Of a stretch of DNA of 64,000 nucleotides, positions 1 to 64,000 are shown one piece after another. Position numbers and translations under genes: made by a program. Location: the NCBI GenBank assembly GCA_041652815.1, contig JBAZGN010000001.1:317855-381854 (forward strand), in the 5' to 3' direction. The stretch comes from Candidatus Omnitrophota bacterium (GTDB lineage Bacteria; Omnitrophota; Gorgyraeia; Duberdicusellales; 4484-171). The notes beneath the pieces are model-generated. The model searched no databases. It was not told where the DNA came from and saw nothing but the letters and a program-made list of their open reading frames with translations. Numbering within the stretch: position 1 is the stretch's first letter; the number at the start of each line of letters is the position of its first letter.

Positions 1-722
1 GCGCAAAAAAAGAATACACGGAAGCAATGCTTAAAGCAAAATTCCTTACTCAGGGCCTCGACGGTTTTTCTCTCATAGAAACAATCCTCTGGGCAGAGAA
101 AGGATATTTCCTGAATGATTTACATTTAAACCGGCTTAAAAAATCCTGTGAATATTTTTCAATAAAACTAAATTTCGACAAACTCAAAAAAGAGTTGAAT
201 ATTTTAGCAAAAAAACTAAAAGCAAAAGGCGGAAGATTTAAAATAAGAATATTGGCAAACCTCGAGGGAAATTTCATGATAGAAAATTCTCCTCTCGGCG
301 AACTGGGTTTCCCCGTAAAAGTTAAAATCAGCAGAAAAAAAATAAACCCACAGGATATTTTTCTTTACCATAAGACAACCAAGAGAAAATTTTATGAGGA
401 AGAAAGAGAAAAAGCCAAAAACGCCGGATGCTTTGAGGCAATTTTCTTTAATAAATACGGAGAACTTACCGAAGGAAGCATTTCCAATGTTTTTGTCCCA
501 AAGAACGGAATGCTTTATACTCCGCCGGTTAAATGCGGGCTTTTAAACGGTGTTTTACGCCAGCATCTTTTAAGAACCGATAAAGCAAAAGAGAAAACTC
601 TTTATTTACGGGATATTTTGGCGGCCGATGCGATATATATAGGTAATTCCGTAAGGGGATTGATGAAAGCGGAAATTTCCCTTGCCTCTTTGAGAAATAA
701 CAGTAAAATAAAAATACCCTAA
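1..722 (+). CDS. Class IV aminotransferase / 4-amino-4-deoxychorismate lyase family protein; the N-terminus probably lies beyond the window edge
   Basis: The ORF track starts at 27 but the frame is open to nt 3. The protein aligns with the paralog at 49647-50459 (GFSLIETILWAEKGYFLNDLHLNRL vs GWGVFETLRAYNGKVPFLDLHIARL), and that paralog has about 12 more N-terminal residues. Confidence 0.6.
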   Translation, partial: AKKEYTEAMLKAKFLTQGLDGFSLIETILWAEKGYFLNDLHLNRLKKSCEYFSIKLNFDKLKKELNILAKKLKAKGGRFKIRILANLEGNFMIENSPLGELGFPVKVKISRKKINPQDIFLYHKTTKRKFYEEEREKAKNAGCFEAIFFNKYGELTEGSISNVFVPKNGMLYTPPVKCGLLNGVLRQHLLRTDKAKEKTLYLRDILAADAIYIGNSVRGLMKAEISLASLRNNSKIKIP

Positions 723-736
723 ACGCAGTACTATCC

Positions 737-760
737 CATATTCGCACGAATAAGGGTAAT
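737..760 (+). promoter_or_regulatory. 24-nt box CATATTCGCACGAATAAGGGTAAT abutting the start codon. It contains a perfect 6-2-6 dyad TATTCG-ca-CGAATA (739-752), a candidate ArsR-family operator.
   Basis: The same 24-mer occurs at 1036-1059 in front of pyrK. The dyad geometry is typical of ArsR/SmtB operators, and the box overlaps the SD-like AAGGG. Confidence 0.5.
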
Positions 761-1033
761 ATGAGTAAAGAAACAAAAGTATTTAAGGTTTTGGCTAATT
801 CGCGCCGGCTAAAAATAATGGAGATGCTTCTTGCGAAAGAACGGCTTAGCGTCTCTACCATTTCGCACAAATTGAACCTTTCTTTTAAAAGCACCTCTAG
901 GCACCTTTGCCTTTTGGAAAACAGCGGTTTACTGGAACGGGAGCAAGAGGGGCTTTTTGCGTTTTATAAAATCAAGAAAGATTTAAAGGCAGCATTTAAA
1001 AAACTTTTAGAAGGAATGTCCGTATTTGTATAA
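761..1033 (+). CDS. ArsR/SmtB-family winged-helix transcriptional regulator
   Basis: 90 aa with an HTH region (LSVSTISHKLNLSFKSTSRHLCLLENSGLL) and the ArsR-like N-terminus KVLANSRRLKIMEML. Confidence 0.8.
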   Translation: MSKETKVFKVLANSRRLKIMEMLLAKERLSVSTISHKLNLSFKSTSRHLCLLENSGLLEREQEGLFAFYKIKKDLKAAFKKLLEGMSVFV

Positions 1034-1035
1034 GA

Positions 1036-1059
1036 CATATTCGCACGAATAAGGGTAAT
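1036..1059 (+). promoter_or_regulatory. Second copy of the 24-nt ArsR-like operator box (dyad 1038-1051), directly upstream of pyrK
   Basis: Exact 24/24 match to 737-760. Confidence 0.5.
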
Positions 1060-1060
1060 A

Positions 1061-1852
1061 ATGCCGAAAGAGCTGGAAGTCAAAATTGAGTTTTCGAAAA
1101 AAATAAAAAACGATGTTTATCTTATAGGGTTTAAGTCAGCTTACATCGCAAGCAGCGCTCGATGCGGGCAATTTTTGCATCTAAAAGTAGACGACAAAAT
1201 TACAATTCTGCGCCGGCCGTTAAGTATTCATAAAATTGAAAAAAACCTTATCTATCTCCTTTTCCGTGTCAGGGGAAGAGGAACCAAGCTCCTTTCACAG
1301 TGTAAAAAAGGAGATGTTTTTGATGCTATTGGGCCCCTCGGCAATGGCTTCCACGTCCCACGCCCTACGCCTAACGCCCAACGTATTCTAGTAGCTGGAG
1401 GAATGGGAGTAGCGCCCTTAGTTTTTCTTGCAGAAAAACTAAGGGAAATCCGAAGCCCTAAATCCGAAACTCGAAACTTAATACTCTTGGGGGCTAAGAG
1501 TAAAAAGGAAGTATTAGCCGAAAGCGAATTCAAAAAGCTTGGGTTTGAAGTTCATATCGCAACCGACGACGGTTCTAGAGGGTTTAAGGGGTCGGTTGTG
1601 GAATTATTAAAAGAACAACTTAGAACTTACAACTTAGAACTTAGAACTAATATTTACGCCTGCGGCCCTAAAGAAATGTTTTATGAAATAAAAAAAGTTT
1701 TGGAAAAATATCCGCAAATACAGGCTCAGGTTTCTTTTGAGCAGTTTATGGGTTGCGGCCTTGGAATATGTTACGGCTGCGCCATTGAGACGAAAGAAGG
1801 ATACAAAAAAGTATGTAAAGACGGCCCGGTATTTGATTTAAAAATTATATGA
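1061..1852 (+). CDS. pyrK: Dihydroorotate dehydrogenase electron-transfer subunit (FAD/NAD-binding, 2Fe-2S)
   Basis: 263 aa. The C-terminal CGLGICYGCAIET...VCKDGPVF 2Fe-2S motif and the RPLSIH flavin-reductase fold are typical of PyrK. Confidence 0.85.
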   Translation: MPKELEVKIEFSKKIKNDVYLIGFKSAYIASSARCGQFLHLKVDDKITILRRPLSIHKIEKNLIYLLFRVRGRGTKLLSQCKKGDVFDAIGPLGNGFHVPRPTPNAQRILVAGGMGVAPLVFLAEKLREIRSPKSETRNLILLGAKSKKEVLAESEFKKLGFEVHIATDDGSRGFKGSVVELLKEQLRTYNLELRTNIYACGPKEMFYEIKKVLEKYPQIQAQVSFEQFMGCGLGICYGCAIETKEGYKKVCKDGPVFDLKII

Positions 1853-3348
1853 TAAAAAAATTAATTTTATTTTTGTTTTGTATATTAATTACAATTTCCG
1901 TTTACGCTCAAATCACGGTGTATCTCAAAAACGGCAGGCAGGTGCAGGGTTATTTCGTAAGCATAGATAATTCCAAGATAGTAATTGCCCAGGGTAGGGG
2001 TAATATTCGAATGAGCCTTTACAAAGAAGAGATAGATAAAATCGAAGGTTTTACTTTTGAGGAATTTTCAAGGGCAAAAGACACCTACGAAGCCGGCCAC
2101 TTCGAGGGCAAGGAAAAAGGATTTGCTTCTTCGTATAAAGATGCCGTTAAGATGGTTTCCGAAAAACGGGGATTAGAATTTATATCAGAAGTTAAAAATG
2201 AAATGATTTCGCGTGAGAACATAAAAAAATACATGGAAAAAAAGCTGCAAGAAGAGGTTAAAGACGAAGAAATTGAGCAAGACAAAAAGCTGCTGGTTAA
2301 ATTAGGAATTATAAGCCCGGGCGCAGACTATAAAAAGATGATTATTGAGCTTTTTACCCGTAACGTTGCCGGTTTCTATGAGCCGAAAGAAAACAAAATG
2401 TATGTTGTGGATGAGGCTGCCTCTTCGTTTTCTCCTTTCCTGCCGTCAGAAGTTGTAATACATGAGCTGGTCCATGCGCTGCAGGACCAATATATTATGC
2501 TTGATTATCTGGATGAAGATCTTAAAAAGGCAAACGACGATAAAGCCCTCGCAATGAAATCCGTCATCGAAGGGGAAGCAACTTATGTATCTTTTAGCAT
2601 CATGGCAGATTATATTAAAAAAAGAACCAGCGGCGGCCCGCAAAGTAAAGTATTTGATTCGATGGATATGGAAAAGTTTATTTTGGAATCGATGATGCTT
2701 ATGACAAAGAGCCTTTCCCCGGAATTTGAAAACAAAGCACTTATTCACTATTTGCTTTTTCCTTACATAAACGGCGGCCTGTTTATTAAATACGCCTACG
2801 ATAACGGTGGCTGGAAAAAGGTCGATTCCGTATACAAAAATTATCCGCTTTCAACTGAGCAGATAATTCATCCTGAGAAATATTTTCTTGTTGAAGATAA
2901 GCCTCTCCCGTTGCCAGGGAAAAATTTTTCATTTCTCGCTCAGGACGGCTACAAAGAAATTTCAAAAGGAACCCTGGGGGAGTTTACCATTTATACATTA
3001 GGAATCACATTCCTGGACGACCTTTATGCGAAAATGCTTTCTGTTGGGTGGGGGAATGATAGCTATTATCTTTATGAAAAAGAAGGTAAACTTACGCTGA
3101 TTATGGATACGCGCTGGGATTCCGTGCTTGAGGCAGAAGAATTCTTTAAAGGGATGAAGGCTCTTATGGATAAAAAATATGCGAACCTTAAATGGAATGA
3201 TAAACAAAACTTTATGATTGCCGAAAACGAAGGCAACATAATTTATATAGGCAAAAAAGATGACGGAGTTATGATAATAGAAGAAGAAGGAAAAGATAAA
3301 AGCACAATAGAAAAAGTAACAAAAATTTGTGTTTTTCCTTATTCATAA
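1849..3348 (+). CDS. Secreted putative zinc metalloprotease (HExxH)
   Basis: N-terminal signal peptide MIKKLILFLFCILITISVYAQ, motif VVIHELVHALQD followed by EGEATY. Its start overlaps the pyrK stop (ATGA), so the two are translationally coupled. Confidence 0.55.
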   Translation: MIKKLILFLFCILITISVYAQITVYLKNGRQVQGYFVSIDNSKIVIAQGRGNIRMSLYKEEIDKIEGFTFEEFSRAKDTYEAGHFEGKEKGFASSYKDAVKMVSEKRGLEFISEVKNEMISRENIKKYMEKKLQEEVKDEEIEQDKKLLVKLGIISPGADYKKMIIELFTRNVAGFYEPKENKMYVVDEAASSFSPFLPSEVVIHELVHALQDQYIMLDYLDEDLKKANDDKALAMKSVIEGEATYVSFSIMADYIKKRTSGGPQSKVFDSMDMEKFILESMMLMTKSLSPEFENKALIHYLLFPYINGGLFIKYAYDNGGWKKVDSVYKNYPLSTEQIIHPEKYFLVEDKPLPLPGKNFSFLAQDGYKEISKGTLGEFTIYTLGITFLDDLYAKMLSVGWGNDSYYLYEKEGKLTLIMDTRWDSVLEAEEFFKGMKALMDKKYANLKWNDKQNFMIAENEGNIIYIGKKDDGVMIIEEEGKDKSTIEKVTKICVFPYS

Positions 3349-3368
3349 AGTTTAAAAAGGAGGAAACT

Positions 3369-3560
3369 ATGTCGAATTTTATAACCGCCCTGATTCCCTT
3401 GATGATTGGAATTGTTATTCTGGCCTTTCCCCAGGTCTTTACGCAAAAAGATTTGAAAAGTAAAGAAAATGCGCCCACAAGAAAGACAATACAGATAATA
3501 GGCATAGCGGCTATTGTCGTCAGCGTGATTATTTTTTTAAAAGTAACAGCTTTTAAATGA
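3369..3560 (+). CDS. Small two-helix membrane protein (63 aa)
   Basis: SD AAAGGAGG lies 6 nt upstream of the ATG at 3369. There are two hydrophobic segments. The ORF-track 5' extension from 3327 is unlikely. Confidence 0.45.
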   Translation: MSNFITALIPLMIGIVILAFPQVFTQKDLKSKENAPTRKTIQIIGIAAIVVSVIIFLKVTAFK

Positions 3561-3689
3561 TTTACATTCAAATGAAACCAACATTTTTTCATCGCTTCGC
3601 TTAAAAAAATGATGTGCTAAATGGAAATTTAACCGGAGCGCTTCGGGTTAAATTGTCCAACTAAAGTTGGACAATTTAAGGAGGTCAAG

Positions 3690-4838
3690 ATGGAGCCTTT
3701 CATCTCTATAATTGTGCCGGTAAGGAATATGGAAAGAACCATAGGTAAAACCTTCGAATATCTTATGGGTGCAGAGTACCCCCGCGATAAAATGGAAATT
3801 GTATTTGCTGATGGTGGAAGCACCGATAGCACAATTTCAATAATAAAAAACTATCAAAAAGAACACCCTTACATCAAACTTGTAGAAATTCCCAAATGCC
3901 CTTCTCCGGGCTTTGCCAGGACTAAGGCCTTAGAAGTTGTGAAAGGAGATCTTGTGTTCTTCACCGACGGAGATTGCGCACCCTGCAAAGACTGGATATA
4001 TAAAATGCTCGAAGTATTTAAAACGGACGCAAAAATAGGTGCTGTAGGCGGAGAAATACTTACGTTAAAAGTTGACCCAAATAATCTGGTTGAGATTTTC
4101 TGCCAGGCGTTCGGCTTTAACCGGGTTTCCTGGCGTTACGGGAATCTACAGGAAGGCTACTACCCGGATTTAAGCGATATGGCGCCGACTCAAGTATGCG
4201 GGCACAGAGCATATTTCTTTGTTACAGCCAATGTTGCCTACAGAAAAGAAGTCATAGATGAAAATTCACGAAAATTCTGGGACTTGCCTACCGGTGAAGA
4301 TATTGATTTCGGCATAAGAGCAAGAAAAAAGGGGTGGAAATTTTATTTTCTTCCCTCAGCTTCGGTTGAGCACATGCATAGAGCGGATTTGCCGGCGCTT
4401 TTAAAAGTATGGAAATCATACGGCGCAGCGCACCCGCCGCTACTTCGTGCACATAGCACAGACCGCATGGAAATAATTTTTCAGTTTCTCGGCAAATACC
4501 CCGAGCACCCGATATTGCGCATACCATTTTTTGTAAAAGGATTCATTTACATAGGCAACTTTCATCTGATGCATATCTTTGGCGCATTGTTTTTGCTGTT
4601 TTTTATTTTACAATGGGGGTTCCCTTGCTCTTTCTGGCTTAAATTGTTTGCCTGGGTATCGTTGGCGATAACTTCATATGTAAAATTTAAATACTTTAGA
4701 ATGATATTTAACATAGAGCCCTATGACAAATGGATTGAATTCGCGAAGATGAAATATCTAACTAATCTTTATTTTGTTAAAGGCGGGCTGAAAGGTTCAT
4801 TTAAAAACGGAACTTTTTGTATAGAACCTAGCTTCTAA
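3690..4838 (+). CDS. Family 2 glycosyltransferase with a C-terminal multi-pass membrane domain
   Basis: GT-A motifs IIVPVRNMERTI, DGGSTDST and FTDGDC. The C-terminal ~120 aa is hydrophobic. SD GGAGG lies upstream. Confidence 0.75.
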   Translation: MEPFISIIVPVRNMERTIGKTFEYLMGAEYPRDKMEIVFADGGSTDSTISIIKNYQKEHPYIKLVEIPKCPSPGFARTKALEVVKGDLVFFTDGDCAPCKDWIYKMLEVFKTDAKIGAVGGEILTLKVDPNNLVEIFCQAFGFNRVSWRYGNLQEGYYPDLSDMAPTQVCGHRAYFFVTANVAYRKEVIDENSRKFWDLPTGEDIDFGIRARKKGWKFYFLPSASVEHMHRADLPALLKVWKSYGAAHPPLLRAHSTDRMEIIFQFLGKYPEHPILRIPFFVKGFIYIGNFHLMHIFGALFLLFFILQWGFPCSFWLKLFAWVSLAITSYVKFKYFRMIFNIEPYDKWIEFAKMKYLTNLYFVKGGLKGSFKNGTFCIEPSF

Positions 4839-4840
4839 AG

Positions 4841-4905
4841 AAAGCTTTCAGCTATCAGTCTTCAGCTCTCAGCTGAAAGCTGACGACTGAAGGCAGAGAG
4901 CTTTA
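4841..4905. repeat. Compound palindrome, CAGCTGAAAGCTG family (B1)
   Basis: aagctttcagctatcagtcttcagc / gctgaaagctgacgactgaaggc arms. Related copies are at 18589, 20403, 39496, 46402 and 63749. Confidence 0.85.
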
Positions 4906-4915
4906 AAGGAGACGT

Positions 4916-5272
4916 ATGTGGATTGGTTATGTAATTTTGGGTTTGGCTGCTGGGACGCTTAGTGGGCTTTTAGGCATCGGCGGAGGATTAATCCTTATAC
5001 CAGCACTTGTTTATATCTTTGGGTTAACACAACATCAAGCTCAGGGCACGACCCTTGCCTTTATGATTCCACCCATAGGTTTACTTGCCGCGCTTAAATA
5101 TTATCACGACGGCAACGTAAAACTTAATATTGCTATGTTCATGTGCTTGGGGTTTTTTATTGGCGGACTGTTGGGGGCAATGTTCGTTAACAAAATACCA
5201 GAACTTTTGCTTAAAAGGATATTCGGCATAGCTTTATTGTTGGCTTCTCTGCGGATGATTTTTGGAAAATGA
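4916..5272 (+). CDS. Half-size TauE/SafE (DUF81, TSUP) family membrane protein
   Basis: 118 aa, LGIGGGLILIPALVYIFGL motif, 4 TM segments. Confidence 0.6.
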   Translation: MWIGYVILGLAAGTLSGLLGIGGGLILIPALVYIFGLTQHQAQGTTLAFMIPPIGLLAALKYYHDGNVKLNIAMFMCLGFFIGGLLGAMFVNKIPELLLKRIFGIALLLASLRMIFGK

Positions 5273-5327
5273 ACCCTTTCCTAAGCCCTAACGGCGTTTA
5301 GTTTAAAAGGCAAAAGAGAATAATTCA

Positions 5328-5759
5328 TCAACGCACGTCTTTCTCGATTATTTTAAGTAAATCTTCTCTTAATTTATCTTTTGTCCACAGGCAGTAACCT
5401 ACATAAAGGTCATATTTCAGCGAATAAAATACATTAGGAGCGCATTCCCAGGTTTTAAAACTCATCGGTAATTTACTATAAGAAATATCAATATACGTAC
5501 CTTCTTTCTTTCCGATTTTCTTCCATGGTTCACCATATGTAATGTAAAGCTCGTCCCTGCGCGATTTCTTTAGCGCAGTATTATCAAAAGCCTTGAGGTC
5601 ACTGTGGTTTTGTTTTAACACAATGATATCATCATAAATCTTCTTGATTATTTCGTTGCCGCCTTGGATGTAAGATTCGGCGAAAGCATTTGGAGCAAAG
5701 GGTATCAAGGAAACGAAAAATAGAATTGCCAGAATGCACGCTTGCATATTTTTTGTCAT
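5328..5759 (-). CDS. Hypothetical secreted protein (island gene 6)
   Basis: Signal peptide MTKNMQACILAILFFVSLIPFAPNAFA. No recognisable domain. Confidence 0.5.
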   Translation of the reverse strand: MTKNMQACILAILFFVSLIPFAPNAFAESYIQGGNEIIKKIYDDIIVLKQNHSDLKAFDNTALKKSRRDELYITYGEPWKKIGKKEGTYIDISYSKLPMSFKTWECAPNVFYSLKYDLYVGYCLWTKDKLREDLLKIIEKDVR

Positions 5760-5853
5760 TTTTACCCCTTTCTTAAAAGTACCCCAGTCACCGGTCTTAA
5801 GCCGCCCAGTTTTGACTTGCCAGTAGAGCTATGGGGCGCTTCTTTAGCAAAAA

Positions 5854-6189
5854 TTACTTTATAAACCTAATACATAGGGGATACTTAAAATCTTCACCTT
5901 TACTTGTCTTTACGGCTGCAATGATTACCATAACATAATTAAAAATTATTACCGCAGGGAAAAGAAAAAAGCCAATCAGCATAAATGCCGAAAGCCACGC
6001 CCCAATTAGATAAATTATGATAGAAATCTGAAAATTTAAAGATTCTTTGCCATTCTTGTCGACGGCTGCCGATTCGCCATTCTTAACTAACCAGAGAATC
6101 AAAGGTCCCAAAAATCCGATTAGCCCCAAAAGATGACATGCCATTGCTAAATTGTTCTCTTGTTTATTCTGCGCTTCTGCCATAAACAC
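5854..6189 (-). CDS. Small membrane protein, DUF4870-like
   Basis: 111 aa with two to three TM helices (HLLGLIGFLGPLILWL). Confidence 0.45.
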   Translation of the reverse strand: MFMAEAQNKQENNLAMACHLLGLIGFLGPLILWLVKNGESAAVDKNGKESLNFQISIIIYLIGAWLSAFMLIGFFLFPAVIIFNYVMVIIAAVKTSKGEDFKYPLCIRFIK

Positions 6190-6237
6190 CTCCTTAATGA
6201 CCCCGACGTAACGTCGGCGGGATACAATAAAATAATA

Positions 6238-6648
6238 CTATCCCCAAAATATCCATCCGAATAACCGTACAGCTATATAATAAAGCTTTGCAAACCCAAA
6301 GCCATTATTTTTCAAAATAATATAAAATTCTCTATCAACTTCCTTGCGTTTGATGAATGATTTTACATCTCGGCTAAACTGGTAAAAAACGTCGTGGATT
6401 AAAGAAGCATAATAAGTTTTGCTTTGCCCTGTATCAAAATTTAAAACCCCTTCAAATGTCCCGACATAAACATCTTTTATCTTTAACTTAGGGCTGCAGC
6501 CATCCCAGGCATAGCCTTTATAATTGCTGCCTTTTACGATAACCGTGCCATCAGAATCAAGCTTAAGCCACTCATTTTCGAATGCGCGTTCTTTTATCAG
6601 TGATGGATAGTTATAATCTTTCTTTATACAATATACGTAAACACCCAT
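6238..6648 (-). CDS. Hypothetical protein, DUF1353-like
   Basis: Motifs YAWDGCSPK and SLIHDVFYQ recall the phage-associated DUF1353. Confidence 0.45.
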   Translation of the reverse strand: MGVYVYCIKKDYNYPSLIKERAFENEWLKLDSDGTVIVKGSNYKGYAWDGCSPKLKIKDVYVGTFEGVLNFDTGQSKTYYASLIHDVFYQFSRDVKSFIKRKEVDREFYIILKNNGFGFAKLYYIAVRLFGWIFWG

Positions 6649-6651
6649 ACT

Positions 6652-6903
6652 TTACTTTTTTCTTGCCGTTGTTATGAGGGGCAACGCAAAGCAAAATACT
6701 AAAACTATTGCGCCGACAGCTATGGTATATTGCGCAATAAACAAATGTAATGAAACCGCCGCTTTAGGTATTGTCCCCAGGGCAACAGGTGAATTTTTCC
6801 AGCTTTCCATTGCTATTTGCATTACCAGGTTGAACATAATATTCAAGGCGATAAATGAAAGAAATAAAATAATCGCACGTAAGATTACTGATACCCACTT
6901 CAT
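6652..6903 (-). CDS. Small membrane protein (83 aa)
   Basis: Two to three hydrophobic helices, with a 3-nt gap to the downstream gene. Confidence 0.45.
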   Translation of the reverse strand: MKWVSVILRAIILFLSFIALNIMFNLVMQIAMESWKNSPVALGTIPKAAVSLHLFIAQYTIAVGAIVLVFCFALPLITTARKK

Positions 6904-6967
6904 TTTTTATCCTCCTTATTGCCAACGATAAACTATTTCGCCATCCAAGATTTACACTTTACTATTT

Positions 6968-7216
6968 TTATTCTTCTTTACGCAGTTTCCTTTTCAAGAA
7001 TTCCCCGAAAAGAAAAAGCATTGATGAACAAAACAGGCCTTTGGCAAAAAAATACATCTGAAGATTCATCTCTGCCGGGTCAATAATGTTTTTACCTCTT
7101 AAAAACGGCGATTTATCGCCAAAGCTTACAAAATACCCGCCGAAATAGAGCCAAGAACAAATAATCAGAATCAAAAGCGCTACGATTGGGTTTATCCATT
7201 TGAGATAGAATCTCAT
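6968..7216 (-). CDS. Small membrane protein (82 aa)
   Basis: Hydrophobic N-terminal helices and a basic C-terminus. Confidence 0.4.
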   Translation of the reverse strand: MRFYLKWINPIVALLILIICSWLYFGGYFVSFGDKSPFLRGKNIIDPAEMNLQMYFFAKGLFCSSMLFLFGEFLKRKLRKEE

Positions 7217-7243
7217 TTGACCTCTTTTTTAGTAAATAGTATC

Positions 7244-8071
7244 TTATTTATTCCGCAATTTTTCTATTTTTTCTATATGTAATTTGTCCTTAATAGTTAA
7301 TGCTTTTCCAGCAAAATATTCTTTTTTATTGCGAAAAGAAAAACTTATTTCATGATTTTCTTGTGATGCTATTTTTATATCGGTTACTAAAAGATTAGTA
7401 TAAGAAATTTTTTGTTCATGCAACTCTGTTTCAATAACCCATTTTGTTGGTTTTTTTATATTTGTTCCAGGGATATTATACGGCAATTGTGACATTGCCA
7501 AAGTGGCGTGGCGTATAGTTTTAATAAAATCAGCCAGTCTCATTAGTTGTTTTGATGGGTGACAATTTGGCGGAAGCAGTAAGCCAATTATTTTCTTATG
7601 TTGCTTTTTTACAATGCTGATAGATTCTGCAAGGTCACTGTCATTCGAAATTATCACAGCACAGTCATATTGATTCATCCAGGCATCGTTTAGTAAATGA
7701 ACAGCAAGATTAACATCCGAGCCTTTTTCTTCAGTTTTAATTATTTTGACAAATTTTTGATTATCTGTGGGGTTGGCTAATATAGCCCAGGCGTCATGGC
7801 TAAGAAAATGTCCGTAGTATTCAGAAAATCCGGAAGTATATTCTTTTAATGCCTTTATATATGTTTGTTGATTTTTGGGTTTATGGGGGTCAGTTTTACC
7901 AGAAACCGTGGCCGTGAAGTATTTAATCTCTTCGATTTTGTGTGTTTTATCTAAGATCGTTTGGCAAAGTTTTTTTAAGTCCAACCATTTGTAAGGAGAA
8001 TCTTTCAGGCCGCGATAATAGAGGTTAAAGCCATCAATATATATCCACGTTCTTTGAGTCATTGTGGACAA
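7244..8071 (-). CDS. NYN-domain (LabA-like) putative RNase with a C-terminal extension of unknown function
   Basis: WIYIDGFNLYY, KGSDVNLAVHLLNDA and AVIISNDSDLAESI are hallmark NYN/PIN-like acidic-residue motifs. Confidence 0.65.
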   Translation of the reverse strand: MSTMTQRTWIYIDGFNLYYRGLKDSPYKWLDLKKLCQTILDKTHKIEEIKYFTATVSGKTDPHKPKNQQTYIKALKEYTSGFSEYYGHFLSHDAWAILANPTDNQKFVKIIKTEEKGSDVNLAVHLLNDAWMNQYDCAVIISNDSDLAESISIVKKQHKKIIGLLLPPNCHPSKQLMRLADFIKTIRHATLAMSQLPYNIPGTNIKKPTKWVIETELHEQKISYTNLLVTDIKIASQENHEISFSFRNKKEYFAGKALTIKDKLHIEKIEKLRNK

Positions 8072-8319
8072 AAATAAGCAGGGGCTGCCAAAAGGCAGCC
8101 CCGCGCCTTGGGTCGAAGCCCAAGGGTAGTTAGCATATTTCTTTCAATTAAAATATATACCATAACAACCATTTTTGTCAAATTTTTATTTTACTCATTA
8201 TACCACCCCCATCATAAATCAAAAGTATTTTTAAGCACAGATTGTATAGCTAGAGTTAACCTAAATCAACGAATAAACTAACATTTGAAACTACCCGCAT
8301 TCTATAATACAATAGGTAA

Positions 8320-9222
8320 ATGAATTTACGCGTAAAAGTAGGTAATTTCAACCTTCCAACCCCGGTTATTTGCGCTTCCGGGACTTTTGGCTACGGAGAA
8401 GAGTTAAAAGGCCTGGTTAACTTTAAAAATATCGGCGCAATAACTACCAAAACCATTACTCCGCAGGCGCGTGCCGGAAACCCTCCCCCTAGAATTTATG
8501 AGACAGAATACGGAGTTATCAATTCAATCGGACTGGAAAATCCCGGGCTAGAGGGCTTTCTGGAAGAAAAACTCCCAATGCTTGTTAAGCTGCCCGTAAA
8601 ATCAATCATAAGCGTCGGCGGGTTTTCGCAGGAAGATTACGAGGAAATAGTTAAGCGGCTCGAAGACAAAAAAATAGAAGCTCTTGAAATTAATCTTTCC
8701 TGCCCTAATATCAAAATGAAAAAAATGTTTTCTCAAAACAAAGAGTTAACTTACAATCTAGTGAAGTCTTTACGAGCGCTTACCAAAAAAACTCTGATCA
8801 TAAAAATTACACCGGAAATAGATGATATTGTAGAAATCGCAAAGGCAAGCAAAGAAGCAGGTGCGGATGCACTTTCCCTTGTAAACACTTTCTTTGCTCT
8901 TGCAATAAACATCGAAACAAAAAAGCCTTATTTGGGAAGTATTCATGGCGGCTATTCAAGCCGGGCAATCAAGCCGCTTGCCTTATATAAAATCTGGCAG
9001 GTTTACAAGAGTGTGGATATACCAATTATTGGCGGAGGCGGCATTGAGAATACAAACGATGCCATTGAGTTTTTTCTTGCCGGAGCAACCGCAATAAGCA
9101 TCGGCACGATAAATTTAGTTTATCCAAACCGGGCAACTGATATAGTAAAAGGGCTGAAAGATTACATGAAGAGAAAAAAGATAAGCGATATAAATGAATT
9201 AAGGGGAGGAATGCTCGCATGA
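8320..9222 (+). CDS. pyrD: Dihydroorotate dehydrogenase catalytic subunit (class 1B)
   Basis: NLPTPVICASGTFGYGEE, LSCPN and IIGGGGIE motifs. Confidence 0.9.
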   Translation: MNLRVKVGNFNLPTPVICASGTFGYGEELKGLVNFKNIGAITTKTITPQARAGNPPPRIYETEYGVINSIGLENPGLEGFLEEKLPMLVKLPVKSIISVGGFSQEDYEEIVKRLEDKKIEALEINLSCPNIKMKKMFSQNKELTYNLVKSLRALTKKTLIIKITPEIDDIVEIAKASKEAGADALSLVNTFFALAINIETKKPYLGSIHGGYSSRAIKPLALYKIWQVYKSVDIPIIGGGGIENTNDAIEFFLAGATAISIGTINLVYPNRATDIVKGLKDYMKRKKISDINELRGGMLA

Positions 9223-9899
9223 CAGACCAAAGACTTCCTTGGGGTAGGTTAATTGTGGCGCTGGATTTGGGCAACGAAAAGGAAATAGAAAAAGTAGTAG
9301 AAATCCTTGCGCCGAAAAAGGCTAAATTTAAAATCGGCTCAATTGCTTTTACAAAATTTGGCCCGGCCCTTGTGCAAAAATTTACAAAGAAAAATATAGA
9401 TATATTCGTAGACTTAAAGCTTTATGATATTCCAAACACAATGAAGGAAACCGCTCGCGTGATAACCGAAATTGGTTGTTGGGCATTTACCGTGCACATA
9501 AAAGCAGGTGCGGATGCGCTAGCTGCCGTAAGAGACGAGGTAAAGAGAGCTGCGGAAGAAAAAAATATCCGAAAACCGCTAATTCTTGGTGTTACTGAGC
9601 TGACCAGCTCAAAGGCTTCCCCTGAAGACGTGCTAAAATTAGTAACTCTTGCCAACGATGCAAAACTTGATGGCGTTATTGCCTCAGCGCAGGAAGCCCC
9701 GGCAATAAAAGCCAAGTTTGATAATTTAAAAGTTATTACTCCCGGCATTCGTTCGCCTTTTGATGCAAAAGGAGACCAGCAACGAATAACTACTGCAAAA
9801 ACCGCTTTTGAATCAGGCGCAGACTATATTGTTGTCGGCCGGCCGATTATTTCAAAGAAAGATTATTTAAAAGCTGCCGAAGAAGTGCTTAGCGCGTAA
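9219..9899 (+). CDS. pyrF: Orotidine-5'-phosphate decarboxylase
   Basis: LIVALDL, FVDLKLYDIPNT, and an ATGA overlap with pyrD. Confidence 0.85.
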   Translation: MTDQRLPWGRLIVALDLGNEKEIEKVVEILAPKKAKFKIGSIAFTKFGPALVQKFTKKNIDIFVDLKLYDIPNTMKETARVITEIGCWAFTVHIKAGADALAAVRDEVKRAAEEKNIRKPLILGVTELTSSKASPEDVLKLVTLANDAKLDGVIASAQEAPAIKAKFDNLKVITPGIRSPFDAKGDQQRITTAKTAFESGADYIVVGRPIISKKDYLKAAEEVLSA

Positions 9900-9959
9900 T
9901 TGCGCGATGTATAAGATAATACAAGGCCGAATGCGCACGCCTGCAAGAAAGGATCAAAA

Positions 9960-10214
9960 ATGTTAGGTTTTATATTACTTCCAACTTTTATTGTAATGTT
10001 GTGTGTTATTGGATTTCATGAAGGTTGGAAAAAGGTATTGAAAATACTTGGCTTATGGCTAGGCTCCTTTGTTTTAATGGCCGTTATAGAAACAGCCTTT
10101 GGAATAAAAGCTAAAAGCCCCACCTTTAATGTCATCTCTTTATTGCTGTGGGGTTTATGGATTGTTGGGTTAATTATCTATAATGTTAAGGAAGGCCATA
10201 TTGGAAAATTTTGA
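9960..10214 (+). CDS. Small membrane protein (84 aa)
   Basis: Three hydrophobic helices. Confidence 0.4.
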   Translation: MLGFILLPTFIVMLCVIGFHEGWKKVLKILGLWLGSFVLMAVIETAFGIKAKSPTFNVISLLLWGLWIVGLIIYNVKEGHIGKF

Positions 10215-10230
10215 TAAAATTTAGATAAAT

Positions 10231-10500
10231 ATGATTATTGCAATTGGTATCCTCTTAGGCGTTCTAACCGGAGTGATTAATTTTTTCATCTTTGAAAAGC
10301 AGATGAAAGAATTTTTAGCTGGCAAGAAATGGCATTTAATAATCGCCGGTTATATAGCCAGATACGCCCTGATAGGCCTTGTTTTCTATTTTTCAAGTAA
10401 AAAAGCAAAGCCGCTTTTTATAGGAACTTTGCTTGGATTTTTCCTTGCACAGGTTATATTTTTTTCAAAAAAAGCCAGGTCCTCCAGGCTTACTTCATAG
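10231..10500 (+). CDS. Small membrane protein (89 aa), possibly an AtpI-like accessory of the ATPase operon
   Basis: Hydrophobic helices. It lies immediately upstream of the V-type ATPase genes. Confidence 0.35.
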   Translation: MIIAIGILLGVLTGVINFFIFEKQMKEFLAGKKWHLIIAGYIARYALIGLVFYFSSKKAKPLFIGTLLGFFLAQVIFFSKKARSSRLTS

Positions 10501-10599
10501 GAATAAGCATCTTCCCCATCGATTTTAAATCCCTTGAATTTATTAGGTAAATAGCTTATAATTGAAAGACTGGCAAAGATATTTGCCAGTCTTTCATCC

Positions 10600-10735
10600 T
10601 GAAGCCCGAAGGGCTGAAGGATCTGAGGAGCAAAGTGATGAAGGACCTATAATATTTGGAGTACTTATCCTCCTTCGCCCTTCAGCAATTCATAGCTGGT
10701 AGGGCTTCGGAGGACGTCACCAGATAAATACATTA
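10600..10735. repeat. Degenerate compound palindrome (CCCGAAGGGCTGAAGG ... CCTTCGCCCTTCAGC ... GGGCTTCGG) upstream of the ATPase operon
   Basis: Inverted arms seen directly. An earlier perfect 13-bp hairpin is at 10567-10598 (gaaagactggcaaagatatttgccagtctttc). Confidence 0.6.
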
Positions 10736-10737
10736 AG

Positions 10738-11367
10738 GTGTTCCACATGGCAGAAGACTTAAAAAGACTTATTGAGAAAATTCAAAAAGAAGGCATTGAG
10801 GCTGCAAAAGAAAAGGCTTCTAAAATCGAAGCCCAGGCCCATGCCCAGGCCCAGGCGATAATTTCAAAGGCTAAAGAAGAGGCTAACCGGTTGCTTGAAC
10901 AGGCAAAAGCCGAAATTATACGCCAGAAAGAAGCCACTACAAATTTACTTCGCCAGTCCGCGAGAGATACAGTTATCGGCCTACGCCAGGAATTGCTTCA
11001 GAAGCTATCAAATGTCATAAAAAAAGAAACTCACGCCGCCCTAAAAGCCAAGGACTTATCTGAAATCCTGATTAAATTGATGAAGGAATGCTCTAAAGAA
11101 ACCGGTTCAAACGTGGAAATAACATTAAGCAAGGAAGATGCAGATAAGCTTACCCAGGCATTTATTTCGGGTTTCAAGGAAGAGCTTAAAAAGGGAATTA
11201 CTTTAAAAACTTCCGACGAAATATCAGGAGGTTTTCTTATCAGCTACGATGCCGGTAAATCCCAATTCGATTTTACTGATTCTGCTTTGGCCCAATATCT
11301 CGCCCAGTATGTGCAGGGCAGGCTTGATGATATTTTGCAGCCCGCATCCACGAAAACCAAGCCTTAA
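10738..11367 (+). CDS. ntpE: V/A-type ATPase subunit E
   Basis: Coiled-coil, Ala/Lys/Glu-rich N-terminus, first gene of the E-X-A-B-D-I-K operon. Confidence 0.65.
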   Translation: MFHMAEDLKRLIEKIQKEGIEAAKEKASKIEAQAHAQAQAIISKAKEEANRLLEQAKAEIIRQKEATTNLLRQSARDTVIGLRQELLQKLSNVIKKETHAALKAKDLSEILIKLMKECSKETGSNVEITLSKEDADKLTQAFISGFKEELKKGITLKTSDEISGGFLISYDAGKSQFDFTDSALAQYLAQYVQGRLDDILQPASTKTKP

Positions 11368-11368
11368 T

Positions 11369-11920
11369 ATGCCAAATTATCACCCATATCTTATTTCAAG
11401 TTTACCATATCTTCGGCTCGACATGAAAGCACCGATTGGGTTTAAGCGTTTTTTAGAGCTTTGCAGCGATTCTATACCAAAAGATGAACTCGCGATTTTA
11501 GAAAATTCCCCCGATATTATTAAAGAACAACAGAAATTTTATGTTAAGCCGAAACCCATCGTAAAAGCCTGGCGTGATTTTGAATTTATGCTGCGCAATG
11601 AATTAGTCAAAATTAGGGCAAAACGGCTGCATAAAGATGCCACGTCTTATTTGCGCGCTCCCCTGGATGCGGAATTTTCATCTGCGCATACAATTGGCGA
11701 GATTGCGCGCCAGCCACATCCTCTGGAAACTGAACGTAGGCTTGATGCATTACGTTGGAATAAACTTGATGAATTATGCTTCGGCCATTACTTTGATTTG
11801 GAATTCCTTTTTGTTTACGCCCAGAAATTACTTATCTTGGAACGTTGGGACAGAATTCGCAGCGCAGATAAGCAGAAGTTGCTTAATGGCGTATTGGAAG
11901 CAGTTGCACAACATTTGTGA
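11369..11920 (+). CDS. V-type ATPase operon protein of unknown function (subunit-C-position, DUF2764-like; 183 aa)
   Basis: ATG at 11369, 1 nt after the ntpE stop. The ORF-track 5' extension from 11249 overlaps ntpE and is rejected. Confidence 0.5.
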   Translation: MPNYHPYLISSLPYLRLDMKAPIGFKRFLELCSDSIPKDELAILENSPDIIKEQQKFYVKPKPIVKAWRDFEFMLRNELVKIRAKRLHKDATSYLRAPLDAEFSSAHTIGEIARQPHPLETERRLDALRWNKLDELCFGHYFDLEFLFVYAQKLLILERWDRIRSADKQKLLNGVLEAVAQHL

Positions 11921-11959
11921 CAGATAGCAGATTGCAGATAGTAGATAAAATAAAAACAC

Positions 11960-13714
11960 ATGGATAGAAAAGGAATTATTACAAAAATTGTCGCAAACAT
12001 GGTAAGCGTGCGGGTGGATGGCTCTGTCACCCAGAACGAAGTTGCCTATATTTTGCATGGGCCAGAACGCCTCAAAGCCGAGGTTATCCGCATCCGCGGT
12101 AAAATCGCTGAAACCCAGGTGTATGAATCAACAACAGCCCTTAAGGTTGGAGATGAAGTAGAGCTTACCGGAGAGTTGCTTTCGGTTGAATTAGGCCCTG
12201 GCCTCTTGGGGCAAATTTTCGATGGCCTGCAAAATCCGCTTCCTCAGATAGCAAAAGAATGCGGATTTTTTCTTAAGCGCGGCGTATATAAAAAGGCACT
12301 TGTTGATAGTACAACCTGGGAATTTAATCCTCTGATTAAAAAGGGCGATACTCGCCGGGCGGGAGATAAAATTGGATATGTCAACGAACACATTTTTAAG
12401 CACTACATCATGGTGCCCTTTGGTTTAAAGGGAATACTTAAAATAAATTCCATAGCCGCCAAAGGCACCTATGATCTTACACAGCCTATAGCTACGATTG
12501 AAGAGCCAAACGGAAAAACACACGAAGTATTTTTAAAACAAATCTGGCCGGTAAAAATTCCTATTGAAGCCTACGCTGAAAAAATAAAGCCAATTGAACC
12601 ATTGGTTACTAAAATACGTATCATAGATTCGCTTTTTCCGGTTAGCCTTGGGGGAACTTATTGCGTTCCCGGGCCTTTCGGCGCAGGCAAAACTGTCTTA
12701 CAGCAATTAATCAGCCGGCACGCCGAAGTTGATGTAGTAGTTATTGCTGCCTGCGGCGAACGCGCCGGCGAAGTTGTCGAAACCTTAAAAACTTTTCCGC
12801 AGATAAAAGACCCGCGCACAAATTTACCTTTATCCGAGCGCACAGTTATTATTTGTAATACCAGCTCAATGCCTGTTGCGGCACGTGAATCAAGCGTCTA
12901 TACCGCTGTAACTATTGCCGAATACTACAGGCTTATGGGTTTAAACGTAATGCTTCTGGCTGATTCAACAAGCCGCTGGGCGCAGGCGATGAGAGAAATG
13001 TCCGGCCGGCTAGAAGAGATTCCGGGAGAGGAAGCTTTTCCTGCTTACCTTGAATCTCGGATTGCCTCATTTTATGAGCGAGCAGGTTTAGTTCGTTTAA
13101 ACGACGGCACATTCGGTTCGGTTACAATTGGTGGGACGGTAAGCCCTGCCGGAGGAAATTTCGAAGAACCGGTAACGCAGGCGACATTAAAAGTTGTCGG
13201 AACATTCCATGGCCTGTCACGCGACAGGTCAAACGCAAGAAGGTATCCGGCAATTGACCCGCTAATAAGCTGGAGTAAATATAAAGGTATTATTGAAGAT
13301 AGTTTAATTGCGCGCGGGCATGCAGTGCTTGATAAAAGCCATGAAGTTGAGCAGATGATGAAAGTTATTGGTGAGGAAGGAACCTCTCTGCCGGATTTTG
13401 TAGAATATCTTAAGGGTGAATTTTTCGATTTTGTATATTTGCAGCAGAATGCATTTGACGCGGTGGATGAATCGACAGAAGCGCCCCGCCAAAAATATAT
13501 TTTTGGTTTTATTTATTCAAATATTTTTGAAAAAGATTTTAACTTTATTGATAAAGACGCAGCCAGGCATTTTTTCCATACCCTTCGGCAAGCTTTCAGA
13601 GGATGGAACTCAAGCGAGTTTGAGAGCGAAGAGTTTAGAAGAATAGAAAGAGAAATAGTTAGTGCAATTAGTATAAAAATAACCAAGCTCCAAGATACAA
13701 TAACCAAACAATGA
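11960..13714 (+). CDS. ntpA: V/A-type ATPase catalytic subunit A
   Basis: P-loop GPFGAGKTVL, 584 aa. The last codons and stop codon lie inside repeat E1. Confidence 0.95.
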   Translation: MDRKGIITKIVANMVSVRVDGSVTQNEVAYILHGPERLKAEVIRIRGKIAETQVYESTTALKVGDEVELTGELLSVELGPGLLGQIFDGLQNPLPQIAKECGFFLKRGVYKKALVDSTTWEFNPLIKKGDTRRAGDKIGYVNEHIFKHYIMVPFGLKGILKINSIAAKGTYDLTQPIATIEEPNGKTHEVFLKQIWPVKIPIEAYAEKIKPIEPLVTKIRIIDSLFPVSLGGTYCVPGPFGAGKTVLQQLISRHAEVDVVVIAACGERAGEVVETLKTFPQIKDPRTNLPLSERTVIICNTSSMPVAARESSVYTAVTIAEYYRLMGLNVMLLADSTSRWAQAMREMSGRLEEIPGEEAFPAYLESRIASFYERAGLVRLNDGTFGSVTIGGTVSPAGGNFEEPVTQATLKVVGTFHGLSRDRSNARRYPAIDPLISWSKYKGIIEDSLIARGHAVLDKSHEVEQMMKVIGEEGTSLPDFVEYLKGEFFDFVYLQQNAFDAVDESTEAPRQKYIFGFIYSNIFEKDFNFIDKDAARHFFHTLRQAFRGWNSSEFESEEFRRIEREIVSAISIKITKLQDTITKQ

Positions 13715-13794
13715 CCAATAACCAAATCTCAATAACCAAACAAAAACCAATATCTCCGTTTGGTTATTGGATATTGGAATTTGTTTGGAGCTTG
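13677..13794. repeat. Compound palindrome, AACCAAACAA family (E1), overlapping the ntpA 3' end
   Basis: aaataaccaagctccaagatacaataaccaaacaatgaccaataaccaaat...ccgtttggttattgg. It is >90% identical over ~60 nt to E2 at 33439. Confidence 0.85.
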
Positions 13795-13795
13795 C

Positions 13796-13856
13796 CCGTC
13801 AATTTGCTGTAGGCAAATTGACGAGGTCTCGTCAAATTCAAAGAATTTGACGGATA
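13796..13856. repeat. Second hairpin built from CGTCAATTTG / CAAATTGACG words
   Basis: cgtcaatttgctgtaggcaaattgacgaggtctcgtcaaattcaaagaatttgacgg. Confidence 0.7.
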
Positions 13857-13905
13857 TCTTGATTATTGATTATTTAATCACATTTCAACTTGTATAGAGG
13901 CAAAG

Positions 13906-15213
13906 ATGCATAAAATTTATACAAACATCAGCCAGATTTCCGGAGACGTTATTACTGTAGCTGCTTCCGGCGTAGGCTACATGGAAATTGCCCAAGTTGA
14001 GACACGTCTTGGCATGTCCCTCGCGCAGGTAATAAGGCTTGATGGCGACAAGGTTTATTTACAGGTTTTTGCCGGAAGCAAAGGCATATCAACCGGAGAT
14101 AAAGTCCGTTTCTTGGGGCACTCCATGAATGTATCGAGCGGCGAAAGCTTACTCGGCCGTATATTTAACGGAGTAGGCTTACCTCTGGATAAAGGCCCGG
14201 CTCTCTCAGAAAATATAATTGAAATAGGAGGGCCGCCGGTCAATCCTGTCAAACGCATCATACCCAATAAAATGATACGTACAGGCATACCAATGATAGA
14301 TGTTTTTAATTCGCTGGTTGAATCACAGAAGCTTCCGATTTTTTCTATTGCCGGTGAGCCTTACAACGAAGTGCTTGCGCGAATAGCCACTCAGGCAGAA
14401 ATAGATATTATAGTTTTAGGCGGTATGGGCTTAAAGTATGACGACTATCTTTTTTTTAGAGACAACCTGCGCGCGCGCGGCGCACTTAGCCGCTCCGTAT
14501 TTTTTATTCATACAGCCGCAGACCCTACGGTTGAATGCCTGCTTGTTCCGGACATTGCGCTTGCGGTAGCCGAGGATTTCGCTCTTTCCGGAAAACGCGT
14601 ATTGGTATTGCTTTCTGATATGACTAATTTTTGCGACGCGCTTAAAGAAATATCAATTACAATGGAGCAGGTTCCTTCTAACCGCGGTTATCCCGGAGAC
14701 CTTTACTCCCAGCTGGCAAGCCGGTATGAAAAAGCCGTAGATTTTGATACAGCCGGTTCAATTACAATCCTTGCAGTTACTACAATGCCCGGCGATGATG
14801 TAACGCACCCGGTGCCGGATAATACCGGCTATATCACCGAAGGGCAATTCTATCTTAAGGGTGGGGTTATCGAACCGTTTGGTTCTTTAAGCCGGCTCAA
14901 ACAGCAGGTTAATGGAAAAACCCGCGATGACCACAGAACGATTATGGATACAATGATTCAGCTTTTTGCCAGTTACCGTGAAACGCTGGAGAAGCAGGCA
15001 ATGGGTTTTCATATGAGCGCCTGGGATAAAAAACTCTTGAAATACGGCCTTTTGTTTGAAGAGCGAATGATGTCTTTAAAAGTAAACATACCGCTTGAAG
15101 AAGCTCTTAACTTAGGCTGGGCAATTATGAAAACTTGTTTTTCGCCTGAAGAAACAGGAATACGGAAAGCAATAATTGAGAAGTATTGGGATAAAGCCGA
15201 AATAATAAGTTAG
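13906..15213 (+). CDS. ntpB: V/A-type ATPase subunit B
   Basis: 435 aa, non-catalytic subunit signature ([19 protein letters not shown]). Confidence 0.95.
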
Positions 15214-15318
15214 GTTACGAAGGTTACGAAAGTTACGCAGGTTACGAAGGTTACAACAAACCTTCGATGTTTTAAAAGTAACATTGTAACTTCTCGTAAC
15301 ACCCGTAACCTTCGTAAC
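15212..15318. repeat. Compound palindrome, GGTTACGAAGG family (A1)
   Basis: taggttacgaaggttacgaaagttacgcaggttacgaaggttacaa ... cttctcgtaacacccgtaaccttcgtaac. Copies are at 30582, 39134 and 42995. Confidence 0.9.
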
Positions 15319-15326
15319 AGATACAT

Positions 15327-15947
15327 ATGTCAAAAGTAAAACTAACCAAGGGTGAACTAAAACGGCAGCGCGATAGCTTGCACCAGTTTGAGCGGTTTCT
15401 GCCAACTTTGCAGCTTAAAAAACAGCAGCTGCAGATGGAGATACTTTCTCATTACGGGCTTTTGGAAAAAACAAAACACGAGGAAGAATTAAAACGAAAA
15501 AGCTTTGAAAACTGGCTTTTGCTTTTGGCAGAGCCCCAGGTTGATATTAGCAAATTGTTAACAATAAAAGAAATCAATCTAAGTTCTAAAAATATCGCAG
15601 GCATAGATATTCCTGTGTTTGAATCCTGCGAGTTTAAAGAAATCGAATACGATTTATTCACAACTCCTTTGTGGGTTGACCATGCAATAAGCGCTTTTCG
15701 CGAATTGATTTCTATACGTAGCTCAATTAAAGCCATCGAGGAAAGCATTCTTATTCTGAAGCAGGAATTACGTATTACAACCCAGCGGGTTAATCTCTTT
15801 GAAAAGGTGAAGATTCCCGAAGCAGAAGAAGCAATACGGCTGATTAAAATTTATATCGGCGACCAGCTAACCAATGCTGTAGGCCGCAGCAAAATCGCAA
15901 AGCGTAAAATTGAATACGCGAATGAACGCGAATTTGCACCTTTATAA
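15327..15947 (+). CDS. ntpD: V/A-type ATPase subunit D
   Basis: N-terminus KLTKGELKRQRDSLHQFERFLPTLQLKKQQL. The C-terminal codons and stop lie inside repeat I1. Confidence 0.8.
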   Translation: MSKVKLTKGELKRQRDSLHQFERFLPTLQLKKQQLQMEILSHYGLLEKTKHEEELKRKSFENWLLLLAEPQVDISKLLTIKEINLSSKNIAGIDIPVFESCEFKEIEYDLFTTPLWVDHAISAFRELISIRSSIKAIEESILILKQELRITTQRVNLFEKVKIPEAEEAIRLIKIYIGDQLTNAVGRSKIAKRKIEYANEREFAPL

Positions 15948-16040
15948 TTTGATTTAGGTATAAACGCGAATAAACGCAAATGGAAAAAATGTAAAAATTA
16001 TTCGCGACCATTCGTAAGAATTCGCGAGAATTTGCGTTAA
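15915..16040. repeat. Compound palindrome, CGCGAATA family (I1)
   Basis: gaatacgcgaatgaacgcgaatttgc ... aaacgcgaataaacgcaaatgg ... attcgcgaccattcgtaagaattcgcgagaatttgcg. The paralog is at 56011-56140. Confidence 0.85.
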
Positions 16041-16045
16041 ATCTT

Positions 16046-17809
16046 ATGATAGTTAAAATGAAAAAAGCCACAATTTTGGTGCAGGGTAAAGACGCTAAAA
16101 GCGCTACGCTTAAGCTGCGAAAGCTGGGGTTATTGCACGTAGAACATCAAGCTACCCCCCAAGGGAAAGAGCTTAATGCATTGCAGGAAGAAATAGCATT
16201 TATGAGCGAAGCAATTACAATATTATCTATGCCCAAATACAATAAAAATGTACCAGAGCATAAACAGCTCGAGGGCGATTGGAAAATAACTGCAAAGCAT
16301 ATCGTTGATGTTTATAAACGTATTGACCATCTCAAAGAGTATGGCCGCCGGCTCTCTGCGCAGACAGAAGAATGGGGCAATTGGGGTGATTTTGAGCCGG
16401 AAACAATAAAGGCGCTATCAGCCAAGGGTATTTTCGTAAAGCTTTATCAAATTCCCGTTAAAGAGCTGACGCAGGTTCCGGAAAGCGTGGTAGTTTCGCA
16501 AATAAAAGTTTTAAAAGGCGTTGCGCTTGTTGCGCTTGTGAGCCTTAAAACCATTGAGCTTCCCTTTAAAGAATTAGCATTGCCGAATTTAAGTATTTCA
16601 AAAATGAAAGCGCGTTTAGAAGAAGATGCAAAAGTTTCTTCGGCGCTGTCAGAAGAATTAAGCGGGCTTTGCTTATATAGAGAAAGCTTTTTAAGCATAA
16701 AGAAAAATCTTTTAAAGCAATTTGAATTCGAGGAAGCCTTAAAAGGCATGGGCCAGCACGAAAATATTATGTACTTGACAGGATATAGTCCTTGCGATAA
16801 AACTGATATGCTCTTAGCTGCCGCTAAAGATAATACCTGGGGGATATATGTGCGAGACCCGGATGAGTCAGATAATGTCCCGACACTTATCTCTAATCCG
16901 CGTTGGATATCCATAATTAACCCTGTTTTTAAGTTTATAGAAATTACTCCAGGCTACAAAGAGCTTGATATAAGCCTGTGGTTTTTGATATTCTTTTCCA
17001 TATTCTTCGGCATGCTTATCGGAGACGCCGGTATCGGCGCAATCTTTTGCCTGCTTACTTTTTTAGCGCAAAGAAAGTTTGCCGCAAAAGTTAAGAATAT
17101 CAAAATTTTTGTTCTTTTTTATTTACTGAGCGGTTGCGCTATCGTGTGGGGTGTGGCCAGCGGCACAATTTTCGGGCAGGAGTGGCTCAAAGGATTTATA
17201 AAACCGGTTTTTCCGGTATTACAAAACGAAAAATTCGTGCAAAGTTTATGTTTTTTACTTGGCGCAATCCACTTAAGCATAGCCCATTCCTGGCGCGCAA
17301 TATTGAAGGCCCCTTCGCTTAAGGCTTTATCCGACATCGGCTGGATTTTAATTCTATGGGGTGGGTTTTTTCTGGCCAAAACCCTGGTTCTTGCGGACGC
17401 ATTTCCAGATTTTGGCAAATGGCTATTTTTATCCGGAACGCTTTTGGTTATAGTATTTTCCGAACCGAATAGAAATATTTTGAAAGCCATCAGCAAAGGC
17501 CTGGGCGCATTCGCCCTAAGTGCCGTTAATAGTTTTACCGATATAGTTTCGTATGTGAGGCTTTTTGCGGTTGGCCTTGCTACAGTTGCCGTTGCCGATG
17601 CTTTTAACAATATGGCTATGGGGTTGTGGGGCAACGGAATTCTTGCAGCTTTCCTGGGCGCATTTATACTTTTTATTGGCCAGGCGTTAAACGTTATTTT
17701 AGGTCCTATCGCTGTTTTGGTGCACGGGGTAAGGCTTAATGTTCTTGAGTTTTGCAATCATATAGATCTTAAATGGTCAGGATTTAGCTATAAACCGTTA
17801 CATGAATAA
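16046..17809 (+). CDS. ntpI: V/A-type ATPase subunit I (membrane a-subunit)
   Basis: 587 aa with a hydrophilic N-terminal half, then 7-8 TM helices with a conserved Arg-containing helix. Confidence 0.85.
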   Translation: MIVKMKKATILVQGKDAKSATLKLRKLGLLHVEHQATPQGKELNALQEEIAFMSEAITILSMPKYNKNVPEHKQLEGDWKITAKHIVDVYKRIDHLKEYGRRLSAQTEEWGNWGDFEPETIKALSAKGIFVKLYQIPVKELTQVPESVVVSQIKVLKGVALVALVSLKTIELPFKELALPNLSISKMKARLEEDAKVSSALSEELSGLCLYRESFLSIKKNLLKQFEFEEALKGMGQHENIMYLTGYSPCDKTDMLLAAAKDNTWGIYVRDPDESDNVPTLISNPRWISIINPVFKFIEITPGYKELDISLWFLIFFSIFFGMLIGDAGIGAIFCLLTFLAQRKFAAKVKNIKIFVLFYLLSGCAIVWGVASGTIFGQEWLKGFIKPVFPVLQNEKFVQSLCFLLGAIHLSIAHSWRAILKAPSLKALSDIGWILILWGGFFLAKTLVLADAFPDFGKWLFLSGTLLVIVFSEPNRNILKAISKGLGAFALSAVNSFTDIVSYVRLFAVGLATVAVADAFNNMAMGLWGNGILAAFLGAFILFIGQALNVILGPIAVLVHGVRLNVLEFCNHIDLKWSGFSYKPLHE

Positions 17810-17819
17810 TTTTATGACA

Positions 17820-17948
17820 AACTCTAAACCCGAAATCCTAAACTCTAAACAAACTCGAAACTACAAATTACAAATTCCAAACGTTTTGAGTTTAGAGTTT
17901 CGAGTTTATAGTTTATTTAGAGTTTCGAGTTTAGTGTTTAGGGTTTAT
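17820..17948. repeat. Compound palindrome, AACTCTAAAC family (C1)
   Basis: aactctaaacccgaaatcctaaactctaaacaaactcgaaac ... gtttagagtttcgagtttagtgtttagggtt. The copy is at 23709. Confidence 0.9.
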
Positions 17949-17964
17949 CTTAAAGGGAGGAGTT

Positions 17965-18423
17965 ATGGAAGCAACTAACTTTTTGATACAGTTTAAAGAT
18001 TTAGGGGCAGCTGCAGTGCTTGCGCTTAGCGCCGCAGGTTCTGCTCTTGGCGCGGGAGTAGCCGGGCTTGCCGCAATAGGCGCGTGGAAGAAGAGTTTCG
18101 CTCAAAATAAAAACGCCTCTTTCGCTATTGTTGCATTTGTCGGCGCGCCCCTTACTCAGACTATTTACGGAATGATTGTAATGAATAAAATCGTCGAACT
18201 CTCCTTGAAAGGAGTTTATGTATGGAGCGTCGGTATATTTTGCGGTTTAGCCATAGGCCTTTCTGCGTTATGGCAGGGAAAGGCTGCGGCAGTTGCCTGT
18301 GACGCATTGGGTGAAACCGAAAAAGGCTTTGCGAATTATATAATAGTTTTAGGAATCATTGAAACGGTTGCTCTATTTGTAATGGCATTTTCTCTCGGAT
18401 TGTTAGGCAGATTGGCAGGATAG
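17965..18423 (+). CDS. ntpK: V/A-type ATPase proteolipid subunit K (4-TM c-subunit)
   Basis: 152 aa, Ala/Gly-rich TM hairpins. SD GGGAGG lies upstream. Confidence 0.8.
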   Translation: MEATNFLIQFKDLGAAAVLALSAAGSALGAGVAGLAAIGAWKKSFAQNKNASFAIVAFVGAPLTQTIYGMIVMNKIVELSLKGVYVWSVGIFCGLAIGLSALWQGKAAAVACDALGETEKGFANYIIVLGIIETVALFVMAFSLGLLGRLAG

Positions 18424-18508
18424 GTTTTGTTTTTTAAGGCACTTCGAAAATATTTTCTCAGTGCCGCTAAAAAACAAGGAATAACCCTGGATAAAGTTCT
18501 TTTTTAGC

Positions 18509-18582
18509 GGGCGCATAGCTCAGCTGGTTAGAGCACTTCTTTTACAAGGAAGGGGTCTAAGGTTCGAATCCTTATGCGCCCA
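18509..18582 (+). tRNA. tRNA-Val (anticodon TAC)
   Basis: Cloverleaf folded by hand: acceptor GGGCGCA/TGCGCCC, D-arm GCTC-AGCTGGTTA-GAGC, anticodon stem CTTCT/GGAAG with loop TTTACAA, T-arm TAAGG-TTCGAAT-CCTTA, discriminator A. CCA is not encoded. Confidence 0.9.
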
Positions 18583-18588
18583 TATAAT

Positions 18589-18677
18589 AGCTTTCAGCCA
18601 TCAGCTATCAGCAATCAGCCCCTCCCAAGGGGCGCCCTTGAAGGGTGGCTGAAGACTGACGACTGATAGCTGAAAGC
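18589..18677. repeat. Compound palindrome, CAGCTGAAAGCTG family (B2), with a GC-rich core cccaaggggcgcccttgaaggg
   Basis: agctttcagccatcagctatcagcaatcagcc...ggctgaagactgacgactgatagctgaaagc. Confidence 0.9.
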
Positions 18678-18685
18678 GTAAAAAA

Positions 18686-20398
18686 ATGGATTTACAAACA
18701 CTCAGGCATTCTTGTTCGCACATTATGGCCAGCGCGGTTAAGAAAATTTATCCGCAGGCAAAATTAGGTATTGGCCCGGCTATTGAAGGAGGCTTTTACT
18801 ATGATTTTGAAATCCCCGGCGGCATAAAGGAAGAAGATTTAGGTAGAATTGAACAATTAATGCGCGAAGAAATCAACAAAAAATTACCTTTCGTTCATGA
18901 AGATTGGGAAAGCGAAAAGGCGATTGATTTTTTTAAATCTAACGGCGAAACTTTTAAGGTTGAGTTAATAAAAGATTTGGCGCAACCCAAAGTTTCTATA
19001 TATAAGCACGGTGATTTTGTAGATTTGTGCAAGGGCCCGCATATTGCCTCAACCAAAGAGGCAAAATATTTCAAAATACTTTCAACTTCAGGCGCTTACT
19101 GGAAAGGCATAGACTCAAATCCGCAGCTCGTGCGTATTTACGGTACGGTATTTTTTACCAAAGAAGAATTAGAAGCTCATCTAAAGCTTCTGGAAGAGGC
19201 TAAGCTAAGAGATCACAGGACGCTCGGACGTGAGCTCGGGCTTTTTGAATTATTTTACAATGAAGCCGGAGCAGGCCTTGTGTTTTATTTGCCGGACGGC
19301 GCGCGCTTAAAAAGAATAATCGAAGACTGGGAAATCAAAGAGCATTACCGGCGCGGATATAAAATGGTGCAAACTCCGCACATAATGGATAAGAAATTAT
19401 GGCAGAAAAGCGGCCACCTTGATTACTATCAGGATTATATGTATCCGGTAACCAAGGAAAATCAGGAATTTATTTTAAAGCCGATGAATTGCCCGGGGCA
19501 TATACTGATTTATAAAGCAAGCCTTCGCAGCTGGAGAGAATTGCCTTTAAGAATGTTTGAACTGGGCACGGTTTATCGTTATGAAAAAAGCGGAGTGTTA
19601 CACGGTTTACTTCGGGTAAGAGGCTTTACCCAGGATGACGCGCATATATTTTGCAGAAAGGAAGATTTATACTCCGAAATAGAAGGAGTTTTGGATTTTG
19701 TAAAAGAAGCAATGAATAAATTCGGTTTTATTGATTTCACCGCGGAATTAAGCACGCGGCCGGAAAAATTTATCGGAGAAAAAGAAAATTGGGATGCCGC
19801 CGAAGGTATCTTGGAAGAAGTGCTTAAGAAAAAGAAGTTTAATTACAAAATAAATCCGGGTGACGGAGCTTTTTACGGCCCCAAGATAGACATAAAACTT
19901 AAAGATGCTCTAAATAGAGAGTGGCAATGCGCAACTGTCCAGCTGGATTATGCTATTCCTGAAAGATTCGATTTAACCTATCGTGCTCCTGATGGGAAAG
20001 ATACACGCGTGGTTATGATTCACCGCGTAATTTTAGGAAGCCTGGAGAGGTTTATCGCAACATTGATTGAGCACTACGCAGGTAAATTTCCTCTCTGGCT
20101 TTCTCCGGTTCAGGTGAGTGTTTTAAATATTACGGAAGATGTTGAGGCTTACGCTAAAGAAATAAAAGATATTTTAGAAAAAGAAAATATTCGCGTGGAA
20201 GTAGATTTACGTAATGAAACTTTGCAGAGAAAAATAAGAGAAAAAGAAATGCGTAAGGTGCCATATATGGTTATAGTCGGGAAGAAAGAACGCGATAGCA
20301 AACAGATTTCGGTACGGGCGAGAGGTATGCAGAATTTAGGCAATATGGATATGGAAAGCTTTTTGAATATCTTGAAAAAAGAAATAAAGGGAGCCTAG
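18686..20398 (+). CDS. thrS: Threonyl-tRNA synthetase (short form lacking the N-terminal TGS domain)
   Basis: 570 aa. It starts at the N2 editing-domain motif RHSCSHIMA. Class II motifs and the anticodon-binding domain are present. Confidence 0.9.
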   Translation: MDLQTLRHSCSHIMASAVKKIYPQAKLGIGPAIEGGFYYDFEIPGGIKEEDLGRIEQLMREEINKKLPFVHEDWESEKAIDFFKSNGETFKVELIKDLAQPKVSIYKHGDFVDLCKGPHIASTKEAKYFKILSTSGAYWKGIDSNPQLVRIYGTVFFTKEELEAHLKLLEEAKLRDHRTLGRELGLFELFYNEAGAGLVFYLPDGARLKRIIEDWEIKEHYRRGYKMVQTPHIMDKKLWQKSGHLDYYQDYMYPVTKENQEFILKPMNCPGHILIYKASLRSWRELPLRMFELGTVYRYEKSGVLHGLLRVRGFTQDDAHIFCRKEDLYSEIEGVLDFVKEAMNKFGFIDFTAELSTRPEKFIGEKENWDAAEGILEEVLKKKKFNYKINPGDGAFYGPKIDIKLKDALNREWQCATVQLDYAIPERFDLTYRAPDGKDTRVVMIHRVILGSLERFIATLIEHYAGKFPLWLSPVQVSVLNITEDVEAYAKEIKDILEKENIRVEVDLRNETLQRKIREKEMRKVPYMVIVGKKERDSKQISVRARGMQNLGNMDMESFLNILKKEIKGA

Positions 20399-20402
20399 TA
20401 TG

Positions 20403-20467
20403 GCTCTCAGCTTTCAGGCGTCAGCTGCCAGCCGCTGAAAGCTGAAGACCGATAGCTGACAGCTTTT
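20403..20467. repeat. Compound palindrome, CAGCTGAAAGCTG family (B3)
   Basis: gctctcagctttcaggcgtcagctgccagccgctgaaagctgaagaccgatagctgacagc. Confidence 0.85.
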
Positions 20468-20486
20468 AAAAAGGAGGTACGAGCGA

Positions 20487-20990
20487 GTGAGGTATATAAG
20501 AGTTAACGAAAAGATATTTGCAAAAACCTTAAGGATCATTGGGCCAGAAGGAGAACAGCTTGGAATTTTTCCAAAAGAACTTGCGTTAAAAAAAGCAGAC
20601 GAGGCAGAGCTTGACTTAGTAGAAGTTGCCCCTGCAGCAAATCCGCCGGTTTGCCGGATAATGGATTTTTCAAAATACCGCTATGAACAGGAAAAACGCG
20701 AGAGAGAAGTAAAGAAGCATCAAAAACAAGCCCAGCTTAAAGAAATACGTGTGAGCCCCAGGATAGATATCCACGATTATGAAATAAAATTAAAGCATAT
20801 AAAAGAGTTTCTTGAAAAAGGGCATAAAGTAAGAATAAGAATGCTGTTTCGTGGCAGAGAGCTTGCTCATAAAGACTTAGGAAACAGGGTAATCGCGAAA
20901 CTCGTTCAGGATATAGAAAAAATAGGTAAAATCGATAAAGACCCGATAATGCTTGGTAGAGCACTGGTGATGGTATTGGGGCCGAAGTAA
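20487..20990 (+). CDS. infC: Translation initiation factor IF-3 (GTG start)
   Basis: GTG at 20487 after SD AAGGAGG. LDLVEVAPAANPPVCRIMDFSKYRYEQ is the IF-3 N-domain/linker signature. Confidence 0.9.
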   Translation: MRYIRVNEKIFAKTLRIIGPEGEQLGIFPKELALKKADEAELDLVEVAPAANPPVCRIMDFSKYRYEQEKREREVKKHQKQAQLKEIRVSPRIDIHDYEIKLKHIKEFLEKGHKVRIRMLFRGRELAHKDLGNRVIAKLVQDIEKIGKIDKDPIMLGRALVMVLGPK

Positions 20991-21167
20991 CACAAATTAC
21001 CACGATGGTCTTTTACACGGTAGGTACGGTTGGAAAAATATTGTATTTTGTATACCCCTTGCGCCCAAATATCACGTAAATTTTCCTGGCCGTAGGCCGA
21101 GAAAATTTACGTGAAGCGCTTCGGGGTTAAATTTTGCGACTGCGTCGCAAAATTTAAGGAGTAAAAT

Positions 21168-21368
21168 ATGCCAAAGCTAAAAACAAAAAAAGCGTTCGCG
21201 AAAAGAGTAAAGGTTACAAAAAATAAAAAGATCCTTCGTTCAAAAGGAAGCAGGAGGCATCTTTTAAGCGCACGGAGTGAAAAAAGAAAAAGATTTTTAC
21301 GCAAAAAAGCGCTTGTCGCTGGCGTAGACAGAATGGCGGTAAAAAGGTCATTGCCGTATTCATTCTGA
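21168..21368 (+). CDS. rpmI: 50S ribosomal protein L35
   Basis: MPKLKTKKAFAKRVKVT canonical N-terminus, 66 aa. Confidence 0.9.
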   Translation: MPKLKTKKAFAKRVKVTKNKKILRSKGSRRHLLSARSEKRKRFLRKKALVAGVDRMAVKRSLPYSF

Positions 21369-21650
21369 AATGAAGCCAACATTTTTCCAAGCTGACTGTC
21401 GCAAGACAGGCGCGCAGGAAAAATGTTAGGCTGAATTTCACCCCGCCCTTTTGGCTGGGCGGATTTAAGGCTTCGCGGTATAGTGTTTAATTAGAGGATA
21501 GGTTCTGTTTCAGATTAAGTAATTATAGTTCCGCCAAAAGGGCGGGGTTTAATTCGCAGGCGGCATTGGCGCTGTTGTGCCAATGTCTATGACTTACGCT
21601 CGCAGATTCGCTCGCGTAAGTCATCTGCTCATTAAAGGAGGATAAAAGAA

Positions 21651-21995
21651 ATGCGAGTAAAACAACAACCGGCTTCACGGGCACGCAAGAAAAAAGTCCT
21701 GAAAATGGCAAAAGGCTATTGGGGAAGGCGTTCAAAAAACTACCGCCGCGCGATTGAAACAGTGCGCCGCGCGCTTGTTTATTCTTATAGGGATAGACGC
21801 GCCAGAAGAAGAGAATTCCGCGCGCTTTGGATTACGCGTATAAATGCTGCGGTAAGAGGAAAAGGGCTAACCTACAATGATTTTATGCATGATTTACAGA
21901 AGAAAAATGTCCTTCTCTCAAGAGATATGCTTGCAAAAATAGCAGCTGAATATCCTGAAGTTTTTGGTAAAATAGTTGAGGAAGTAAAAAAGTGA
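21651..21995 (+). CDS. rplT: 50S ribosomal protein L20
   Basis: RARKKKVLKMAKGYWGRRSKNYRRA canonical L20. SD AAAGGAGG. Confidence 0.9.
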   Translation: MRVKQQPASRARKKKVLKMAKGYWGRRSKNYRRAIETVRRALVYSYRDRRARRREFRALWITRINAAVRGKGLTYNDFMHDLQKKNVLLSRDMLAKIAAEYPEVFGKIVEEVKK

Positions 21996-22002
21996 TAAAA
22001 GA

Positions 22003-22078
22003 AACCAGAAACCAGAGTACAGAAACCAGAAAAAATGTTTTTTATTATCTGGTTTCTGGTTACTGGTTTCTGTAAACT
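22003..22078. repeat. Compound palindrome, GAAACCAGA family (single copy in window)
   Basis: agaaaccagaaaccagagtacagaaaccagaaaaaatg...ctggtttctggttactggtttctg. Confidence 0.85.
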
Positions 22079-22100
22079 TTCCGAGCGAAGCGAGGAAAAT

Positions 22101-22745
22101 ATGTACGTTATAATCGTTGGTTGCGGCCGTGTAGGTTCAGAGCTTGCCAAGCTTCTTTCAAACGAAGGGCACGATGTCGTTATTATCGACAAGAGCCCTT
22201 CTTCTTTTGAAAGGCTGGGCGCGGCATTCAATGGGATGACGTTCGTCGGCAATGGTTTCGACCAGGATTTATTAAAAAACGCCGGGATTGAAAAAGCCGA
22301 TGCCTTTTGTTCTGTAACCAACGGCGACAATACCAATCTTATTTCCGCGCAAGTAGCAAAAAAAATATTCAACGTGCCAAAGGTTATCGCAAGAGTATAT
22401 GACCCGCAGCGCGCGCATATATATGCAGCGCTTGGTATGGACATAATAAGCGGAACTATACTTTTTGCCGCTATGCTTAGAGACAAAATCATTGAAAGCC
22501 ATTTCTCAAGTTACCTGATTGAAACAAAAGATTTAGGAGTTATAGAAATAGACCCGAAGAAAAATCTTATCGGTAAACCCGCTGTAAGTTTAAATATCCC
22601 GGGCGAATTTATGGTAGTTGCCGTAAGGCGTATGGATGGGGTTATAATTCCTGACGAACAAACAACAATTGATGAAAATGATATACTTATGGGCATAGTC
22701 AAGGTTAAGGCTCTTGCGAAGATAAAGGAACGATTCAGTTTATAA
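22101..22745 (+). CDS. trkA: TrkA-type RCK protein (NAD-binding TrkA-N plus TrkA-C), half-size
   Basis: MYVIIVGCGRVGSELAKLL Rossmann motif. The ORF-track 5' extension from 22035 reads through the palindrome and is rejected. Confidence 0.8.
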   Translation: MYVIIVGCGRVGSELAKLLSNEGHDVVIIDKSPSSFERLGAAFNGMTFVGNGFDQDLLKNAGIEKADAFCSVTNGDNTNLISAQVAKKIFNVPKVIARVYDPQRAHIYAALGMDIISGTILFAAMLRDKIIESHFSSYLIETKDLGVIEIDPKKNLIGKPAVSLNIPGEFMVVAVRRMDGVIIPDEQTTIDENDILMGIVKVKALAKIKERFSL

Positions 22746-22749
22746 AAAG

Positions 22750-22830
22750 ATTACAGTGATTATGAAATGATTTCAGTGATTTAAAAATCTCTGCAATCAT
22801 TCTCCTGGATCACAGTAATCAATGCGAACG
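22750..22830. repeat. Compound palindrome, GATTACAGTGAT family
   Basis: gattacagtgattatgaaatgatttcagtgatttaaaaatctctgcaatcattctcctggatcacagtaatcaatg. Confidence 0.75.
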
Positions 22831-22832
22831 GA

Positions 22833-23501
22833 GTGAGTATGAATATAGTAATTATAGGGGCGGGAAAAGTCGGTTATTACTTGGCCAAAAGGCTCTATCA
22901 AAACAAGCACGCAGTAAGCATCATCGAGAAAGACAGAATAGTCTGCGATGAGCTGGCCAAACAGCTCGACATTTTGGTTATTAACGGCGATGGTTGTGAG
23001 CCGGATATTCTGGAACAAGCGGGTATAACGCGGGCAGATGTTTTAGCCGCGGTAACCGGAGACGACGAAGACAATCTTATAATCTGCCAGCTTGCCAAGG
23101 AAAAGTTCAAGGTGCACAGGACGGTCGGGCGGGTGAATAATCCCGATAATGAAAAAACATTTTCGGAACTCGGAATTGACGTTCCGGTTGACGATACTAA
23201 AATAATTGCGAAAATAATTGAGGAAGAAGCTTCATATTCCGATTTCGTAAACCTCTTAAGCTTTAAACGCGGGAAGTTAGCGATAGTTCGTGTAGACCTT
23301 CCGAAAGATTCCCCAGTAATAGGAAAATCAGTACACGAAATTACCTGGCCGGAGAATTCTACGCTCGTGTCTATTCTAAGGGCAGAGGAAGTTATCATAC
23401 CAAAGGGTGACACCGTACTTAAGCCCGGAGACGATATAATTGCTTTAACGCTTATTGGCAATGAACCGTCGCTTTTAAGCCTTTTAGTGGGCAAATTATA
23501 A
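22833..23501 (+). CDS. trkA: Second half-size TrkA-type RCK protein
   Basis: MSMNIVIIGAGKVGYYLAKRL, plus a TrkA-C domain. Confidence 0.8.
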   Translation: MSMNIVIIGAGKVGYYLAKRLYQNKHAVSIIEKDRIVCDELAKQLDILVINGDGCEPDILEQAGITRADVLAAVTGDDEDNLIICQLAKEKFKVHRTVGRVNNPDNEKTFSELGIDVPVDDTKIIAKIIEEEASYSDFVNLLSFKRGKLAIVRVDLPKDSPVIGKSVHEITWPENSTLVSILRAEEVIIPKGDTVLKPGDDIIALTLIGNEPSLLSLLVGKL

Positions 23502-23623
23502 TGCAAAGGTTTTGTAATCTGCCTGCGGATAGGTTTTTTATAGCCACCATCATTAATCTATAAATGTTTAAAAAAGTAAATGTAAGCAAGAAAATAATTT
23601 TTAATGCCATAGAAGGTATTTCT

Positions 23624-23692
23624 ATGGAAATACTTTATGCACTGGCAATTATGGCGGTAGCTTTCTTGATCTGTCTCGTTATTATTAGGTAA
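23624..23692 (+). CDS. Candidate 22-aa hydrophobic micro-protein (MEILYALAIMAVAFLICLVIIR), KdpF-like in position only
   Basis: ATG at 23624, preceded by GAAGGT 7 nt upstream. A single predicted TM helix. It lies between trkA and trkH and is not in the ORF track (below 60 aa). Confidence 0.3.
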   Translation: MEILYALAIMAVAFLICLVIIR

Positions 23693-23708
23693 GAAACAAT
23701 ATTATGAA

Positions 23709-23880
23709 AAACTCTAAACCCGAAATCCTAAACTCCCTGCCTGCCGGCCCTCGGCACAGCCTAAGGCGAGCAGGCAGGAAGACAAACTCGAAACTATAAA
23801 TCACAAACCCTAAACGCTTCGAGTTTGGAGTTTCGTGTTTGTGATTTGTTTAGAGTTTCGAGTTCAGTGTTTAGAGTTAT
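23709..23880. repeat. Compound palindrome, AACTCTAAAC family (C2), with a nested GC-rich hairpin (cctgcctgccggccctcggcacagcctaaggcgagcaggcaggaag)
   Basis: The first 24 nt are identical to C1. The nested core is absent from C1. Confidence 0.9.
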
Positions 23881-23888
23881 AAAAAAAT

Positions 23889-25391
23889 ATGGTTCTAAAA
23901 CCACATTTAGACGATTTCAAAATAATCGGTTATTATCTTGGTAAAATTACAATAGGTATCGGCCTTTTTATGCTGATACCTATTATTTGTGCATTGGGTT
24001 TTAGAGAAATAGGCCCTACCTTAGATTTTCTTATCGGAATCGGGGTGTCATTCCTTTCAGGATTTATACTCACCAAGGCATGTTTTACCGACAGAGATTT
24101 AAACTGGATGCAGGGAATGATTGTTGTTTCTTTGTCCTGGTTGGTTGCAACAATAATCGGAGCAATACCTCTACATTTAAGCGGGCACTTTAAATCTTAC
24201 CTTGATGCATGTTTTGATGCGATGTCCGGTTTTTCAACAACAGGTTTAACCCTGGTCCAGGATCTTGACCATCTCTCTTATACCCACAATCTATGGCGGC
24301 ACCTTATAATGTTTATAGGCGGCCAAGGCATTGTTATTGTTGCCCTCTCTCTCTTTGTAAAAGGCCTTTCAGGAGCTTTCAAGATGTATGTGGGAGAGGC
24401 TCGTGATGAAAGGCTGCTTCCTAACGTAATACATACCGCGAGATTTATCTGGCTGGTAAGTGTAGTTTATCTTATCTTAGGAACTTTAGCCTTATCTATA
24501 GCTGCAATCTCCGGAGGCATAAAGATTCATAATGCGCTCTTTCACTCCGTATGCATTTTTATGACAGCCTTTGATACAGGAGGATTTTCTCCCCAATCCC
24601 AAAGCATACTTTATTATCACAATGCTTCTTTTGAAATCATAACAATAGTAATTATGATATTAGGAGCTATCAATTTTAATTTACATTACCATCTTTGGTC
24701 GGGTAAACTCAAAGAATTATTCCATAATATAGAAATAAAAACTTTTTCCTTAAGTGTAATCATTATATTTATAATTACAGCCGTAGGGCTTGAAAGGGTA
24801 ATGCTTTATTTAACGCCGGGGGCCCTTTTTAGGAAAGGGTTTTACCAATTTATTTCCGCCCATACCGGCACGGGTTTTCAAACAGTATACGCTCAACAAT
24901 TTATAAATGGATGGAGCCAGCTTTCCTTAACCGGCTTGATTTTTGCAATGTCTCTCGGCGGTGCAGTTTGTTCGACAACCGGCGCAATAAAAATGCTTCG
25001 TATCGGGATAATCATGAAAGCCATCAAAGAAGATATAAGAAGAATAATGCTTCCGGAAAAGGCAATAGTTGTGCAAAGGTTTCATCATATAAAAACCATT
25101 TTTCTTGAAGATAAACAAGTGCGGGCGGCTCTTTTGATTAGTTTGTGCTACCTTGTTCTTTATTCATCCGGCGCGCTGGTGGGAATGTTTTTCGGCCACC
25201 CTTTTATTAATTCATTATTTGAATCAACATCCGCTACGGCAAACGTCGGGCTTTCCTGCGGTATTACAAATGCGGGAATGCCCGCAATCTTAAAAATTAC
25301 CTATATGATACAAATGTGGGCAGGACGTTTGGAATTTATGTCCATATTTACATTGCTGGGATTTTTAATTGCGGCGATAAAGGGGAAATAA
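23889..25391 (+). CDS. trkH: TrkH/KtrB-family K+ transporter membrane subunit
   Basis: 500 aa with a repeated M1-P-M2 architecture and GFSTTG / TGFQT selectivity-filter-like motifs. Confidence 0.85.
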   Translation: MVLKPHLDDFKIIGYYLGKITIGIGLFMLIPIICALGFREIGPTLDFLIGIGVSFLSGFILTKACFTDRDLNWMQGMIVVSLSWLVATIIGAIPLHLSGHFKSYLDACFDAMSGFSTTGLTLVQDLDHLSYTHNLWRHLIMFIGGQGIVIVALSLFVKGLSGAFKMYVGEARDERLLPNVIHTARFIWLVSVVYLILGTLALSIAAISGGIKIHNALFHSVCIFMTAFDTGGFSPQSQSILYYHNASFEIITIVIMILGAINFNLHYHLWSGKLKELFHNIEIKTFSLSVIIIFIITAVGLERVMLYLTPGALFRKGFYQFISAHTGTGFQTVYAQQFINGWSQLSLTGLIFAMSLGGAVCSTTGAIKMLRIGIIMKAIKEDIRRIMLPEKAIVVQRFHHIKTIFLEDKQVRAALLISLCYLVLYSSGALVGMFFGHPFINSLFESTSATANVGLSCGITNAGMPAILKITYMIQMWAGRLEFMSIFTLLGFLIAAIKGK

Positions 25392-25395
25392 TAAA

Positions 25396-25926
25396 ATGTC
25401 ACAGGTCACAGGTCACAGGTCACAGGTCAAAATTTTTATAAAGTTTATATTAATTATCATTTCAACCTGTTACCTGTTACCGGTTACGTGCTATTCTCAG
25501 ATTTCAAGTTCTGACTTAATCAACAATGCCAAGCAATATGACGGACAAGAGATAGTTTATACCGGAGAAGTTATCGGTGACGTGATGATAAGAGGAAAAT
25601 TTGCCTGGATAAATGTAAATGATACAAAAAACGCAATAGGAATATGGCTCTCCAAAGATTTCGCTAAAGAAATTCTCTACACCGGCAGTTATAGGGCCAA
25701 AGGTGACATTGTTGAGGTAAAAGGAAAGTTTAATCGTGCCTGCACTGAGCACGGAGGAGATTTAGACATACACGCATCTACTTTACAGGTTATCCAAAAA
25801 GGCGCAAATGTGGATGAAGTAATTTCCCCGCGTAAAATTAAGGTAGCAATTACATTTCTTATAATTTGTTTGACATTAACGGTTATTTATTTTATAAGAT
25901 TAGGCTATGGTTTTAAACACAGATGA
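25396..25926 (+). CDS. Hypothetical exported/membrane-anchored protein; start codon unresolved because the annotated 5' end runs through repeat L3
   Basis: Hydrophobic N-terminal region encoded by the repeat itself, a C-terminal TM helix, no recognisable domain. Confidence 0.4.
   Translation: MSQVTGHRSQVKIFIKFILIIISTCYLLPVTCYSQISSSDLINNAKQYDGQEIVYTGEVIGDVMIRGKFAWINVNDTKNAIGIWLSKDFAKEILYTGSYRAKGDIVEVKGKFNRACTEHGGDLDIHASTLQVIQKGANVDEVISPRKIKVAITFLIICLTLTVIYFIRLGYGFKHR
25397..25495. repeat. Compound imperfect palindrome, GTCACAG x4 facing CCTGTTACC repeats
   Basis: gtcacaggtcacaggtcacaggtca ... cctgttacctgttaccggttacgtg. Confidence 0.8.
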
Positions 25927-25960
25927 TCGCAGATTGAAAAGCAGATGATTACAGATTTGG
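25918..25960. repeat. CACAGAT-family left arm (outer arm of the nested element around F1)
   Basis: cacagatgatcgcagattgaaaagcagatgattacagattt. The partner arm ctatctgtgatttcttatctgtgccaatctgtg is at 26107-26142. Confidence 0.8.
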
Positions 25961-25974
25961 CATATTGTCATACG

Positions 25975-26105
25975 GCTATGGGTTGCGCCACTCGTTACGT
26001 CTATCGTTAATCGGTTGCGTTTTAAATGACGATAGACGATTAACGTAACCGAGACGAGCTCGCCCGCCTCCGGCGGACAGGCAACCGCAACCGATTTACG
26101 CAACC
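25975..26105. repeat. Compound palindrome, GCGGTTGCG / CGATAGACG family (F1), nested inside CACAGAT arms
   Basis: ggttgcgccactcgttacgtctatcgttaatcggttgcg...cgatagacgattaacgtaaccgagacgagc...caaccgcaaccg. Confidence 0.85.
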
Positions 26106-26106
26106 G

Positions 26107-26142
26107 CTATCTGTGATTTCTTATCTGTGCCAATCTGTGTGG
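26107..26142. repeat. CACAGAT-family right arm (ATCTGTG x3)
   Basis: ctatctgtgatttcttatctgtgccaatctgtg. Confidence 0.8.
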
Positions 26143-26157
26143 AAAAAAAGTTTTCCA

Positions 26158-27189
26158 ATGGAAACAGAAGTTAAAAAACTGGAAGAAGAATTCGGGAAGG
26201 ATTTATCAGGGGTTTGTGATGCTTTAGGTATTGAGGCGCTACGAGTAAAATACCTCGGAAGAAAAGCTGAAATTAACCGGCTTTTTTCAATGGTTCCCTC
26301 CTTAAGCAAAGAAGCAAAAGGCATCTGGGGTAAGAATTTAAACATTCTTAAAAATAAAATATCACTTGCCATTGAAGAAAAATTAAAAAGTTTAGGCACG
26401 AAAGAGGAAAAAATCGATTTAACTTATCCCGCAGCCAGGCTGGAAAAAGGAAGCCGCCATATTTTAAGTGCGGTAAGCGAAGAAATTTGTTCGGTTTTTG
26501 AAAAGCTTGGGTTTACCGTAGTTGAAGGAACCGAAATAGAAGATGAATGGCATAACTTTAGCGCTTTAAATATACCGCTGGATCATCCTTCGCGCGATGC
26601 TTTCGATACTTTTTATCTGGATATACCGCAGCCGCAAGAAAAACACAGAGGAAAGTTTTTGCTGCGCAGCCACACCTCGCCGTCTCAAGCACGCGTGATG
26701 AGCGTATCCAAACCTCCCCTTGCGGTTATTTCTCCGGGAAGAGTTTACAGGCCGGATGCAGTTGATGCTTCGCATTCTTTTATGTTCCATCAGGTTGAAG
26801 GTTTTGCCATAGATAAAAACATAAATTTTGCGCACCTTAAAGGCGTGCTTCTTAATTTTGTAAAACTCTTTTTTTCTCCCGATGTTAATTTGCGTTTCCG
26901 GCCGCACTTTTTTCCTTTTACTGAACCTTCGGCTGAAGTTGATATTTCATGTTTTATCTGTAAGGGCAAAAAAGATAAATGCAGCTTATGTAAAGGAAAA
27001 GGCTGGCTCGAAATACTTGGCTGCGGAATGATTCATCCCAAAGTTCTTGAAAATTGCGGTATAGATTCGAAAAAATACAAAGGCTTTGCGTTTGGTATGG
27101 GGGTGGAACGGCCGGCAATGCTTAAATACGGCATAAATGATATTCGGCTGTTTTATGAGAATGATGTTAAGTTCCTTGAACAATTTTAA
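26158..27189 (+). CDS. pheS: Phenylalanyl-tRNA synthetase alpha subunit
   Basis: Class II motifs (FRPHFFPFTEPS, GFAFGMGVERPAML). The start METEVKKLEE at 26158 is preferred over the ORF-track 26113. Confidence 0.9.
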   Translation: METEVKKLEEEFGKDLSGVCDALGIEALRVKYLGRKAEINRLFSMVPSLSKEAKGIWGKNLNILKNKISLAIEEKLKSLGTKEEKIDLTYPAARLEKGSRHILSAVSEEICSVFEKLGFTVVEGTEIEDEWHNFSALNIPLDHPSRDAFDTFYLDIPQPQEKHRGKFLLRSHTSPSQARVMSVSKPPLAVISPGRVYRPDAVDASHSFMFHQVEGFAIDKNINFAHLKGVLLNFVKLFFSPDVNLRFRPHFFPFTEPSAEVDISCFICKGKKDKCSLCKGKGWLEILGCGMIHPKVLENCGIDSKKYKGFAFGMGVERPAMLKYGINDIRLFYENDVKFLEQF

Positions 27190-27194
27190 TGGAG

Positions 27195-27292
27195 AATACG
27201 AATTAATACTAGATGCTTGATGCTCGATGCCAGATGTTGTGAAAAATAAAATAACGAGCATCTAGTATCGGGCATCTAGCATCCCTCGCGGA
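27195..27292. repeat. Compound palindrome, GCATCTAGATGC family
   Basis: actagatgcttgatgctcgatgccagatg...gagcatctagtatcgggcatctagcatc. Confidence 0.85.
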
Positions 27293-27303
27293 TTTTAAAT
27301 ATT

Positions 27304-29286
27304 ATGCGTTTTAGCTTAAATTTCGTCAAAGAATTAATAAAAATCGATTTACCTGCTGAAAAAGTGGCACAGCTTCTTACTATGGCTGGTATTGAGGTTG
27401 AGCATTTTGAAAGGCAAGGCGAAGATTACGTTTTTGATATTGAAATCACCTCAAACAGGTACGATTGGCTTTCTATCGTGGGTATAGCAAGGGAAATTGC
27501 TGCCTGCCTCGGTAAAAAGCTGGACATAAAATACCCTAAAGTTATCAAATCTCCGCTCATCAAAGATAAGCTAATAAAAATAGAAAATAGTACAGACTGC
27601 CCGTTTTATATAGCGCGGCGTATTCGCGGTGTAACCATATCAGCTTCTCCGGGCCAGCTCAAAGAAAGAGTTATAAACTGCCGGATAAATTCCATAAATA
27701 ACGCGGTTGACATTACAAATTATTGCATGCTCAAATGGGGTAATCCTTTGCATGCTTTTGACGAAGATAAAATTGAGGGAAATATTTATATCCGCAGGGC
27801 AAAAGAAGGCGAAAAATTTATCGGCATAGACGAGAAAGAAAGAATTTTAAATCGCGAAAACCTTGTCATTGCCGACGATAGCAAGGTTATTGCGCTTGCA
27901 GGGGTAATGGGAGCAAAGAATACAGAAGTAACCGAAAAAACAAAAAATGTCCTTTTGGAAGCAGCCATATTTTCTCCTCTTTGGATACGCCATTCAAGAA
28001 GAGCAGCCGGCATAGACACAGATTCTTCCTACCGCTTTGAAAGACAGGTATTCGCCGATTACCTTGAGCATGCTTCAGCTGAAGCAGCTGGGTTGATAGT
28101 TGATATTTGCGGTGGAAAAATTGCAGCCTACGGCCAGGCAGGCCGCAGGCCGCAATCCAAAGATAAAAAAGTACTGCTTGAACTTGATAAATTAAACGAA
28201 TATCTTGGCGTACAATATCCAAAAAGCAAAGTAAAAAGCATTCTTGTAAATTTAGGTTTTAAGGTTAAAGAGCCAGGGAAAAATAAACTCGCACTTCTAG
28301 CACCAAAACATAGATCCGACATCACAGAAGATGTAGACGTATATGAAGAGATTTCAAGAATTTATGGTTACGATAAAATAAAGCAACAAATACCGGCGAT
28401 TGCGCATGAAGTGGTTAAAAATGAAATTTATGAATTTAAAAAAGAATTGAGGCAATTTCTTTGCGCGTTAGAATTGAATGAAATAATTACCTATAGTATC
28501 GAATCCGACGAGGAGCTTAATAAATTAGGTTATGGCAATTTAATAAAATTGGTAAATCCTTTAAGAGCACAGGAAAATTCACTACGCCCAGGCCTTTCCT
28601 TGGGGATGATTAAGGCAATCAGTTATAATTTAAACAGAAACCGCAGTAATTTACGTTTCTTTGAAATAGCAAATGTTTATTCCAGAGGGCAGGGTAGCTT
28701 TTGCGAATTGCCCCGCCTTTCAATAGGCATTTGCGAGGAAGGAAAAGATTTATTTTATCTCAAAGGAATTATAGAGGAAGTTTTTAAGTTTCTTAATATA
28801 AATGATTTTGAATTCAAAGAGAAAAGCCTTTTTTTCTGTGTGAATGCCTTGGAAGTGTTTGTAAATAAAAAATCCGCAGGTTTTCTGGGAAAACTCGATG
28901 AAAAATTCGAGAGCGAACTCGAACTTAAAAAAGATTTATACCTATCCGAGTTTGATATAACAATTCTTCAGGCCGCGCGAAAGCTTAAATGCTATTCGGC
29001 AATGAGCCCGTATCCGGCTGTGTTTCGCGACATAAGCATAGCAATGCGCGCGAGCAAACATTTTAGCGATGTCGAAAAAACAATAAAGGAGAAGAAAGAG
29101 TATATCTCTGACTACAGAATAATAGATACATATAAAGGAAAGGATTTAGAGCAAGGCTTCTGCGCTTTTTCGCTGCGTATCTTCTATCAATCCAACCAGC
29201 GCACGCTTACTTCGCAAGAGGTGGATGAGATTCATAACGCCATTCGTACAAACCTCAGCGTGCAGGAAGGAATTAAGCTGCGATAA
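27304..29286 (+). CDS. pheT: Phenylalanyl-tRNA synthetase beta subunit (compact 660-aa form)
   Basis: N-terminus MRFSLNFVKELIKIDLPAEKVAQLLTMAGIEVE, B3/4 and B5 domains. Confidence 0.9.
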   Translation: MRFSLNFVKELIKIDLPAEKVAQLLTMAGIEVEHFERQGEDYVFDIEITSNRYDWLSIVGIAREIAACLGKKLDIKYPKVIKSPLIKDKLIKIENSTDCPFYIARRIRGVTISASPGQLKERVINCRINSINNAVDITNYCMLKWGNPLHAFDEDKIEGNIYIRRAKEGEKFIGIDEKERILNRENLVIADDSKVIALAGVMGAKNTEVTEKTKNVLLEAAIFSPLWIRHSRRAAGIDTDSSYRFERQVFADYLEHASAEAAGLIVDICGGKIAAYGQAGRRPQSKDKKVLLELDKLNEYLGVQYPKSKVKSILVNLGFKVKEPGKNKLALLAPKHRSDITEDVDVYEEISRIYGYDKIKQQIPAIAHEVVKNEIYEFKKELRQFLCALELNEIITYSIESDEELNKLGYGNLIKLVNPLRAQENSLRPGLSLGMIKAISYNLNRNRSNLRFFEIANVYSRGQGSFCELPRLSIGICEEGKDLFYLKGIIEEVFKFLNINDFEFKEKSLFFCVNALEVFVNKKSAGFLGKLDEKFESELELKKDLYLSEFDITILQAARKLKCYSAMSPYPAVFRDISIAMRASKHFSDVEKTIKEKKEYISDYRIIDTYKGKDLEQGFCAFSLRIFYQSNQRTLTSQEVDEIHNAIRTNLSVQEGIKLR

Positions 29287-29289
29287 ACG

Positions 29290-29325
29290 CAGATTAGCGC
29301 AGATTTGAACGGATTAGCACAGATA
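29290..29325. repeat. CACAGAT-family left arm (outer arm around F2)
   Basis: cagattagcgcagatttgaacggattagcacagat. Confidence 0.8.
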
Positions 29326-29331
29326 AAGGGT

Positions 29332-29460
29332 GCGTCTATCGGTTGCGGTTACGCAGCTCGTCTCGTCATACGTTAATCGGTTGTGTTAAAGAAAGTATTT
29401 AAAATAAAGACGATAGACGTAAAACGCAACCGACACGAGCATCGCAACCGTATGACGAAT
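29332..29460. repeat. Compound palindrome, GCGGTTGCG family (F2), nested inside CACAGAT arms
   Basis: gtctatcggttgcggttacgcagctcgtctcgtcatacgttaatcggttg...cgatagacgtaaaacgcaaccgacacgagcatcgcaaccg. Confidence 0.85.
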
Positions 29461-29510
29461 ATCATCTGTGATCATCTGCTTTCCAATCCGTGATCATCTG
29501 TGTAAAAAAG
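29461..29510. repeat. CACAGAT-family right arm (ATCTGTG x3)
   Basis: atcatctgtgatcatctgctttccaatccgtgatcatctgtg. Confidence 0.85.
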
Positions 29511-29518
29511 GAGGAAGC

Positions 29519-29731
29519 ATGAAATACGAAAGGAAAGATAAATACACAAAGCCCGGCACTCCGGCAGAAATTTTAGAACTGGCACTCCAGAAAGAAGAGT
29601 CTTCCTATAGATTTTATGACGAGATGCTTAAAATTACCGAAAGCCCAGCATTAAAGCAGCTTTTAGAAGAGTTGAGAGACGCAGAATTAGGCCATATTGA
29701 GAAAATAAAAAATAAAATGGCCCGCGCTTAA
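29519..29731 (+). CDS. Small helical protein (70 aa), possibly a ferritin/rubrerythrin-like fragment
   Basis: SD AAAAAGGAGG precedes ATG 29519. The ORF-track extension from 29468 lies in the repeat. Motif ELGHIEKI. Confidence 0.4.
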   Translation: MKYERKDKYTKPGTPAEILELALQKEESSYRFYDEMLKITESPALKQLLEELRDAELGHIEKIKNKMARA

Positions 29732-29744
29732 AGAATATTCTTTA

Positions 29745-29800
29745 AAATCACAAATCACAATTTACAAACCACAAACAAATCACAATAAACAATGGCCAAA
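29745..29800. repeat. One-armed (decayed) copy of the CAAATCACAAT family (D1)
   Basis: aatcacaaatcacaatttacaaaccacaaacaaatcacaataaacaa with no convincing reverse arm. The full element is at 50475-50608. Confidence 0.7.
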
Positions 29801-29922
29801 ATTCCAAAAATTTTCTTGGTAATTGTCCGCCACCAATGATTAATCATATATAGGCGGATCAGCCTTTGGCTGATAATTTTGGATTTGTATATTGTGATTT
29901 AAACTTGAAGGAGAGATGTAAT

Positions 29923-30576
29923 ATGGACACCCATAAAACAAAGTCTATGAAAAACATTGAAGAGCAAATGCAAAACGTAGGAGAGGATTCTTTGCGCTAC
30001 CATGTACTTGAGAGTGCCAAGAATTTTAAAACATCCTGGGTTGCATTGGGCCGTTCGCTTTATACAGTATGGAAGGATAAGCTTTATAAAGATTGGGGTT
30101 TTAATACGCTGGAAGGCTATACTTCCAAGGAAATCGGCATAAAAAAATTAACTGCGATGAAATTGCTGCGGTCTTATTATTTTCTTGAAAAAGAAGAGCC
30201 GCAATACTTAAGTTCCGAATACGCGGAGCAAGCTCCGGCAACTACAGTTCCTACTTATGAATCCGTTGATTTACTTCGAAAAGCAAAAAATAACAAAATT
30301 CTTGATAACCAGGATTACGCAAATCTTAAAAAAGATATATTTGAAAAAGGAAGAGATGCCCAGGTCGTAAAGAAAGATTTAACTAATTTAATCAGGCAGC
30401 GTAAGGAAATCGACCCTGAAGAGAGCCACGAAAAAGAACGCGTAAGCGTTATAAAAAGATACTTAAGCGTGTTAAAATCCATGAAAAAAGAAATAGAAAT
30501 ATCAAAACTCCTCCCCCCGACACTCCTTAAAGAAACTGAGAGCTTGATAAAGAAGCTGGAGGAAGAAGTATCTTAA
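29923..30576 (+). CDS. Hypothetical protein (217 aa)
   Basis: ATG at 29923 (MDTHKTKSMKN). No recognisable domain. Charged, helical C-terminus. Confidence 0.45.
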   Translation: MDTHKTKSMKNIEEQMQNVGEDSLRYHVLESAKNFKTSWVALGRSLYTVWKDKLYKDWGFNTLEGYTSKEIGIKKLTAMKLLRSYYFLEKEEPQYLSSEYAEQAPATTVPTYESVDLLRKAKNNKILDNQDYANLKKDIFEKGRDAQVVKKDLTNLIRQRKEIDPEESHEKERVSVIKRYLSVLKSMKKEIEISKLLPPTLLKETESLIKKLEEEVS

Positions 30577-30581
30577 TTTTA

Positions 30582-30688
30582 GGTTACGAATGTTACGAAA
30601 GTTACGCAGGTTACGAAGGTTACAATAAATCTAACTGTTTTTAAATGTAACTTTCGTAACTTCCCGTAACATCCGTAACCTTCGTAAC
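30582..30688. repeat. Compound palindrome, GGTTACGAAGG family (A2), between convergent genes
   Basis: taggttacgaatgttacgaaagttacgcaggttacgaaggttacaa...cttcccgtaacatccgtaaccttcgtaac. Confidence 0.9.
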
Positions 30689-30689
30689 A

Positions 30690-31667
30690 TTAATTATCAG
30701 GCAAGCTGTTTATAAAGGTAAGCAATTCGCTGTAACTATTAACTTTACATATTGAGCCGCGCACTCTGGCGCAGGCCTCAAAATCCCTAAGATACCACAG
30801 GCTAATTTTCCTCATAAAACCGACCCTTACCGAATCTTTTACTTCCTTATATTTTTCTAAAAGGCTAAGGTGCTTTTTAAGCACTGCCTTTCTTATTTCC
30901 ATGTTTACCGCAGTTACAGCTTTACCTTCCATGTAATTAGCGATATCTTTAAGCATCCATGGCCTTCCTAAAGCGCCCCTCGCCACAAGAATTCCGTCGC
31001 AACCCGTTTCATCAAACATTTTTTTTGCTAAGTGCGGTATCAGAATATTCCCGCTGCCAAATACAGGAATATTTACTGCATCTTTTATTGCTTTTATTAA
31101 ATTATAATCAACGTTTCCGCTATAGCCTTGAGTTTTAGTCCTGCCGTGGACAAAAAGAGCAGCTGCGCCGCTACCTTCGCATGATTTTGCCAGTTCGGTT
31201 ATCTGTTTTTTATCTTTGTCCAGATAGCCTACCCTGATTTTCGCTGTTACCGGAACATTGAGGCTGCTTGAAAGTTTTTTGATGATTTTTGATAAAGCCT
31301 CGAGATCATTTAATAAATAGGCACCGCATTTTTTCTTAATCACTTTTCTTACCGGACAGGCGCAATTGATATCTAAAAAAGAAATACCCGTTAAATCTAT
31401 AAGCTGATGTGCGGCTTCCAGCATTTTTTCCGGGTCCCTTCCCAGTAACTGTCCGGCAATAGGCTTGTCTTCCTCGGTTGTCTTAATGAGTCTTAAGCTG
31501 CGAATCCGGCTATAAATGAGAGAGTTGGCATCCAGCATCTCAAAGAAACAAAATTTAGCGCCATGTTCACGGCAAATAAGCCGGAAAGCCAGGTCAGAAC
31601 ATCCTGCCAGAGGAGCAAGGAATACATTGGTATTTATAACTTTAGAGCCTATTTTGATTGAATGCAT
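30690..31667 (-). CDS. dusB: tRNA-dihydrouridine synthase
   Basis: FLAPLAGCSDLAFR, LDINCACPVRKV and the C-terminal helical domain. The symbol is assigned by family only. Confidence 0.8.
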   Translation of the reverse strand: MHSIKIGSKVINTNVFLAPLAGCSDLAFRLICREHGAKFCFFEMLDANSLIYSRIRSLRLIKTTEEDKPIAGQLLGRDPEKMLEAAHQLIDLTGISFLDINCACPVRKVIKKKCGAYLLNDLEALSKIIKKLSSSLNVPVTAKIRVGYLDKDKKQITELAKSCEGSGAAALFVHGRTKTQGYSGNVDYNLIKAIKDAVNIPVFGSGNILIPHLAKKMFDETGCDGILVARGALGRPWMLKDIANYMEGKAVTAVNMEIRKAVLKKHLSLLEKYKEVKDSVRVGFMRKISLWYLRDFEACARVRGSICKVNSYSELLTFINSLPDN

Positions 31668-31677
31668 ATTTTCCCGT

Positions 31678-31771
31678 ATAGAAGCGGATTCCCGCGGAGC
31701 TAAACGCGGATGTACGCACGGTAATCGGTTTGCATTTATCCGCGTTGATATCCGCGGCCATCCGCTTCTAT
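31678..31771. repeat. Compound palindrome, CCGCGGATA family (K1), with perfect 12-bp terminal inverted repeats ATAGAAGCGGAT / ATCCGCTTCTAT
   Basis: Seen directly. The paralog K2 at 37790-37883 has identical termini. Confidence 0.9.
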
Positions 31772-31892
31772 TTCTTCAAAAAACACTTGACTAAAAAACC
31801 TTTAATAGTAAAATTTTACTATTAAAATTTAACTAAAGCACCTCAGCTTTTAAGGAATGCCTAGTGTGCGCTTTCCGTGTAAGGAGGACCAT

Positions 31893-33416
31893 ATGAATGT
31901 AAAAGAATTACTTATAAACCAAGCTTCGTTATTTCCTCAAAAAAGCGCTTTTATCTTTGAAGGCAAAGAAACAACCTTTTTGCAACTCAAAGATGCCGCA
32001 TTTAAGATTGCCAATTATTTTACAAGGCAAGGCATAAAAAAGCCAGATAAAATTGCTATTTTTACCCCAAACACTCCGGAAGCTATTTGTGCGCAGATGG
32101 CGGCATATTCTATAGGTGCAACCTTGATACCTTTTGATTACATGCTCACAGAAAATGAGATTATTCATTTCTTAAACCATAGCGAAGCAAAAGTATTAAT
32201 CATGCAGCCGAGAAAAGACATAAACGTATTAAACATCCGGGAAAACTGTTATTCTGTAAAATATATAATAACCTGTAAAGAGCGCCTTGCGGATTGCGAT
32301 TTCCTTGATGATCTTTTGGCAGAGGAAAGTAGTGAAGCTCCGATTCCGCAATCTTTTGATAAAGACCTCGCGGCAATATTTTATACCTCAGGCTCAACTG
32401 GCCACCCTAAGGGCGTAATGCTTAGCTATAAACAGTTTGATAATCCGGTTGATACAATAAACCATTTTTTAGGGGTTTCGGAAAACGATGTTTATTGTAC
32501 CGGCGGCATACCTTTTTCCCATGTGGGCGGGCTTAATTACCTGCTTTTAATGATTCGTTTTGCATCAACCGTTATTGTAATGGGAAGGTTTCATCCGATG
32601 GAATTTTTAAAAAATATAGAAAGATATAAAGTCACGATATTTTGCATAGTGCCTTCGATGTATGTTGCGATTTTATCTCTAAAAGAATACGAGAGGTTTA
32701 ACCTTTCGTCTTTAAGGTATGCAGTTGTTTTTGGTGCGCCTTCTTCGCCTCTTTTGCTTAAGAAATTTCACAGGTCATGCCCTAAAGCAATTGTTTTAAA
32801 CGGTTGGGGTATGACTGAAACCGCCGCTCCGAATACTTTTTCGCCCCCGGACGAGCATAAGATATCCAGCATAGGGAAATTCGGATTTCGTATGCAGGCA
32901 AAGATAATCGATGAGGAAGGAAAATCTTTGTTATATGGAGAACAAGGCGAATTATTAGTCAGCGGAGAAGGTGTTACCGGCGGCTATTACAGAGAGCCGA
33001 CCTTAAGCTCAGATGCTTTTTGGGGAGAAGGGTGGCTGCGTACCGGCGATATTGCTTATTTTGGAAAAGACGGGCTGATATATCTTGCCGGGAGAAAAAA
33101 GGACATGATAAAAGTTGCCGGTGAGATAGTTTTTTCCTCGGAAGTTGAAGAAAAAATACAGCTCTATCCAAAGGTTAAAGAAGTTGCTGTCATAGGTGTT
33201 GCCGATGAATTAAGAGGAGAAGTGCCGAAAGCTTTTATTGTTGCAAAAGAATCTGAAGTGATAGATGCTCAGGAGCTAAGGGATTTTTTAAAAGAGCATC
33301 TGGCTCATTTTAAAATTCCGCATTATTTTGAATTTATAAAAGAACTTCCAAAAAATAGAGTGGGAAAAATCGACAAACAGGCACTTAAGAAAACACAGAT
33401 TAGCACAGATTTGTAA
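31893..33416 (+). CDS. AMP-dependent synthetase/ligase (acyl-CoA or aryl-CoA ligase)
   Basis: YTSGSTGHPKGV AMP-binding motif, C-terminal KIDKQALKK. SD AAGGAGG before ATG 31893. Confidence 0.85.
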   Translation: MNVKELLINQASLFPQKSAFIFEGKETTFLQLKDAAFKIANYFTRQGIKKPDKIAIFTPNTPEAICAQMAAYSIGATLIPFDYMLTENEIIHFLNHSEAKVLIMQPRKDINVLNIRENCYSVKYIITCKERLADCDFLDDLLAEESSEAPIPQSFDKDLAAIFYTSGSTGHPKGVMLSYKQFDNPVDTINHFLGVSENDVYCTGGIPFSHVGGLNYLLLMIRFASTVIVMGRFHPMEFLKNIERYKVTIFCIVPSMYVAILSLKEYERFNLSSLRYAVVFGAPSSPLLLKKFHRSCPKAIVLNGWGMTETAAPNTFSPPDEHKISSIGKFGFRMQAKIIDEEGKSLLYGEQGELLVSGEGVTGGYYREPTLSSDAFWGEGWLRTGDIAYFGKDGLIYLAGRKKDMIKVAGEIVFSSEVEEKIQLYPKVKEVAVIGVADELRGEVPKAFIVAKESEVIDAQELRDFLKEHLAHFKIPHYFEFIKELPKNRVGKIDKQALKKTQISTDL

Positions 33417-33436
33417 GCGAATGAGCACAGATTGCA
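33395..33436. repeat. CACAGAT-family left arm (outer arm around E2)
   Basis: cacagattagcacagatttgtaagcgaatgagcacagattgc. Confidence 0.8.
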
Positions 33437-33438
33437 AT

Positions 33439-33588
33439 AAATAACCAAGTTCCAAGATACAATAACCAAACAATGGCCAATAACCAAATTTCAATAACCA
33501 AACAAAAAAATAACAAATCCGTTTGGTTATTGGGTATTGAATATTGTAATTTGTTTGGAACTTGTATCTTGGTTATTGGTTATTTCTA
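33439..33588. repeat. Compound palindrome, AACCAAACAA family (E2), nested inside CACAGAT arms
   Basis: aaataaccaagttccaagatacaataaccaaacaatggccaataaccaaat...ccgtttggttattgggtattgaatattgtaatttgtttggaacttgtatcttggttattggttatt. Confidence 0.9.
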
Positions 33589-33589
33589 A

Positions 33590-33640
33590 AATATCTGTGG
33601 TTATCTGTGATTTTTTATCTGCGATCATCTGTGTATAAAA
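33590..33640. repeat. CACAGAT-family right arm
   Basis: atatctgtggttatctgtgattttttatctgcgatcatctgtg. Confidence 0.8.
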
Positions 33641-33652
33641 AGGAGTAAAACA

Positions 33653-34381
33653 ATGATGCAAAGAGATGTGCACTTGCACGCAAAAGGATTACTTGAATCT
33701 TTACAATTCCGCCAGGGTGATTTTGGCGAAATCGGCATTATCAGCGGACAAATGCAGCGAGCCCAAAGATGCCTTCAGTATCTGGAAAATCCTGTAAAAA
33801 ATTTTACTTTTTTGGGTTACACTTTCTGGACAGGTATATATAAAGGAAAGAAAGTCACTGTAGGCAATGGCGGTTTCTATGCACCGGATTCAGCGTTTGT
33901 CACGGAAATTTTATGCGTGGGAGGGATTAAAACACTTATCCGGCTTGGCTCCTGTGGGGCAATGTTGCAGGAAATGACTGTTGGAGATTTTGTCGTGGTT
34001 GATAAAGTTATCAGAGGTGATGGAGCCACGCGCTATTACGTCGATGATAATTTTGTTCCGCAAGTGGACAAAGAATTATCCAAAAAGTTAGTAACAATTT
34101 TTGAAAAACAGGGCAAAGTTTATCAGGGTGCCTGCTGGACTACTGATGCAATGTTTAGAGAAACAAAGGAAATCGTAAATCCTTATATAGAAAAAGGCGC
34201 AATTTGTGTGGATATGGTAACCAGCCCGTTTGTTACTGTCGCTAATGTTTATAAAACAAAGGTTGCCGCTATCTTGGTAGTTTCGGATAATCTTTTAACC
34301 GGCGAAATGGGTTTTGCCGATTTTCGTTTGTTCGATGCAGAAGAAAAAATGACAAAAACGGTGTTTGAGATTATTGCCTAA
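33653..34381 (+). CDS. PNP/UDP family-1 nucleoside phosphorylase (candidate MTA / 5'-deoxyadenosine phosphorylase)
   Basis: IRLGSCGAM, TVGNGGFYAPDSA and an ICVDMVTS-like C-terminal motif, characteristic of DeoD/MTAP-type phosphorylases. Confidence 0.65.
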   Translation: MMQRDVHLHAKGLLESLQFRQGDFGEIGIISGQMQRAQRCLQYLENPVKNFTFLGYTFWTGIYKGKKVTVGNGGFYAPDSAFVTEILCVGGIKTLIRLGSCGAMLQEMTVGDFVVVDKVIRGDGATRYYVDDNFVPQVDKELSKKLVTIFEKQGKVYQGACWTTDAMFRETKEIVNPYIEKGAICVDMVTSPFVTVANVYKTKVAAILVVSDNLLTGEMGFADFRLFDAEEKMTKTVFEIIA

Positions 34382-34389
34382 CAAATTTG

Positions 34390-34470
34390 TATCACGTCGC
34401 ACGTATCACGTATCACGTATCACGTCTTTTTAAAACCTGTTACGTGCTACCTGATACGTGGTACGTTAAA
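34390..34470. repeat. Compound imperfect palindrome, GTATCACG x4 facing CGTGCTACCTGATACGTGGTACG
   Basis: Seen directly. It overlaps the false 5' extension of the next ORF. Confidence 0.75.
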
Positions 34471-34482
34471 AGAGAGGTTTAT

Positions 34483-34746
34483 ATGCCCGATATGCAATGG
34501 AGTGCAAAAGCAAAGGAAATTTTTGATAAGGTGATCAGCAATCTTCCGCAATTTCATCGCTCAATTGCCGAAAGATTAGTTAAAGAGTCAGCTGAAGAAA
34601 TTGCTAAAAACAAAAATATGGCTATGGTCGAGGAAAAAGAACTTATAGAGGCATTTTTTAAAGAAATACCCCCGGCGTTTAAAGATATGTTGAAAAGATT
34701 ATTGACTAAGCTGGGTATTGACTACGAAAAATACGGAGTTTCTTGA
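34483..34746 (+). CDS. Small cytoplasmic protein (87 aa) of unknown function
   Basis: SD AGAGAGG before ATG 34483 (MPDMQWSAKAKEIF). Helical. Confidence 0.45.
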   Translation: MPDMQWSAKAKEIFDKVISNLPQFHRSIAERLVKESAEEIAKNKNMAMVEEKELIEAFFKEIPPAFKDMLKRLLTKLGIDYEKYGVS

Positions 34747-34751
34747 TGGCA

Positions 34752-34842
34752 CAGATTAGCACAGATTTTAAAGCGGATGATCACAGATAAAAACCATCTG
34801 CGATCATCTGTGATCTCTTTCTGTGATCATCTGTGTAATAAA
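34752..34842. repeat. Stand-alone CACAGAT-family palindrome (3 CACAGAT words / 3 ATCTGTG words, 7-nt loop)
   Basis: gcacagattagcacagattttaaagcggatgatcacagataaaaaccatctgcgatcatctgtgatctctttctgtgatcatctgtg. Confidence 0.9.
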
Positions 34843-34852
34843 AAAATATAAT

Positions 34853-36469
34853 ATGAAAATAGCGGTTATAGGCCCAGGGGCAATCGGCGGTTTAGTTGCA
34901 GGGTATCTTAAAGAGCAGGGCGAAGACGTATCCCTTGTTGGCACTAAAGATACAGTTGAAGCAATTAATAAGAAAGGCCTGTCAATTTCCGGTGTGCGTG
35001 GGAATGTTAAGGTAAATATTCAGGCGGCAGTTTCTTTAGATAAAAAAGTAGACCTTATAATTTTAACTACCAAAACACAGGATATAGAAAAGGCCTTAAG
35101 GGAAAATAAGCAATATCTGGCAGGCGCAATTATTTTAACCGCGCAAAATGGTGTAGAGGCTGACGAAATTGTTGCGCAATTTGTTCCCAGGGAAAATATT
35201 ATCTCAAGTATTGTAATGTTTGGCGCAACATACCTTAAGCCGGGCGAGATAGTTCATAATTTTGAGAGAAAATGGGTAATCGGCAAGCCTTTCGGCAAAA
35301 ATGATGATTGGGTTAAGCGTGTGTCTATATTGCTTGGCAGGATTTTTCCTATAGAAATAAGTGATGATATCAAAGGAATGAAATGGCTTAAAGTTTTCGC
35401 AAATGCCAATAACTGCATTGCGGGTATTACCGGCAAAAGCATGCAGGAGTGTTTCGCTAATTTGGATTTATGTGAAATAAGTCTCGGTATTTGGCAGGAA
35501 GGCTTGGGCGTGATTAAAAAAGCCGGCATAAAGCTGGTTAATTTGCCTGATTTTACCGTAGAACAAGTAACAAAACTTACATCTTTACCCATAAAAGAAG
35601 CAGCAAAGATATTTTCCGGCATAATGATAAATTTAAGCAAAGAACCTCTATACGGTTCAATCTTGCAAAGCATTAAAAGAGGCAAGGCTTCAGAAATAGA
35701 TTATTTAAACGGAGCATTTGTTAAATTAGCAAGACAATGCGGATATCACACCCCTTTAAATAAAAAATTAACGGAGCTGGTGCATAAAGTTGAAGAGGAG
35801 CATAAATTTTTTACGATAGATGACCTGATTGAAAAAACAAAAAATTTAATCCCGCAACAAAGCTGCGATGATAGTGGCAAGGTAAACACTCCTTTTCCAA
35901 AACTTAAGCTTACCGTGGTAAAGGTTGAGGGAGATTGTTATCACGGCTATAAACAAGGCGATGAAATAGTTTTGGAAGATTTTACCCATCCGCCAAAGCA
36001 TTTTTGTTTGGGCTTAGCCCATGCTTTGTTTCCCGTAATTTACGCTTTAAGTTTTGGCGCAAAATTTGGTTTTCGCGATAACCAGCGTTCGCTTTTAGTA
36101 ACCTGCCCGGACGGCGGAAAACTTGAATTTAAAGCAGAAATCTTCGATAAGGAAGGAAAAATCGAAGTAATAGAAAAAGACCCAAATCATAAAGGGCCAA
36201 ACCCTAAAGAAATGGTTTTGGAGGTAGTGCAATCAAAAGGCAAGTGCGCTTACGGCTACAAATTAGGCGACAGAATAGAAGTTAAAGGGCTAAAGTGCCC
36301 GGAAGGATTTTGCGGCGCAGCATACCATTGTGCATTTCCCGCGCTTTTCGCACTTAACTTCGGCGCAAAATTCTTCTTTATGGATGACCCGGATGGTATT
36401 AATACCGTAACCTGCCCGGATGGCGGGAATATTGTGTTTAAGGTGAGCCGCAAAAAAGTCAGTCTATAG
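34853..36469 (+). CDS. Ketopantoate-reductase-like (ApbA/PanE) NAD(P)-binding enzyme fused to a tandemly duplicated Cys-rich ~95-aa domain (TIGR04076-like)
   Basis: N-terminus MKIAVIGPGAIGG with an ApbA_C signature (GKASEIDYLNGAFVKLARQCGYHTPLN). The C-terminus has two repeats sharing G.C.[HY]GYK.GD ... FC ... FP.[IL][YF]AL.FGA ... VTCPDGG ... FK. Confidence 0.7.
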   Translation: MKIAVIGPGAIGGLVAGYLKEQGEDVSLVGTKDTVEAINKKGLSISGVRGNVKVNIQAAVSLDKKVDLIILTTKTQDIEKALRENKQYLAGAIILTAQNGVEADEIVAQFVPRENIISSIVMFGATYLKPGEIVHNFERKWVIGKPFGKNDDWVKRVSILLGRIFPIEISDDIKGMKWLKVFANANNCIAGITGKSMQECFANLDLCEISLGIWQEGLGVIKKAGIKLVNLPDFTVEQVTKLTSLPIKEAAKIFSGIMINLSKEPLYGSILQSIKRGKASEIDYLNGAFVKLARQCGYHTPLNKKLTELVHKVEEEHKFFTIDDLIEKTKNLIPQQSCDDSGKVNTPFPKLKLTVVKVEGDCYHGYKQGDEIVLEDFTHPPKHFCLGLAHALFPVIYALSFGAKFGFRDNQRSLLVTCPDGGKLEFKAEIFDKEGKIEVIEKDPNHKGPNPKEMVLEVVQSKGKCAYGYKLGDRIEVKGLKCPEGFCGAAYHCAFPALFALNFGAKFFFMDDPDGINTVTCPDGGNIVFKVSRKKVSL

Positions 36470-36530
36470 TCGACAGTCGATAGTCCATAGATTAAAACTG
36501 TGGACTGTAGATTATGGACTGTGGACTAAA
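36458..36530. repeat. Compound palindrome, GGACTATGGACT family (H1)
   Basis: agtctatagtcgacagtcgatagtccatagattaaaactgtggactgtagattatggactgtggact. The paralog is at 60299. Confidence 0.85.
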
Positions 36531-36545
36531 ATAGGAGATAGAAGA

Positions 36546-37793
36546 ATGAGACGAGTAGTCATAACCGGCATTGGCGTAATCTGTGCAGCTGGCGAGGATA
36601 AAAACACTTTTTACGATAATATTGTCGCCGGTAAACCCTTTATTGAAAGAGTAGAGAATTTTGATGTAAGTTTATTTGTGTCAAAAATAGCTTCACAGGA
36701 TTTAGGCTTTGACCCGCTCAAATTTGGCATAAAAGACCACCAGCGTATGGATAGATATGTCCAATTTGGTATTGCCGCGGCAAAACAGGCAGTTGAAGAC
36801 AGCCACATTGATTTTAATAAAATAAACAGAAAAAAATGCGGTGTAATTTTAGCAAACGCAATTTGCGGCACGCGTTTTATGGAGGAGGAATTCCTTCTTG
36901 TAACTGACTGGGGAAAGAGGCCAATCGATCCGCGTAAAGGCCGGCCTTATCTTTATGATGCGGCAATGTTTAATACGCCAAGCGCAGAAATCGGAGCAAT
37001 TTATCATACGCAAGGGCTTAATTGCACGGTTTCTACCGGTTGCACTGCTGCTACAGATTCTTTAGGATTTTCTTTTGAACTTATCCGCGAAGGCAGGCAG
37101 GATATAATTATTGCCGGTGGTACTGAAGCGCCGGTTTGCCCGATTACTTTTGGAGCTTTTGACGTGGTAAATGTTTTGGCAAAAAATAACGATGAACCGC
37201 ATAAAGCCAGCCGGCCTTTCGATAATAAAAGAAACGGTTTTGTAATTTCTGAAGGCGCGGGCGTTGTAGTGCTTGAAGAATTAGAGCACGCAAAAAAGCG
37301 CGGCGCGCATATTTACGGAGAATTGGTTGGTTACGGTACAAGCTGTAATGCCTTTCATATGACGGATTTACCTGAGGACGGCGAAGCGATGGAGCGCTGC
37401 ATCAAAGATGCGATGAAAGACGCAGGAGTTAAAAATGAAGATATAGACTATATAAATACGCATGGCTCATCAACCAGGCAAAATGACGTTTTTGAGACAA
37501 ATGCTTACAAGGCAGTGTTCGGTGATTATGCTTACAAAATTCCGATAAGCTCTATAAAATCAATGATTGGCCATCCTTTGGCGGCAGCCAATGCTGTAGA
37601 GAGTGTTTTATGCGCGATGATTTTTGAAAAAGGATATTTGCCCCCCACGATAAATCAGGAAGAGCCAGACCCAAAATGCGATTTGGATTATATTCCAAAC
37701 GTGAAAAGACAATATATGCCTAATTACATATTAAAAACAAGCAGCGGATTTTCCGGAATACATTCGTCTATTATATTTAAGAAATATAAATAG
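36546..37793 (+). CDS. Beta-ketoacyl synthase, KS-alpha (FabF-like, catalytically complete)
   Basis: Cys in STGCTAATDS, His in INTHGSSTRQND, His in SMIGHPLAAANAVE. The stop codon TAG lies inside the terminus of repeat K2. Confidence 0.85.
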   Translation: MRRVVITGIGVICAAGEDKNTFYDNIVAGKPFIERVENFDVSLFVSKIASQDLGFDPLKFGIKDHQRMDRYVQFGIAAAKQAVEDSHIDFNKINRKKCGVILANAICGTRFMEEEFLLVTDWGKRPIDPRKGRPYLYDAAMFNTPSAEIGAIYHTQGLNCTVSTGCTAATDSLGFSFELIREGRQDIIIAGGTEAPVCPITFGAFDVVNVLAKNNDEPHKASRPFDNKRNGFVISEGAGVVVLEELEHAKKRGAHIYGELVGYGTSCNAFHMTDLPEDGEAMERCIKDAMKDAGVKNEDIDYINTHGSSTRQNDVFETNAYKAVFGDYAYKIPISSIKSMIGHPLAAANAVESVLCAMIFEKGYLPPTINQEEPDPKCDLDYIPNVKRQYMPNYILKTSSGFSGIHSSIIFKKYK

Positions 37794-37883
37794 AAGCGGA
37801 TATCCGCGGATAGCTACGCGGATAAACGCCAGCGAATTTCTGTGCGTCTATCCGCGTTTAAATCCGCGGCAATCCGCTTCTAT
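37790..37883. repeat. Compound palindrome, CCGCGGATA family (K2), termini ATAGAAGCGGAT / ATCCGCTTCTAT
   Basis: atagaagcggatatccgcggatagctacgcggataaacgcc...gtctatccgcgtttaaatccgcggcaatccgcttctat. Confidence 0.9.
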
Positions 37884-37897
37884 AGTAAGGAGCTTAA

Positions 37898-39130
37898 ATG
37901 AAAGAACGTGTAGCAATAACAGGCGTGGGAGTTGTTTCACCAGCCGGTTTAAAAAAAGAAACTTTTTGGGCAAATTTGAAACGAGGCGACTCATTTATAG
38001 ATGAAGTTACGCGCTTTGACGCATCGCTTTACCCGTCTCGCATAGCCGGCCAGGTTCATGAGTTGGATCATTATTCGCATTTGCCAAGCCGCCTGGTAAA
38101 AAAGATTGATGTGTTTTCTCATATGGCGCTTGTTGCAACCGAGCAGGCTTTGCAAGATGCAAAGATAGATTTAAATAACGTTGATAAAAAACGTGTAGGC
38201 GTTTTTATGGGTAATGCTATCGGCGGCTGGCTTTTTGCCGAAACCGAACTACGCGATATGTATATTGAAGGCAGAGAAGGTGTATCTCCCTATATGGCTT
38301 CTGCCTGGTTTCCAGCAGCACCCCAAGGGCAAATTACAATTTTCTATGGATTTAAGGGCTACAGTAAAACTGTGGTAGCTGACAAGGCTTCTTCTGCGCT
38401 TGCTCTGTGGTATGCGGCGAAAAATATAAGCGAAGGCAAAAATGATTACGTTGTCGCCGGAGGAATGGAAGCGCCAATTACGCCATACGCGCTTTTAAGT
38501 TCCAATTCCTGCGGCCAACTGTCCAAAAATAACCTTAACCCCAGGAAAGCTTATAAGCCTTATGATTTATATCGAGACGGTTTTGTTTTAGGCGAGGGCT
38601 CCGGAATAGTAAATTTAGAAAAAGAAGAGCATGCCAAAAAAAGAGGGGCACACATTTATGGATTTTTAAAAGGCGTTGGTTTTTCCTCCGATGGTTATCA
38701 TTATGAACGTTATAGCCCGAATTCAGAAAGTTTTGAATATGCAATAGAAGAGTGTTTAAAAGACGCAGGCTGGGCAAAAAAAGAAGTAGATTATATTTGT
38801 TTGGATGCAGAAGCGACAACTATGGGCGATTATCTTGAAACGCAAGCGTTAAAAAATGTGTTCGGAAAGGAACTAAAAAATATTTCACTTAGTGCGCCAA
38901 AGAGTATGTATGGAAACCTTTTAGGTGCACAAACGGCACTGGATTTGATATCAACATTGTATTCAATGAGTAACAACCTGGTCTTCCCGACAATTAATTA
39001 CGAGATGAACGACCCTTATTGCGATTTGGATTATACGCCAAATGTTGCAAGGGAAAGAAAAATAAATAAAGCCCTGCTTCTTGCTCGCGGAAGAGGTGGG
39101 ATAAATGTGGTATTAGCTATTGAAAAGTAA
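37898..39130 (+). CDS. KS-beta / chain-length-factor-like ketosynthase paralog (all three catalytic residues substituted)
   Basis: It aligns with KS-alpha throughout. The active-site Cys position reads VVADKASSAL, and both His positions are replaced (LDAEATTMGD and MYGNLLGAQTA). Confidence 0.75.
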   Translation: MKERVAITGVGVVSPAGLKKETFWANLKRGDSFIDEVTRFDASLYPSRIAGQVHELDHYSHLPSRLVKKIDVFSHMALVATEQALQDAKIDLNNVDKKRVGVFMGNAIGGWLFAETELRDMYIEGREGVSPYMASAWFPAAPQGQITIFYGFKGYSKTVVADKASSALALWYAAKNISEGKNDYVVAGGMEAPITPYALLSSNSCGQLSKNNLNPRKAYKPYDLYRDGFVLGEGSGIVNLEKEEHAKKRGAHIYGFLKGVGFSSDGYHYERYSPNSESFEYAIEECLKDAGWAKKEVDYICLDAEATTMGDYLETQALKNVFGKELKNISLSAPKSMYGNLLGAQTALDLISTLYSMSNNLVFPTINYEMNDPYCDLDYTPNVARERKINKALLLARGRGGINVVLAIEK

Positions 39131-39133
39131 ATT

Positions 39134-39240
39134 AGGTTACGAACGTTACGAAAGTTACGCAGGTTACGAAGGTTACAATAACCTTAAGTGTTTCAAGGGT
39201 AACCTTCGTAACTTCCCGTAACATCCGTAACCTTCGTAAC
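39134..39240. repeat. Compound palindrome, GGTTACGAAGG family (A3)
   Basis: ttaggttacgaacgttacgaaagttacgcaggttacgaaggttacaa...cttcccgtaacatccgtaaccttcgtaac. Confidence 0.9.
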
Positions 39241-39260
39241 ATACAATAAGGAGGTTTTAA

Positions 39261-39494
39261 ATGGCATTAAAAGAAGACGTTGTGAATGCGATTGCCGACA
39301 TCTTGGATGTAAAAGCTGATGAATTGAAAGATAGCGAAAAATTATACGATTCAGTTGGAGTAGATTCAACAGAAATGGTTGAACTTTGCGTTTCTTTGGG
39401 GAAAAAGTTCGGCGTAAAAATTGCCACAAATGAAATAACAAAATCTTCAACACCGCTTGAAATAACGGCGTTGATTGAAAAGAAGAAGCAATAA
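39261..39494 (+). CDS. Acyl carrier protein
   Basis: 77 aa. The phosphopantetheine-attachment Ser sits in GVDSTEMVEL. SD AAGGAGG. Confidence 0.8.
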   Translation: MALKEDVVNAIADILDVKADELKDSEKLYDSVGVDSTEMVELCVSLGKKFGVKIATNEITKSSTPLEITALIEKKKQ

Positions 39495-39495
39495 T

Positions 39496-39558
39496 TAGCT
39501 GTCAGCCATCAGCTTTCAGCTATCAGCTGAAGACTGACGACTGAAGGCTGAAAGCTTA
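39496..39558. repeat. Compound palindrome, CAGCTGAAAGCTG family (B4)
   Basis: agctgtcagccatcagctttcagctatcagctgaagactgacgactgaaggctgaaagct. Confidence 0.85.
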
Positions 39559-39563
39559 TAAAT

Positions 39564-40367
39564 ATGCAAATAATCGATTTAAGCCTACCAATTGACGATC
39601 GTGCCTTTGAAGTGCATCACGTTGAAATTGAGCGCGTATCTCATAAGGCAGGAGTTGAAAAATTTAACCGCGTTTTAATGGGGAAAACCTTAAAAGGCAA
39701 GCTCCAATATATATTAGGTAAGCGTATTGTTAAAAAAGAAGACTTGCCGAATGAAGAGTTTTTATCTTTGGAAATCGTGCATTCACCGGTTCATATCGGC
39801 ACACATTTAGATTATTCTTTCCATTACGGTTCAAAGTCAGAAGGCCGCGCCTCTAAAACTGCGGAAGAAATTCCTCTTGAATGGTGCTATCAAAATGGCG
39901 TTAAGCTCGATGTTTCGCATAAAAAATCAAACGAAGCGATAACGGCGGCAGATTTAGAAAACGCTTTAAAGAAAATAAACTATACGTTAAAGCCCTTAGA
40001 TATTGTTTTATTATATACAGGAGCTGATAAATTATACGGAGGCCCAAAATATTTTAGCGATTACCCGGGCGTAGACATTTCGGCGATAGATTATCTTTTG
40101 GATAAAGGTATTAAAATCTTTGGCGTAGACACTATGGGCATAGACCGGCCATATAGATTTATGCTTAAAGAATTTTTGGAAACCAAGGACACGAAAAAAT
40201 TATATCCAGCACATTTCTATGGAAGAAAACGCGAATTTATTCATATAGAACGATTAGCAAATTTAGATAAATTACCTGACTTTGGATTTAAGATTATTTG
40301 TTTCCCCGTAAAAATTAAGTGTACCGGGGCTGCCTGGGCAAGAGCAGTTGGGATAATTAAAAGCTAA
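39564..40367 (+). CDS. Cyclase-family protein (PF04199; kynurenine-formamidase / polyketide-cyclase fold)
   Basis: The HIGTHLDYSFH motif matches the HxGTHxDxPxH metal site, plus GVDTMGIDRP. Confidence 0.7.
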   Translation: MQIIDLSLPIDDRAFEVHHVEIERVSHKAGVEKFNRVLMGKTLKGKLQYILGKRIVKKEDLPNEEFLSLEIVHSPVHIGTHLDYSFHYGSKSEGRASKTAEEIPLEWCYQNGVKLDVSHKKSNEAITAADLENALKKINYTLKPLDIVLLYTGADKLYGGPKYFSDYPGVDISAIDYLLDKGIKIFGVDTMGIDRPYRFMLKEFLETKDTKKLYPAHFYGRKREFIHIERLANLDKLPDFGFKIICFPVKIKCTGAAWARAVGIIKS

Positions 40368-40424
40368 CGCAGATTTACGCAGATAATTTACCTAAGATCA
40401 CCTGCGTTAGGAAAAGGAGGAAGA

Positions 40425-41204
40425 ATGAAGAAGGGAATGAATTTTTTAAGTATAACTAAAATTTCGTTCTACTTATTTTGTTTGCTAATTCTTTTTGTTT
40501 CTTGTTCCAGCAAGCCAGCATATACAATTAGGAAATTTCCAAATGGTAAGGAAATCAAAGTCTTAAATATAGGAACAATGTATAACCCATCTTTAAATGG
40601 CCCCGCTTTGTTATTTAACTATGAAACGGATGCCAATTTTGAGGATAGAGCAGCTATAGATAAAGAAGTGCAAGAAATCTGGAATTATTTTCGTCTTGAT
40701 GCAGAAGAGCAAGGTTTTAAGAATGCAATAATCAAAGTGAACTCAACGTACAATAAAGTATTTTTTATGCGACTCAATAAAACTCGTTGGTTTTTCTTCA
40801 AAAAAGACAGAAATAATGATTGGCAATTAGGAGATAGCAGTATTTCTAAAAAAGAACTTTTTGATCAAGGAGTAACCTTAATTAAGGGAAAAAATTACGA
40901 TGAGGCTATAGCCAAATTTACTAAAGCAATAGAAATGGATCCTGGACTCTATGTTGCTTATAATGGGCGAGGGGCTGCTTATTGTGAAAAAGGAAATTTT
41001 AACCTTGCTATAGTTGATTTGAATAAAGCAATAGAAATTAATCCAAATTATGCCCCGCCTTACAATAATCGTGCGGCTATATATCTTTCCAAAAAAGAAT
41101 ACGATAAAGCTTGGATAGATGTGCATAAGGCAGAGTCTTTAAGCTATAAAATTAATCCAGAACTTCTTGAAAAACTTAAGAAAGAATCCGGCCGAGAAAA
41201 ATAA
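40425..41204 (+). CDS. Lipoprotein with C-terminal TPR repeats
   Basis: Signal peptide plus lipobox LFVSCSS. Three TPR units (AIAKFTKAIEMDP, LAIVDLNKAIEINP). Confidence 0.65.
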   Translation: MKKGMNFLSITKISFYLFCLLILFVSCSSKPAYTIRKFPNGKEIKVLNIGTMYNPSLNGPALLFNYETDANFEDRAAIDKEVQEIWNYFRLDAEEQGFKNAIIKVNSTYNKVFFMRLNKTRWFFFKKDRNNDWQLGDSSISKKELFDQGVTLIKGKNYDEAIAKFTKAIEMDPGLYVAYNGRGAAYCEKGNFNLAIVDLNKAIEINPNYAPPYNNRAAIYLSKKEYDKAWIDVHKAESLSYKINPELLEKLKKESGREK

Positions 41205-41283
41205 TTTTAGTTTCTATAAGTTTTTATTCGTGGTAATTCGTCTTTAATCCGTGGCCATTCGTGTCAAAAGAAAGGAGGTTAAA

Positions 41284-41724
41284 ATGGGACATACAGTTAA
41301 TTCAATTATAATCAATGCGCCTTACGAGAAAATTTTTGATATCTCTAATGACATTGAACGTTGGACAGAATTATTTGGTGATGAATATAAAGAAGCAACC
41401 GTGGAAAAGAAAGAAGGCAACAAAATAACTTTTAAACTTATGGATGATGAAGGTAGAACCTGGAAATCATGGCGGCTTTTATTCAAAGATAAGAATTTTG
41501 CCTATGCCGAGCGCGAAGAGCCGAAATTTCCTTTTAAGTTTATGAAAATCATCTGGCTTTATATACCAAGGCCAAGCGGCATTGAAATGGTTTGGATCCA
41601 GCATTTTGAAATGGATGAAAAAGCTAAATTTAATGACGAGCAGGTAGAAGGTTTCATCAATAAGCATTCTAAAGATAATTTGAAGATATTTAAGGACGTA
41701 ATTGAGAAAGAAGCAGGTAGATAA
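41284..41724 (+). CDS. SRPBCC (Bet v1-like) polyketide cyclase/dehydrase-family protein
   Basis: The HTVNSIIINAPYEKIFDISNDIERWTELF N-terminus matches the Polyketide_cyc2 signature. SD AAAGGAGG before ATG 41284. Confidence 0.65.
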   Translation: MGHTVNSIIINAPYEKIFDISNDIERWTELFGDEYKEATVEKKEGNKITFKLMDDEGRTWKSWRLLFKDKNFAYAEREEPKFPFKFMKIIWLYIPRPSGIEMVWIQHFEMDEKAKFNDEQVEGFINKHSKDNLKIFKDVIEKEAGR

Positions 41725-41725
41725 A

Positions 41726-41850
41726 ACGATTACAGTTGCGTCAAGCGGTTGCGGTTGCGCCGCTCGTCACGGTTGCGTCTAACGTAAGACGTAACCGCAT
41801 GACGAAACGAGTCGCGTAACCGATAGACGCAAAACGTAACCCCATAGATA
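41726..41850. repeat. Compound palindrome, GCGGTTGCG family (F3)
   Basis: gttgcgtcaagcggttgcggttgcgccgctcgtcacggttgcgtctaacgtaagacgtaaccgcatgacgaaacgagtcgcgtaaccgatagacgcaaaacgtaacc. Confidence 0.85.
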
Positions 41851-41868
41851 ACGAGATAAGTTCAATTT

Positions 41869-42990
41869 ATGAATAAGCTAACTTTTGTTATTCTCTGTTT
41901 GGAGGGCGCAATTCTTTCTTTTAATGTTGCTGCGGCAGCTGCGCTTATCCCCTCTGTTGCAACAGATTTTGGAGTTTCCGAGTTTATTGCCGGAAGAATT
42001 GTCTGGCTTTATATGATTCCTTACGGCTTTGCCGCTCTCCTTTACGGCCCCTTGGTGCGGGCGTTTGACGCGAAAAAGATTGAGCTAATTTGCCTTTTAT
42101 CTTTTTCCGCGGCGAATCTATTAGCTGCTTTTTCAAAAAATATCGCGATGCTCTTTGCGGCGAGATTCTTTATGGGAGTTTTTGGCGCATCTGTTATACC
42201 TCTTGCTTTAATTTTAATAGCGCAGTCATTTGCCAGCGAAAAAAGAGGAAAAATAGTTGGGCTATTTTTTGCCTCCACATTCATCGCTTCGCTTCTCGGG
42301 TTATTTTTAAGCGGTATTTTACCCTGGCGCTTGATTTTCTTGTTGCCGGCCATTGCCGGATTTTTGCTTTTGCCTTTAATGTATTTTTATCTGCCGCGTT
42401 TTGCGCCGGAAAATAAAAAATTTGCCATCAATTATATAGAGCCGTTTAAAGATAAGGTTATATTGTATATGTTTACCTATATATTTATTATAAGCTTACT
42501 TTACCACGGCCTGCAGCAATGGCTCTCGGTTTATTTCTCTACCAAATATAGCCTGGGGCAGTTTGCAATCAGCATGCTTATTACTTTAACCAGTTTAAGC
42601 GGCATATTTGGAGAAACCATCGGTGGAATGCTTGCCGATAAAATTGGCAGGATAAAGACCGTTAATTTAGGAATAATTTTAATGATTATAAGTGTATTAT
42701 TTCTTATTTTTAAAATGCCGGTTTTTATACTTGGTTTGATTATGATTATCTGGGGGCTGGGTTGGACATTTAACCATGCGGGAATCTCTACAATGCTTAC
42801 GGATCTGCCTAAAAAATTTTTACATGAAGCCGCAAGCTTAAATTCAAGTGTACGTTTTGTCTCCGGCGGTATTGGAGTGGCTGCTTCAGGGTTGATTATG
42901 CAAAAAAGTTTTATTGCCGGATTTATGTTATTTGGTGGCTGTTTAATTGCATTATTACTTTGTACGAAATATCTGGTTATTAAAATATAA
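41869..42990 (+). CDS. MFS transporter (putative product exporter)
   Basis: 373 aa with about 12 TM segments and MFS motifs (FFMGVFGASVIPLAL). Confidence 0.75.
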   Translation: MNKLTFVILCLEGAILSFNVAAAAALIPSVATDFGVSEFIAGRIVWLYMIPYGFAALLYGPLVRAFDAKKIELICLLSFSAANLLAAFSKNIAMLFAARFFMGVFGASVIPLALILIAQSFASEKRGKIVGLFFASTFIASLLGLFLSGILPWRLIFLLPAIAGFLLLPLMYFYLPRFAPENKKFAINYIEPFKDKVILYMFTYIFIISLLYHGLQQWLSVYFSTKYSLGQFAISMLITLTSLSGIFGETIGGMLADKIGRIKTVNLGIILMIISVLFLIFKMPVFILGLIMIIWGLGWTFNHAGISTMLTDLPKKFLHEAASLNSSVRFVSGGIGVAASGLIMQKSFIAGFMLFGGCLIALLLCTKYLVIKI

Positions 42991-42994
42991 ACTT

Positions 42995-43131
42995 AGGTTA
43001 CGAACGTTAGTGAGGTTACGCAGGTTACGAAGGTTACAACAAACCTTCGATATTTGAAATGTAACATTCGTAACTTCCCGTAACTTAATTCTTCCGTCGA
43101 AGGTGGAAGAATTAACGTAACCTTCGTAACT
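42995..43131. repeat. Compound palindrome, GGTTACGAAGG family (A4), with an extra internal hairpin cttccgtcgaaggtggaag
   Basis: Seen directly. Confidence 0.9.
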
Positions 43132-43151
43132 TATAATTTAAGGAGGAGAGA

Positions 43152-43928
43152 ATGAGTAGCGAGCTTAAAGGTAAAACTGCAATTGTAACCGGCGCAAGCC
43201 GCGGGATAGGCAAGGCTCTTGCTTGTGTGGCAGCAAGTTTAGGCGCGAATGTAGCTATCGCAGCAAGAGGGGAAGGGCCGCTTAAAGAAACCGCTGCGGA
43301 GATAGAGAAAAAATATAAAGTTAAGGTTCTGGCCGTTCCCTGCGATGTTACAAAACTGGAAGATCTAGAAAACTTAGTAAATAAAACAAAAGAAAAATTT
43401 GGACAGATAGATATTTTGATAAATAATGCAGGAGTTTCTAGCCAATATCCTTTTGAAAAACAGCCGATTGAAGATTTTGAGCGTCTCGCCCATACAAACT
43501 ATTTAGGTTATGTGCGCTTGATTCGTTTGGTGATAAACGATATGATAAATAGAAAATCTGGGGCAATAATCAATATGGTTTCCGGCTCAACGCTTTGTGA
43601 CCCCCTTCCGAGAAATTTTATTGTTTATAGCTCATTGAAAGTAGGGCTTCGCGCTTTTTCTAAAGCTCTGTTTTGGGAAATGCGCGACCACGGTATAAAA
43701 GTTACTTCGCTTTTACCGGGAGTCACAGATACCGATTTAACAGGTAAATTGGAAGAAATAACAGCAAACGCCTCGCGCTTGATGACCACAGAGGCTATTG
43801 AAAATGCAGTGAGGTTCGCTTTAACTGTTCCGGCGAATGTCTGTCCGCTTGAGATAGCAGTTATTAATCAGCAAACGCCATGGACAAAGCCGGTGATACC
43901 GTATAAGCAGGATCATCCTAATAAGTAG
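43152..43928 (+). CDS. SDR-family ketoreductase (FabG/ActIII-like 3-oxoacyl-ACP reductase)
   Basis: TGASRGIGKA cofactor motif, NNAG, catalytic YSSLK. Confidence 0.85.
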   Translation: MSSELKGKTAIVTGASRGIGKALACVAASLGANVAIAARGEGPLKETAAEIEKKYKVKVLAVPCDVTKLEDLENLVNKTKEKFGQIDILINNAGVSSQYPFEKQPIEDFERLAHTNYLGYVRLIRLVINDMINRKSGAIINMVSGSTLCDPLPRNFIVYSSLKVGLRAFSKALFWEMRDHGIKVTSLLPGVTDTDLTGKLEEITANASRLMTTEAIENAVRFALTVPANVCPLEIAVINQQTPWTKPVIPYKQDHPNK

Positions 43929-43963
43929 AGAGTAGCAAGTAAAGAGTAGAGAGAGGAGGTATC

Positions 43964-44362
43964 ATGAAAGAAAAAAACGTCAGTATTTTAATTGGTTTAG
44001 GAATAGGCGGTGTTATTAGTTTTATAATGTTGATTATATTTATTTTCATTATTATTTTTATGAACCAAAGGATACAATCACGAGAGCAGCTTATCCAGAA
44101 GCTTATTAGAGAAGGACAACTTGTTGAGGCTGTGGTTGCCAAAGGAGATATTCCAAAAGAAACTATCATCACTAGTGAAGTTGTTAAAATAAAGATAGTT
44201 TCACTCAAGACTCTTCAGCCGGGAGATTTAACCTCTTTAGATTCCGTGATGGGCAAGAAAACAACCAGAGAGATATTTAAGGATCAACATGTTAATGCGG
44301 ATTTTCTAAAAATTTCAGAGAAAATAGACAGTGGTAGTGTGAGTAAACAGGAACAGCCGTAA
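43964..44362 (+). CDS. N-terminally membrane-anchored protein of unknown function (132 aa)
   Basis: One TM helix, then a beta-rich soluble domain. Confidence 0.4.
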   Translation: MKEKNVSILIGLGIGGVISFIMLIIFIFIIIFMNQRIQSREQLIQKLIREGQLVEAVVAKGDIPKETIITSEVVKIKIVSLKTLQPGDLTSLDSVMGKKTTREIFKDQHVNADFLKISEKIDSGSVSKQEQP

Positions 44363-44467
44363 AAATAGAAACGAGACACCAGGAGCATCCGGATAAATAA
44401 AAGGTTTTCTGAGGTTGCAAAATATTATTTATAAAGGCAACCTTCCCGTTGTAAAAAGGAGGTAATA

Positions 44468-44896
44468 ATGGCTAAGGAAAGTAAAATAGCCACCTTGGTT
44501 TTATTAACAACATTCTTAGCTTTCGGTAATATTTATGCTCAAGAAACTGCCAAAGAACTCCTTGAAAAAGGAAAACAGTTTTATGAAGAACACAAATATG
44601 ATGAGGCAATTACTGAGTATAATAAAGCTATAGAACTAAATCCTAACTATGCTGAAGCCTATAATAATCGAGGGGTTGCTTATAATGTTAAAGGCAGCTA
44701 CGACCAAGCTATCTCTGATTTTACCAGAGCAATAGAAATTAATCCTAGCTATGCTGAAGCTTACTACGATCGAGCAGTAGCATATTATTGGAAGCATGAA
44801 CCTGACAAAGGCTGGGATGATATGCAGAAAGCAGAAAAGTTAGGGGCTATAGGTAACCCAGATCTTATTAAATTATTCGAGGAGACACAAGAATAA
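44468..44896 (+). CDS. Secreted TPR-repeat protein
   Basis: Signal peptide. Three TPR units (AITEYNKAIELNPNYAEAYNNRGVAY ...). Confidence 0.7.
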   Translation: MAKESKIATLVLLTTFLAFGNIYAQETAKELLEKGKQFYEEHKYDEAITEYNKAIELNPNYAEAYNNRGVAYNVKGSYDQAISDFTRAIEINPSYAEAYYDRAVAYYWKHEPDKGWDDMQKAEKLGAIGNPDLIKLFEETQE

Positions 44897-44944
44897 TAAC
44901 TTTATTCCAAAGTAAAGGAACATTTTAAATAAGGAGGAAATGCG

Positions 44945-46402
44945 ATGAAGATACTGTTCGTCATGCCGAAAATCGGCGCTTGGGCAACCCATGGAAATCA
45001 TTTTGCACCTAACCAGTTATATGCCCAGTGGGGAGCATATATCCGTGAGAAAGGTTATGACAATCTTGAGGTTTTAGACGCAACTGTCTTGGGTATTCCC
45101 ATTGAACACTTGGCTGAGAAAGTTAAAGAAAAAAATCCTGACGTGGTTGTCTTGGGCGATATGATTCATTGCTCGGTAGGCTTTGGCATAATCTGGCATT
45201 TTAACCAGGCTGCCGCAAGAATAAAACAGGTTTTACCAAAAACGAAAATAATTATGGGCGGGCTTTGGTATTCAGCCTTACCCGTTCAGACCTTGGAGGA
45301 TAATCCCGCGATAGATTATGTGGTTATGGGCGAAGAAGAATCCTTTTATGACCTTATCGATGCAATCGATAAAAATAAAAATATGAAAGATGTTGCGGGG
45401 GTAACCAGCCGCATAGATGGTAAGCCGGTAATGGGCCCGCATAAGCCGCTATTGCAGGATTTGGATAAATTGCCGCTTCCGGCTTATGATTTATTTCCTA
45501 TGGATAAATACATAGGGCATACTTTCTGGAAACCGTTTGTTGAAATGATAACGTCCCGTGGCTGCCCCTCAGCTTGTACTTTCTGTTATGAATGGGACCA
45601 GTATGACCCGCGCAGCCCGCAGGATTTTTTAACCTGGCGCGCAAAATCACCGGAGCGCGTTATTGAAGAGCTCGAGCTTTTAAAGAAAATGGGCACAAAA
45701 GTTGTGGTTATACAGGATGATAATTTTAATGTTAATCCCGAGAGAGTTGAAAAATTTTGTAACTTAAAGAAACAAAAAAACAATCCGATTAAATGGGTTT
45801 CTTTAGGAAGAGCTGTTGACTGGATTAATTGCGAAAAAATTTTGCCTCTAATGAAAGAAACCGGATTATTTATGGGGGTATTTGGAATTGAAGTGACCAC
45901 GCCGGAAGAGCTTAAAAAAATCGCCAAAGGAATAACCATTGATCAGATTAAAAAAACAATCGATATTTTACGCGCCCAGAATATCGCAATTGTCGCTGAT
46001 ATTATGATGGGCTTTGATGACGATACGGAATATTCCATAAAGCAGAGATTTGAATTTACCGACGAAGTTGACCCGGATATTCTTTGGGTTGGTTACGTTA
46101 CCCCTGCTCCTAATTCACCTATCTGGAGGCAAAGGGTAAAACGCGGGGAAATAGACCTTAAAAAAATTGATTTTCTTAAGTGGGATTTTTTACACCCGGT
46201 TATGCCGACAAAGCATTTAACCTTGGAAGATTACGGAAGGCTTGGCGCCTGGTGTATGCGCGAATTTTTCTCAAAACCGGGGCGCATTCAGAGAATTATG
46301 ACCAGTAATTTCGACCCGCTGGCAAAACTCTGCTTCGAGGATGTTATGCGCGGAGTTTCAAAGTGGGAAGCAGGAGCGGTTAAGGGGGAAAAGCATATTT
46401 AA
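44945..46402 (+). CDS. Class B (cobalamin-binding) radical SAM enzyme
   Basis: N-terminal B12-binding-like domain. CPSACTFC is a CxxxCxxC motif. Confidence 0.8.
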   Translation: MKILFVMPKIGAWATHGNHFAPNQLYAQWGAYIREKGYDNLEVLDATVLGIPIEHLAEKVKEKNPDVVVLGDMIHCSVGFGIIWHFNQAAARIKQVLPKTKIIMGGLWYSALPVQTLEDNPAIDYVVMGEEESFYDLIDAIDKNKNMKDVAGVTSRIDGKPVMGPHKPLLQDLDKLPLPAYDLFPMDKYIGHTFWKPFVEMITSRGCPSACTFCYEWDQYDPRSPQDFLTWRAKSPERVIEELELLKKMGTKVVVIQDDNFNVNPERVEKFCNLKKQKNNPIKWVSLGRAVDWINCEKILPLMKETGLFMGVFGIEVTTPEELKKIAKGITIDQIKKTIDILRAQNIAIVADIMMGFDDDTEYSIKQRFEFTDEVDPDILWVGYVTPAPNSPIWRQRVKRGEIDLKKIDFLKWDFLHPVMPTKHLTLEDYGRLGAWCMREFFSKPGRIQRIMTSNFDPLAKLCFEDVMRGVSKWEAGAVKGEKHI

Positions 46403-46463
46403 GCTTTCAGTCGTCAGCCGTCAGCTTTCAGCTGATGACTGAAAGCTGATAGCTGATAGCTGT
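46402..46463. repeat. Compound palindrome, CAGCTGAAAGCTG family (B5)
   Basis: agctttcagtcgtcagccgtcagctttcagctgatgactgaaagctgatagctgatagctg. Confidence 0.85.
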
Positions 46464-46464
46464 T

Positions 46465-47343
46465 ATGATTTGCGATAGCCATATACATTTTATTCCTCAG
46501 GAGATATCGGAAAATACTTCCTTTTATAAAGGGATATGGTCGGATAAAGTCCGGCTTTTTGAATTTCTGGATGTAAACAAGATTAATAAAGCGCTTTTGG
46601 TTTATCCGGCTACAGACGCGCATGTAAAATTAGGCTGGCAGAAATTATGTGAACTTTATAACTTTTTTTTGGCAGCATTAGTAGAAGAAAATCCCAAAAT
46701 TATCGGCTTTGGGATAGTTGATTTAAGTAGTAACATCTCTGCGCAGGTAAAGCATTTAAGAGAAGAGGGTTTCAAAGGAATCAGTATACCTTCTAGCCAG
46801 GACGGCGCATTCATTTTAGACAAACTTAAACCTTTGTTTGAGGCAGCAGAAAAACATAAACTTGCCATTTTCGTACACCCGCAGACAATAAACCCGATAG
46901 GTTTTGAACGCGTAAAAGACCCGCTTTTAATGCCGGTTTTAGAATACAGCTTTGATAGTTCTATGTTTTTAGGCGCTTTGATGATGGAAGGGATTTTAGA
47001 AAAATTTAATGTAAATTTTATTTTTTCATCTCTTGGCGGGGTCGTGCCATTCTTAAAGGACAGGTTCGACAGGGTTTATATGATGCTTAGGTCCCGCGAT
47101 ATGGTTAAAGATTTAGGCAAGCCGCCTTCAGAAATACTTAAAAAAGTATACGTCGATACTTCTGGTTCCTCCTTGGCAAACATCAAACTCGCAATTGATT
47201 TATTCGGTGAAGATAAAATTCTCTGGGGCTCGGATTATCCGGTAAATGCTAACATTCCAGAGAATTTAAATATATTGCAAGATTTAGATATAAATACAAA
47301 AAATAAAATTTTAAAAGAAAATTTTATCAGCCTGTTTAAATAA
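46465..47343 (+). CDS. Amidohydrolase-2 (ACMSD / aromatic-acid decarboxylase-like TIM-barrel metal hydrolase)
   Basis: N-terminal SHIHFIP, C-terminal LWGSDYP motif. Confidence 0.65.
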   Translation: MICDSHIHFIPQEISENTSFYKGIWSDKVRLFEFLDVNKINKALLVYPATDAHVKLGWQKLCELYNFFLAALVEENPKIIGFGIVDLSSNISAQVKHLREEGFKGISIPSSQDGAFILDKLKPLFEAAEKHKLAIFVHPQTINPIGFERVKDPLLMPVLEYSFDSSMFLGALMMEGILEKFNVNFIFSSLGGVVPFLKDRFDRVYMMLRSRDMVKDLGKPPSEILKKVYVDTSGSSLANIKLAIDLFGEDKILWGSDYPVNANIPENLNILQDLDINTKNKILKENFISLFK

Positions 47344-47360
47344 AGAAAAGAGGAGGTATT

Positions 47361-48176
47361 ATGAGCAATCCTGACAAAAACAAAAGAAGGGATATAGAAA
47401 AACCGGCAGTTCATACTACCATCGTTGGCGGCCGGCCACCAGGCTGCGGCAAAGAGATAGACAAAGTACCCAGGGGTATTGAAATTTTAGTTAAAAAAGC
47501 ATCTGTAGATCCTTCTTTTCGGGAAATTCTATTAAAGGAAAGAGCTGCTGCAGCAAAACATATAAACCTTTGTCTGGTAGAAAGCGAAGCAATTATTCTA
47601 AATACTATTTCAAAAGCTCAGCTAGAAGGAATGATTTTAGCAACGAAAGTGCATCCAAACTTAAAAGAGGTTTTTTTAGGCTGTACTGCCGCAGTGATGT
47701 TAGCGGCACTAACTACTACCGTAAATGCTTCAGATGATAGACGCGAAGTCGGAGGAATTAGGCCCGATGATGCTCCTGTTTCTTGCGATGAGAAGGAGAA
47801 CCCTTCATTTTTTAAGGCGGAAGAAGATAAACAGTTAGAAACAGGGATTTTGTTAGTAGAAGTTTTTGACCGCGCTACCAACAAGCCCGTAAAGGATGCA
47901 AAAATATATTTTCATAAACACAATGCAGGAGAAAAGCCACGCACGCCTACGTATGGAAAAGGGTATACTGACGAAAAGGGGCAATACATAATAAAAGAAA
48001 TACCCGTGGGAAGATTTTATATTCTCGTAAGTGATTGCAGTGGCAGAACGCCATACGAGAACACTTATCTAGACATTGCTGCCGGCAAGGAAAATAAAAT
48101 CACATTTAAAGTAAATAAAGATAATAACCCTCCATCATTATGGCACTACCAAACAAGAGGGATTAGTCCCAAATAA
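47361..48176 (+). CDS. Hypothetical protein with a C-terminal carboxypeptidase-regulatory-like (Ig-fold) domain
   Basis: GILLVEVFDRATNKPVKDAKIYF...TDEKGQYIIKEIPVGRFYILV. A hydrophobic central segment. SD AGAGGAGG. Confidence 0.45.
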   Translation: MSNPDKNKRRDIEKPAVHTTIVGGRPPGCGKEIDKVPRGIEILVKKASVDPSFREILLKERAAAAKHINLCLVESEAIILNTISKAQLEGMILATKVHPNLKEVFLGCTAAVMLAALTTTVNASDDRREVGGIRPDDAPVSCDEKENPSFFKAEEDKQLETGILLVEVFDRATNKPVKDAKIYFHKHNAGEKPRTPTYGKGYTDEKGQYIIKEIPVGRFYILVSDCSGRTPYENTYLDIAAGKENKITFKVNKDNNPPSLWHYQTRGISPK

Positions 48177-48186
48177 TATTAAGCCA

Positions 48187-49650
48187 ATGCGTGCAGACAT
48201 AACTTTGATTAATCTTAATATGCTTTTTATTCATTACGCCAATGGATTTGAAAAGGAACGTCATGTTCCGCTTGGCCCTTTATATCTTACTAGAGCGTTG
48301 GAGGATGCAGGCTTTGAAGTTGATTTTCGCGATTATCAAACTTGGTCCTGTAAAGACCCTTTTGATTTGAATGAATTTCTCGATTTCATGAAGGACCCTT
48401 CTCCTATTGTAGGATTTTCCTGCATGGCCAATTTATTGCCATTTACTATTCTGGCTACAAGGGCATTTAAACAGCGACATCCAAATTGTAAAATTATCTT
48501 AGGTGGCGTAGGGTCAAAATGCGTTGAAGAAAAAATACTAAAACGGTTTCCCTGGATAGAGTTAATCTGCCGCGGTGAAGGCGAAATAACCGGCCCTCAG
48601 CTTTTAAAAGCTCTAAAAACCGGGCAGAACCTGCGTGATATTAGGGGCATATCCTACCGGGAGGGTGAAGAAATTATCCATAATCTAGACCAGGAAAGGA
48701 TAACCAATCTTGACGTAATTCCTTTCCCGCAATTTAACAAAGTCAACCTTAAGGATTATGTCGGCTATGGTATGATGACCAGCCGCGGCTGCCCTTATCC
48801 TTGCACTTTTTGTTCTGTAGCGCCGATATGGAATTTGAATTATTATTCAAGAAGCCCCAAAAATATTGTTTCCGAAATGAAGCGCCTGCACCAAGAAGCA
48901 GGGATTGAAATATGCCTTTTTCAGGACGAATTTTTTGTTTCCGGCAAAAGACAAGTTATGGAATTCTGTAAAGAGTTTTCTGATTCAGGGCTTAAAATAC
49001 GATGGAAAGCTTTCGGCAGAATTAATCTTTGCGACACAGAAATGATGCAGGCTATGGCTGATACTGGCTGTGTTGAGCTTCGTTTTGGTATTGAATCGGG
49101 CTCTGACAATGTGCTTAAGCGCATAAAAAAAGGATTTACTACAAGCGAGGTTATGGAGATAATCCCCAAGGCTATTGAGATGTTTCCAAGAGTAGATACT
49201 TTCTATGTCTGGGGTTTTCCCTTCGAAAGCATGGAAGATTTTAATCAAACTCTTTTTCAGATGATTTCGTTTCGTTCAATGGGCGCCCGCATTCTCCCGA
49301 GCCTTCTTTCTCTATTGCCACAAACCGAAATTTATAAAGAGTGGGCGCCTCAGGCAAAGTTGGAACTTTGCCCTGATTTACTTCCGGAATTCGTGCTTAC
49401 TGGCCATGAGATTTGTAGCGGCATAGATATCTCTATACCCGAAAATTACAAAGATTATTTTAAACTTATTAAGGACAATCCGGATATATTCTCCGGTTTT
49501 TTTCTTATTGACACAAAAAACAATGTTTTACCTAAGCTTGAGCTTTTACGGCAATTCGGTTTCTATCCTTATTCCGAGAAACATAATAAAGATGAGCAGG
49601 CAGAAAGTTGCGGTGCGCATTCTCCTCATATAGCGCCTTCAAAAAAATGA
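48187..49650 (+). CDS. Second class B (cobalamin-binding) radical SAM enzyme
   Basis: The CPYPCTFC motif, with an N-terminal B12-binding-like domain. Confidence 0.8.
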   Translation: MRADITLINLNMLFIHYANGFEKERHVPLGPLYLTRALEDAGFEVDFRDYQTWSCKDPFDLNEFLDFMKDPSPIVGFSCMANLLPFTILATRAFKQRHPNCKIILGGVGSKCVEEKILKRFPWIELICRGEGEITGPQLLKALKTGQNLRDIRGISYREGEEIIHNLDQERITNLDVIPFPQFNKVNLKDYVGYGMMTSRGCPYPCTFCSVAPIWNLNYYSRSPKNIVSEMKRLHQEAGIEICLFQDEFFVSGKRQVMEFCKEFSDSGLKIRWKAFGRINLCDTEMMQAMADTGCVELRFGIESGSDNVLKRIKKGFTTSEVMEIIPKAIEMFPRVDTFYVWGFPFESMEDFNQTLFQMISFRSMGARILPSLLSLLPQTEIYKEWAPQAKLELCPDLLPEFVLTGHEICSGIDISIPENYKDYFKLIKDNPDIFSGFFLIDTKNNVLPKLELLRQFGFYPYSEKHNKDEQAESCGAHSPHIAPSKK

Positions 49651-50459
49651 TTATGAAAATATACCACAATGGAAAAATTGCTGATAAAGATACTTTAGAA
49701 GAAATTTTTGAACCGGGATTTCTTTTTGGTTGGGGTGTTTTTGAAACCTTACGCGCATATAATGGCAAAGTGCCATTTTTGGATTTACATATTGCCCGGT
49801 TAAATGATGCTCTTAATACATTAGGCATAGAAGAGCTCAAAACAGATTTCAAAGCTAAGATAAACGAACTTTTAAAGGTAAATAATTTAGAAGATGCCTA
49901 TATAAGAATTACTGCTTATAAAAAAAGAGAGTCTACTGGAGTGCTTATCTATGCAGATAAGTTCGGCTATTACCCTCAAAGCGCGTACGAAAAAGGATTT
50001 AGCGCCGTTATCTCTCCTTACCGGCGAAATATAAAAAATAACTTTTATACCATTAAATCATTGAGTTACCTTGAAAACAGGCTTTCCTGGTTTGAAGCGC
50101 AAAAGCAAAATAAAGATGAAGCTTTAGTTTTAAATGAAGATGGGTTTTTATCGGGTGGTTCCCGCAGCAATTTATTCATTGTAAAAGATCAGGACGTAAT
50201 TACTTCAAGCATTGAGAGCGGAGCATTTGACGGCATAACAAGAAAAATAGTAATTAGTGAGTTGAAAAAAATGAATATAAGCGTAAAAGAAGCACAAATT
50301 AGCATTGAAAATTTGTTTTCCTGTGCAAAAGAGGCATTCCTGACCAGCGCTTTACTGGAAGCAATGCCTTTGGTAGAATGTGGGGGCAAAAAGATAGGGG
50401 ATGGTAAACCCGGCAAGGTCACACTTAATGTTTTGGAGCAATACAGAAGCATCTTATAA
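49647..50459 (+). CDS. Class IV aminotransferase / aminodeoxychorismate-lyase family protein
   Basis: An ATGA overlap with the upstream radical SAM gene. Fold-type IV PLP motifs (RLNDAL, EAFLTSA). Confidence 0.7.
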   Translation: MIMKIYHNGKIADKDTLEEIFEPGFLFGWGVFETLRAYNGKVPFLDLHIARLNDALNTLGIEELKTDFKAKINELLKVNNLEDAYIRITAYKKRESTGVLIYADKFGYYPQSAYEKGFSAVISPYRRNIKNNFYTIKSLSYLENRLSWFEAQKQNKDEALVLNEDGFLSGGSRSNLFIVKDQDVITSSIESGAFDGITRKIVISELKKMNISVKEAQISIENLFSCAKEAFLTSALLEAMPLVECGGKKIGDGKPGKVTLNVLEQYRSIL

Positions 50460-50474
50460 GGCTAATCCAGGAAT

Positions 50475-50608
50475 TTAAATCACAAATTACAATGTACAAA
50501 TTACAAACAAATCACAATTCCGAAATCACAATAAACAAACATTTTTGTTATTTTGGAATTGTTTATTGTGTATTGTTTGTAATTTGTGGTTTGTGTATTG
50601 TAAATTAA
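50475..50608. repeat. Compound palindrome, CAAATCACAAT family (D2), complete
   Basis: aaatcacaaattacaatgtacaaattacaaacaaatcacaattccgaaatcacaataaacaaac...gtttattgtgtattgtttgtaatttgtggtttgtgtattgtaaatt. Confidence 0.85.
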
Positions 50609-50627
50609 TAATTTCATTCTAAATAGC

Positions 50628-51569
50628 ATGAAACTGTCACCATTATTCTGGCCGATTGAATTAAAAGGGAAAACTATTTATATCCTTGATGAAACCCTTC
50701 TGCCGCATAAAGTCAAATATATAAAGGCAAAAGATTATAAGCAGGCAGTCCGAGCGATAAAGGATATGAAAACCCGGGCAGTCGGACAGGTAATTCTTGT
50801 CTTTTATATTTTTCTTCTGGTTATAAGAAAGAATAAAAATAAGAAAGATATAAAACCAATTTTGTTTAAACTTGCCGAAATCATAAATGCTGCGCGGCCA
50901 ACCTTATCATTTAAATATCTAACCGATATGGTTTTGGGTTGGATGGTCTCTGGCGCGCCGCTTGAAGAAAGCATACTTGGATTTTTGGAAACACTTAAGA
51001 ATAAACGCATTCAGCAGGCGCGCGCGATGAGCGAATTACTGGCCGACGGCGATAGTATCTTGACGCATTGCAATATCAGCGGGCAGATGCCGGCAATTGG
51101 AGAATTCGCTCGCCAGCAAAAGAAGCATATAAGTTTTTTTGCGACGGAAACAAGGCCTTATCTGCAGGGCTCACGCTTAACCGCCTGGGAATTGCAAAAG
51201 CAAGGTTTTGACGTGACATTAATTTCGGATAATATGGTTGCGCAAATAATGCATGAGAAAAAAATAAATAAAGTAATTGTAGGAGCCGACCATTTAGCCC
51301 AAAACGGTGACATTGCCAATAAAGTTGGGACTTACCAGATTGCTATTTTGGCAAAACATTTTGGCATTCCTTTTTATGTTTTATGCCCGCCAGCTTCTCG
51401 CGCAAAAACCGGCAAGGATATTACAATTGAAATCAGGCCGCAAGTCGAATTACTCGAATATCAAGGGATTAAGCTTGCGCCGAAAGGTGTAAAAGGTTAT
51501 TATCCGGCGTTTGATGTAACACCGAATAATTTGATTACGGAACATATCTATTTGGATATTGAAAGATGA
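50628..51569 (+). CDS. eIF-2B alpha/beta/delta-family sugar-phosphate isomerase (MtnA-like 5-methylthioribose-1-P / 5-deoxyribose-1-P isomerase)
   Basis: IVGADHLAQNGDIANKVGTYQIAILAKHFGIPFYVLCP and N-terminal LDETLLP. Confidence 0.7.
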   Translation: MKLSPLFWPIELKGKTIYILDETLLPHKVKYIKAKDYKQAVRAIKDMKTRAVGQVILVFYIFLLVIRKNKNKKDIKPILFKLAEIINAARPTLSFKYLTDMVLGWMVSGAPLEESILGFLETLKNKRIQQARAMSELLADGDSILTHCNISGQMPAIGEFARQQKKHISFFATETRPYLQGSRLTAWELQKQGFDVTLISDNMVAQIMHEKKINKVIVGADHLAQNGDIANKVGTYQIAILAKHFGIPFYVLCPPASRAKTGKDITIEIRPQVELLEYQGIKLAPKGVKGYYPAFDVTPNNLITEHIYLDIER

Positions 51570-52567
51570 TATTCACAAAAGAAAAGACGCTCAAAGCCGA
51601 GATAATCAATATAGGTAAGAAACTATATGAATTACGCCTTGTAGTCGCACGTTCAGGGAATTTAAGCACCAGAATAGAGGGGAATAATATTTTAGTTACA
51701 GCCAGCGGCGCAAGCCTTGGCAGCTTAACCTATGAAGATATAATAAAAGTGGACCTCGACAATGACAAGGAGATTAAAAACCCTTGCTTAACCAGCGAAT
51801 TCCCTTTACACCGCCTGGTCTATAAAAATTTCTCAAATAAAATAATTATTCATTGCCATCCGACGCTGGTTAACGCTTACTTCGCGATTTATTCCGACCT
51901 TAAGGCGTTAACTTTTGAAACCAAACTTTATCTGGGTAATATCCCTGTGGTCGAGCAGGAGACCCCTGCAATTACTAAACCGGAATTAGTAATTAATGCC
52001 TTAAAAATTAACAATCTCGTTGTAGTAAAGAACCACGGTGTAGTAGCTATTGCAGATAAGTTTAGCGACGCTTTATATTTAATCGAATCCTTAGAGGAAG
52101 CAGTAAAGTTAGCCGCGACCGCGCGTTTATTTAAAAAAGAAATTCTTGATGGTTTGGATAAAGAATTGAAGGAAGATTTAACCCATGACAAGGCATATTT
52201 AATGTTTTCAGAAGAGCATATTCGCGCAATCGTGGAATTGGTGAACAAAGATGAATTTATCACAACCAAAGGCAAGGAATTAGATTTAACTCTACAGTAT
52301 GCCATAAAGCTTAACGGCACAGACAAGGTTTATAAATTTAATTTCGAAAAAGGAAAAATTACTAAATTAGAATTTGATGGTAATGCCCCTTTTGTAGCTT
52401 CGGCTTCCACGGATATCTGGCAATCGATTTTTTTAGGAAAGCTTGACCCCTTTGTAGCGGTCACCCAAGGCAAAATGAAGCTCGAGGGGCAGTTAGGCCA
52501 GCTTGCCCGCTGGTATGTTCCGTTTAGCAGGCTGTTTCAGATATTTAAGCAAGTAAAAATTAAATAA
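51566..52567 (+). CDS. Class II aldolase/adducin-domain protein (MtnB / Ald2-like) fused to a C-terminal SCP2 sterol-carrier-like domain
   Basis: ARSGNLSTRIEG ... IIIHCHPTLVNAY (aldolase II). The C-terminus GKMKLEGQLGQLARW is SCP2-like. ATGA overlap with the upstream gene. Confidence 0.65.
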   Translation: MIFTKEKTLKAEIINIGKKLYELRLVVARSGNLSTRIEGNNILVTASGASLGSLTYEDIIKVDLDNDKEIKNPCLTSEFPLHRLVYKNFSNKIIIHCHPTLVNAYFAIYSDLKALTFETKLYLGNIPVVEQETPAITKPELVINALKINNLVVVKNHGVVAIADKFSDALYLIESLEEAVKLAATARLFKKEILDGLDKELKEDLTHDKAYLMFSEEHIRAIVELVNKDEFITTKGKELDLTLQYAIKLNGTDKVYKFNFEKGKITKLEFDGNAPFVASASTDIWQSIFLGKLDPFVAVTQGKMKLEGQLGQLARWYVPFSRLFQIFKQVKIK

Positions 52568-52586
52568 TTTTTAATTGGAGGTGCGT

Positions 52587-53372
52587 ATGGATTGGGGAAT
52601 GAAAAACCGATTAAATCAGCTTATTCCTAATGGCCGCTGTTTCTTTTTACCTATCGACCACGGATATTTTCAGGGCCCAACCAGTTGTTTGGAAAAGCCC
52701 GGCGAAACCATAAAGCCCATACTTTCTTATTGCGACGCTCTTTTTGTAACCAGAGGGGTCTTGCGCGCAGCAGTGGATGCGGCTAATACCAAGCCGATTA
52801 TATTAAGAGTTTCCGGCGGCACAAGTATGGTAGGTAAAGATTTAGCTAATGAAGGAATTACTACTTCCGTAGAAGAGATTATTCGCCTTAATGCCTCTGC
52901 CGTAGGTGTTTCTGTTTTTATAGGAAGTGATTATGAGCACCAAACATTAATGAATCTCACAAAACTTGTTAACGAATGTGAGAATTATGGAATTCCGGTA
53001 ATGGCTGTTACTGCCGTTGGTAAAGAATTAGAAAAACGCGACGCGCGATACCTTGGTTTGGCTTGCCGTATTGCTGCGGAGCTCGGCGCACGCATCGTTA
53101 AAACTTATTGGTGCGAGAATTTTGATAAAGTCGTATGCGGCTGTCCGGTTCCTGTGGTTATTGCCGGAGGGCCTAAATGCGAAACCGAAAAAGAAGTATT
53201 TGAATTTGTGTATGATGGAATTCAAAAAGGAGCTATCGGTATAAATTTAGGCAGGAATGTCTGGCAGTGTGCCCAGCCGCAAGCAATGGCAGCGGCACTA
53301 CGGGCCATAATCCATGAAAATTGTAACGTAAAGAAAGCGCAAGAGATATTTAACGAGGTTAAAAAGAAGTAG
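52587..53372 (+). CDS. DeoC/LacD-family class I aldolase (DhnA-type)
   Basis: FFLPIDHGYFQGP N-terminus with a Schiff-base Lys context RIVKTYW. SD GGAGGTG before ATG 52587. Confidence 0.65.
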   Translation: MDWGMKNRLNQLIPNGRCFFLPIDHGYFQGPTSCLEKPGETIKPILSYCDALFVTRGVLRAAVDAANTKPIILRVSGGTSMVGKDLANEGITTSVEEIIRLNASAVGVSVFIGSDYEHQTLMNLTKLVNECENYGIPVMAVTAVGKELEKRDARYLGLACRIAAELGARIVKTYWCENFDKVVCGCPVPVVIAGGPKCETEKEVFEFVYDGIQKGAIGINLGRNVWQCAQPQAMAAALRAIIHENCNVKKAQEIFNEVKKK

Positions 53373-53489
53373 AGAATAGAGAGGCAATTAATTTCTATAA
53401 ATTTCAATGGCAATCGAAATTGGTATAAATTAAGGAATTAGTAGAAATTGATTGTGTAATGAATCTCTCCACCTAATAAATATAAAATA

Positions 53490-54518
53490 ATGAAAGTTGC
53501 AATGTATTATAACAACCGGGACGTGCGGATAGAAGAATTGCCAAAGCCAAAAATTGGCGCGGGAGAATTATTGGTAAAGGTGATTGCAAGCGGCATCTGC
53601 GGCAGCGATTGCTTAGAGTGGTACAGGGTAAAAAAAGCGCCACTTGTTTTAGGCCATGAAATAGCCGGTGAAATAGCCGAGGTTGGCAAAGATGTAGATA
53701 AGTATAAAGTTGGCGACAGGGTTTTTGTTTCGCATCACGTTCCCTGTAATACCTGCCGTTATTGTTTAAGCGGCAATCATACTGTATGCGAAACTCTGCA
53801 TACCACAAATTTCTCCCCCGGTGGTTTTTCCGAATACATTCGCGTGCCCCAGATAAATGTCGACAGAGGGGTTTTTCTCTTACCTAAAGAATTATCTTTT
53901 GAAGAGGCCACTTTCATTGAGCCTTTAGCTTGTTGTTTACGCGGCCAAAGAATGATAAATCTACAACCCGGCCAAACTCTACTTATTCTAGGTGCCGGCA
54001 TTTCCGGATTACTGCATCTTTTAGCGGCCCGCAGCCAGGGAGTATCTCGTATAGTAGTTACCGATATAAATGAATATAGGCTGAAATTAGCAAAGGAATT
54101 AGGGGCAACCAGCGCAATTGATGCGCGAAATGATTTGGTTGAGTGCCTTAAGCAGGCAAACGATAACCGGCTCGCAGACGTTGTTATGGTAGCTACTGGC
54201 GCGGATTCGGCATTTAAACAGGCACTTAAGTGTGTTGACCGCGCAGGAACAATACTTTTCTTTGCCACCACAACACCTGATGTAACTATCCCGATTCCGG
54301 TAAATGAATTCTGGCGCCAGAGTATAAAAATAATGCATTCTTACGGAGCAGCCCCCTTAGATCTAGCTATGGCAATAGATATGCTCCGCGCTAAACTTAT
54401 TCCAGTAAGCAAGTTGATTACCCATCGCCTGGCCATTGCCGATGCTGCCTTAGGTTTTAAATTGGTAGCTGAAGCAAAGGAATGTATCAAGGTTATTCTT
54501 AAGCCGCACATAAATTAG
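53490..54518 (+). CDS. Zinc-dependent medium-chain alcohol dehydrogenase
   Basis: GICGSDCLEWYR, GHEIAGEI, and a structural-Zn Cys cluster CNTCRYCLSGNHTVC. Confidence 0.85.
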   Translation: MKVAMYYNNRDVRIEELPKPKIGAGELLVKVIASGICGSDCLEWYRVKKAPLVLGHEIAGEIAEVGKDVDKYKVGDRVFVSHHVPCNTCRYCLSGNHTVCETLHTTNFSPGGFSEYIRVPQINVDRGVFLLPKELSFEEATFIEPLACCLRGQRMINLQPGQTLLILGAGISGLLHLLAARSQGVSRIVVTDINEYRLKLAKELGATSAIDARNDLVECLKQANDNRLADVVMVATGADSAFKQALKCVDRAGTILFFATTTPDVTIPIPVNEFWRQSIKIMHSYGAAPLDLAMAIDMLRAKLIPVSKLITHRLAIADAALGFKLVAEAKECIKVILKPHIN

Positions 54519-56009
54519 ATGAATACGAATTTATACATCAACGGTGAATTCAAAGAAACTCCAAATAAGCAGGATGTAATTAATCCTTCAACCGGCGAAG
54601 TTATTGCTAAGGTGAGCATTGCGGAAAATGCGGAAGTTGAATATGCTATAAAATCCGCACGCAATTCAATTGATTACGGCTTATGGGGAAAGCTTAGTCT
54701 AGATGAACGCAAAAATTTTATTCTTAAAATATCGCAGGGAATCCTTGACCACGCCGCTGAATTAGCCAGCCTCGAAAGTTTAAATACCGGAAAACCTATC
54801 AAAGAAACAACCTTTATGGATATTCCTTCCAGCGCCGCTGCTTTTGAATATTTTGCAAATAATTTAGAGAAATATCTGGTAAAAGAAAGCATTGAAATAA
54901 ATTCATCTATTGCTAAGGCGCAGGGCAATCTTATACGTGAGCCCCAAGGCGTGGTTGTTTTGATTGTCCCCTGGAATTACCCGCTTCTAATAGCTTCTTG
55001 GAAAATGGCTCAGGCGCTGGCTGCGGGAAATGCTGTAATTCTAAAACCGTCAAGCTTAACGCCGCTTACGGCACTAATACTTGCAAAAATTGTAAATGAT
55101 GCGGGGCTACCCGCCGGTGCAGTAAATATTCTAAATGCCGATGGAGATACGGTTGGCAAGACTCTTTGTTCGGATAAGCGTGTGGATATGGTTTCTTTTA
55201 CAGGCTCAAATGCTGTAGGCAAGAAAATTATGGAATACGCATCTTCAAACGTAAAAAAACTGATTATGGAGCTTGGAGGAAAATCAGCAGGCATAGTTTT
55301 TAAAGATGCTGATTTGGAGTCGGCGGTAAACGGTTGCCTTTGCTCCATATTTTTAAATCAAGGTCAGATGTGTACGGCGATGTCGCGGATTTTTGTCCAA
55401 GATGAAATTTACGATAATTTTATAAATAATTTTTCCGCAAAAGCCGCGCGCATAAAACTGGGTAAGCCGGAAGATTTCGAAACCCAGATGGGCCCTTTAA
55501 TGTCCAGGCCACAACTGGAAAAAGTAATTTCTTATGTACAAAAAGCAAAAGCCCAAGGAGCAAAAATTGTCTGCGGAGGAAAAGCTCCTGATGGTGCGAG
55601 TCTAAAACAGGGATTCTTCTTTGAGCCGACAGTGCTTACGCAAGTTTTGCCATCAATGGCTATTTTCAGAGAAGAAGTTTTTGGGCCGGTAGTTTGCATC
55701 ACCAAATTTTCTGCCATAGAGGAAGTTATAAAACTTGCAAATGCTTCAGATTTTGCTTTAGCGGCATCCATATGGACAAAAGATAGCACAAAGGCGCAGC
55801 ATCTCGCGGCACAAATCAATGCCGGCACCGTATGGATTAATACCTATGGAATGTTTTTTAATGAGCTACCTTACGGCGGATTTAAGCAAAGCGGCTTTGG
55901 AAAAGAACTTGGGAAAGAGGGGTTTCTGGAATACACTAGGCTTAAGAATGTAATTACAGATAAAACTCAAGATTCAAAACCGTTGGTTAATTATTGGTAT
56001 GGCTTTTGA
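54519..56009 (+). CDS. NAD(P)+-dependent aldehyde dehydrogenase
   Basis: LELGGKSA, catalytic Cys in QGQMCTA, GFGKELGKEG. Confidence 0.85.
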   Translation: MNTNLYINGEFKETPNKQDVINPSTGEVIAKVSIAENAEVEYAIKSARNSIDYGLWGKLSLDERKNFILKISQGILDHAAELASLESLNTGKPIKETTFMDIPSSAAAFEYFANNLEKYLVKESIEINSSIAKAQGNLIREPQGVVVLIVPWNYPLLIASWKMAQALAAGNAVILKPSSLTPLTALILAKIVNDAGLPAGAVNILNADGDTVGKTLCSDKRVDMVSFTGSNAVGKKIMEYASSNVKKLIMELGGKSAGIVFKDADLESAVNGCLCSIFLNQGQMCTAMSRIFVQDEIYDNFINNFSAKAARIKLGKPEDFETQMGPLMSRPQLEKVISYVQKAKAQGAKIVCGGKAPDGASLKQGFFFEPTVLTQVLPSMAIFREEVFGPVVCITKFSAIEEVIKLANASDFALAASIWTKDSTKAQHLAAQINAGTVWINTYGMFFNELPYGGFKQSGFGKELGKEGFLEYTRLKNVITDKTQDSKPLVNYWYGF

Positions 56010-56010
56010 G

Positions 56011-56140
56011 ACGCGAATATTCGCGAATTCAAAACCTTGATAGTTTCTTAAGGTATAAACGCGAATCCACGCGAATGGGAAACAAAAGCGGATAAAACTA
56101 TTCGCGACCATTAGCGTTAGATTCGCGAAAATTAGCGTTT
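56011..56140. repeat. Compound palindrome, CGCGAATA family (I2)
   Basis: gacgcgaatattcgcgaattc...aaacgcgaatccacgcgaatggg...attcgcgaccattagcgttagattcgcgaaaattagcg. Confidence 0.85.
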
Positions 56141-56144
56141 AAAT

Positions 56145-57248
56145 ATGAGCGAGCATAAATACCGCGAAGCCGAAAGCCGCGATTATTTTTATAAAATCAT
56201 TAACTCAATACCTGACCCTATTTTCGTAAAAGATAGAGCTCATCGCTGGGTATTGCTTAATGAAGCGCACGCCCAGATGATTGGGATACCTACCGAGGAA
56301 ATGCTTGGTAAAACCGACCATGATTATTTTCCAAAAGAAGAGGCTGATATATTTTGGGCGAAAGACGAAGTTGTTTTTGAAACCGGCACCGAGAACGTAA
56401 ATGAAGAATTATGGACCGACTCTAAAGGGGTTGTACATACGATAGTTACTAAAAAAAATTTATACATAGACGATAAAGGCAATAAATTTATTGTCGGTGT
56501 TATCCGCGATATAACCGATTTAAAAAATACGCAGGAAAAACTAAAAGAAGCAAAGGACATCCAGTCGCGTTTTACTGCGGTTGTTTCGCATGAGCTGCGC
56601 ACCCCCCTTGCCGCAATCCGTACAGGCGTAAATATAATCTTAGACGGCCTCTCCGGGCCGATTAATTATGAGCAGAGGGATTTTCTCGAGATAGTCAAAA
56701 AAAATATTGAACGGCTTTCCCGCTTAATCAACGATGTTTTGGATTTTCAGAAGCTGGATTCAGGTAAGATGCATTTTGATATTAAACCTAATGATATAAA
56801 CGAAGTAATCGAAGAGGTCTATAAAGCAATGCATCATTTGGTAGAGAAGAAATATTTGAAATTTGTATTAAACTTGGATAAAAAAATACCGCACTTTTTA
56901 TTCGACAGGGATAGATTTATACAGGTAGTAACCAATCTAGTCAATAACGCCATAGCTTTTACCGACAAAGGTTCAATTGCTATTACAAGTAAATTGGAAG
57001 ATAAATTTGTGCATGTGGCAATTAAGGATACAGGTGTTGGCATAAGCGAGGAAAGCCTGCCTAGGCTATTTAATCCTTTTGAGCAGGCAGAGCGCCAGGA
57101 CAGCGGGAAAAGACAGGGTACGGGCCTTGGGCTTGCAATCTGCAAGGAAATAATTTTAAAGCATAAAGGAAAAATTTGGGCAGAGTCTAAGAGCGAGGAA
57201 GGCTCGATTTTTCATTTCTTAATGCCGATGGAGATGGAAAATGAGTAA
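56145..57248 (+). CDS. Cytoplasmic PAS-domain sensor histidine kinase
   Basis: PAS region, HisKA VVSHELRTPLAAI, HATPase_c (GTGLGLAICKEI). No TM segment. Confidence 0.85.
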   Translation: MSEHKYREAESRDYFYKIINSIPDPIFVKDRAHRWVLLNEAHAQMIGIPTEEMLGKTDHDYFPKEEADIFWAKDEVVFETGTENVNEELWTDSKGVVHTIVTKKNLYIDDKGNKFIVGVIRDITDLKNTQEKLKEAKDIQSRFTAVVSHELRTPLAAIRTGVNIILDGLSGPINYEQRDFLEIVKKNIERLSRLINDVLDFQKLDSGKMHFDIKPNDINEVIEEVYKAMHHLVEKKYLKFVLNLDKKIPHFLFDRDRFIQVVTNLVNNAIAFTDKGSIAITSKLEDKFVHVAIKDTGVGISEESLPRLFNPFEQAERQDSGKRQGTGLGLAICKEIILKHKGKIWAESKSEEGSIFHFLMPMEMENE

Positions 57249-57603
57249 AAAAATTCTCTTAGTGGATGACGAATCCGATATTCTAAAAGAAATATCTTTT
57301 ATTTTACAAAAAAAAGGCTTTACGGTTTTTACCGGTATAAACGGCAAGCAAGCAATTGAGCTTGCCGAAAAGGTTAGGCCGGATTTGATTATCCTTGATA
57401 TCTTTATGCCGTGTGTAAGCGGTTCGGAAGCCGGTAAGGCAATAAAACAACAATGCCACTTAAAGCACATTCCAATAATTCTGCTCACAGCAAGTATAGA
57501 TAATATCGAAGAAAAAAGATTAGAATGCATGGCGGATGATTATGTCTTTAAGCCCTTTGATTATCAGGAGCTATTGAAAAAAATAGATAAACTTATAAAA
57601 TAA
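57241..57603 (+). CDS. Single-domain response regulator (receiver only)
   Basis: KILLVDDE ... DLIILDIFMP ... KP. 120 aa. Confidence 0.8.
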   Translation: MSKKILLVDDESDILKEISFILQKKGFTVFTGINGKQAIELAEKVRPDLIILDIFMPCVSGSEAGKAIKQQCHLKHIPIILLTASIDNIEEKRLECMADDYVFKPFDYQELLKKIDKLIK

Positions 57604-57607
57604 TAAA

Positions 57608-57988
57608 ATGGATAATAAACGAGTACTGATAATAGATGACGAAGTTGATTTCCTTACCCTGATAAAAAAAAGGGTAGAGTCCTGGGGTTACAGGGTAATT
57701 ACGGCGCGCTGCGGGGAAGATGCCCTTGAAGCATTGGATACTACATCCCCGCGTGTGATTATACTGGATTATATGATGCCGGATATAAACGGTATTGAGT
57801 TGTTGCGGAAAATCCGCAAAACCAACAAGAAAATACCCGTTATAATGTTTACTGCGCAGCCCACGATGAAGGCTATGGCAGAGGCAAAAGAGCTTAATAT
57901 CGTTGCATTTATCCCCAAGGAAAGCTCCATGGTAGATACGGAAAAATCCTTAAAAATGGCCCTGGAGTTGATTTTCCAGAATCCTTGA
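57608..57988 (+). CDS. Second single-domain response regulator
   Basis: RVLIIDDE ... VIILDYMMPDINGIEL ... FIPKE. Confidence 0.8.
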   Translation: MDNKRVLIIDDEVDFLTLIKKRVESWGYRVITARCGEDALEALDTTSPRVIILDYMMPDINGIELLRKIRKTNKKIPVIMFTAQPTMKAMAEAKELNIVAFIPKESSMVDTEKSLKMALELIFQNP

Positions 57989-57989
57989 T

Positions 57990-58082
57990 AGCACAGACTA
58001 TCACAGATTTTTAAGCGGATGATCACAGATAAAATCATCTGCGATTATCTGTGATTTCTCATCTGTGACCATCTGTGTCTTG
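57990..58082. repeat. Stand-alone CACAGAT-family palindrome
   Basis: gcacagactatcacagatttttaagcggatgatcacagataaaatcatctgcgattatctgtgatttctcatctgtgaccatctgtg. Confidence 0.9.
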
Positions 58083-58121
58083 GGGTTTACTTATTCAGCT
58101 AAAAATGGTATACTATCCAAA

Positions 58122-58703
58122 ATGTTGTTAGCCGTGAGTGAAGAAAAAAAAGAAATAAGAAAGAAATTACTAGCCAAACTCTTTTCTTTAACCAGAGAAG
58201 AGTTAAAAAGGAGGAGTCAGAATGTTGAAAAACGCTTATCAAGCTTACCTATATACAAACGTGCAAAAGTCGTCATGGTTTATTACCCTTTAAAGGATGA
58301 AGTAGATATTTTGCGGATGGTTAGGAGAGATTTGGGATTAAAGCGATTTTGCTTTCCATTTATGGATTTAGAAAAAAAAGATTTAGAGGTTTACGAGATA
58401 AATAATCTGGAGGAGGATTTTTCGGCCGGCCCCTATGGAATTATGCAACCTGACCCGAAAAAGACAAAAAAAGTGGACATTAAAGAAATAGATATGGTTA
58501 TTGTGCCGGCTGTTGCCTTTGACCGAAATTATAACCGGTTGGGCAGGGGCAAAGGGTTTTATGACCATTTTCTAAAAAAGATAAATCCTCCTTGTAAAAA
58601 AGTAGGCATCGCTTTCGAATCCCAAATCCTAGACGACCTTCCTATCCATCCTTCCCTGGATGAAAAAGTTGACGTAATCGTCAGCGAAAATTCCTGTGTT
58701 TAA
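58122..58703 (+). CDS. 5-formyltetrahydrofolate cyclo-ligase (MTHFS)
   Basis: IVPAVAFDRNYNRLGRGKGFYD. Start ATG 58122 (MLLAVSEEKKEIRKKL). The ORF-track extension from 58065 lies in the repeat. Confidence 0.75.
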   Translation: MLLAVSEEKKEIRKKLLAKLFSLTREELKRRSQNVEKRLSSLPIYKRAKVVMVYYPLKDEVDILRMVRRDLGLKRFCFPFMDLEKKDLEVYEINNLEEDFSAGPYGIMQPDPKKTKKVDIKEIDMVIVPAVAFDRNYNRLGRGKGFYDHFLKKINPPCKKVGIAFESQILDDLPIHPSLDEKVDVIVSENSCV

Positions 58704-58749
58704 TTAAACTAAAACTTGGCTTAAATTAGTTCCTTCGAAGGAGGTAATT

Positions 58750-60300
58750 ATGGGTATTATTTACGTATTATTGGGTATTGTTGCCGGCCTGGTTTCAGGA
58801 TGGTGGCTCGGCGAAATTTTCGAAAAAAATAAGCTTAAAAAAGCAAAAGATGATGCGGACAAAATCCTAAAAGAAGCAAAGTTAAAAGGCGAAGAAGCCA
58901 TTCGCAAGGCCGATTTAGACGGAAAAGAATTGCTTTATAAACTGCGAATGGATTTCGATAAGCAGCACGCCGGAAAAAAAGAAGAACTGTTTCAATTAGA
59001 AAAAAGGCTCATCCAGCGCGAAGAAAATCTTGAAAAAAGGCTGGATTTTATCGAGACCAAAGAACAGGAGCTTTCTGCAAGAGAGGCAAACCTTAAAAAA
59101 CTTTCCCAGGAGCTTGAAAATAAGAATGAAAATTTACGGCAGTTAATTGAAGAAGAAAAAGAAAAATTAAAAAAGATTTCTTCTCTTACCCAGGAAGAAG
59201 CAAGAGAGCTTCTGCTTAAACGATATGAAGAAGAATTAAGGTCAGAAAAAGCAAAATTGATAAGGGTAATGGAAGAAGAAGTTAAGGAAGAAGCTGAAAA
59301 GAAAGCTAAAGAAGTAGTTTCTCTTGCCATACAAAGATGTGCGGTTGAGCAGACTACCGAAACTACAGTAAGCGTTGTGCAGCTTCCTAATGATGAAATA
59401 AAAGGCAGAATTATAGGCCGCGAGGGCAGAAATATCAGGGCATTTGAAATGGCAACCGGGGTCGATTTGGTTATAGACGATACGCCCGAGGCGGTTAATC
59501 TTTCAAGCTTTGATCCAATAAGAAGAGAAGTCGCGCGCATCTCGCTTGAAAGGCTTATCCAGGACGGAAGAATCCATCCGGCAAGGATAGAAGAGATTGT
59601 TGAGAAAACCAAGCAGGATTTTGAAAAGCAATTAATGGAGGAAGGCAAGGCCGCTGCTTTTGAAATAGGCGTGCACAATCTTCATCCGGAGATGATAAAG
59701 CTTTTGGGGAAATTAAAATACCGTACCAGTTTTGGCCAGAATGCGCTTCAGCACTCGAAAGAAGTGGCTTTTATCATGGGAGTTCTTGCTTCAGAGCTTG
59801 AACTTGACCCCCGGCTTGCAAAAAGAGCAGGCCTCTTGCATGATATCGGCAAAGCAGTAGACCATCAGGTTGAAGGAACGCATGCTCAAATAGGCGCGGA
59901 ACTTTTAAAAAAGTACGGTGAAAACGAAACAGTTGTAAACGCCGCAGAAGCTCATCACGAAGAAAAAGAATTTAGTTCCATATATTCGCTTCTCGCTCTT
60001 ATATCCGATGCTATTTCCGCGTCCCGTCCCGGAGCAAGAAGGGAAACGCTCGAGAGTTATATTAAAAGATTAAGACAGCTTGAGACTATAGCCAATTCTT
60101 TCCCGGGCGTTGATAAAAGTTATGCTATTTCTGCCGGACGCGAAATAAGAGTGATAATTCAGCCAAGCAAGGTAAAAGATGAAGAGGTTGCCCTTCTCGC
60201 TCATGAAGTAAAAAAGAAGATAGAGGCTGAAATGGATTACCCCGGTAACATAAAGATAACAGCGATACGGGAAACCAGGGCAATCGATTACGCTAAATAG
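58750..60300 (+). CDS. rny: Ribonuclease Y
   Basis: N-terminal TM helix, coiled coil, KH domain (GRIIGREGRNIRAFE), HD domain (LLHDIGKA). Confidence 0.9.
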   Translation: MGIIYVLLGIVAGLVSGWWLGEIFEKNKLKKAKDDADKILKEAKLKGEEAIRKADLDGKELLYKLRMDFDKQHAGKKEELFQLEKRLIQREENLEKRLDFIETKEQELSAREANLKKLSQELENKNENLRQLIEEEKEKLKKISSLTQEEARELLLKRYEEELRSEKAKLIRVMEEEVKEEAEKKAKEVVSLAIQRCAVEQTTETTVSVVQLPNDEIKGRIIGREGRNIRAFEMATGVDLVIDDTPEAVNLSSFDPIRREVARISLERLIQDGRIHPARIEEIVEKTKQDFEKQLMEEGKAAAFEIGVHNLHPEMIKLLGKLKYRTSFGQNALQHSKEVAFIMGVLASELELDPRLAKRAGLLHDIGKAVDHQVEGTHAQIGAELLKKYGENETVVNAAEAHHEEKEFSSIYSLLALISDAISASRPGARRETLESYIKRLRQLETIANSFPGVDKSYAISAGREIRVIIQPSKVKDEEVALLAHEVKKKIEAEMDYPGNIKITAIRETRAIDYAK

Positions 60301-60375
60301 TCTACAGTCCATAGAGAGCGAAGCCTCCCCGCAGGGGACCATAGTCCACAGTTCCAATCTATGGACTATGGACTA
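60299..60375. repeat. Compound palindrome, GGACTATGGACT family (H2)
   Basis: agtctacagtccatagagagcgaagcctccccgcaggggaccatagtccacagttccaatctatggactatggact. Confidence 0.85.
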
Positions 60376-60421
60376 AAATTAAGATTGTTGATTCAACAAA
60401 AAGTATTAAAATATAATAATT

Positions 60422-61213
60422 ATGAAGATTTTATTCCTTGGCGATATAGTGGGAAAGCCGGCCAGAATCTATCTGAAAGAGCTTCTCCCGTCTTTAAGAA
60501 AAAGCTTAAGCCTTGATTTTATAGTTGCAAACGGAGAAAACGCTGCCGGCGGTTCAAGTATTACTCCGGATACAGCATCGGATCTTTTTAACAGCTCAAT
60601 TGATGTAATTACCACAGGCGACCACATATTCAAAAAGCAGGAATCAAAGCAGGTGCTTGAGACAATGGATGTTGTGCGTCCGCTTAATTATGGCGAACTC
60701 GCAGCAGGCAGGGGCTATCTCATAAAAGAAGTAAGCAATAAAAAAATAGGCGTCGTTAATCTCCTGGGAAGGGTATTTATGCCGCCGATGGACTGTCCTT
60801 TTAGAGCAGTCAGAAATATAATCGAAGACTTAAGAAGTAAAGTTAAGGTAATTATTGTTGATATGCATGCTGAGGCAACGAGCGAAAAGCTTGCAATGGG
60901 GTATTTTCTTTCAGGCAAAGTGACAGCTGTAGTTGGCACGCACACGCACATACCAACAGCGGATGAAAGAATAATCGACGATTTTACTGCCTACATTACC
61001 GACGTTGGAATGACAGGAAGCTTTGATTCGGTTTTAGGCAGGGAAAAACATCAGATAATTGAGCGTTTTGTTACAAATATGCCGGTTCGTTTTAATTTAG
61101 CACAAGGCGATGTGCGTATGCAGGGCGTAATAATTGAAACAGATGATACAACCGGCAAGGCGCTTTCTATAAAAAGGGTGGAATATAAACAAGACACAGA
61201 TGATCACAGATGA
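60422..61213 (+). CDS. ymdB: YmdB-like metallophosphoesterase (TIGR00282 family)
   Basis: MKILFLGDIVGKPAR, GENAAGG. Conserved position downstream of rny, as in Firmicutes. Confidence 0.8.
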   Translation: MKILFLGDIVGKPARIYLKELLPSLRKSLSLDFIVANGENAAGGSSITPDTASDLFNSSIDVITTGDHIFKKQESKQVLETMDVVRPLNYGELAAGRGYLIKEVSNKKIGVVNLLGRVFMPPMDCPFRAVRNIIEDLRSKVKVIIVDMHAEATSEKLAMGYFLSGKVTAVVGTHTHIPTADERIIDDFTAYITDVGMTGSFDSVLGREKHQIIERFVTNMPVRFNLAQGDVRMQGVIIETDDTTGKALSIKRVEYKQDTDDHR

Positions 61214-61285
61214 GAAGAAAAAACACAGATGATCACAGAAGATTTTATCTGCGATCATCTGTTTTGCATCTGTGCTAATCTGTGT
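61192..61285. repeat. Stand-alone CACAGAT-family palindrome (overlaps the ymdB 3' end)
   Basis: acacagatgatcacagatgagaagaaaaaacacagatgatcacagaagattttatctgcgatcatctgttttgcatctgtgctaatctgtg. Confidence 0.9.
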
Positions 61286-61307
61286 AACCGAACGAAGTGA
61301 GGTTAAA

Positions 61308-61667
61308 ATGGATTATCAAGGTATAGAAAAACGTAGATTCGTAAGAGCAAAATTCCCTTGCTGTATTACCATTCATACTTTACACGACCACATAATAACT
61401 ACGTATACCGAAAATATTTCCGCCGGGGGAGTGCGTGTGATAATTGAAGAAAAACTCGAGATGGCTTCTACGGTTGGTTTGGAAATACAGATTAATAAAA
61501 ACATTATCGTATGCAAGGGAAGGATAGTCTGGGTTGTCGACCGTGAAAGCCCTTATAAAAAAGGCGTGCTTTATCATGATACCGGTATAGAATTCTATGA
61601 AATAAAGGAAAGTGACAGGTGCATCATACACGATGCCATAGACGAAATTCTTAAAGGCGAAAAATGA
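61308..61667 (+). CDS. PilZ-domain protein (putative c-di-GMP receptor)
   Basis: RRFVRAKF and ENISAGGVRV match the PilZ RxxxR / DxSxxG motifs. SD GAGG before ATG 61308. Confidence 0.7.
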   Translation: MDYQGIEKRRFVRAKFPCCITIHTLHDHIITTYTENISAGGVRVIIEEKLEMASTVGLEIQINKNIIVCKGRIVWVVDRESPYKKGVLYHDTGIEFYEIKESDRCIIHDAIDEILKGEK

Positions 61668-63538
61668 TTCTAGAGAATATAAATTCCCCAAAAGACCTTA
61701 AGGCTCTTGATATCGATAAGCTAAATATTCTAAGCCAGGAAATAAGAGACTTAATCGTTACGGTAGTTTCCAAAAAAGGCGGCCATCTTGCCTCATCTTT
61801 AGGCGCGGTTGAATTAACTATTGCGCTACACTATCTTCTCGATACTCCGCAAGATACAATTATTTTTGACGTCGGGCATCAAATCTATGCGCACAAGATA
61901 TTAACCGGCAGGCGGCAATCTTTTGTTAATTTGCGAGAACATAAGGGTATAAGCGGATTTCCGAACTCAGCGGAATCCGCATACGATACTTATATATCAG
62001 GGCATGCTTCAACAGCTGTTTCCTGGGTGCAAGGCATATCTGAGGCAAAGAAAATAAAGAAAAACAATTCAAAGACTGTTGCGATAGTCGGTGATGGCTC
62101 TCTAACCGGTGGTATGTGTTTTGAGGCACTTAACGCCTGCGGGCACGCTCAAAGCGATTGTTTGGTTATTTTAAATCATAACGAAATGAGTATCTCTCCA
62201 TCAGTAGGCGCACTTAGCAACTATCTTGTTAAGATTACTTCAATGCCGGTTTATAACCGCATAAAAAATGAATTGGAATCTTTTCTCGACCACTTTGCGA
62301 TTACAAAAAAATTAACCATTAAAGCAAAGAGATTTGAAGAAGCCCTCAAGGGCCTGATTGTTCCTGGTATATTTTTCGAAGAACTCGGGTTTAGGTATTT
62401 CGGGCCTATTGACGGGCACGATTTTAATAAACTCCTCCCAACGCTTAAAAACATTATTCCCTTAAAAGGGCCAAAAATACTTCATATTATTACCAAGAAA
62501 GGAAAAGGCTATAAACCCTCAGAAGACAATCCGGAAGATTTTCATAGCGCATCGAAATTCGATGTAGCTACCGGATTGGCCGTAAGCGAAACTAAAGACG
62601 GTTTTGGCGAAGTTTTTTCAAAGAAACTGATTGAGCTTGCCAAGAAAGATAAAAGAATTGTTGCTATAACCGCGGCTATGCCTAAGGGAACCGGACTGCA
62701 TTTATTTAAAGAGCAATTCCCGGACAGGCTTTATGATGTGGGTATTGCCGAGCCTCACGCAGTGGGCTTTGCCAGCGGCCTCGCTAAGGGAGGGATTAAG
62801 CCGGTAGTTGCACTGTATTCTACATTCCTCCAAAGGTCATTTGACCAGATAATTCACGACGTGGCATTGCAGAATTTAAACGTAGTTTTTGCGATAGACC
62901 GCGCAGGCGCCGTAGGCGAAGATGGACCAACGCATCATGGTGTTTTTGATATAGGTTATTTAAGAATGATTCCTAACATGGTTTGTGTGGCGCCTAAAGA
63001 CAGCCGCGAGCTTGAGGATAGTTTGGAATTTGCACTTAGCCTGAATTCGCCTTGCAGTATCCGTTATCCAAAAGGTGAAGCTTATTCGTTAGGGTTCGAT
63101 GAAAAAATTTCATTAGGAAAATCACAAATTATCTGCGAAGGAAAAGATGTGTGCATAATTGCGCTCGGTGCCATGGTTAAAAATGCTCTTAATTGTGTAG
63201 CGTTGCTTAAAGGCGAGGGAATCAGCGCTTTATTAGTAAATGCCAGGTTTATAAAACCTCTCGATGAAAACCTGCTTAATTATATAGGAAACAATTTTAA
63301 AGTGATAGTTACGCTTGAGGAAGGCAATTTGGCTTGCGGTTTCGGCAGCGCTATCGCAGAATTTTTCGGTAATGTTGGTATTTCTGAAAAAGTTAAATTA
63401 ATCCGCGCGGGCTTTCCTGATGAATTCATTACTTTCGCAAAAAGAGAGAAACTTTTTGAAATATATGGCTTAGACGGCGCCTCTTTAGCAAGCCGCATCA
63501 AACACGTTTTGGTAAATGAAATTCTTCTTCAAAAATGA
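61664..63538 (+). CDS. dxs: 1-deoxy-D-xylulose-5-phosphate synthase
   Basis: 624 aa, TPP motif GDGSLTGGM, transketolase-like C-terminus. ATGA overlap with the upstream gene. Confidence 0.9.
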   Translation: MILENINSPKDLKALDIDKLNILSQEIRDLIVTVVSKKGGHLASSLGAVELTIALHYLLDTPQDTIIFDVGHQIYAHKILTGRRQSFVNLREHKGISGFPNSAESAYDTYISGHASTAVSWVQGISEAKKIKKNNSKTVAIVGDGSLTGGMCFEALNACGHAQSDCLVILNHNEMSISPSVGALSNYLVKITSMPVYNRIKNELESFLDHFAITKKLTIKAKRFEEALKGLIVPGIFFEELGFRYFGPIDGHDFNKLLPTLKNIIPLKGPKILHIITKKGKGYKPSEDNPEDFHSASKFDVATGLAVSETKDGFGEVFSKKLIELAKKDKRIVAITAAMPKGTGLHLFKEQFPDRLYDVGIAEPHAVGFASGLAKGGIKPVVALYSTFLQRSFDQIIHDVALQNLNVVFAIDRAGAVGEDGPTHHGVFDIGYLRMIPNMVCVAPKDSRELEDSLEFALSLNSPCSIRYPKGEAYSLGFDEKISLGKSQIICEGKDVCIIALGAMVKNALNCVALLKGEGISALLVNARFIKPLDENLLNYIGNNFKVIVTLEEGNLACGFGSAIAEFFGNVGISEKVKLIRAGFPDEFITFAKREKLFEIYGLDGASLASRIKHVLVNEILLQK

Positions 63539-63750
63539 ATGCTCCAATCATTATCTCAATAGACAAAGAAAAATGCAAAGGTTGTCAGCTTTGTATTTTC
63601 TTTTGTCCTTCAAAAAATCTTGTTTTGTCGCAAGATCTGAATAAAAAAGGAATAAAATACGCTAAAGTCAAAAATACATCCTCTTGCAGCGGATGCGGTT
63701 TCTGTTTCCTGGTTTGCCCGGATTGTTGTATAGAAATATGCGAAAAATAG
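63535..63750 (+). CDS. 2x[4Fe-4S] ferredoxin (probable delta subunit of a 2-oxoacid:ferredoxin oxidoreductase)
   Basis: CKGCQLCIFFCP and CSGCGFCFLVCP. Confidence 0.7.
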   Translation: MNAPIIISIDKEKCKGCQLCIFFCPSKNLVLSQDLNKKGIKYAKVKNTSSCSGCGFCFLVCPDCCIEICEK

Positions 63751-63846
63751 CTATCAGCCCTGCCTGCCGGCAGGCAGCTTTCAGCCCCCCCAAGGGGCGC
63801 CCTTGAAGGGCAGCTGACAACTGACGCCTGAAGGCTGATAGCTTTA
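63749..63846. repeat. Compound palindrome, CAGCTGAAAGCTG family (B6), with nested GC-rich cores
   Basis: agctatcagccctgcctgccggcaggcagctttcagcccccccaaggggcgcccttgaagggcagctgacaactgacgcctgaaggctgatagctt. Confidence 0.9.
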
Positions 63847-63852
63847 TAATAT

Positions 63853-63999
63853 ATGAAAACAAAAAAAATATTAATGAGCGGTAATGAAGCCATGGCAGAG
63901 GCTGCAATCAAAGCAGGCTGCTATTTTTATGCAGGATATCCTATCACTCCGCAAAATGAAATCCCCACCTATATGGCAAGGAGAATGAAGGAAGAAAAG
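63853..63999 (+). CDS. 2-oxoacid (pyruvate/2-ketoisovalerate):ferredoxin oxidoreductase alpha subunit, N-terminal fragment (runs off the window)
   Basis: [49 protein letters not shown]. It is not in the ORF track because it is truncated by the window end. Confidence 0.6.
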
Positions 64000-64000
64000 A

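Follow-up and report, generated by a model that had tools for sequence, protein, structure and literature searches.

Intergenic hairpins built from tandem 7-bp repeats have long been known in filamentous cyanobacteria, where a role in making transcripts more stable or in coupling translation has been suggested for these STRR elements (PMC2670836). A protein partner has been postulated for the heptamers of Nostoc (bioRxiv 10.1101/2022.06.06.494920). In Coxiella, the 23S rRNA intervening sequence forms a hairpin containing GACAGAT heptamers, the number of which differs among strains; it carries a PF05635 ORF in its loop and is excised by RNase III (PMC4990558). The hairpins of the window analysed here, 64,000 nucleotides from a Candidatus Omnitrophota bacterium, resemble STRR in being tandem-7-bp-word hairpins between genes, and they parallel the 23S rRNA intervening sequences, which also have gene-less and gene-carrying forms. 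The kind of element is not new, and the original prediction of an architecture without precedent is not supported. Its claim of a density above that usual for REP/BIME elements is borne out. The hairpins make up 48% of the window's intergenic DNA. No Rfam family matches them, and the literature searched nowhere describes such hairpins in Omnitrophota.

The curated set comprises 34 hairpins and three partial arrays from about 16 word families. The 34 hairpins sum to 3,561 nt, or 5.6% of the window, and their share of intergenic DNA rises to 60% from 10.7 kb onward. A strict inverted-repeat finder that disallowed wobble pairs returned 35 repeats at a score of at least 36 and 27 at a score of at least 44, whereas five block shuffles yielded 1-3 and 0-1, respectively. 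Period-7 tandem arrays were similarly enriched (33 versus 2-6). Folding z has a median of -6.8 and lies below -3 in 32 of the 34 hairpins. All 12 word pairs originally listed are present. The statement that almost every gap is filled applies from about 11 kb on, where roughly 31 of 50 gaps of at least 30 nt are occupied, but not to positions 1-10.7 kb, which hold a single element. An assembly artefact is excluded by an independent ENA contig (L064; 99.73% identity over 10,358 nt), which carries about nine of the hairpins without any difference.

Each arm is a tandem array whose unit combines a conserved core word of 4-7 nt with a variable spacer. Periods are mostly 7, but 9 in the GGTTACGAA family (family B) and about 10 in the CACAGAT, GCGGAT, and CGCGAAT families. 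Family B has four copies in the window, rather than the six first counted, and 15 in metagenome contigs; their ends are sharp and their flanks unrelated. The window copies lie at 15209..15320 (five units per arm; z -11.9), where the gene's TAG stop is within the first word; at 30578..30690 (z -9.3), touching the stop codons of two convergent genes; at 39131..39243 (z -9.6), upstream of acpP; and at 42992..43135 (z -7.8), whose right arm holds a 28-nt nested hairpin (TTAATTCTTCC..GGAAGAATTAA). The TCAG/CAGCTG family, thought to have two copies, has six, which have the core word alone in common: 4841..4904 (AGCTNTC x4 and its inverse; dG -34.4, z -8.3; 2 nt past a stop codon), 18590..18677 (z -7.4; directly after tRNA-Val), 20403..20463 (between thrS and infC), 39494..39559, 46402..46462 (z -7.8), and 63750..63846. 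Near-identity, predicted for several families, is limited to GGTTACGAA (87-90%), one CACAGAT pair (87%), one TCAG pair (82%), and GCGGAT (80%); copies in the remaining families are 50-73% alike and mainly have the 4-7 nt core word in common.

CACAGAT hairpins lie at 34749..34835 (z -8.6), 57990..58075 (87% identical to the former), and 61194..61285 (z -10.5; left arm overlapping the 3' end of a ymdB-like gene), and a weak, short CGCAGAT-type hairpin at 40368..40410. The GCGGAT family occupies 31678..31771 (ATAGAAGCGGAT...ATCCGCTTCTAT; z -8.0) and 37790..37883 (z -8.7), the latter between two fabF-like genes and providing a TAG stop. CGCGAAT copies are found at 15957..16040 (z -3.1) and 56010..56140 (z -6.6), and AAACTCT copies at 17811..17954 (144 nt; z -5.5) and 23711..23880 (z -9.5). 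An AACCAAA hairpin at 13680..13790 (z -6.2) overlaps the V-ATPase A gene end with its left arm; GTCCATA/GGACT at 36461..36527 (z -9.1) has a gene's TAG stop within its left arm, and a GGACT copy with a GC-rich insertion in its left arm follows the RNase Y gene (60301..60380). The others are GAAACCA (22000..22072; z -7.4), ACAGTGATT (22749..22820; period about 20; z -5.6), GTCACAG x4.6 / ACCTGTT (25398..25490; within the first ~31 codons of ORF 25396-25926), CTAGATG (27209..27290; z -8.2; between pheS and pheT), GTATCAC/ACGTGAT (34389..34466), GGTTGCG/CGTAACC (41736..41832; z -6.4), AAATCAC (50475..50608; z -7.0), and the 10-mer GAAATTAGTA (53388..53450; z -3.2).

The predicted two-armed architecture applies to all but three arrays: CAGATAG x3.9 (11921..11947, plus strand), a half element, and AGTAGAG x4.3 (43923..43953, plus strand) are direct-only, the latter having a hairpin version in L004, and the right arm of an AAATCAC array at 29745..29830 (z -2.5) has decayed. 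Nested insertions and hairpin-within-hairpin compounds also occur. Outer CAGAT-type arms surround a GGTTGCG-type hairpin at 25927..26112 (a weak single fold, z -0.7), outer CAGATTAGCG arms a GGTTGCG hairpin at 29287..29503 (z -4.4), and outer CACAGAT arms an AACCAAA hairpin at 33420..33640 (z -9.3). Small GC-rich palindromes, inserted without target duplication, are nested inside arms. A palindrome lies at 23737-23777 in the left arm of 23711..23880 (CTGCCTGCC...GGCAGGCAGG), a GC-rich one at the apex of 18590..18677 (about 18618-18650), and two more GC-rich ones in 63750..63846 (CTGCCTGCCGGCAGGCAG at 63760-63777; AAGGGGCGCCCTTGAAGGG at 63792-63810).

Related species (63-97% amino acid or 70-87% nucleotide identity) have no gap between the same gene pair, or a hairpin from another family. 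The gap at 15957..16040 is missing in L076, the genes flanking 33420..33640 share a 4-nt overlap in each of L001, L002, and L061, and the fabF-like genes overlap in L001. Other families occupy the gap of 13680..13790 in L076 and L078 and the pheS-pheT gap in L001, L004, and L005; a B element fills the gap of 17811..17954 in L076, and that of 36461..36527 holds a different family in each of L001, L004, and L005. Different species have families in common at non-orthologous sites, such as GCGGAT, found at other loci in L004. Presence or absence of individual elements, a check proposed originally, gave one filled/empty pair: a 149-nt B insertion in L075 corresponds to an empty site in the window (about 8262-8275), and TAACC, found once in the empty site, flanks the insertion. 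The direction of this change, insertion or deletion, is ambiguous. Hairpin movement is not fast, because the two 99.7% identical strains differ by no indel or substitution across the ~9 hairpins compared. Judged from these alignments, copying to new sites, loss, and replacement have occurred over short evolutionary distances. The prediction of many dispersed, mobile-like families thus stands: the elements are turning-over DNA repeats, gained, lost, and replaced like small mobile elements, and we infer the mobility itself.

A possible source of these repeats is found in L074, where B arms surround a 132-aa ORF matching PF05635 (E 1.3e-16) and TIGR02436. This gene-carrying form lies upstream of its own acpP, as does the window hairpin at 39131..39243. 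PF05635/TIGR02436 is the four-helix-bundle '23S rRNA intervening-sequence protein', which is related to Avd of diversity-generating retroelements. Seven further homologues (59-73% identity to that ORF), from metagenome contigs labelled Omnitrophota, labelled Planctomycetes, or unlabelled, all have GGTTAC- or GGTTGC-type word arrays around them; inverted arms enclose six, and the seventh, in L237, lies between two complete hairpins. The word type of 41736..41832 flanks the gene in L245. Arrays of other heptamers accompany PF05635 in Nostoc, Calothrix, Pseudanabaena, Halotia, an Acidobacteria MAG, and a Methylophilaceae MAG. Across several phyla, all 15 PF05635 loci examined have tandem-word arrays, and inverted arms bracket at least 12. 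Loop ends of gene-less B copies match the junctions of cargo-bearing copies. By sequence comparison, the GGTTACG-family hairpin corresponds to a longer PF05635 cassette minus its gene, and the same is likely for the GGTTGCG-family hairpin. The same origin may extend to the other families; cargo in this lineage is seen for GGTTAC/GGTTGC words only, and about 14 families have no known gene-carrying form. Counting against a cassette origin, L074 is the sole cargo-bearing copy among the Omnitrophota PheT and metagenome loci. The window contains no PF05635 gene, and matches in viral contigs are limited to two borderline ones (E 5e-4). We know of no demonstrated role of PF05635 proteins in mobility, and the gene could instead be a passenger inserting into hairpin loops.

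The hairpins might also be non-mobile RNA elements selected by the host as 3'-exonuclease protection for the upstream cistron, endonucleolytic processing sites, or factor-dependent terminators, which we consider improbable. Their placement fits this reading: they start 0-4 nt past a stop codon, end just short of the next ribosome-binding site or start codon, and fill the majority of gaps in co-directional operons. In about 24 of 29 co-directional cases the A/C-rich arm comes first (5') on the sense strand, the window encodes RNase Y, and transcript stabilisation has been proposed for STRR (PMC2670836). The B copy at 15209..15320 is 89% identical to its orthologue in L078, compared with 71% for third codon positions in the genes on either side, and only two of 12 changes fall within cores; the word cores are conserved far above neutral. 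Together with the orientation bias, this could reflect a host function in place of selfish spread. Against RNA selection, G-U and A-C mispairs are equally frequent (71 and 75), folding energy is equal on both strands, and 13 B copies show no covariation, with compensatory change in 0 of 33 pairs. Nested insertions and shortened arms are tolerated, and the same gap in close relatives may be empty, lost to gene overlap, or filled by an unrelated family. Because 33 of 34 elements lack a T-run 3' of the stem, mispairs are equal, and compensatory changes are absent, the hairpins are not classical terminators, nor demonstrably RNA-selected; the termination originally suggested is further weakened by their position inside operons such as that for the V-ATPase.

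Repeated local origin, in which replication slippage duplicates a word and intrastrand template switching copies one arm onto the other, letting hairpins grow in place without transposition, is still less probable. Unit number does differ between copies, as it does between Coxiella strains (PMC4990558), one-unit 'seed' versions exist in L004 (5767-5813) and L005, four families are single-copy in all data compared, and the TCAG copies have so little in common. Such growth cannot yield 15 or more B copies that agree in the order of their variant units and in their mismatched spacers amid unrelated flanks, and arm-to-arm copying would remove B's conserved asymmetric spacers. It also leaves unexplained the same families at different loci in different species.

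REP/REPIN-type elements moved by RAYT (IS200/IS605-like) tyrosine transposases acting on single-stranded hairpins would likewise be palindromic, extragenic, and multi-family, and the orientation bias relative to the leading/coding strand and the palindromes inserted without target duplication are in keeping with them. We regard this origin as very unlikely. The hairpins have no GTAG/CGTC-tagged 20-40 nt REP unit or doublet; their arms are direct tandem words, and a small genome would have to encode many cognate RAYTs to serve about 16 families. The proposed transposase search found none: the ~50 window ORFs scanned contain no Y1 domain, and tblastn of 1.23 Mb of related sequence gave no match, a weak test with an approximate IS608 TnpA query. 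Iteron-like double-stranded binding-site arrays for a nucleoid, replication, or regulatory protein are the least credible, as about 16 unrelated words would need equally many proteins, positions change between close species, and 7- or 9-bp periods are out of step with helical phasing, even though cores are conserved and spacers variable, direct and inverted GTTACG-N3 arrays look origin-like around a 60-100 nt centre in 26 of 120 IMG/VR contigs, and a partner is postulated in Nostoc (bioRxiv 10.1101/2022.06.06.494920).

The account we favour, with moderate confidence, is that the hairpins belong to many families of short palindromic repeats, non-coding and mobile-like, that derive from PF05635 cassettes and are excisable by RNase III. 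In the cassette, the inverted word arrays of the hairpin bracket the small PF05635/TIGR02436 gene, as seen for the GGTTACG family and likely for GGTTGCG; the hairpins of the other families would likewise be gene-less forms. The conserved cores point to a protein that recognises specific sequence, and the cassette's own four-helix-bundle protein would be the obvious candidate. Copies survive only at harmless sites, within the short stretch that separates a stop codon from the following ribosome-binding site. If they behave like intervening sequences, an element transcribed in an operon mRNA would form a long interrupted stem that RNase III could excise, splitting the transcript between cistrons and making the insertion tolerable; a role in mRNA processing is possible by this analogy. 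Counting against such excision, the stems are broken every 4-7 bp. The new lead is that the GGTTACG family also occurs in a form whose loop carries a PF05635 four-helix-bundle gene.

Folding of every gap in the window produced long hairpins with visibly periodic arms. The original prediction that such hairpins lie between the genes is confirmed by this folding and by comparison with shuffled sequences. Strict inverted repeats with a score of at least 36 number 35 in the window and 1-3 in shuffles, those with a score of at least 44 number 27 versus 0-1, and period-7 tandem arrays number 33 versus 2-6. The strict scheme was adopted and wobble-tolerant scoring was dropped as too permissive, since it gave 224 window matches versus about 200 in shuffles. 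The 34 curated hairpins occupy 3,561 nt, equal to 5.6% of the window and to 48% of its intergenic DNA (60% from 10.7 kb onward). Their folding has a median z of -6.8, and z is below -3 in 32 of the 34. The copy numbers per family that had been predicted, and the description of dispersed copies as near-identical, need correction. In an independent ENA assembly (L064), which matches the window over 10.4 kb at 99.73% identity, the hairpins show zero differences. Because all of its hairpins are identical, the elements are neither an artefact nor hypervariable, and hypervariability between strains is ruled out. All 28 SNPs between the two assemblies cluster at 35341-35692 (352 nt), within one ApbA/PanE-like gene (34823-36469), which suggests a recombination tract.

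The best matches of PheT (27304-29286) are all Candidatus Omnitrophota MAGs, the closest at 76-83% identity. The species is present in the samples ERZ27247363, Ga0172381, and Ga0265297. The window has a GC content of about 0.39-0.40 and a positive GC skew throughout, and the + strand holds nearly all genes. These are housekeeping genes, including a V-type ATPase operon, thrS-infC-rplT, trkA/trkH, and pheST, together with a fatty-acid-like cluster (two ketosynthases and acpP), RNase Y, and ymdB. Transposase domains were absent from the roughly 50 window ORFs scanned, and the window has no rRNA genes. Rfam searches of the window, at gathering thresholds and at E<=1, returned only a tRNA-Val and two chance miRNA-model matches on hairpins. 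An unusual lipid or polyketide-like cluster spans 31857-50459, with hairpins between most of its genes. It encodes an AMP-ligase, two ketosynthases, acpP, a cyclase, a polyketide cyclase-like protein, an MFS transporter, a short-chain dehydrogenase, two B12-binding radical SAM enzymes, and an amidohydrolase. RNase Y and a YmdB-like phosphoesterase are encoded by neighbouring genes at 58750-61213, and a hairpin follows each of them. This shows that mRNA decay machinery of the RNase Y type is present in the organism; the window revealed no gene for RNase III.

Each hairpin arm consists of a conserved core and a variable spacer repeated in tandem, in formats such as TCAG+NNN, GTTACG+NNN, CACAGAT+NNN, and (C)GCGGAT+N3-5. 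Period 7 is dominant over 64 loci (273 arrays versus 27 at period 8), and some families have periods of 9-10. The GGTTACGAA or B family, with window copies at 15209-15320, 30578-30690, 39131-39243, and 42992-43135, forms five 6-bp GTTACG/CGTAAC helices with mismatched spacers between them. These spacers are themselves conserved between copies, and thus the B element is an interrupted palindrome rather than a perfect one. Its ends are sharp (TTAGGTTACG...CGTAACCTAA), and the flanks of its copies are unrelated. Compound elements also occur, in which CACAGAT-type arms surround a GGTTGCG or AACCAAA hairpin, and in several elements, small GC-rich palindromes are nested at the apex or within an arm.

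The elements are located between protein-coding genes and beside tRNA genes. They start -9 to +19 nt relative to the preceding stop codon (mostly 0-4 nt), several providing that stop codon, and end 0-25 nt ahead of the next start codon. A single hairpin (25398-25490) occupies part of an ORF, 25396-25926, where it falls inside the first ~31 codons; the conserved part of this ORF begins at residue 27. This GTCACAG/ACCTGTT hairpin is apparently translated as the signal-peptide-like N-terminal ~31 residues; homologues at three comparison loci (L001, L004, L054) have unrelated N-termini of similar length.

An orthologous B copy (L078) is 89% identical to that of the window, and the flanking V-ATPase third codon positions are 71% identical. 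Of the 12 changes between them, only two affect the 60 core positions. Across 13 B copies, the cores are conserved in 12-13 of 13, and the spacers and loop are variable. Compensatory double changes were found at none of the 33 pairs in these copies, and G-U mispairs (71) are matched by A-C mispairs (75) across 32 elements. Together, core conservation, the lack of covariation, and the parity of G-U and A-C mispairs indicate that the word sequence is what is conserved. Folding energy shows no preference for the sense strand. With these mispair counts and equal folding energy on both strands, there is no positive sign of selection on a sense-strand RNA structure. About 24 of 29 co-directional cases have the A/C-rich arm on the 5' side, a bias that is uninterpretable because the copies of a family are non-independent and the directions of transcription and replication coincide here.

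The elements turn over between species. Heptamer-armed hairpins occur in many, not all, Omnitrophota loci, with 0 to 11 period-7 arrays per 10 kb; in CP070807 and CP070684, for example, the loci compared lack inverted repeats. Gaps were compared at 63-97% amino-acid identity and at 70-87% nucleotide identity. At the same gene pair, with gene order conserved, species differ in that the genes overlap or the gap holds another hairpin family. Following the gene at 34823-36469, the window has GTCCATA, and the comparison loci have ACGTGAT (L001), CACAGAT (L004), or AACTAC (L005). Following V-ATPase subunit I, the window has AAACTCT and L076 has GGTTACGAA. Word families recur in other species at other loci. 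A metagenome scan with a B 20-mer retrieved 15 further B copies with unrelated flanks; some adjoin tRNA genes, some are short of units in one arm, and some have nested palindromes. A filled/empty pair is provided by L075, which carries a B element where the window site (~8262-8275) is empty. A single copy of the 5-nt TAACC is present at the empty site; in L075 the insert has one on either side, and the motif overlaps the element's own end. Direct repeats of 6-7 nt, identified by eye and with no consistent length, flank 2 of 15 other B copies (30578 and L079). This turnover supports the part of the original interpretation that regarded the hairpins as mobile-like repeats. A difference in gene content between the window and L073 also sits at a hairpin: L073 has a B element (1131-1244) where window 1849-3680 holds a 499-aa ORF (1849-3348), which has no Pfam match, and its downstream spacer.

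A gene-carrying form of the B element exists. An apparent 'half' copy (L074) is a full element composed of a left arm, a 132-aa ORF, and a right arm, and it lies directly upstream of acpP, as does the window copy at 39131-39243. The ORF matches PF05635 (23S_rRNA_IVP, E 1.3e-16) and TIGR02436 (four helix bundle protein), and its closest solved structure is the pentameric Xanthomonas XCC0516 (PDB 2GSC). It has 552 homologues, mostly on 1-2 kb contigs. In seven further homologue contexts, the PF05635 gene lies amid GGTTAC- or GGTTGC-type word arrays. Inverted arms bracket the gene in six of these (L253, L255, L257, L259, L261, and L245), often overlapping its start and stop, and the seventh (L237) has a complete hairpin on each side. 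At their loop ends (AAT...TTTTTAAAT), gene-less B copies look similar to the junctions in gene-carrying copies, which fits an origin of the gene-less copies by internal deletion. The window itself has no PF05635 ORF, and a search of the Omnitrophota loci compared here for cargo-bearing hairpins, with arms 200-900 nt apart, gave one weak case only (L029).

PF05635 genes with tandem-word arms are also found in named organisms. The arms are GGGTGTA/TACACCC in Nostoc punctiforme (L262), GTAGGGA/TCCCTAC in N. edaphicum (L263), and GGGGCTA/TAGCCCC in both Halotia (L268) and an Acidobacteria MAG (L267). A Calothrix locus (L264) has GGGTGTA, with the left arm only in view, and a Methylophilaceae MAG (L266) has GGGGCTG/CAGCCCC between guaB and guaA. 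In Pseudanabaena (L265), an AAAGCT hairpin lies upstream of the gene and nine AAAAGCC units lie downstream. The latter locus (P. galeata plasmid pPg_01, 46268-46627) places the four-helix-bundle gene and long AAAGCT/AAAAGCC arrays between cas6 and cas4 of a CRISPR-Cas locus. Tandem-word arrays are present at 15 of 15 PF05635 loci examined, from four named phyla and unlabelled metagenome contigs; inverted arms bracket the ORF in at least 12, and the clade of the protein tracks the type of word. One or two of the hairpin families are gene-less counterparts of PF05635 cassettes. The same relation may extend to all families, and the four-helix-bundle protein may have a role in recognition or copying of the elements. 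The literature searched, whose coverage was incomplete, held no description of a general association between PF05635 and tandem-word arms, or of such hairpins in Omnitrophota.

Among known repeats, the window elements are mobile-like palindromic repeats of the STRR/IVS kind, in a new phylum. The STRR heptamer repeats of cyanobacteria were reportedly the subject of work by Jackman and Mulligan in 1995. The STRR1-3 consensus words are CCCCAGT, TTGGTCA, and CAACAGT, and the hosts are heterocystous/filamentous cyanobacteria. STRRs are 7-bp-repeat hairpins between genes, whose function is unknown (PMC2670836; bioRxiv 10.1101/2022.06.06.494920), and examples in filamentous cyanobacteria are those of the hupS-hupL spacer and of nif intergenic regions (PMC2670836). 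The window elements likewise have arms of tandem 7-nt units, in which an array and its adjacent inverse form an intergenic hairpin, and comprise several word families; moreover, cyanobacterial PF05635 genes are bracketed by such arrays. However, the window elements are found in Omnitrophota and have none of the STRR1-3 words. They also differ in their periods of 9-10 besides 7, their density of 48-60% of intergenic DNA, and their turnover between species. Intergenic tandem heptamers of patchy spread and unknown function, including TAACTGA, are found in Beggiatoaceae, cyanobacteria, and Bacteroidetes (PMC4679880). Unlike the window elements, the Beggiatoaceae-type heptamers are almost all direct (169 sets versus 1 inverted) and lie just upstream of start codons without forming hairpins (PMC4679880).

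The window elements also resemble 23S rRNA intervening sequences (IVS). An IVS is defined as an insertion in helix 25 or 45 of 23S rRNA with proven RNase III excision, and IVS with or without an S23p/PF05635 ORF are known from Coxiella, Leptospira, Salmonella, and others. The Coxiella IVS is a 428-nt hairpin with a PF05635 ORF in its loop that is excised by RNase III; it has GACAGAT heptamers whose number varies between strains, and selfish spread is suspected for IVS (PMC4990558). In the window elements, terminal inverted repeats similarly form a long stem, and the B/GGTTAC family has forms with and without a gene, the loop gene in related contigs being PF05635. The GACAGAT heptamers are comparable to the CACAGAT and GACAGAT words of the window elements. 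In contrast to IVS, these elements lie in protein-coding operon spacers and next to tRNA genes, not in helix 25 or 45 of 23S rRNA. By analogy, the window hairpins may be processed by RNase III.

Bacterial MITEs (Correia, RUP, BOX, Nezha, and Chunjie) are short, non-coding, hairpin-forming elements with defined ends, inserted between operon genes. The window elements are likewise short, non-coding, and hairpin-forming, and the B family has the terminal inverted repeats and sharp boundaries of MITEs, as well as insertion between operon genes and a probable derivation from a longer element by internal deletion. However, the longer form encodes a four-helix-bundle protein and no known transposase, and the window arms are built as periodic arrays, unlike the simple terminal inverted repeats of MITEs. 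REP/BIME and REPIN-RAYT are extragenic palindromes in operons that are multi-family, high in copy number, and tolerated in mRNA (PMC3116915). The window elements share all of these properties, but they lack a conserved tetranucleotide head and an alternating-orientation mosaic, and their arms are direct tandem words. REP/REPIN identity is ruled out because there is no 20-40 nt GTAG/CGTC-headed palindrome in inverted doublets. No RAYT (Y1 HUH transposase) was found in the ~50 window ORFs, and a tblastn search over 1.23 Mb with IS608 TnpA as query, a weak test, found no IS200-like match.

Phage carriage of B elements was also considered. The GTTACG-N3 pattern occurs in at least 120 IMG/VR contigs, most without an inverted partner. 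In 26 of 120, including L085, L092, L093, L101, L102, L108-L110, L115, L118, and L120, three direct GTTACG-N3 units are followed by a 60-100 nt centre rich in alternating CG/CA and by inverted CGTAAC-N3. These phage-like arrays share their core and 9-nt period with the B family, and their arrangement resembles that of a replication origin or iteron array. The matches are not taken as evidence of phage-borne B elements, since most are without an inverted partner and the 26 have a different, origin-like architecture. The reading of the hairpins as intrinsic (Rho-independent) terminators was part of the original interpretation and is ruled out by stems that are long, interrupted, mostly AT-rich, and inside operons, and that lack a following T-run in all of the 34 elements except 20403-20463 (TTTT).

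Several other repeats accompany the hairpins. The perfect 20-nt palindrome CCTGCCTGCCGGCAGGCAGG is nested in the arms of unrelated families at window 23737-23777 and 63760-63777, and further sites are L075 466-479, L034 1754, L062 10384, and L063 2410. It is exact in 35 IMG/VR contigs of 38-68% GC (L202-L236), often within heptamer arrays (L202, L207, L210, L223, L225, and L227). It also occurs inside apparent tRNA genes (L203, L226, and L233) and, in a contig of Roizmanbacteria (L063), beside a tRNA. Its copies show no duplication at their flanks. Target duplication by the nested GC-rich palindromes was rejected as the source of the 7-nt period, since duplications are absent around them. A second GC-rich insert, AAGGGGCGCCCTTGAAGGG, is part of a ~30-nt hairpin at window 18627-18645 and 63792-63810; each copy is at the apex of a TCAG-family hairpin, and none is expected by chance. 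The small dispersed repeats (SDR) of Nostoc, reportedly described by Elhai et al. in 2008, resemble CCTGCCTGCCGGCAGGCAGG and similar inserts, which are nested in word arrays and in one another. However, the sequences differ, and CCTGCCTGCCGGCAGGCAGG spans contigs of 38% to 68% GC and occurs inside tRNA genes too.

A non-periodic structured repeat of ~240 nt is present at window 21368-21650, L004 15512-15748 and ~13900, L005 ~15470, and L061 ~2480. It begins AATGA(A/G)GCCAACATTTTT...AAAAATGTTAGGCTGAATT, contains two or three GC-rich hairpins, and closes with ...GCTCATTAAAGGAGG just before the start codon, and its two ends pair. The repeat recurs upstream of different genes in related species and has no Rfam match. 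A small repeat, CCGCCACC..ATAGGCGGATCAGCCTTTGGCTGA, is found at window 29820-29865, L002 ~8260, L005 ~12010, and L063 2376-2404. It is common to Omnitrophota loci and the Candidatus Roizmanbacteria (CPR) contig, where the 20-nt palindrome and a tRNA gene lie next to it.

A broader possibility, which we consider unlikely, is that the Omnitrophota hairpins, STRR, and 23S IVS form one mobile cassette class with word recognition and copying by PF05635 proteins and excision by RNase III. The autonomous cassette would carry the gene for an Avd-like, pentameric PF05635 four-helix-bundle protein, which would recognise its own cassette by the tandem words. Such recognition would explain the co-variation of protein clade and word as well as the ~5 units per arm. 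Avd works with a reverse transcriptase in diversity-generating retroelements, and the PF05635 protein could promote copying, possibly also with a reverse transcriptase. RNase III would cut the insertions out of the transcript and so render them harmless, in operon spacers as in rRNA helices.

To our knowledge, STRR hairpins and 23S IVS have been known for ~35 years with no accepted origin or function, and the large PF05635/TIGR02436 family has an assigned role only in diversity-generating retroelements. In the window, which comes from an uncultivated phylum, such hairpins reach a very high density, and Omnitrophota relatives provide the comparative material that is missing for cyanobacteria, namely filled/empty sites, replaced families, and gene-carrying and gene-less forms. 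In practice, the repeats fragment short-read assemblies (PF05635 contigs are mostly 1-2 kb long) and inflate ORF calls at gene starts. The association of PF05635 with word arrays makes an old descriptive puzzle testable through protein-word binding and RNase III excision of the hairpins. If true, the proposed cassette class would provide a very large family of orphan proteins with a function and account for heptamer repeats that have lacked an explanation since 1990.

Follow-up and report, generated by a model that had tools for sequence, protein, structure and literature searches.

The minus-strand block of six genes that lies between a TauE gene and pyrD in this Candidatus Omnitrophota genome is, on balance, probably of mixed origin, native genes being joined by a single recent insertion, the inserted cassette carrying a ribonuclease of the NYN family together with a leader RNA that would be its partner. 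The features on which this reading is built are the following, in coordinates of the window (the whole 64 kb stretch of DNA that was analysed); genomes and loci used for comparison are designated by L numbers.

5328..5759, minus strand: p143, secreted or periplasmic protein with a signal-like hydrophobic segment at residues 1-19, native
5854..6189, minus strand: DUF4870 membrane protein with three TM-like segments, native
6238..6648, minus strand: DUF1353-like protein of a conserved Omnitrophota family, native
6652..6903, minus strand: p83, small protein with two TM-like segments, present in some relatives only
6968..7216, minus strand: p82, small membrane protein, cut off by the NYN insertion from the upstream part of its former spacer
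7235..8192, no strand assigned: inserted NYN cassette, about 0.96 kb, comprising the promoter, the leader RNA and the NYN gene
7244..8062, minus strand: NYN-domain ribonuclease of the HEC-09 family, 272 aa from the ATG at 8062
8072..8131, minus strand: conserved RNA with two hairpins, a leader or putative partner, whose 3' part is an intrinsic terminator
8152..8181, minus strand: predicted sigma-70-type promoter (TTGACA, 18 nt spacer, TATATT; 11 of 12 matches)
8197..8319, plus strand: native pyrD upstream region, matching L006, L012 and L007, the other half of the split spacer

The six minus-strand ORFs described in an earlier note on this DNA (5328-5759, 5854-6189, 6238-6648, 6652-6903, 6968-7216 and 7244-8071) are indeed present, and they form the sole multi-gene minus-strand block of the window, where the only other minus-strand ORF of at least 100 aa without plus-strand overlap is located at 30690-31667. 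Other elements of that description did not hold. The ORFs are not packed 3-30 nt apart, the measured gaps being 94, 48, 3, 64 and 27 nt, and the block does not border pyrK, since four plus-strand genes (p499, p77, a GT2 glycosyltransferase and a half-size TauE) intervene. The lack of palindromes in the block is not significant: none was seen for 2.2 expected (Poisson P(0) about 0.11), counting inverted repeats of at least 14 nt, of which the window has 52. Spacers of the block total just 236 nt, and the first 13.6 kb of the window contain merely five such repeats.

The block is AT-rich, as had been claimed, with a GC content of 35.6% vs 39.6% for the window; only 0.7% of the sliding windows of equal size have a GC as low, and the block ties with the region at 38.6-41.7 kb. 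However, this composition is not a signal of foreign DNA. GC3 is 0.367 in the block vs 0.374 elsewhere (p = 0.94) and GC1 is 0.403 vs 0.479 (p = 0.0005). Since the AT-richness sits in GC1 while GC3 is unchanged, it results from amino-acid composition and not from a foreign origin. The five conserved genes taken jointly have a synonymous-codon z-score of -1.7 and the NYN gene one of +0.8, the other genes ranging from -3.3 to +1.6. Codon choice and GC3 of the five non-NYN genes are native.

Comparison with six related Omnitrophota genomes (L005-L009 and L012), whose pyrD are 79-89% identical to that of the window, indicates the same. All six carry the DUF4870 and DUF1353-like genes plus varying subsets of p143, p83 and p82, all minus-strand and in the same order within the TauE-pyrD interval. 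The DUF4870 protein is a genuine member of its family (PF09685, E 9.8e-35, 119.2 bits vs a cut-off of 25, profile positions 1-107 of 107), and its gene occupies the same position in six of six close relatives. Homologues of p143, which has no Pfam or other family match, are found at the same position in L005, L006 and L012 (53-72% identity). A p83 homologue is present at the same place in L012 only (67.5% identical), and p82 is 70-87% identical in L006-L009. The idea of an island absent from relatives thus fails for five of the six genes, which have the same place in related genomes and a native synonymous composition.

The DUF1353-like gene, also at the same position in the six relatives (61-90% identity), had been viewed as phage-associated. 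The protein matches PF07087 in its C-terminal half only and below the gathering threshold (E 0.0029, 17.6 bits vs 22.5), and 19 of the 24 members of its family match DUF1353 at E <=0.01, all of them sub-threshold (best 1.7e-4); we treat it, from these profile scores, as a distant relative of Pfam DUF1353. It also matches PHROG 1158 (phrog_1158, E 1.1e-15). Among its 417 detected homologues, of which the 120 listed are 68-93% identical, those with a named source come almost entirely from Omnitrophota and lie in ordinary chromosomal contexts. Here, it belongs to a chromosomal family spread across Omnitrophota and is not phage cargo.

The content of the locus varies beyond these genes. In the more distant genome L010 the slot is absent and the TauE gene ends 18 nt before pyrD, an arrangement that the comparison designates as the empty ancestral state. 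Among the relatives, the cargo between the DUF1353-like gene and pyrD differs and includes, for instance, RadC with an XRE regulator, a DUF6036 nucleotidyltransferase-like protein, a DUF6794 secreted protein and membrane proteins. The TauE-pyrD slot would gain and lose small genes, and p143, DUF4870, the DUF1353-like protein, p83 and p82 are very likely lineage-specific small envelope proteins in a vertically inherited, plastic accessory slot. Like variable slots and integration hot spots between core genes, this one has a cargo that varies between relatives; it differs from them in being small (1-5 kb) and devoid of recombinase, and in being dominated by small envelope proteins rather than by known defence systems.

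These data bear on the proposal that the whole six-gene block is of one piece, either a horizontally acquired island for defence or toxin production or what is left of a prophage, in which the NYN protein cooperates with the membrane and DUF1353 proteins. Several observations are in line with it: a GC content that is, with one tie, the lowest of the window, six genes all opposite in strand to their neighbours, an NYN protein belonging to HEC-09, matches to phrog_1158 and phrog_7929, and the lack of the whole block in L010. However, the five other genes are found at the same locus in six relatives that all lack NYN, their GC3 and codon choice are native, the DUF1353-like protein is a conserved chromosomal one, and NYN homologues located elsewhere have unrelated neighbours. 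Furthermore, Pfam and PHROG profile searches of the window detected no integrase or transposase near the block and no phage structural, lysis or integration genes; the only PHROG matches of the block are phrog_7929 (NYN, unknown function) and phrog_1158, no PADLOC model matches a block protein other than NYN, no flanking direct repeats are visible at the junctions, and the single tRNA gene of the window (18509-18582, at about 18.5 kb) does not adjoin the block. We consider the single-island explanation largely refuted and very improbable.

By contrast with the five native genes, the NYN gene can be regarded with high confidence, from alignments of filled and empty sites, as a later arrival, brought into the divergent spacer between p82 and pyrD by a self-contained cassette of about 0.96 kb. 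L006 aligns to the window at 6987-7234 and 8197-8236, two stretches that are about 35 bp apart in L006. This places the breakpoints at 7234/7235 and 8196/8197, the empty-site homology stopping 18 nt upstream of the p82 start. No NYN gene is present at the TauE-pyrD locus in L005-L012, including all six close relatives. Two NYN loci share homology with the cassette, over 7259-8192 (L003) and 7297-8192 (L017); both of these copies adjoin tyrosine integrases, and the L017 copy also lies beside a TIR protein. The cassette of the window has neither a mobility gene nor a target-site duplication at its flanks. Hence, the earlier suggestion of a horizontally acquired defence or toxin module stands for NYN alone, on account of its mapped boundaries, its HEC-09 membership and its mobile relatives, and falls for the other five genes. 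The suggested cooperation between NYN and the small membrane proteins has no conserved link behind it, homologues elsewhere having unrelated neighbours.

The identification of the protein as an NYN nuclease is sound (Pfam NYN, E 1.3e-12). Its probable start is the ATG at 8062 (272 aa) rather than the TTG at 8071 (275 aa ORF). It matches the PADLOC model HEC-09 (PDLC04163) with an E of 1.5e-43 over residues 6-211 and profile positions 2-202 of 203, as well as phrog_7929 (E 1.4e-62), and 19 homologues all share the acidic residues D13, E114, E115, D119, D144 and D146 (as numbered in the 275 aa ORF). In the AlphaFold model (pLDDT 88.6), residues about 206-269 are predicted to form an extra C-terminal helix and a four-stranded beta-meander; this beta-domain of some 60 residues is common to only a few Omnitrophota relatives. 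The best PDB matches of the model are 2qip and the MARF1 NYN domains 6fdl and 5yaa (Foldseek E 7e-9 to 1e-4). The LabA/VPA0982 and MARF1 ribonucleases have the catalytic fold in common with the NYN protein of the window (target TM-score 0.69-0.74) but only 13-17% sequence identity. To our knowledge, these are cellular proteins of RNA metabolism, and we know of no partner RNA or mobile context for them.

HEC-09, Hma-embedded candidate 9, is a family of PADLOC-DB v2 described in the preprint of Payne et al. (bioRxiv 10.1101/2024.01.29.577857). According to the passages on this family, its fold is closest to the LabA-like and MARF1 NYN domains, as in our model, and the gene, cloned with its putative native promoter region, gave no protection in E. 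coli against any phage tested (bioRxiv 10.1101/2024.01.29.577857). The protein of the window is a full-length profile match, a solitary NYN-domain protein with the conserved acidic residues. It differs by its 60-residue C-terminal beta-domain and by its context: instead of being embedded in Hma or another defence system, it has pyrD and small membrane proteins as neighbours, and only the L017 homologue adjoins a TIR protein. Moreover, the preprint passages drawn on here do not mention an associated RNA (bioRxiv 10.1101/2024.01.29.577857), whereas a leader RNA is predicted here.

This leader is made of hairpin 1 (8125-8106), a CGC linker (8105-8103), hairpin 2 (8102-8081) and a U-run (8080-8070). 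Hairpin 2, a stem of 9 bp including 8 G-C pairs, forms with the U-run an intrinsic terminator located 9 nt before the NYN ATG. The cassette promoter, which lies inside the stretch conserved with L003 and L017, and the leader terminator are respectively the top promoter-like and the top terminator-like sites of the 5000-8500 region. The minimum free energy of the leader is -38.6 kcal/mol (z = -4.8). Rfam 15 (E <=1) yielded no match in window positions 5000-8500, nor at the leaders of nine diverse loci, and the Rfam abiF family does not match the NYN leader.

Several lines of evidence indicate that the motif is conserved as an RNA. A strict finder of two hairpins followed by a T-run was positive for 40 of 66 distinct NYN upstream regions, vs 1.7% of shuffles and 2.2% of windows elsewhere in NYN loci. 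The covariance model R1 has the leader as its only hit in the 64 kb window (E 3.5e-10); on 571 kb it gave 57 hits, 46 of which, counted from coordinates, are directly upstream of NYN on the same strand, 33 of these loci being outside the seed. In the leader alignment, which was fitted to the model and whose seed hairpins were chosen by the hairpin finder, 98.7% of the cells are paired vs 66% in shuffles, 14 of 14 base pairs distributed over both stems have double changes, and the covariation score is 0.81 vs 0.22 for shuffles and 0.07-0.20 for slid alignments. Furthermore, conservation is higher over the 130 nt of promoter and leader (82/77/80%) than over the coding sequence (74/68/68%). The existence of a conserved leader RNA is highly likely from these comparisons, and the motif is a candidate new Rfam family.

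The same data weigh on the view that the hairpins act as DNA, for instance as sites of recombination or as a single-strand origin. In favour of it, the cassette encodes no recombinase, the motif is near one of the cassette ends, and a tRNA gene directly follows the motif copy in L119. However, the alignment contains 42 G-U cells, which would be A-C mismatches on the opposite strand, hairpin 2 is followed by a U-run and hairpin 1 preceded by a sigma-70 promoter, and the cassette extends about 60 nt past the motif. This view can be considered extremely improbable.

NYN homologues are widespread, with more than 7,500 scored over many phyla in chromosomes, plasmids and prophages; relatives are also located on integrase islands, and 450 plasmid records carry one. 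They are found, for instance, on an E. coli Mob plasmid of 4.6 kb, on plasmids of Mycobacteriaceae next to ParA, and between integrase and repressor in a Mycobacterium prophage. The leader motif accompanies NYN in Omnitrophota, Leptospira, enterobacteria, Actinomycetota and many viral contigs, and a sigma-70 promoter lies 5' of hairpin 1 at all loci inspected for it, those of the window and of the mycobacterial copy included. Some distant homologues (L104, L105, L126 and L127) have different leaders that R1 does not detect.

The motif also occurs without NYN, so that a generic terminator role is possible for some copies. In a pattern-first scan of IMG/VR, an intact NYN gene was downstream of just five of 20 motif matches, and some of the NYN-less copies follow unrelated genes (such as a HigB-like ORF) or lie between phage structural genes. 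One could propose that the motif hitch-hikes on mobile DNA, as a strong terminator of generic type or as a structured remnant, and that NYN is an ordinary RNA-processing or anti-defence enzyme; HEC-09 showed no defence phenotype against the phages tested. However, the 15 matches without NYN come from a search that started from the motif, and several orphans (L116, L120 and L121) are clear remnants of NYN deletions. When the search starts from the protein, the motif adjoins NYN in most homologues across phyla and is found almost nowhere else in 571 kb; both stems have compensatory changes, and promoter and leader are conserved above the coding sequence. We regard this explanation as improbable.

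The best reading, by analogy, would see in the NYN cassette a toxin gene accompanied by a partner RNA, in the manner of type III toxin-antitoxin systems. The strong cassette promoter would produce a two-hairpin small RNA of roughly 70-85 nt, a length deduced from the promoter and terminator positions. At the loci examined, only 4-39 nt separate the terminator from the NYN start codon, too little for a second promoter, and the position of the terminator between promoter and NYN start makes read-through obligatory from geometry. The NYN protein would be made by this read-through alone, the short RNA being in excess. The leader RNA would thereby be the partner silencing a toxic RNase, through attenuation in cis and probably, in addition, as an antitoxin acting in trans. 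For the trans action, which we deduce from locus layouts, we see a little less than an even chance.

Alternatively, the leader could be a cis attenuator or insulator only, ensuring low RNase expression or an expression responsive to a signal or to NYN itself (autoregulation at hairpin 1). The short distance between terminator and start codon would suit such a role. So would the leader copy number, which is a single unit in the window and at nearly all loci, and the leaders of distant homologues, which vary in sequence but always have a terminator before the start codon. Other layouts fit it poorly. Two actinobacterial lineages, represented by the Mycobacterium prophage and a Paenarthrobacter plasmid, have the motif at the 3' end of NYN and convergent with it, so that attenuation of NYN transcription is impossible there; in the prophage, the copy examined for this, it has its own promoter-like site upstream (TTGACA-N17-TAGCCT). 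On the E. coli plasmid L023, the only locus with an array, 3.5 tandem copies of a 33 nt unit precede the terminator and NYN. Moreover, hairpin 1 and the linker are conserved beyond the needs of a terminator, and the orphan leaders left after NYN deletion retain the promoter and both hairpins. A purely cis role is rather unlikely, though the most serious of the alternatives considered here.

Convergent motif copies, the E. coli tandem array and orphan leaders are thus points for trans action. Points against an RNA partner are the single hairpin-1 unit, the lack of relationship between NYN and ToxN-type toxins, and the absence of phage protection by HEC-09.

In type III systems, one promoter is followed by a structured non-coding RNA, a Rho-independent terminator and an endoribonuclease gene (PMC5086642). 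The cassette resembles ToxIN, CptIN and TenpIN in its predicted layout (promoter 8181-8152, leader 8131-8072, ATG 8062, no room for a second promoter), in the Rho-independent terminator between RNA and NYN gene, conserved in homologues, in its carriage by plasmids and prophages, and in an RNA that co-varies with the protein clade; the E. coli array is comparable to the 5.5 copies of 36 nt of ToxI. It differs from them by the single unit of the window, their antitoxins being tandem direct repeats, by the NYN/PIN-like fold, distinct from the ToxN, CptN and TenpN families, and by the RNA gene of Actinomycetota, which is convergent and not upstream. The nearest precedent for the proposed mechanism is AbiF with the RCd22 non-coding RNA (abiF motif), a prophage-borne toxic protein with a conserved RNA that represses it in cis and, by binding directly to it, has a neutralising action in trans (PLoS Genet 2025, PMC12373285). 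Protein family (Abi_2/HEPN-like vs NYN) and RNA motif are different.

HEC-09 NYN genes would hence be type III-like toxin-antitoxin, addiction or abortive-infection modules, in which a PIN-like toxin is paired with a non-repetitive RNA partner encoded upstream, as an array or convergently. That the RNA is a trans-acting antitoxin or sensor of NYN, and HEC-09 a new, very widespread family of RNA-protein toxin-antitoxin or abortive-infection systems, is a tentative proposal, to which we give somewhat less than an even chance.

As for the supposed island, the outcome is ordinary: it shows that small genes in a row may be native in spite of a strand switch and of their AT-richness. For HEC-09, a candidate defence family without demonstrated activity, the covarying RNA with its promoter and terminator provides a testable mechanism. 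If the RNA controls or neutralises the RNase, this would be an RNA-antitoxin system with a PIN-like toxin, and the type III concept would be widened past ToxN-like toxins and tandem repeats. An addiction role would then account for the presence of these genes on mobilisable plasmids of 4-5 kb and for their location at the side of ParA on Mycobacteriaceae plasmids, and assays of HEC-09 would have to weigh the RNA and plasmid-stability phenotypes, beyond plaque assays.

The six minus-strand ORFs at 5328-8071 form, as the earlier note stated, the sole multi-gene minus-strand run of the window, which is matched at 100% identity by two short contigs of other samples. SRR18595300 and SRR8542065 are among the samples containing the organism. 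The block is preceded by pyrK (1061-1852), a 499 aa Hvo_1808-like surface protein, a small ORF, a GT2 glycosyltransferase and a half-size TauE protein, and is followed by pyrD and pyrF. It comprises:

5328-5759, minus strand: p143, with a signal-like N-terminus
5854-6189, minus strand: DUF4870 membrane protein (Pfam E 1e-34)
6238-6648, minus strand: DUF1353-like protein (phrog_1158 E 1e-15; Pfam E 0.003, under threshold)
6652-6903, minus strand: p83, small membrane protein
6968-7216, minus strand: p82, small membrane protein
7244-8071, minus strand: ORF of the NYN-domain protein (Pfam E 1.3e-12)

These genes had been described as packed 3-30 nt apart; the measured gaps are 94, 48, 3, 64 and 27 nt. 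The small proteins p143, p83 and p82 have no family in PADLOC, NCBIfam or Pfam, and a PDB profile search with the DUF1353-like family gave no match. For the latter protein, 417 homologues were detected, the 120 listed being 68-93% identical, and the named sources are nearly all Omnitrophota. The horizontally acquired six-gene module proposed earlier is unsupported as a unit. The block very probably has a composite origin: a plastic slot holding native genes for small envelope proteins, into which a solo NYN cassette belonging to HEC-09, a PADLOC candidate defence family, was recently inserted.

The AT-richness of the block holds for overall composition (35.6% GC vs 39.6%, among the most AT-rich 2.7 kb stretches) but not at synonymous sites. 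GC3 is 0.367 in the block and 0.374 elsewhere (p = 0.94), whereas GC1 is 0.403 vs 0.479 (p = 0.0005), which is expected of small proteins rich in Lys, Ile, Phe and Asn. The synonymous-codon z-score, computed analytically, is -1.7 for the five conserved genes taken together; NYN scores +0.8, and the other genes range from -3.3 to +1.6. The lack of palindromes, also taken as a signal, is uninformative: 2.2 are expected in the block, whose spacers total only 236 nt, and of the 52 inverted repeats of at least 14 nt in the window, 5 lie in the first 13.6 kb and 47 in 13.6-64 kb. Some intergenic palindromes have arms made of short tandem repeats, with units such as AACCAAT/AACCAAA, ACGTATC and CAGCTNT (13681-13788, 17819-17939, 18592-18682, 22000-22072, 33439-33585, 34394-34466, 39508-39559 and 46402-46456). 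Furthermore, a palindromic element of ~94 nt (ATAGAAGCGGAT...ATCCGCTTCTAT), present in two closely similar copies 6 kb apart (31678-31771 and 37790-37883), resembles a dispersed REP- or MITE-like repeat.

Scanning species-representative genomes with pyrD gave eight Omnitrophota loci (L005-L012). In six of these relatives (L005-L009 and L012; pyrD identity 79-89%), the TauE-pyrD interval carries the DUF4870 and DUF1353-like genes on the minus strand, together with subsets of the others: p143 in L005, L006 and L012, p83 in L012 and p82 in L006-L009. None of the six encodes NYN at this locus. The earlier reading as horizontally acquired therefore fails for the five non-NYN genes: since they occupy the same locus in relatives and have a native synonymous composition, they belong natively to a plastic accessory slot and do not form a recent island. 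The slot is empty in L010 (pyrD 64% identical), where the TauE gene ends 18 nt from pyrD, and two unrelated ORFs occupy the position in L011. In the genome of L011 and in another MAG, the DUF1353-like gene lies in unrelated chromosomal surroundings. The cargo between the DUF1353-like gene and pyrD differs by relative and includes several membrane proteins and, in L008 (7664-8983) and L009, RadC (JAB domain) with an XRE regulator. A DUF6794 secreted protein is found in the slot of L005, L006 and L012. In L009, whose cargo of this kind lies at 1664-2959 and 3833-5354, there is in addition a DUF6036-like nucleotidyltransferase (22.3 bits, below the Pfam cut-off of 23.6), which adjoins a 215 aa protein without family, and this pair may be a toxin-antitoxin system.

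Two neighbouring genes deserve mention. The half-size TauE/SafE protein (4916-5272; 118 aa, profile positions 2-110 of 237) is not a fragment, since its length is kept in all eight Omnitrophota relatives. The gene of the 499 aa Hvo_1808-like protein (1849-3348), which has a Leptospira-type N-terminal domain and begins within the pyrK stop codon overlap, occurs in L005 and L006 and is missing from L008, L010 and L012; this variable presence makes it the second variable insertion of the pyrK-pyrD interval.

The limits of the NYN cassette can be deduced from both sides of the comparison. In L006, p82 and pyrD are only 226 bp apart, and this locus aligns with window positions 6987-7234 and 8197-8236, two stretches separated by ~35 bp in L006. 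The closest NYN loci, L003 (74% protein identity) and L017 (60%), align with 7259-8192 and 7297-8192, respectively, and thus share an end point just upstream of a promoter. From the empty-site breakpoints and this end of homology, the insert spans about 7235-8192 (~0.96 kb). In L003, the NYN gene adjoins a tyrosine integrase. An island of L017, located between the thrS-infC-rplT cluster and V-ATPase genes, ends with the NYN gene and also encodes an integrase and a TIR (ThsB-like) protein. No other neighbour in L003 or L017 matches the five non-NYN genes of the window. Inspection of the cassette ends revealed no target-site duplication or inverted repeat. Judging from these alignments, the NYN gene is a separate, recent insertion. 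The insertion (7235-8192) cut the native spacer upstream of p82 (6968-7216) to 18 nt, so that p82 and the following genes may now rely on read-through from the cassette or on promoter-like sites within NYN, e.g. 7501-7473.

Translation of NYN probably starts at ATG 8062, in agreement with the deposited Omnitrophota protein and with homologue N-termini, whereas the alternative TTG 8071 falls within the U-run of the leader. The corresponding 275 aa ORF has no exact-sequence match, since the deposited protein begins at ATG 8062. The NYN protein covers the HEC-09 profile from end to end (E 1.5e-43) and also matches phrog_7929 (E 1.4e-62). More than 7,500 homologues were found at E <=1e-5, most of them ~207 aa long and 60-75% identical, from Omnitrophota, Bacteroidota, Ignavibacteria and Proteobacteria. 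The acidic positions that a NYN active site should contain do not vary, and the structure predicted by AlphaFold (pLDDT 88.6) resembles the LabA-like protein 2qip as well as MARF1 NYN domains; a C-terminal helix and a four-stranded beta-meander are extra in this protein and in a few Omnitrophota relatives. The family is also frequent on mobile elements, with 450 plasmid records harboring a homologue (tblastn). Among them are Mob plasmids of E. coli (4.6 kb) and Klebsiella (5.2 kb) as well as Leptospira and Xanthomonas plasmids; NYN adjoins ParA on Mycobacteriaceae plasmids and lies between the integrase and the immunity repressor in the Mycobacterium prophage prophiGD43A-1. NZ_CP145651.1 is the accession of an E. 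coli plasmid homologue. A single-protein query recovered five loci in metagenome contigs and none in viral contigs, and an alignment query was then used. According to the preprint on this family (bioRxiv 10.1101/2024.01.29.577857), HEC-09 is a MARF1-like NYN RNase that gave no protection against any phage tested.

Upstream of the NYN start codon, the cassette carries a promoter and a two-hairpin leader:

8181-8152, minus strand: promoter TTGACA, 18 nt spacer, TATATT, the top-scoring promoter-like site of the 3.5 kb scanned
8125-8106, minus strand: hairpin 1, CCTTGGG/CCCAAGG
between the two hairpins, minus strand: CGC linker
8102-8081, minus strand: hairpin 2, GGGGCTGCC/GGCAGCCCC
following hairpin 2, minus strand: TGCTTATTTTT, which with hairpin 2 forms the best terminator-like site of the region

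The ATG is located only 9 nt beyond TGCTTATTTTT, and the leader folds with a minimum free energy of -38.6 kcal/mol (z = -4.8). Rfam 15 contains no family matching the leader of the window or of nine other loci, and our literature search found no description of NYN with an RNA antitoxin, a type III toxin-antitoxin system or a leader.

Comparison between loci makes it highly likely that this leader is a conserved RNA. The promoter and two-hairpin layout is also found upstream of NYN in L003, L017, L018, L019, L021 and a Leptospira plasmid, and in most of 75 IMG/VR NYN loci, the stem sequences differing among loci. A strict finder (two perfect stems of at least 6 bp, then a T-run) detected it in 40 of 66 distinct NYN upstream regions, vs 1.7% of shuffled sequences and 2.2% of windows taken from other parts of these loci. 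A covariance model of the leader, R1, built from 13 seeds (alignment A8), gave 57 matches at E <=1 in 571 kb. Forty-six of them, as counted from coordinates, immediately precede NYN in the same orientation, 33 of these loci being outside the seed; the only match in the 64 kb window is at 8072-8131 (E 3.5e-10). A second match in L042 and L044, within a coding region, is a false positive. On the R1 alignment, which is fitted to the model so that pairing and covariation figures lean towards structure, 98.7% of paired cells are complementary vs 66% in shuffles, all 14 leader base pairs show two-sided changes, and the covariation score is 0.81 vs 0.22 shuffled (0/500 reach 0.81) and 0.07-0.20 with partners slid. 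Moreover, 42 G-U cells point to an RNA of the sense strand. In the three Omnitrophota cassettes, the 130 nt of promoter and leader are 82/77/80% identical vs 74/68/68% for the coding sequence. MAFFT leader alignments A4, A5 and A7 placed hairpin 1 out of register, RNAalifold finding hairpin 2 only, whereas the N-padded rows of A6 and A8 preserve the register. Among plasmid homologues, R1 misses the leaders of those most distant from the window copy (E. coli L023, Klebsiella L104, Xanthomonas L105, Mycolicibacterium L126 and Mycobacterium L127); some of the missed leaders were inspected by eye. Pairing of the 5' flank with sequence downstream of the U-run, in a helix that would hide the RBS, was also considered; it is clear in L018 but not conserved in the others and was therefore discounted.

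Some elements deviate from this arrangement. In Mycobacterium prophages and a Paenarthrobacter plasmid (NYN protein identity 41-45%), a convergent motif lies next to the NYN stop codon (33 and 30.5 bits; E 1e-8 and 8e-8), a position from which it could not attenuate NYN transcription; the Mycobacterium prophage copy has its own promoter-like TTGACA-N17-TAGCCT upstream. On the 4.6 kb E. coli plasmid (L023, 1081-1193), 3.5 tandem copies of a 33 nt hairpin unit are followed by a terminator and NYN, an order that is the defining layout of type III toxin-antitoxin loci. The Klebsiella plasmid (L104, 2280-2490) has a leader of ~200 nt in which a GCGATTAAGTTACGC element is repeated and which includes a terminator. 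Both are small ColE1-type plasmids on which the elaborated leader adjoins the RNAI replication-control RNA. Furthermore, a pattern scan of IMG/VR gave 20 motif matches, of which R1 confirmed 18, with an intact NYN gene 4 nt downstream in only five. Several of the other copies are NYN deletion remnants retaining the promoter and both hairpins, while some lie in unrelated contexts. The convergent and orphan copies are:

L024 (Mycobacterium prophage), 3898-3966, minus strand: convergent motif
L128 (Paenarthrobacter plasmid), 2131-2190, minus strand: convergent motif
L116, 930-993: orphan motif, NYN reduced to about its first six codons
L120, 2871-2934: orphan motif, NYN reduced likewise
L121, 2187-2245, minus strand: orphan motif, NYN reduced to MRAYIYITP* and ...PIPGTTIKKPAAW*

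Such decay, in which the putative toxin is lost and the RNA stays, would be expected of an addiction module; the copies in unrelated contexts are a caveat. In L119 (3112-3173), a motif copy is directly followed by a tRNA-like sequence, recognised by eye, and this boundary may be an integration junction.

In the loci examined, the terminator lies 4-39 nt before the NYN start codon. This geometry suggests that NYN would be made only by read-through of the terminator and that the short RNA, produced in excess, would be the main product of the cassette; we consider such obligatory read-through control fairly probable. The convergent copies, the E. coli tandem array and the orphan copies without NYN argue for a role of the RNA beyond that of a brake in cis, and a trans-acting antitoxin role can be tentatively proposed. 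A precedent for such an RNA-toxin partnership is AbiF/RCd22, for which PMC12373285 describes a conserved RNA of a prophage-borne toxin acting in cis and in trans by direct binding. The main finding is the conserved promoter-RNA-terminator-RNase architecture of the cassette, which can be viewed as a putative type III-like, RNA-controlled toxin module combining a NYN toxin with a non-repetitive RNA.

Follow-up and report, generated by a model that had tools for sequence, protein, structure and literature searches.

Palindromic repeats at the junctions of an Omnitrophota V-ATPase operon very probably supply the C-terminal tails of NtpA and NtpD

In Coxiella burnetii, the MITEs QMITE1 and QMITE2 reach 1-50 bp into functional genes at their 3' ends, and in EnhC the last 33 residues come from a QMITE2 copy, just past which lies the stop codon (PMC5896051). 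Rickettsia palindromic elements (RPEs) and other repeats are fused in frame with coding sequences, and some extend or replace 3' ends (PMC3184786). The termini of rRNA intervening sequences (IVSs) form a long stem that is cut by RNase III (PMC4990558), and REPs are G+C-rich units of 20-40 nt, marked by a GTAG or CGTC tag, that occur in association with RAYT transposases (PMC3733652). Repeat-derived C-termini are already known from QMITEs and RPEs; hence, the V-ATPase operon described here, found in a 64-kb stretch of a Candidatus Omnitrophota genome (hereafter the window), is a clear new example in an unstudied phylum.

Palindromes in the operon and across the window

We found that the 3' end of ntpA extends 38 nt into a complete palindrome of the E family (E1, Table 1), such that the C-terminus of NtpA reads ...SAISIKITKLQDTITKQ. 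The first-pass annotation had started this element at 13677 within ntpA and had it encode the protein tail and the TGA stop, and both the coordinates and the sequences were confirmed. The left arm of E1 (13677-13741) is CAA-rich with a 7-nt period; it is followed by a loop (13742-13757) and by a right arm (13758-13794 and 13855-13875) that is split by a nested double hairpin of the GTCAATTTGC/GCAAATTGAC type, for which no further copy of GTCAATTTGC was found in the window. In a four-way alignment of E1, its paralogue E2 and two metagenome copies, similarity begins exactly at AAATAACC, position 13677, and E1 and E2 are 96% identical over 70 nt (13677-13746 vs 33439-33508). E2 itself sits at the centre of a CACAGAT-family palindrome (33386-33640).

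Similarly, the 3' end of ntpD extends ~24-32 nt into a palindrome of the I family (I1), and the C-terminus of NtpD reads ...KRKIEYANEREFAPL. The overlap and the repeat-borne stop codon claimed for this element were borne out, with its start moved from 15915 to 15916. I1 and I2 are 74% identical (15916-15987 vs 56011-56082), and their local alignment over ~135 nt scores 106 vs a shuffle mean of 16 (z=36.9). Since the RNA of I1 folds with a z of only -2.2, we consider I1 decayed. As previously annotated, both E2 and I2 are intergenic, and their homology to E1 and I1 is clear; I2 starts 1 nt past the stop of the ORF at 54519-56009 and runs to the next start codon.

Table 1. Genes and palindromic elements (window coordinates)
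Feature	Coordinates	Strand	Remarks
ntpA, V/A-ATPase catalytic subunit A, 584 aa	11960..13714	+	last 12 codons (KITKLQDTITKQ) and TGA within E1
E1, full E-family palindrome	13677..13875	+	folding z -7.7; repeat alignments
Nested 60-nt palindrome (double hairpin)	13795..13854	+	within E1 right arm
ntpB, subunit B, 435 aa	13906..15213	+	TAG stop 15211-15213 within GTTACGAA element
GTTACGAA-family palindrome, 9-nt period	15210..15318	+	fills ntpB-ntpD junction; folding z -7.9
ntpD, subunit D, 206 aa	15327..15947	+	last 8-10 codons ((YA)NEREFAPL) and TAA within I1
I1, I-family palindrome (ACGCGAAT motif, ~10-nt period), partly decayed	15916..16042	+	folding z -2.2
ntpI, subunit I, 587 aa	16046..17809	+	start ATGATAGTTAA includes ancestral ntpD stop
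TAAAC-family palindrome, 7-nt period	17811..17954	+	fills ntpI-ntpK junction; z 16
E2, intact intergenic E-family paralogue	33439..33585	+	spacer 33417-33652
I2, intergenic I-family paralogue	56011..56144	+	spacer 56010-56144; inverted repeat z 6.1

The remaining junctions of the operon are also occupied. The ntpB stop falls in the conserved TTAG terminus (the TTAGGTTACGAA end) of the GTTACGAA family, which has four copies (paralogues start at ~30581, 39134 and 42995), and NtpB ends in AEIIS vs AEVLD in relatives. The TAAAC-family palindrome begins 1 nt past the ntpI stop. Across the window, 26 of 39 spacers hold a significant inverted repeat, each family has 2-8 copies within the 64 kb, and the start of the left arm falls within -38 to +4 nt of the upstream stop at ~17 junctions. 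The arms consist of degenerate 7-, 9- or 10-nt units in tandem, and the families are bounded by their own termini (AAATAACC..GGTTATTT for E, ACGCGAAT..TTAAAT for I and a further pair, TTAGGTTACG..CGTAAC).

As with MITEs, E1/E2, I1/I2 and the GTTACGAA copies are imperfect palindromes of 110-200 nt that lack ORFs and have multiple copies in this genome and in others. Compared by eye, the sequences on either side of E1, E2 and ~10 metagenome copies showed neither a common flank nor a target-site duplication, and no transposase gene was seen; the only longer relatives found carry a gene for the four-helix-bundle protein PF05635, which is not a known transposase. It is the distribution of copies that suggests that the elements are mobile.

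This distribution is widest for the E family, whose 20-mer is present in more than 115 metagenome contigs, with 0 matches in viral contigs. Ribosomal protein L21 (locus L123) and an AMP-binding enzyme/acyl-CoA synthetase (L172) end in ...ITK(I/H)QDTITKQ through the same 38-nt overlap as ntpA, and half-copies lie in frame inside ValRS (two contigs), PheT, TsaD, YceG and RecG of metagenomic genomes. As with RPEs, the repeat is translated without disrupting the protein, both in the tails of NtpA, NtpD, L21 and the acyl-CoA synthetase and internally in ValRS and others. Full copies of the E superfamily that share the 20-mer also lie within 16S/23S rRNA genes (L173, L114, L121, L102, L187 and L203), and longer relatives hold the PF05635 gene between their arms (L089, E=1e-18; L180, E=8e-18), an ORF absent from the copies in the window. 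Among the 203 fetched loci, the I- and GTTACGAA-family motifs matched only the orthologous locus L086 and one other; a GTTACGAA match in viral contig L204 was discarded as a chance match to low-complexity coding sequence.

Empty sites and ancestral gene ends

NtpA matches at 100% a protein whose annotation reads Omnitrophica V-type ATP synthase subunit A. Its closest orthologues (84-91% identity) end in ...SAIAEKTILKNA or similar, and a scan of genome contigs gave no relative closer than 84%, the closer ones coming from a search for contigs that encode the protein. QDTITKQ is absent from all 119 other NtpA orthologues. Two close relatives (L083 and L085, with NtpA 86-88% identical) have no palindromes at the junctions and have different tails; in both, ntpA/ntpB (ATGCATAA) and ntpD/ntpI (ATGATAGTTAA) overlap. 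In the nearest relatives without elements, the tails are ..EKTILKNA and ..AYAQSNSYDS and the junctions overlap or abut, and the modal spacing in 80 Omnitrophota loci is likewise an overlap (-8 for A|B and -4 for D|I). These comparisons uphold the earlier proposal that the NtpA tail derives from an insertion.

For NtpD, NEREF was found in a single orthologue (P0122, 87% identity), and the locus of P0122 (L086, an independent assembly) has the orthologous I element at the same junction (z 39.8 in alignment with I1), with arms that are also decayed. Hence, no orthologue that lacks the repeat has the same tail, for either protein. E-x-Y-A, in turn, is present in other NtpD orthologues, and one relative (L088, with P0140 ending in EYANA) shares GAATACGCGAA without a recognisable I element. 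We rejected its spacer as a decayed I element, as the match, of only 11 nt, lacks significance (z=2.3), and therefore treat E-Y-A as probably ancestral. The insertion origin suggested earlier for the NtpD tail is then secure for ~8 residues (NEREFAPL) and probably does not extend to E-Y-A. Where exactly I1 begins on its left side is ambiguous, as ancestral TACGCG and the element motif ACGCGAAT overlap.

From their occurrence among relatives, the I insertion is the older one, common to a sister lineage, and the E insertion is private to this genome. The tail lengths lie in the range of the orthologues (33 vs a median of 31, and 11 vs a median of 10); the new tails are replacements of old ones of similar length rather than protein extensions. 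Matches of NtpA to solved structures stop at residue 568 or before, and NtpD had no match to a solved structure at E<=1e-10. Downstream of E1, the ancestral ntpA 3' end has left no significant trace beyond bases shared with the ntpB start (z=-1), and the ntpD relic comprises only 3-4 nt past the ntpI start, so relics were dropped as evidence.

Other families occur at the same junctions in related genomes. In L081, the NtpA tail EYHVSGNK is encoded by a palindrome of a different family, of which another copy follows ntpB; in L087, ntpA is followed by a GATGCTCGA-family palindrome, and in L086, ntpB is followed by one of the TAAAC family. These junctions were struck independently. Alternatively, the repeated hits, together with how exactly the elements fit between the stop codon and the Shine-Dalgarno sequence, could stem from targeting or from selection for a function.

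Origin and possible roles of the elements

Mobile palindromes very probably inserted at the compact junctions of this operon and now supply its gene ends. This interpretation is supported by the homology of the tails to intergenic paralogues, the empty sites in close relatives, the ancestral gene overlaps and the same E tail on unrelated proteins. The ancestral operon would have been compact, with ntpA/ntpB joined by ATGCATAA, a 3-nt gap between ntpB and ntpD and ntpD/ntpI joined by ATGATAGTTAA, and dispersed, non-coding, imperfect palindromes of 100-200 nt would have inserted at each junction. Because no spacer existed, each surviving insertion would sit within the final codons of the gene upstream and spare the start of the one downstream. 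Upstream translation would then continue into the left arm of the element to the first in-frame stop; in this way, E1 would give NtpA 12 new residues (KITKLQDTITKQ) and TGA, I1 would give NtpD ~8 new residues (NEREFAPL) and TAA, and the GTTACGAA element would give NtpB its TAG. Hence, the last 8-12 residues and the stop codons of NtpA and NtpD would now be repeat-encoded as a result of insertion.

The insertions were probably tolerated because naturally variable tails were exchanged for ones of similar length. The elements would be selfish or neutral, and their apparent preference for stop-to-start positions may reflect purifying selection against insertion elsewhere in a genome dense with genes. 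Through the long RNA stem, the upstream stop and the downstream start may come together again, within 8-30 nt of the stem base; a ribosome arriving at the stop would open this base, and some translational coupling would thereby survive. Judging from rRNA intervening sequences that belong to the same sequence family, RNase III is likely to act on the stems.

Neutrality is the sole point disputed by the strongest rival, which is compatible with an origin by insertion and which we consider unlikely. The palindromes would be kept as intercistronic RNA devices (hairpins for processing or stability, RNase III sites, or structures for coupling or attenuation that tune subunit stoichiometry, A3B3D1...), with the altered C-termini a side effect. 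The RNA structures of E1 and the GTTACGAA element are indeed very stable, the elements fit exactly from the stop codon to the Shine-Dalgarno sequence or start codon, and elements arrived at the same V-ATPase junctions in several lineages independently; the E superfamily also has members in rRNA, where such elements are excised by RNase III (PMC4990558). However, the closest relatives run the operon without any spacers, unrelated families fill the same junction in different lineages, and the arms of both I1 and its L086 orthologue are decayed. The elements also do not resemble intrinsic terminators or known RNA families. A terminator scan of 11900-18700 flagged no outer stem and only an inner hairpin (15245-15266) with a weak T tract, and no Rfam 15 family matched any palindrome under gathering and E-value thresholds. 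The only match above the gathering threshold was a tRNA (18509-18582), and those below it were plant and animal miRNA hairpins, that is, generic hairpin resemblance.

A broader reading, somewhat less probable still, is that the E family, possibly joined by the other periodic palindromes, makes up a single superfamily of IVS-like hairpins that spreads horizontally and is excisable by RNase III. Its members would settle in rRNA helices, in stop-to-start junctions and, in the form of half-copies, in coding sequence across many uncultivated bacteria, with the PF05635 four-helix-bundle protein as the superfamily's own accessory or mobility factor. Cleavage of the stem in operons such as the V-ATPase would make the elements built-in dials of subunit stoichiometry, not passengers; because the stop lies inside the stem, cleavage would sever the upstream cistron from its stop and lead to non-stop decay.

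Two further readings concern the origin of the sequences. Birth of the elements in place, by slippage of short motifs and hairpin-templated copying instead of insertion of an existing mobile unit, would account for arms built as degenerate tandem arrays with 7-, 9- or 10-nt periods, and the ancestral ntpD tail DNA (TACGCGCAAA) does resemble the I motif. It is nevertheless very unlikely: the identity of E1 with E2, and its near-identity with metagenome copies in unrelated contexts, effectively refute it for E1, and I1 and I2 are collinear through their non-repetitive centre. Ancestral coding tails, with E2 and I2 as duplicated gene 3' fragments, or chimeric assembly of the junctions would explain the shared sequence itself and nothing further, and either is scarcely credible given that the shared segment forms one half of a complete palindrome, its left arm, with the right arm downstream, the tails are missing in orthologues, the E arm recurs in other contexts among the metagenome contigs, and the I element is at the same junction in an independent assembly.

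Comparison with described repeat systems

With insertion of mobile palindromes as the preferred reading, the operon would be a natural experiment in which an essential, translationally coupled operon was invaded at every junction and the empty sites are preserved in close relatives. The C-termini and stop codons of core enzymes would turn over via selfish DNA in a gene-dense, uncultivated phylum, and lineage-specific tails annotated in such genomes may derive from repeats. The occurrence of one repeat family as rRNA intervening sequences, as PF05635 carriers and as in-frame inserts of aminoacyl-tRNA synthetases and other core proteins links three phenomena that are usually treated separately; the E family also offers a concrete handle on the role of the PF05635 protein and on the spread of IVSs.

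The elements resemble QMITEs as small, palindromic, non-coding repeats that overlap gene 3' ends (here by 38 nt of ntpA and ~24-32 nt of ntpD). They differ in that there is no sequence relationship, the arms consist of 7-10-nt periodic units, direct repeats or a target-site duplication were not detectable, and the operon they occupy, once translationally coupled, belongs to another phylum. Like RPEs, palindromic repeats become translated parts of proteins, as do the E half-copies in other metagenomic genomes, whereas in this window C-terminal tails alone are affected.

With IVSs, the E superfamily shares its copies in rRNA genes, the long stem (as in E1) and longer copies with a PF05635 (S23p / 23S rRNA IVP) gene, as in some IVSs; however, classical IVSs are described as rRNA-specific and not dispersed genome-wide, whereas the window copies sit in mRNA junctions. 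The proteobacterial REP/REPIN/BIME elements are likewise abundant extragenic palindromes just past stop codons, often nested or clustered, that form RNA hairpins, but the arms here are 35-70 nt, A+T-rich and periodic, without the GTAG/CGTC tag, and no RAYT gene was seen within the 64-kb window, part of a contig of at least 811 kb. Heptamer arrays (cyanobacterial STRR and the TAACTGA repeats of Beggiatoaceae, PMC4679880) also place intergenic 7-nt units near gene boundaries; those are direct arrays of one exact heptamer, whereas the units here are degenerate and mirrored into a palindrome.

Repeat-encoded ends of ntpA and ntpD

The first-pass annotation had reported that two palindromic repeats, E1 and I1, encode the last residues and stop codons of ntpA and ntpD. 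We found the quoted repeat sequences at both gene ends, with the translation it gave (C-terminal peptides LQDTITKQ for NtpA and IEYANEREFAPL for NtpD). Both proteins, encoded in a Candidatus Omnitrophota metagenome-assembled genome, match at 100% identity the annotated V-type ATP synthase subunits A and D of an Omnitrophica bacterium, and the contig carrying the identical pair is 810,962 nt long. When E1, its paralogue E2 and two metagenome copies were aligned, similarity started exactly at AAATAACC, position 13677. Hence, the last 38 nt of ntpA (12 codons plus TGA) belong to E1.

E1 is a complete palindrome (13677-13875) with a nested 60-nt double hairpin (13795-13854) that splits its right arm. 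Positions 13677-13746 are 96% identical to 33439-33508 of E2, and the right arms match once the nested 60-nt insert is taken out. Similarly, I1 (15916-16042) and I2 (56011-56144) are collinear over ~135 nt (alignment score 106 versus 16 ± 2.4 for shuffles). E2 and I2 both fall in spacers, so their description as intergenic stands. RNA folding relative to shuffles was strong for the E1 region (z -7.7) and for the GTTACGAA element of the ntpB-ntpD junction (15210-15318; z -7.9); for I1 the gain was marginal (z -2.2), consistent with decay of the element.

An imperfect palindrome fills each of the four operon spacers from ntpA to ntpK (191, 113, 98 and 155 nt; genes in the table). The ntpB stop, TAG, sits in the TTAG that opens all four GTTACGAA-family copies, an overlap missing from the first-pass annotation, and the last three NtpB residues are IIS versus VLD in relatives. 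Between ntpK and the gene after it is a tRNA gene (18509-18582), directly followed by a palindrome of the TCAGC family that has a G+C-rich hairpin nested in it.

Coordinates of operon genes, palindromes and E copies
Feature	Sequence	Coordinates
ntpA	window	11960-13714
ntpB	window	13906-15213
ntpD	window	15327-15947
ntpI	window	16046-17809
ntpK	window	17965-18423
Example palindromic spacers	window	4839-4915, 17810-17964, 20399-20486, 30577-30689, 31677-31773, 37790-37884, 46403-46464, 50472-50606
Nested elements	window	33386-33640 (E2 within CACAGAT), 25910-26146, 29287-29512, 18620-18647, 23740-23790, 43085-43120, 60325-60345
One-armed array spacers	window	11921-11959, 21996-22034, 43929-43963
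GTATCACGTATCAGGTAAC-type palindromes	L081/L082	8700-8770, 10110-10190
In-frame E half-copy, ValRS	L107	130-2286
In-frame E half-copy, ValRS	L141	9881-12133
In-frame E half-copy, PheT	L162	1279-3450
In-frame E half-copy, TsaD	L112	1780-2934
In-frame E half-copy, YceG	L130	10111-11187
In-frame E half-copy, RecG	L122	3-1274
PF05635 between E-like arms	L089	573-1080
PF05635 between E-like arms	L120	1964-2480
PF05635 between E-like arms	L125	14-477
PF05635 between E-like arms	L180	700-1143

Orthologous tails and empty sites

We ran the orthologue comparison that had been proposed for NtpA and NtpD. The NtpA orthologues nearest in sequence (84-91% identity) finish in ...SAIAEKTILKNA or near variants, and QDTITKQ occurs in 0 of 119 NtpA orthologues. 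NtpD orthologues end ...KRKIE-x-YA-Q/E-x-N-S-Y-D-S or similar; among them, the ...YANEREFTPL tail is shared with P0122 only (87% identical), whose locus, L086, carries at that junction an I element orthologous to I1. Since QDTITKQ is absent and the sole sharer of the NtpD tail has the element, no element-free orthologue with either tail was found. The NtpA tail is thus very probably derived from an inserted repeat, and the NtpD tail likely so.

Two relatives, L083 and L085 (NtpA 88% and 86% identical), have compact operons: the ntpA stop and ntpB start overlap (ATGCATAA), as do the ntpD stop and ntpI start (ATGATAGTTAA), and the ntpB-ntpD gap is 3 nt; palindromes are absent from their V-ATPase operon DNA. 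Junctions in 80 further Omnitrophota loci are most often -8 at ntpA-ntpB and -4 at ntpD-ntpI. Hence, overlap is the ancestral state at both. The sister contig L087 retains the ancestral NtpA tail ...EKTLLRNA. Judged by these sequences, the E insertion at ntpA is private to this genome, and the I insertion at ntpD is older than the split from the L086 lineage.

The insertion reading needed refining for NtpD, where about eight residues (NEREFAPL) can securely be assigned to the element on sequence grounds. The E-Y-A before them is probably ancestral, because many NtpD orthologues have E-x-Y-A and because L088 has GAATACGCGAA in common, although its spacer does not resemble I significantly. Microhomology blurs the left junction of I1 (ancestral TACGCG versus element ACGCGAAT).

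The new tails do not lengthen the proteins, and the termini are naturally variable: 33 residues follow the WNS motif in NtpA versus a family median of 31, 11 follow AKRKI in NtpD versus a median of 10, and matches of NtpA to solved A subunits stop at residue 568 or earlier. Downstream of the elements, we found no significant relics of the old 3' ends beyond the bases encoding the next gene's start, and displaced relics were dropped as evidence.

Other palindrome families appear, from sequence, to have struck the V-ATPase junctions independently in related genomes. In L081/L082, a GTATCACGTATCAGGTAAC-type palindrome encodes the NtpA tail EYHVSGNK* and a second copy follows ntpB. A GATGCTCGA-type palindrome follows ntpA in L087 (1805-1903; the window copy of this family is at 27190-27303), and a TAAAC-type palindrome follows ntpB in L086 (365-530). 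Palindromic spacers at ntpA-ntpB or ntpD-ntpI also occur in several more distant relatives.

Palindromes across the window and E copies elsewhere

Of the 39 window spacers of 35-300 nt, 26 contain an inverted repeat that outscored all shuffles, and at least 12 palindrome families occur. Their arms consist of degenerate tandem arrays whose period is 7 nt (E, TAAAC, TCAGC, AATCACAA and GATGC families), 9 nt (GTTACGAA) or ~10 nt (I, CACAGAT and CGCGGAT). At ~17 junctions the left arm begins -38 to +4 nt from the upstream stop, and the right arm mostly ends 8-24 nt short of the next start, sparing just the Shine-Dalgarno sequence. More window ORFs have their stop or last codons in a left arm (e.g. 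those ending at 25926, 33416, 36469, 37793 and 61213). Mechanically called GTG starts at 34823, 58065, 61272 and 26113 lie within the right arm of the palindrome before them (..ATCTGTGATCATC..), which would mean that right arms overlap 5' ends too unless translation really begins further downstream.

Nesting is frequent: E2, for instance, occupies the middle of a CACAGAT palindrome. The pattern points to hairpin loops or centres as insertion sites. GGTTGCG-type palindromes are nested within CGCAGAT ones, and small G+C-rich hairpins within TCAGC, TAAAC, GTTACGAA and GTCGATAG elements. Some short spacers hold one-armed arrays with no inverted partner (CAGATAGCAGATTGCAGATAG; AGAAACCAGAAACCAG; AGAGTAGCAAGTAAAGAGTAG). 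Different in kind from the palindromes is a ~25-nt direct repeat (CATATTCGCACGAATAAGGGTAATA) at 723-1060, which flanks a small ORF that looks like a winged-helix (ArsR-like) regulator.

Among the matches listed, a 20-mer of the E left arm occurs in over 115 contigs of metagenomes from many projects, with flank G+C of 29% to 63%; about half of these matches are full palindromes (median length 130 nt). The E termini (AAATAACC...GGTTATTT) contain a TAA. Among the 48 full copies with adequate flanks in the matches listed, an ORF of 80 codons or more has its stop inside the element on the CAA-arm side in 14 and on the other side in 10. Two proteins of other metagenomes that are unrelated, ribosomal protein L21 (L123:883-1296) and an AMP-binding acyl-CoA synthetase (L172:1580-3310), end ITK(I/H)QDTITKQ*, in the same frame, with the same TGA and the same 38-nt overlap as ntpA. 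Conserved essential proteins also contain translated, in-frame E half-copies (CAA arm only): ValRS (two contigs), PheT, TsaD, YceG/MltG and RecG. These inserts read ..NNQDTITKQ.. or ..QDTRYNNQT.., and the insert site is identical in two different ValRS genes.

Full E copies also lie inside LSU rRNA genes (L173, L114, L102 and, with four copies, L121) and SSU rRNA genes (L187, L203) of other uncultured bacteria, where they would act as rRNA intervening sequences. Group I introns are present as well in L121 and L173. In longer copies, E-like left and right arms surround a ~115-aa PF05635 gene (23S rRNA intervening sequence protein, four-helix bundle); such copies may represent the element's long form. 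Because copies occupy rRNA, gene junctions and coding sequence, the E family appears to combine the behaviour of an rRNA intervening sequence, of an intergenic MITE or REP and of a coding insert of the Rickettsia palindromic element (RPE) type.

Mechanism and known systems

In NtpA and NtpD, the tail is encoded by repeat DNA that inserted there. In a spacer-free operon, the surviving insertions would be those sparing the downstream start and changing few dispensable C-terminal residues, which would explain the exact stop-to-start placement with no need for targeting. The stem would set stop and next start side by side, with 0-38 nt between its base and the stop and 8-30 nt between its base and the start; terminating ribosomes would open this base, so coupling may partly persist. 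RNase III excises intervening sequences at the terminal stem (PMC4990558); by analogy, these stems may be cut, and cleavage at ntpA or ntpD would take away the stop codon, a loss already hypothesised for a MITE-extended gene of Coxiella (PMC5896051). In a terminator scan of 11900-18700, the elements did not qualify as intrinsic terminators, and no Rfam family matches the palindromes. By eye, no target-site duplication was seen in the flanks of E1, E2 and ~10 metagenome copies, and no transposase accompanies the elements in the 64-kb window.

The earlier observation is confirmed, and its insertion reading is supported with these refinements. Since the words repeat, palindrome and intergenic are absent from a 2023 survey of Omnitrophota genomes (PMC10066038), the elements appear to be so far undescribed in this phylum. 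Repeats at gene 3' ends are themselves documented: Coxiella QMITE1/QMITE2 overlap many genes by 1-50 bp, one copy giving EnhC its 33 C-terminal residues (PMC5896051), and the Delihas review lists repeats that extend gene 3' ends or insert in frame (PMC3184786). The V-ATPase tails are therefore another case of a known phenomenon. Less ordinary are the saturation of a once-overlapping essential operon whose empty sites near relatives still keep, the building of the arms as periodic arrays and the wide range of niches that the E family occupies.
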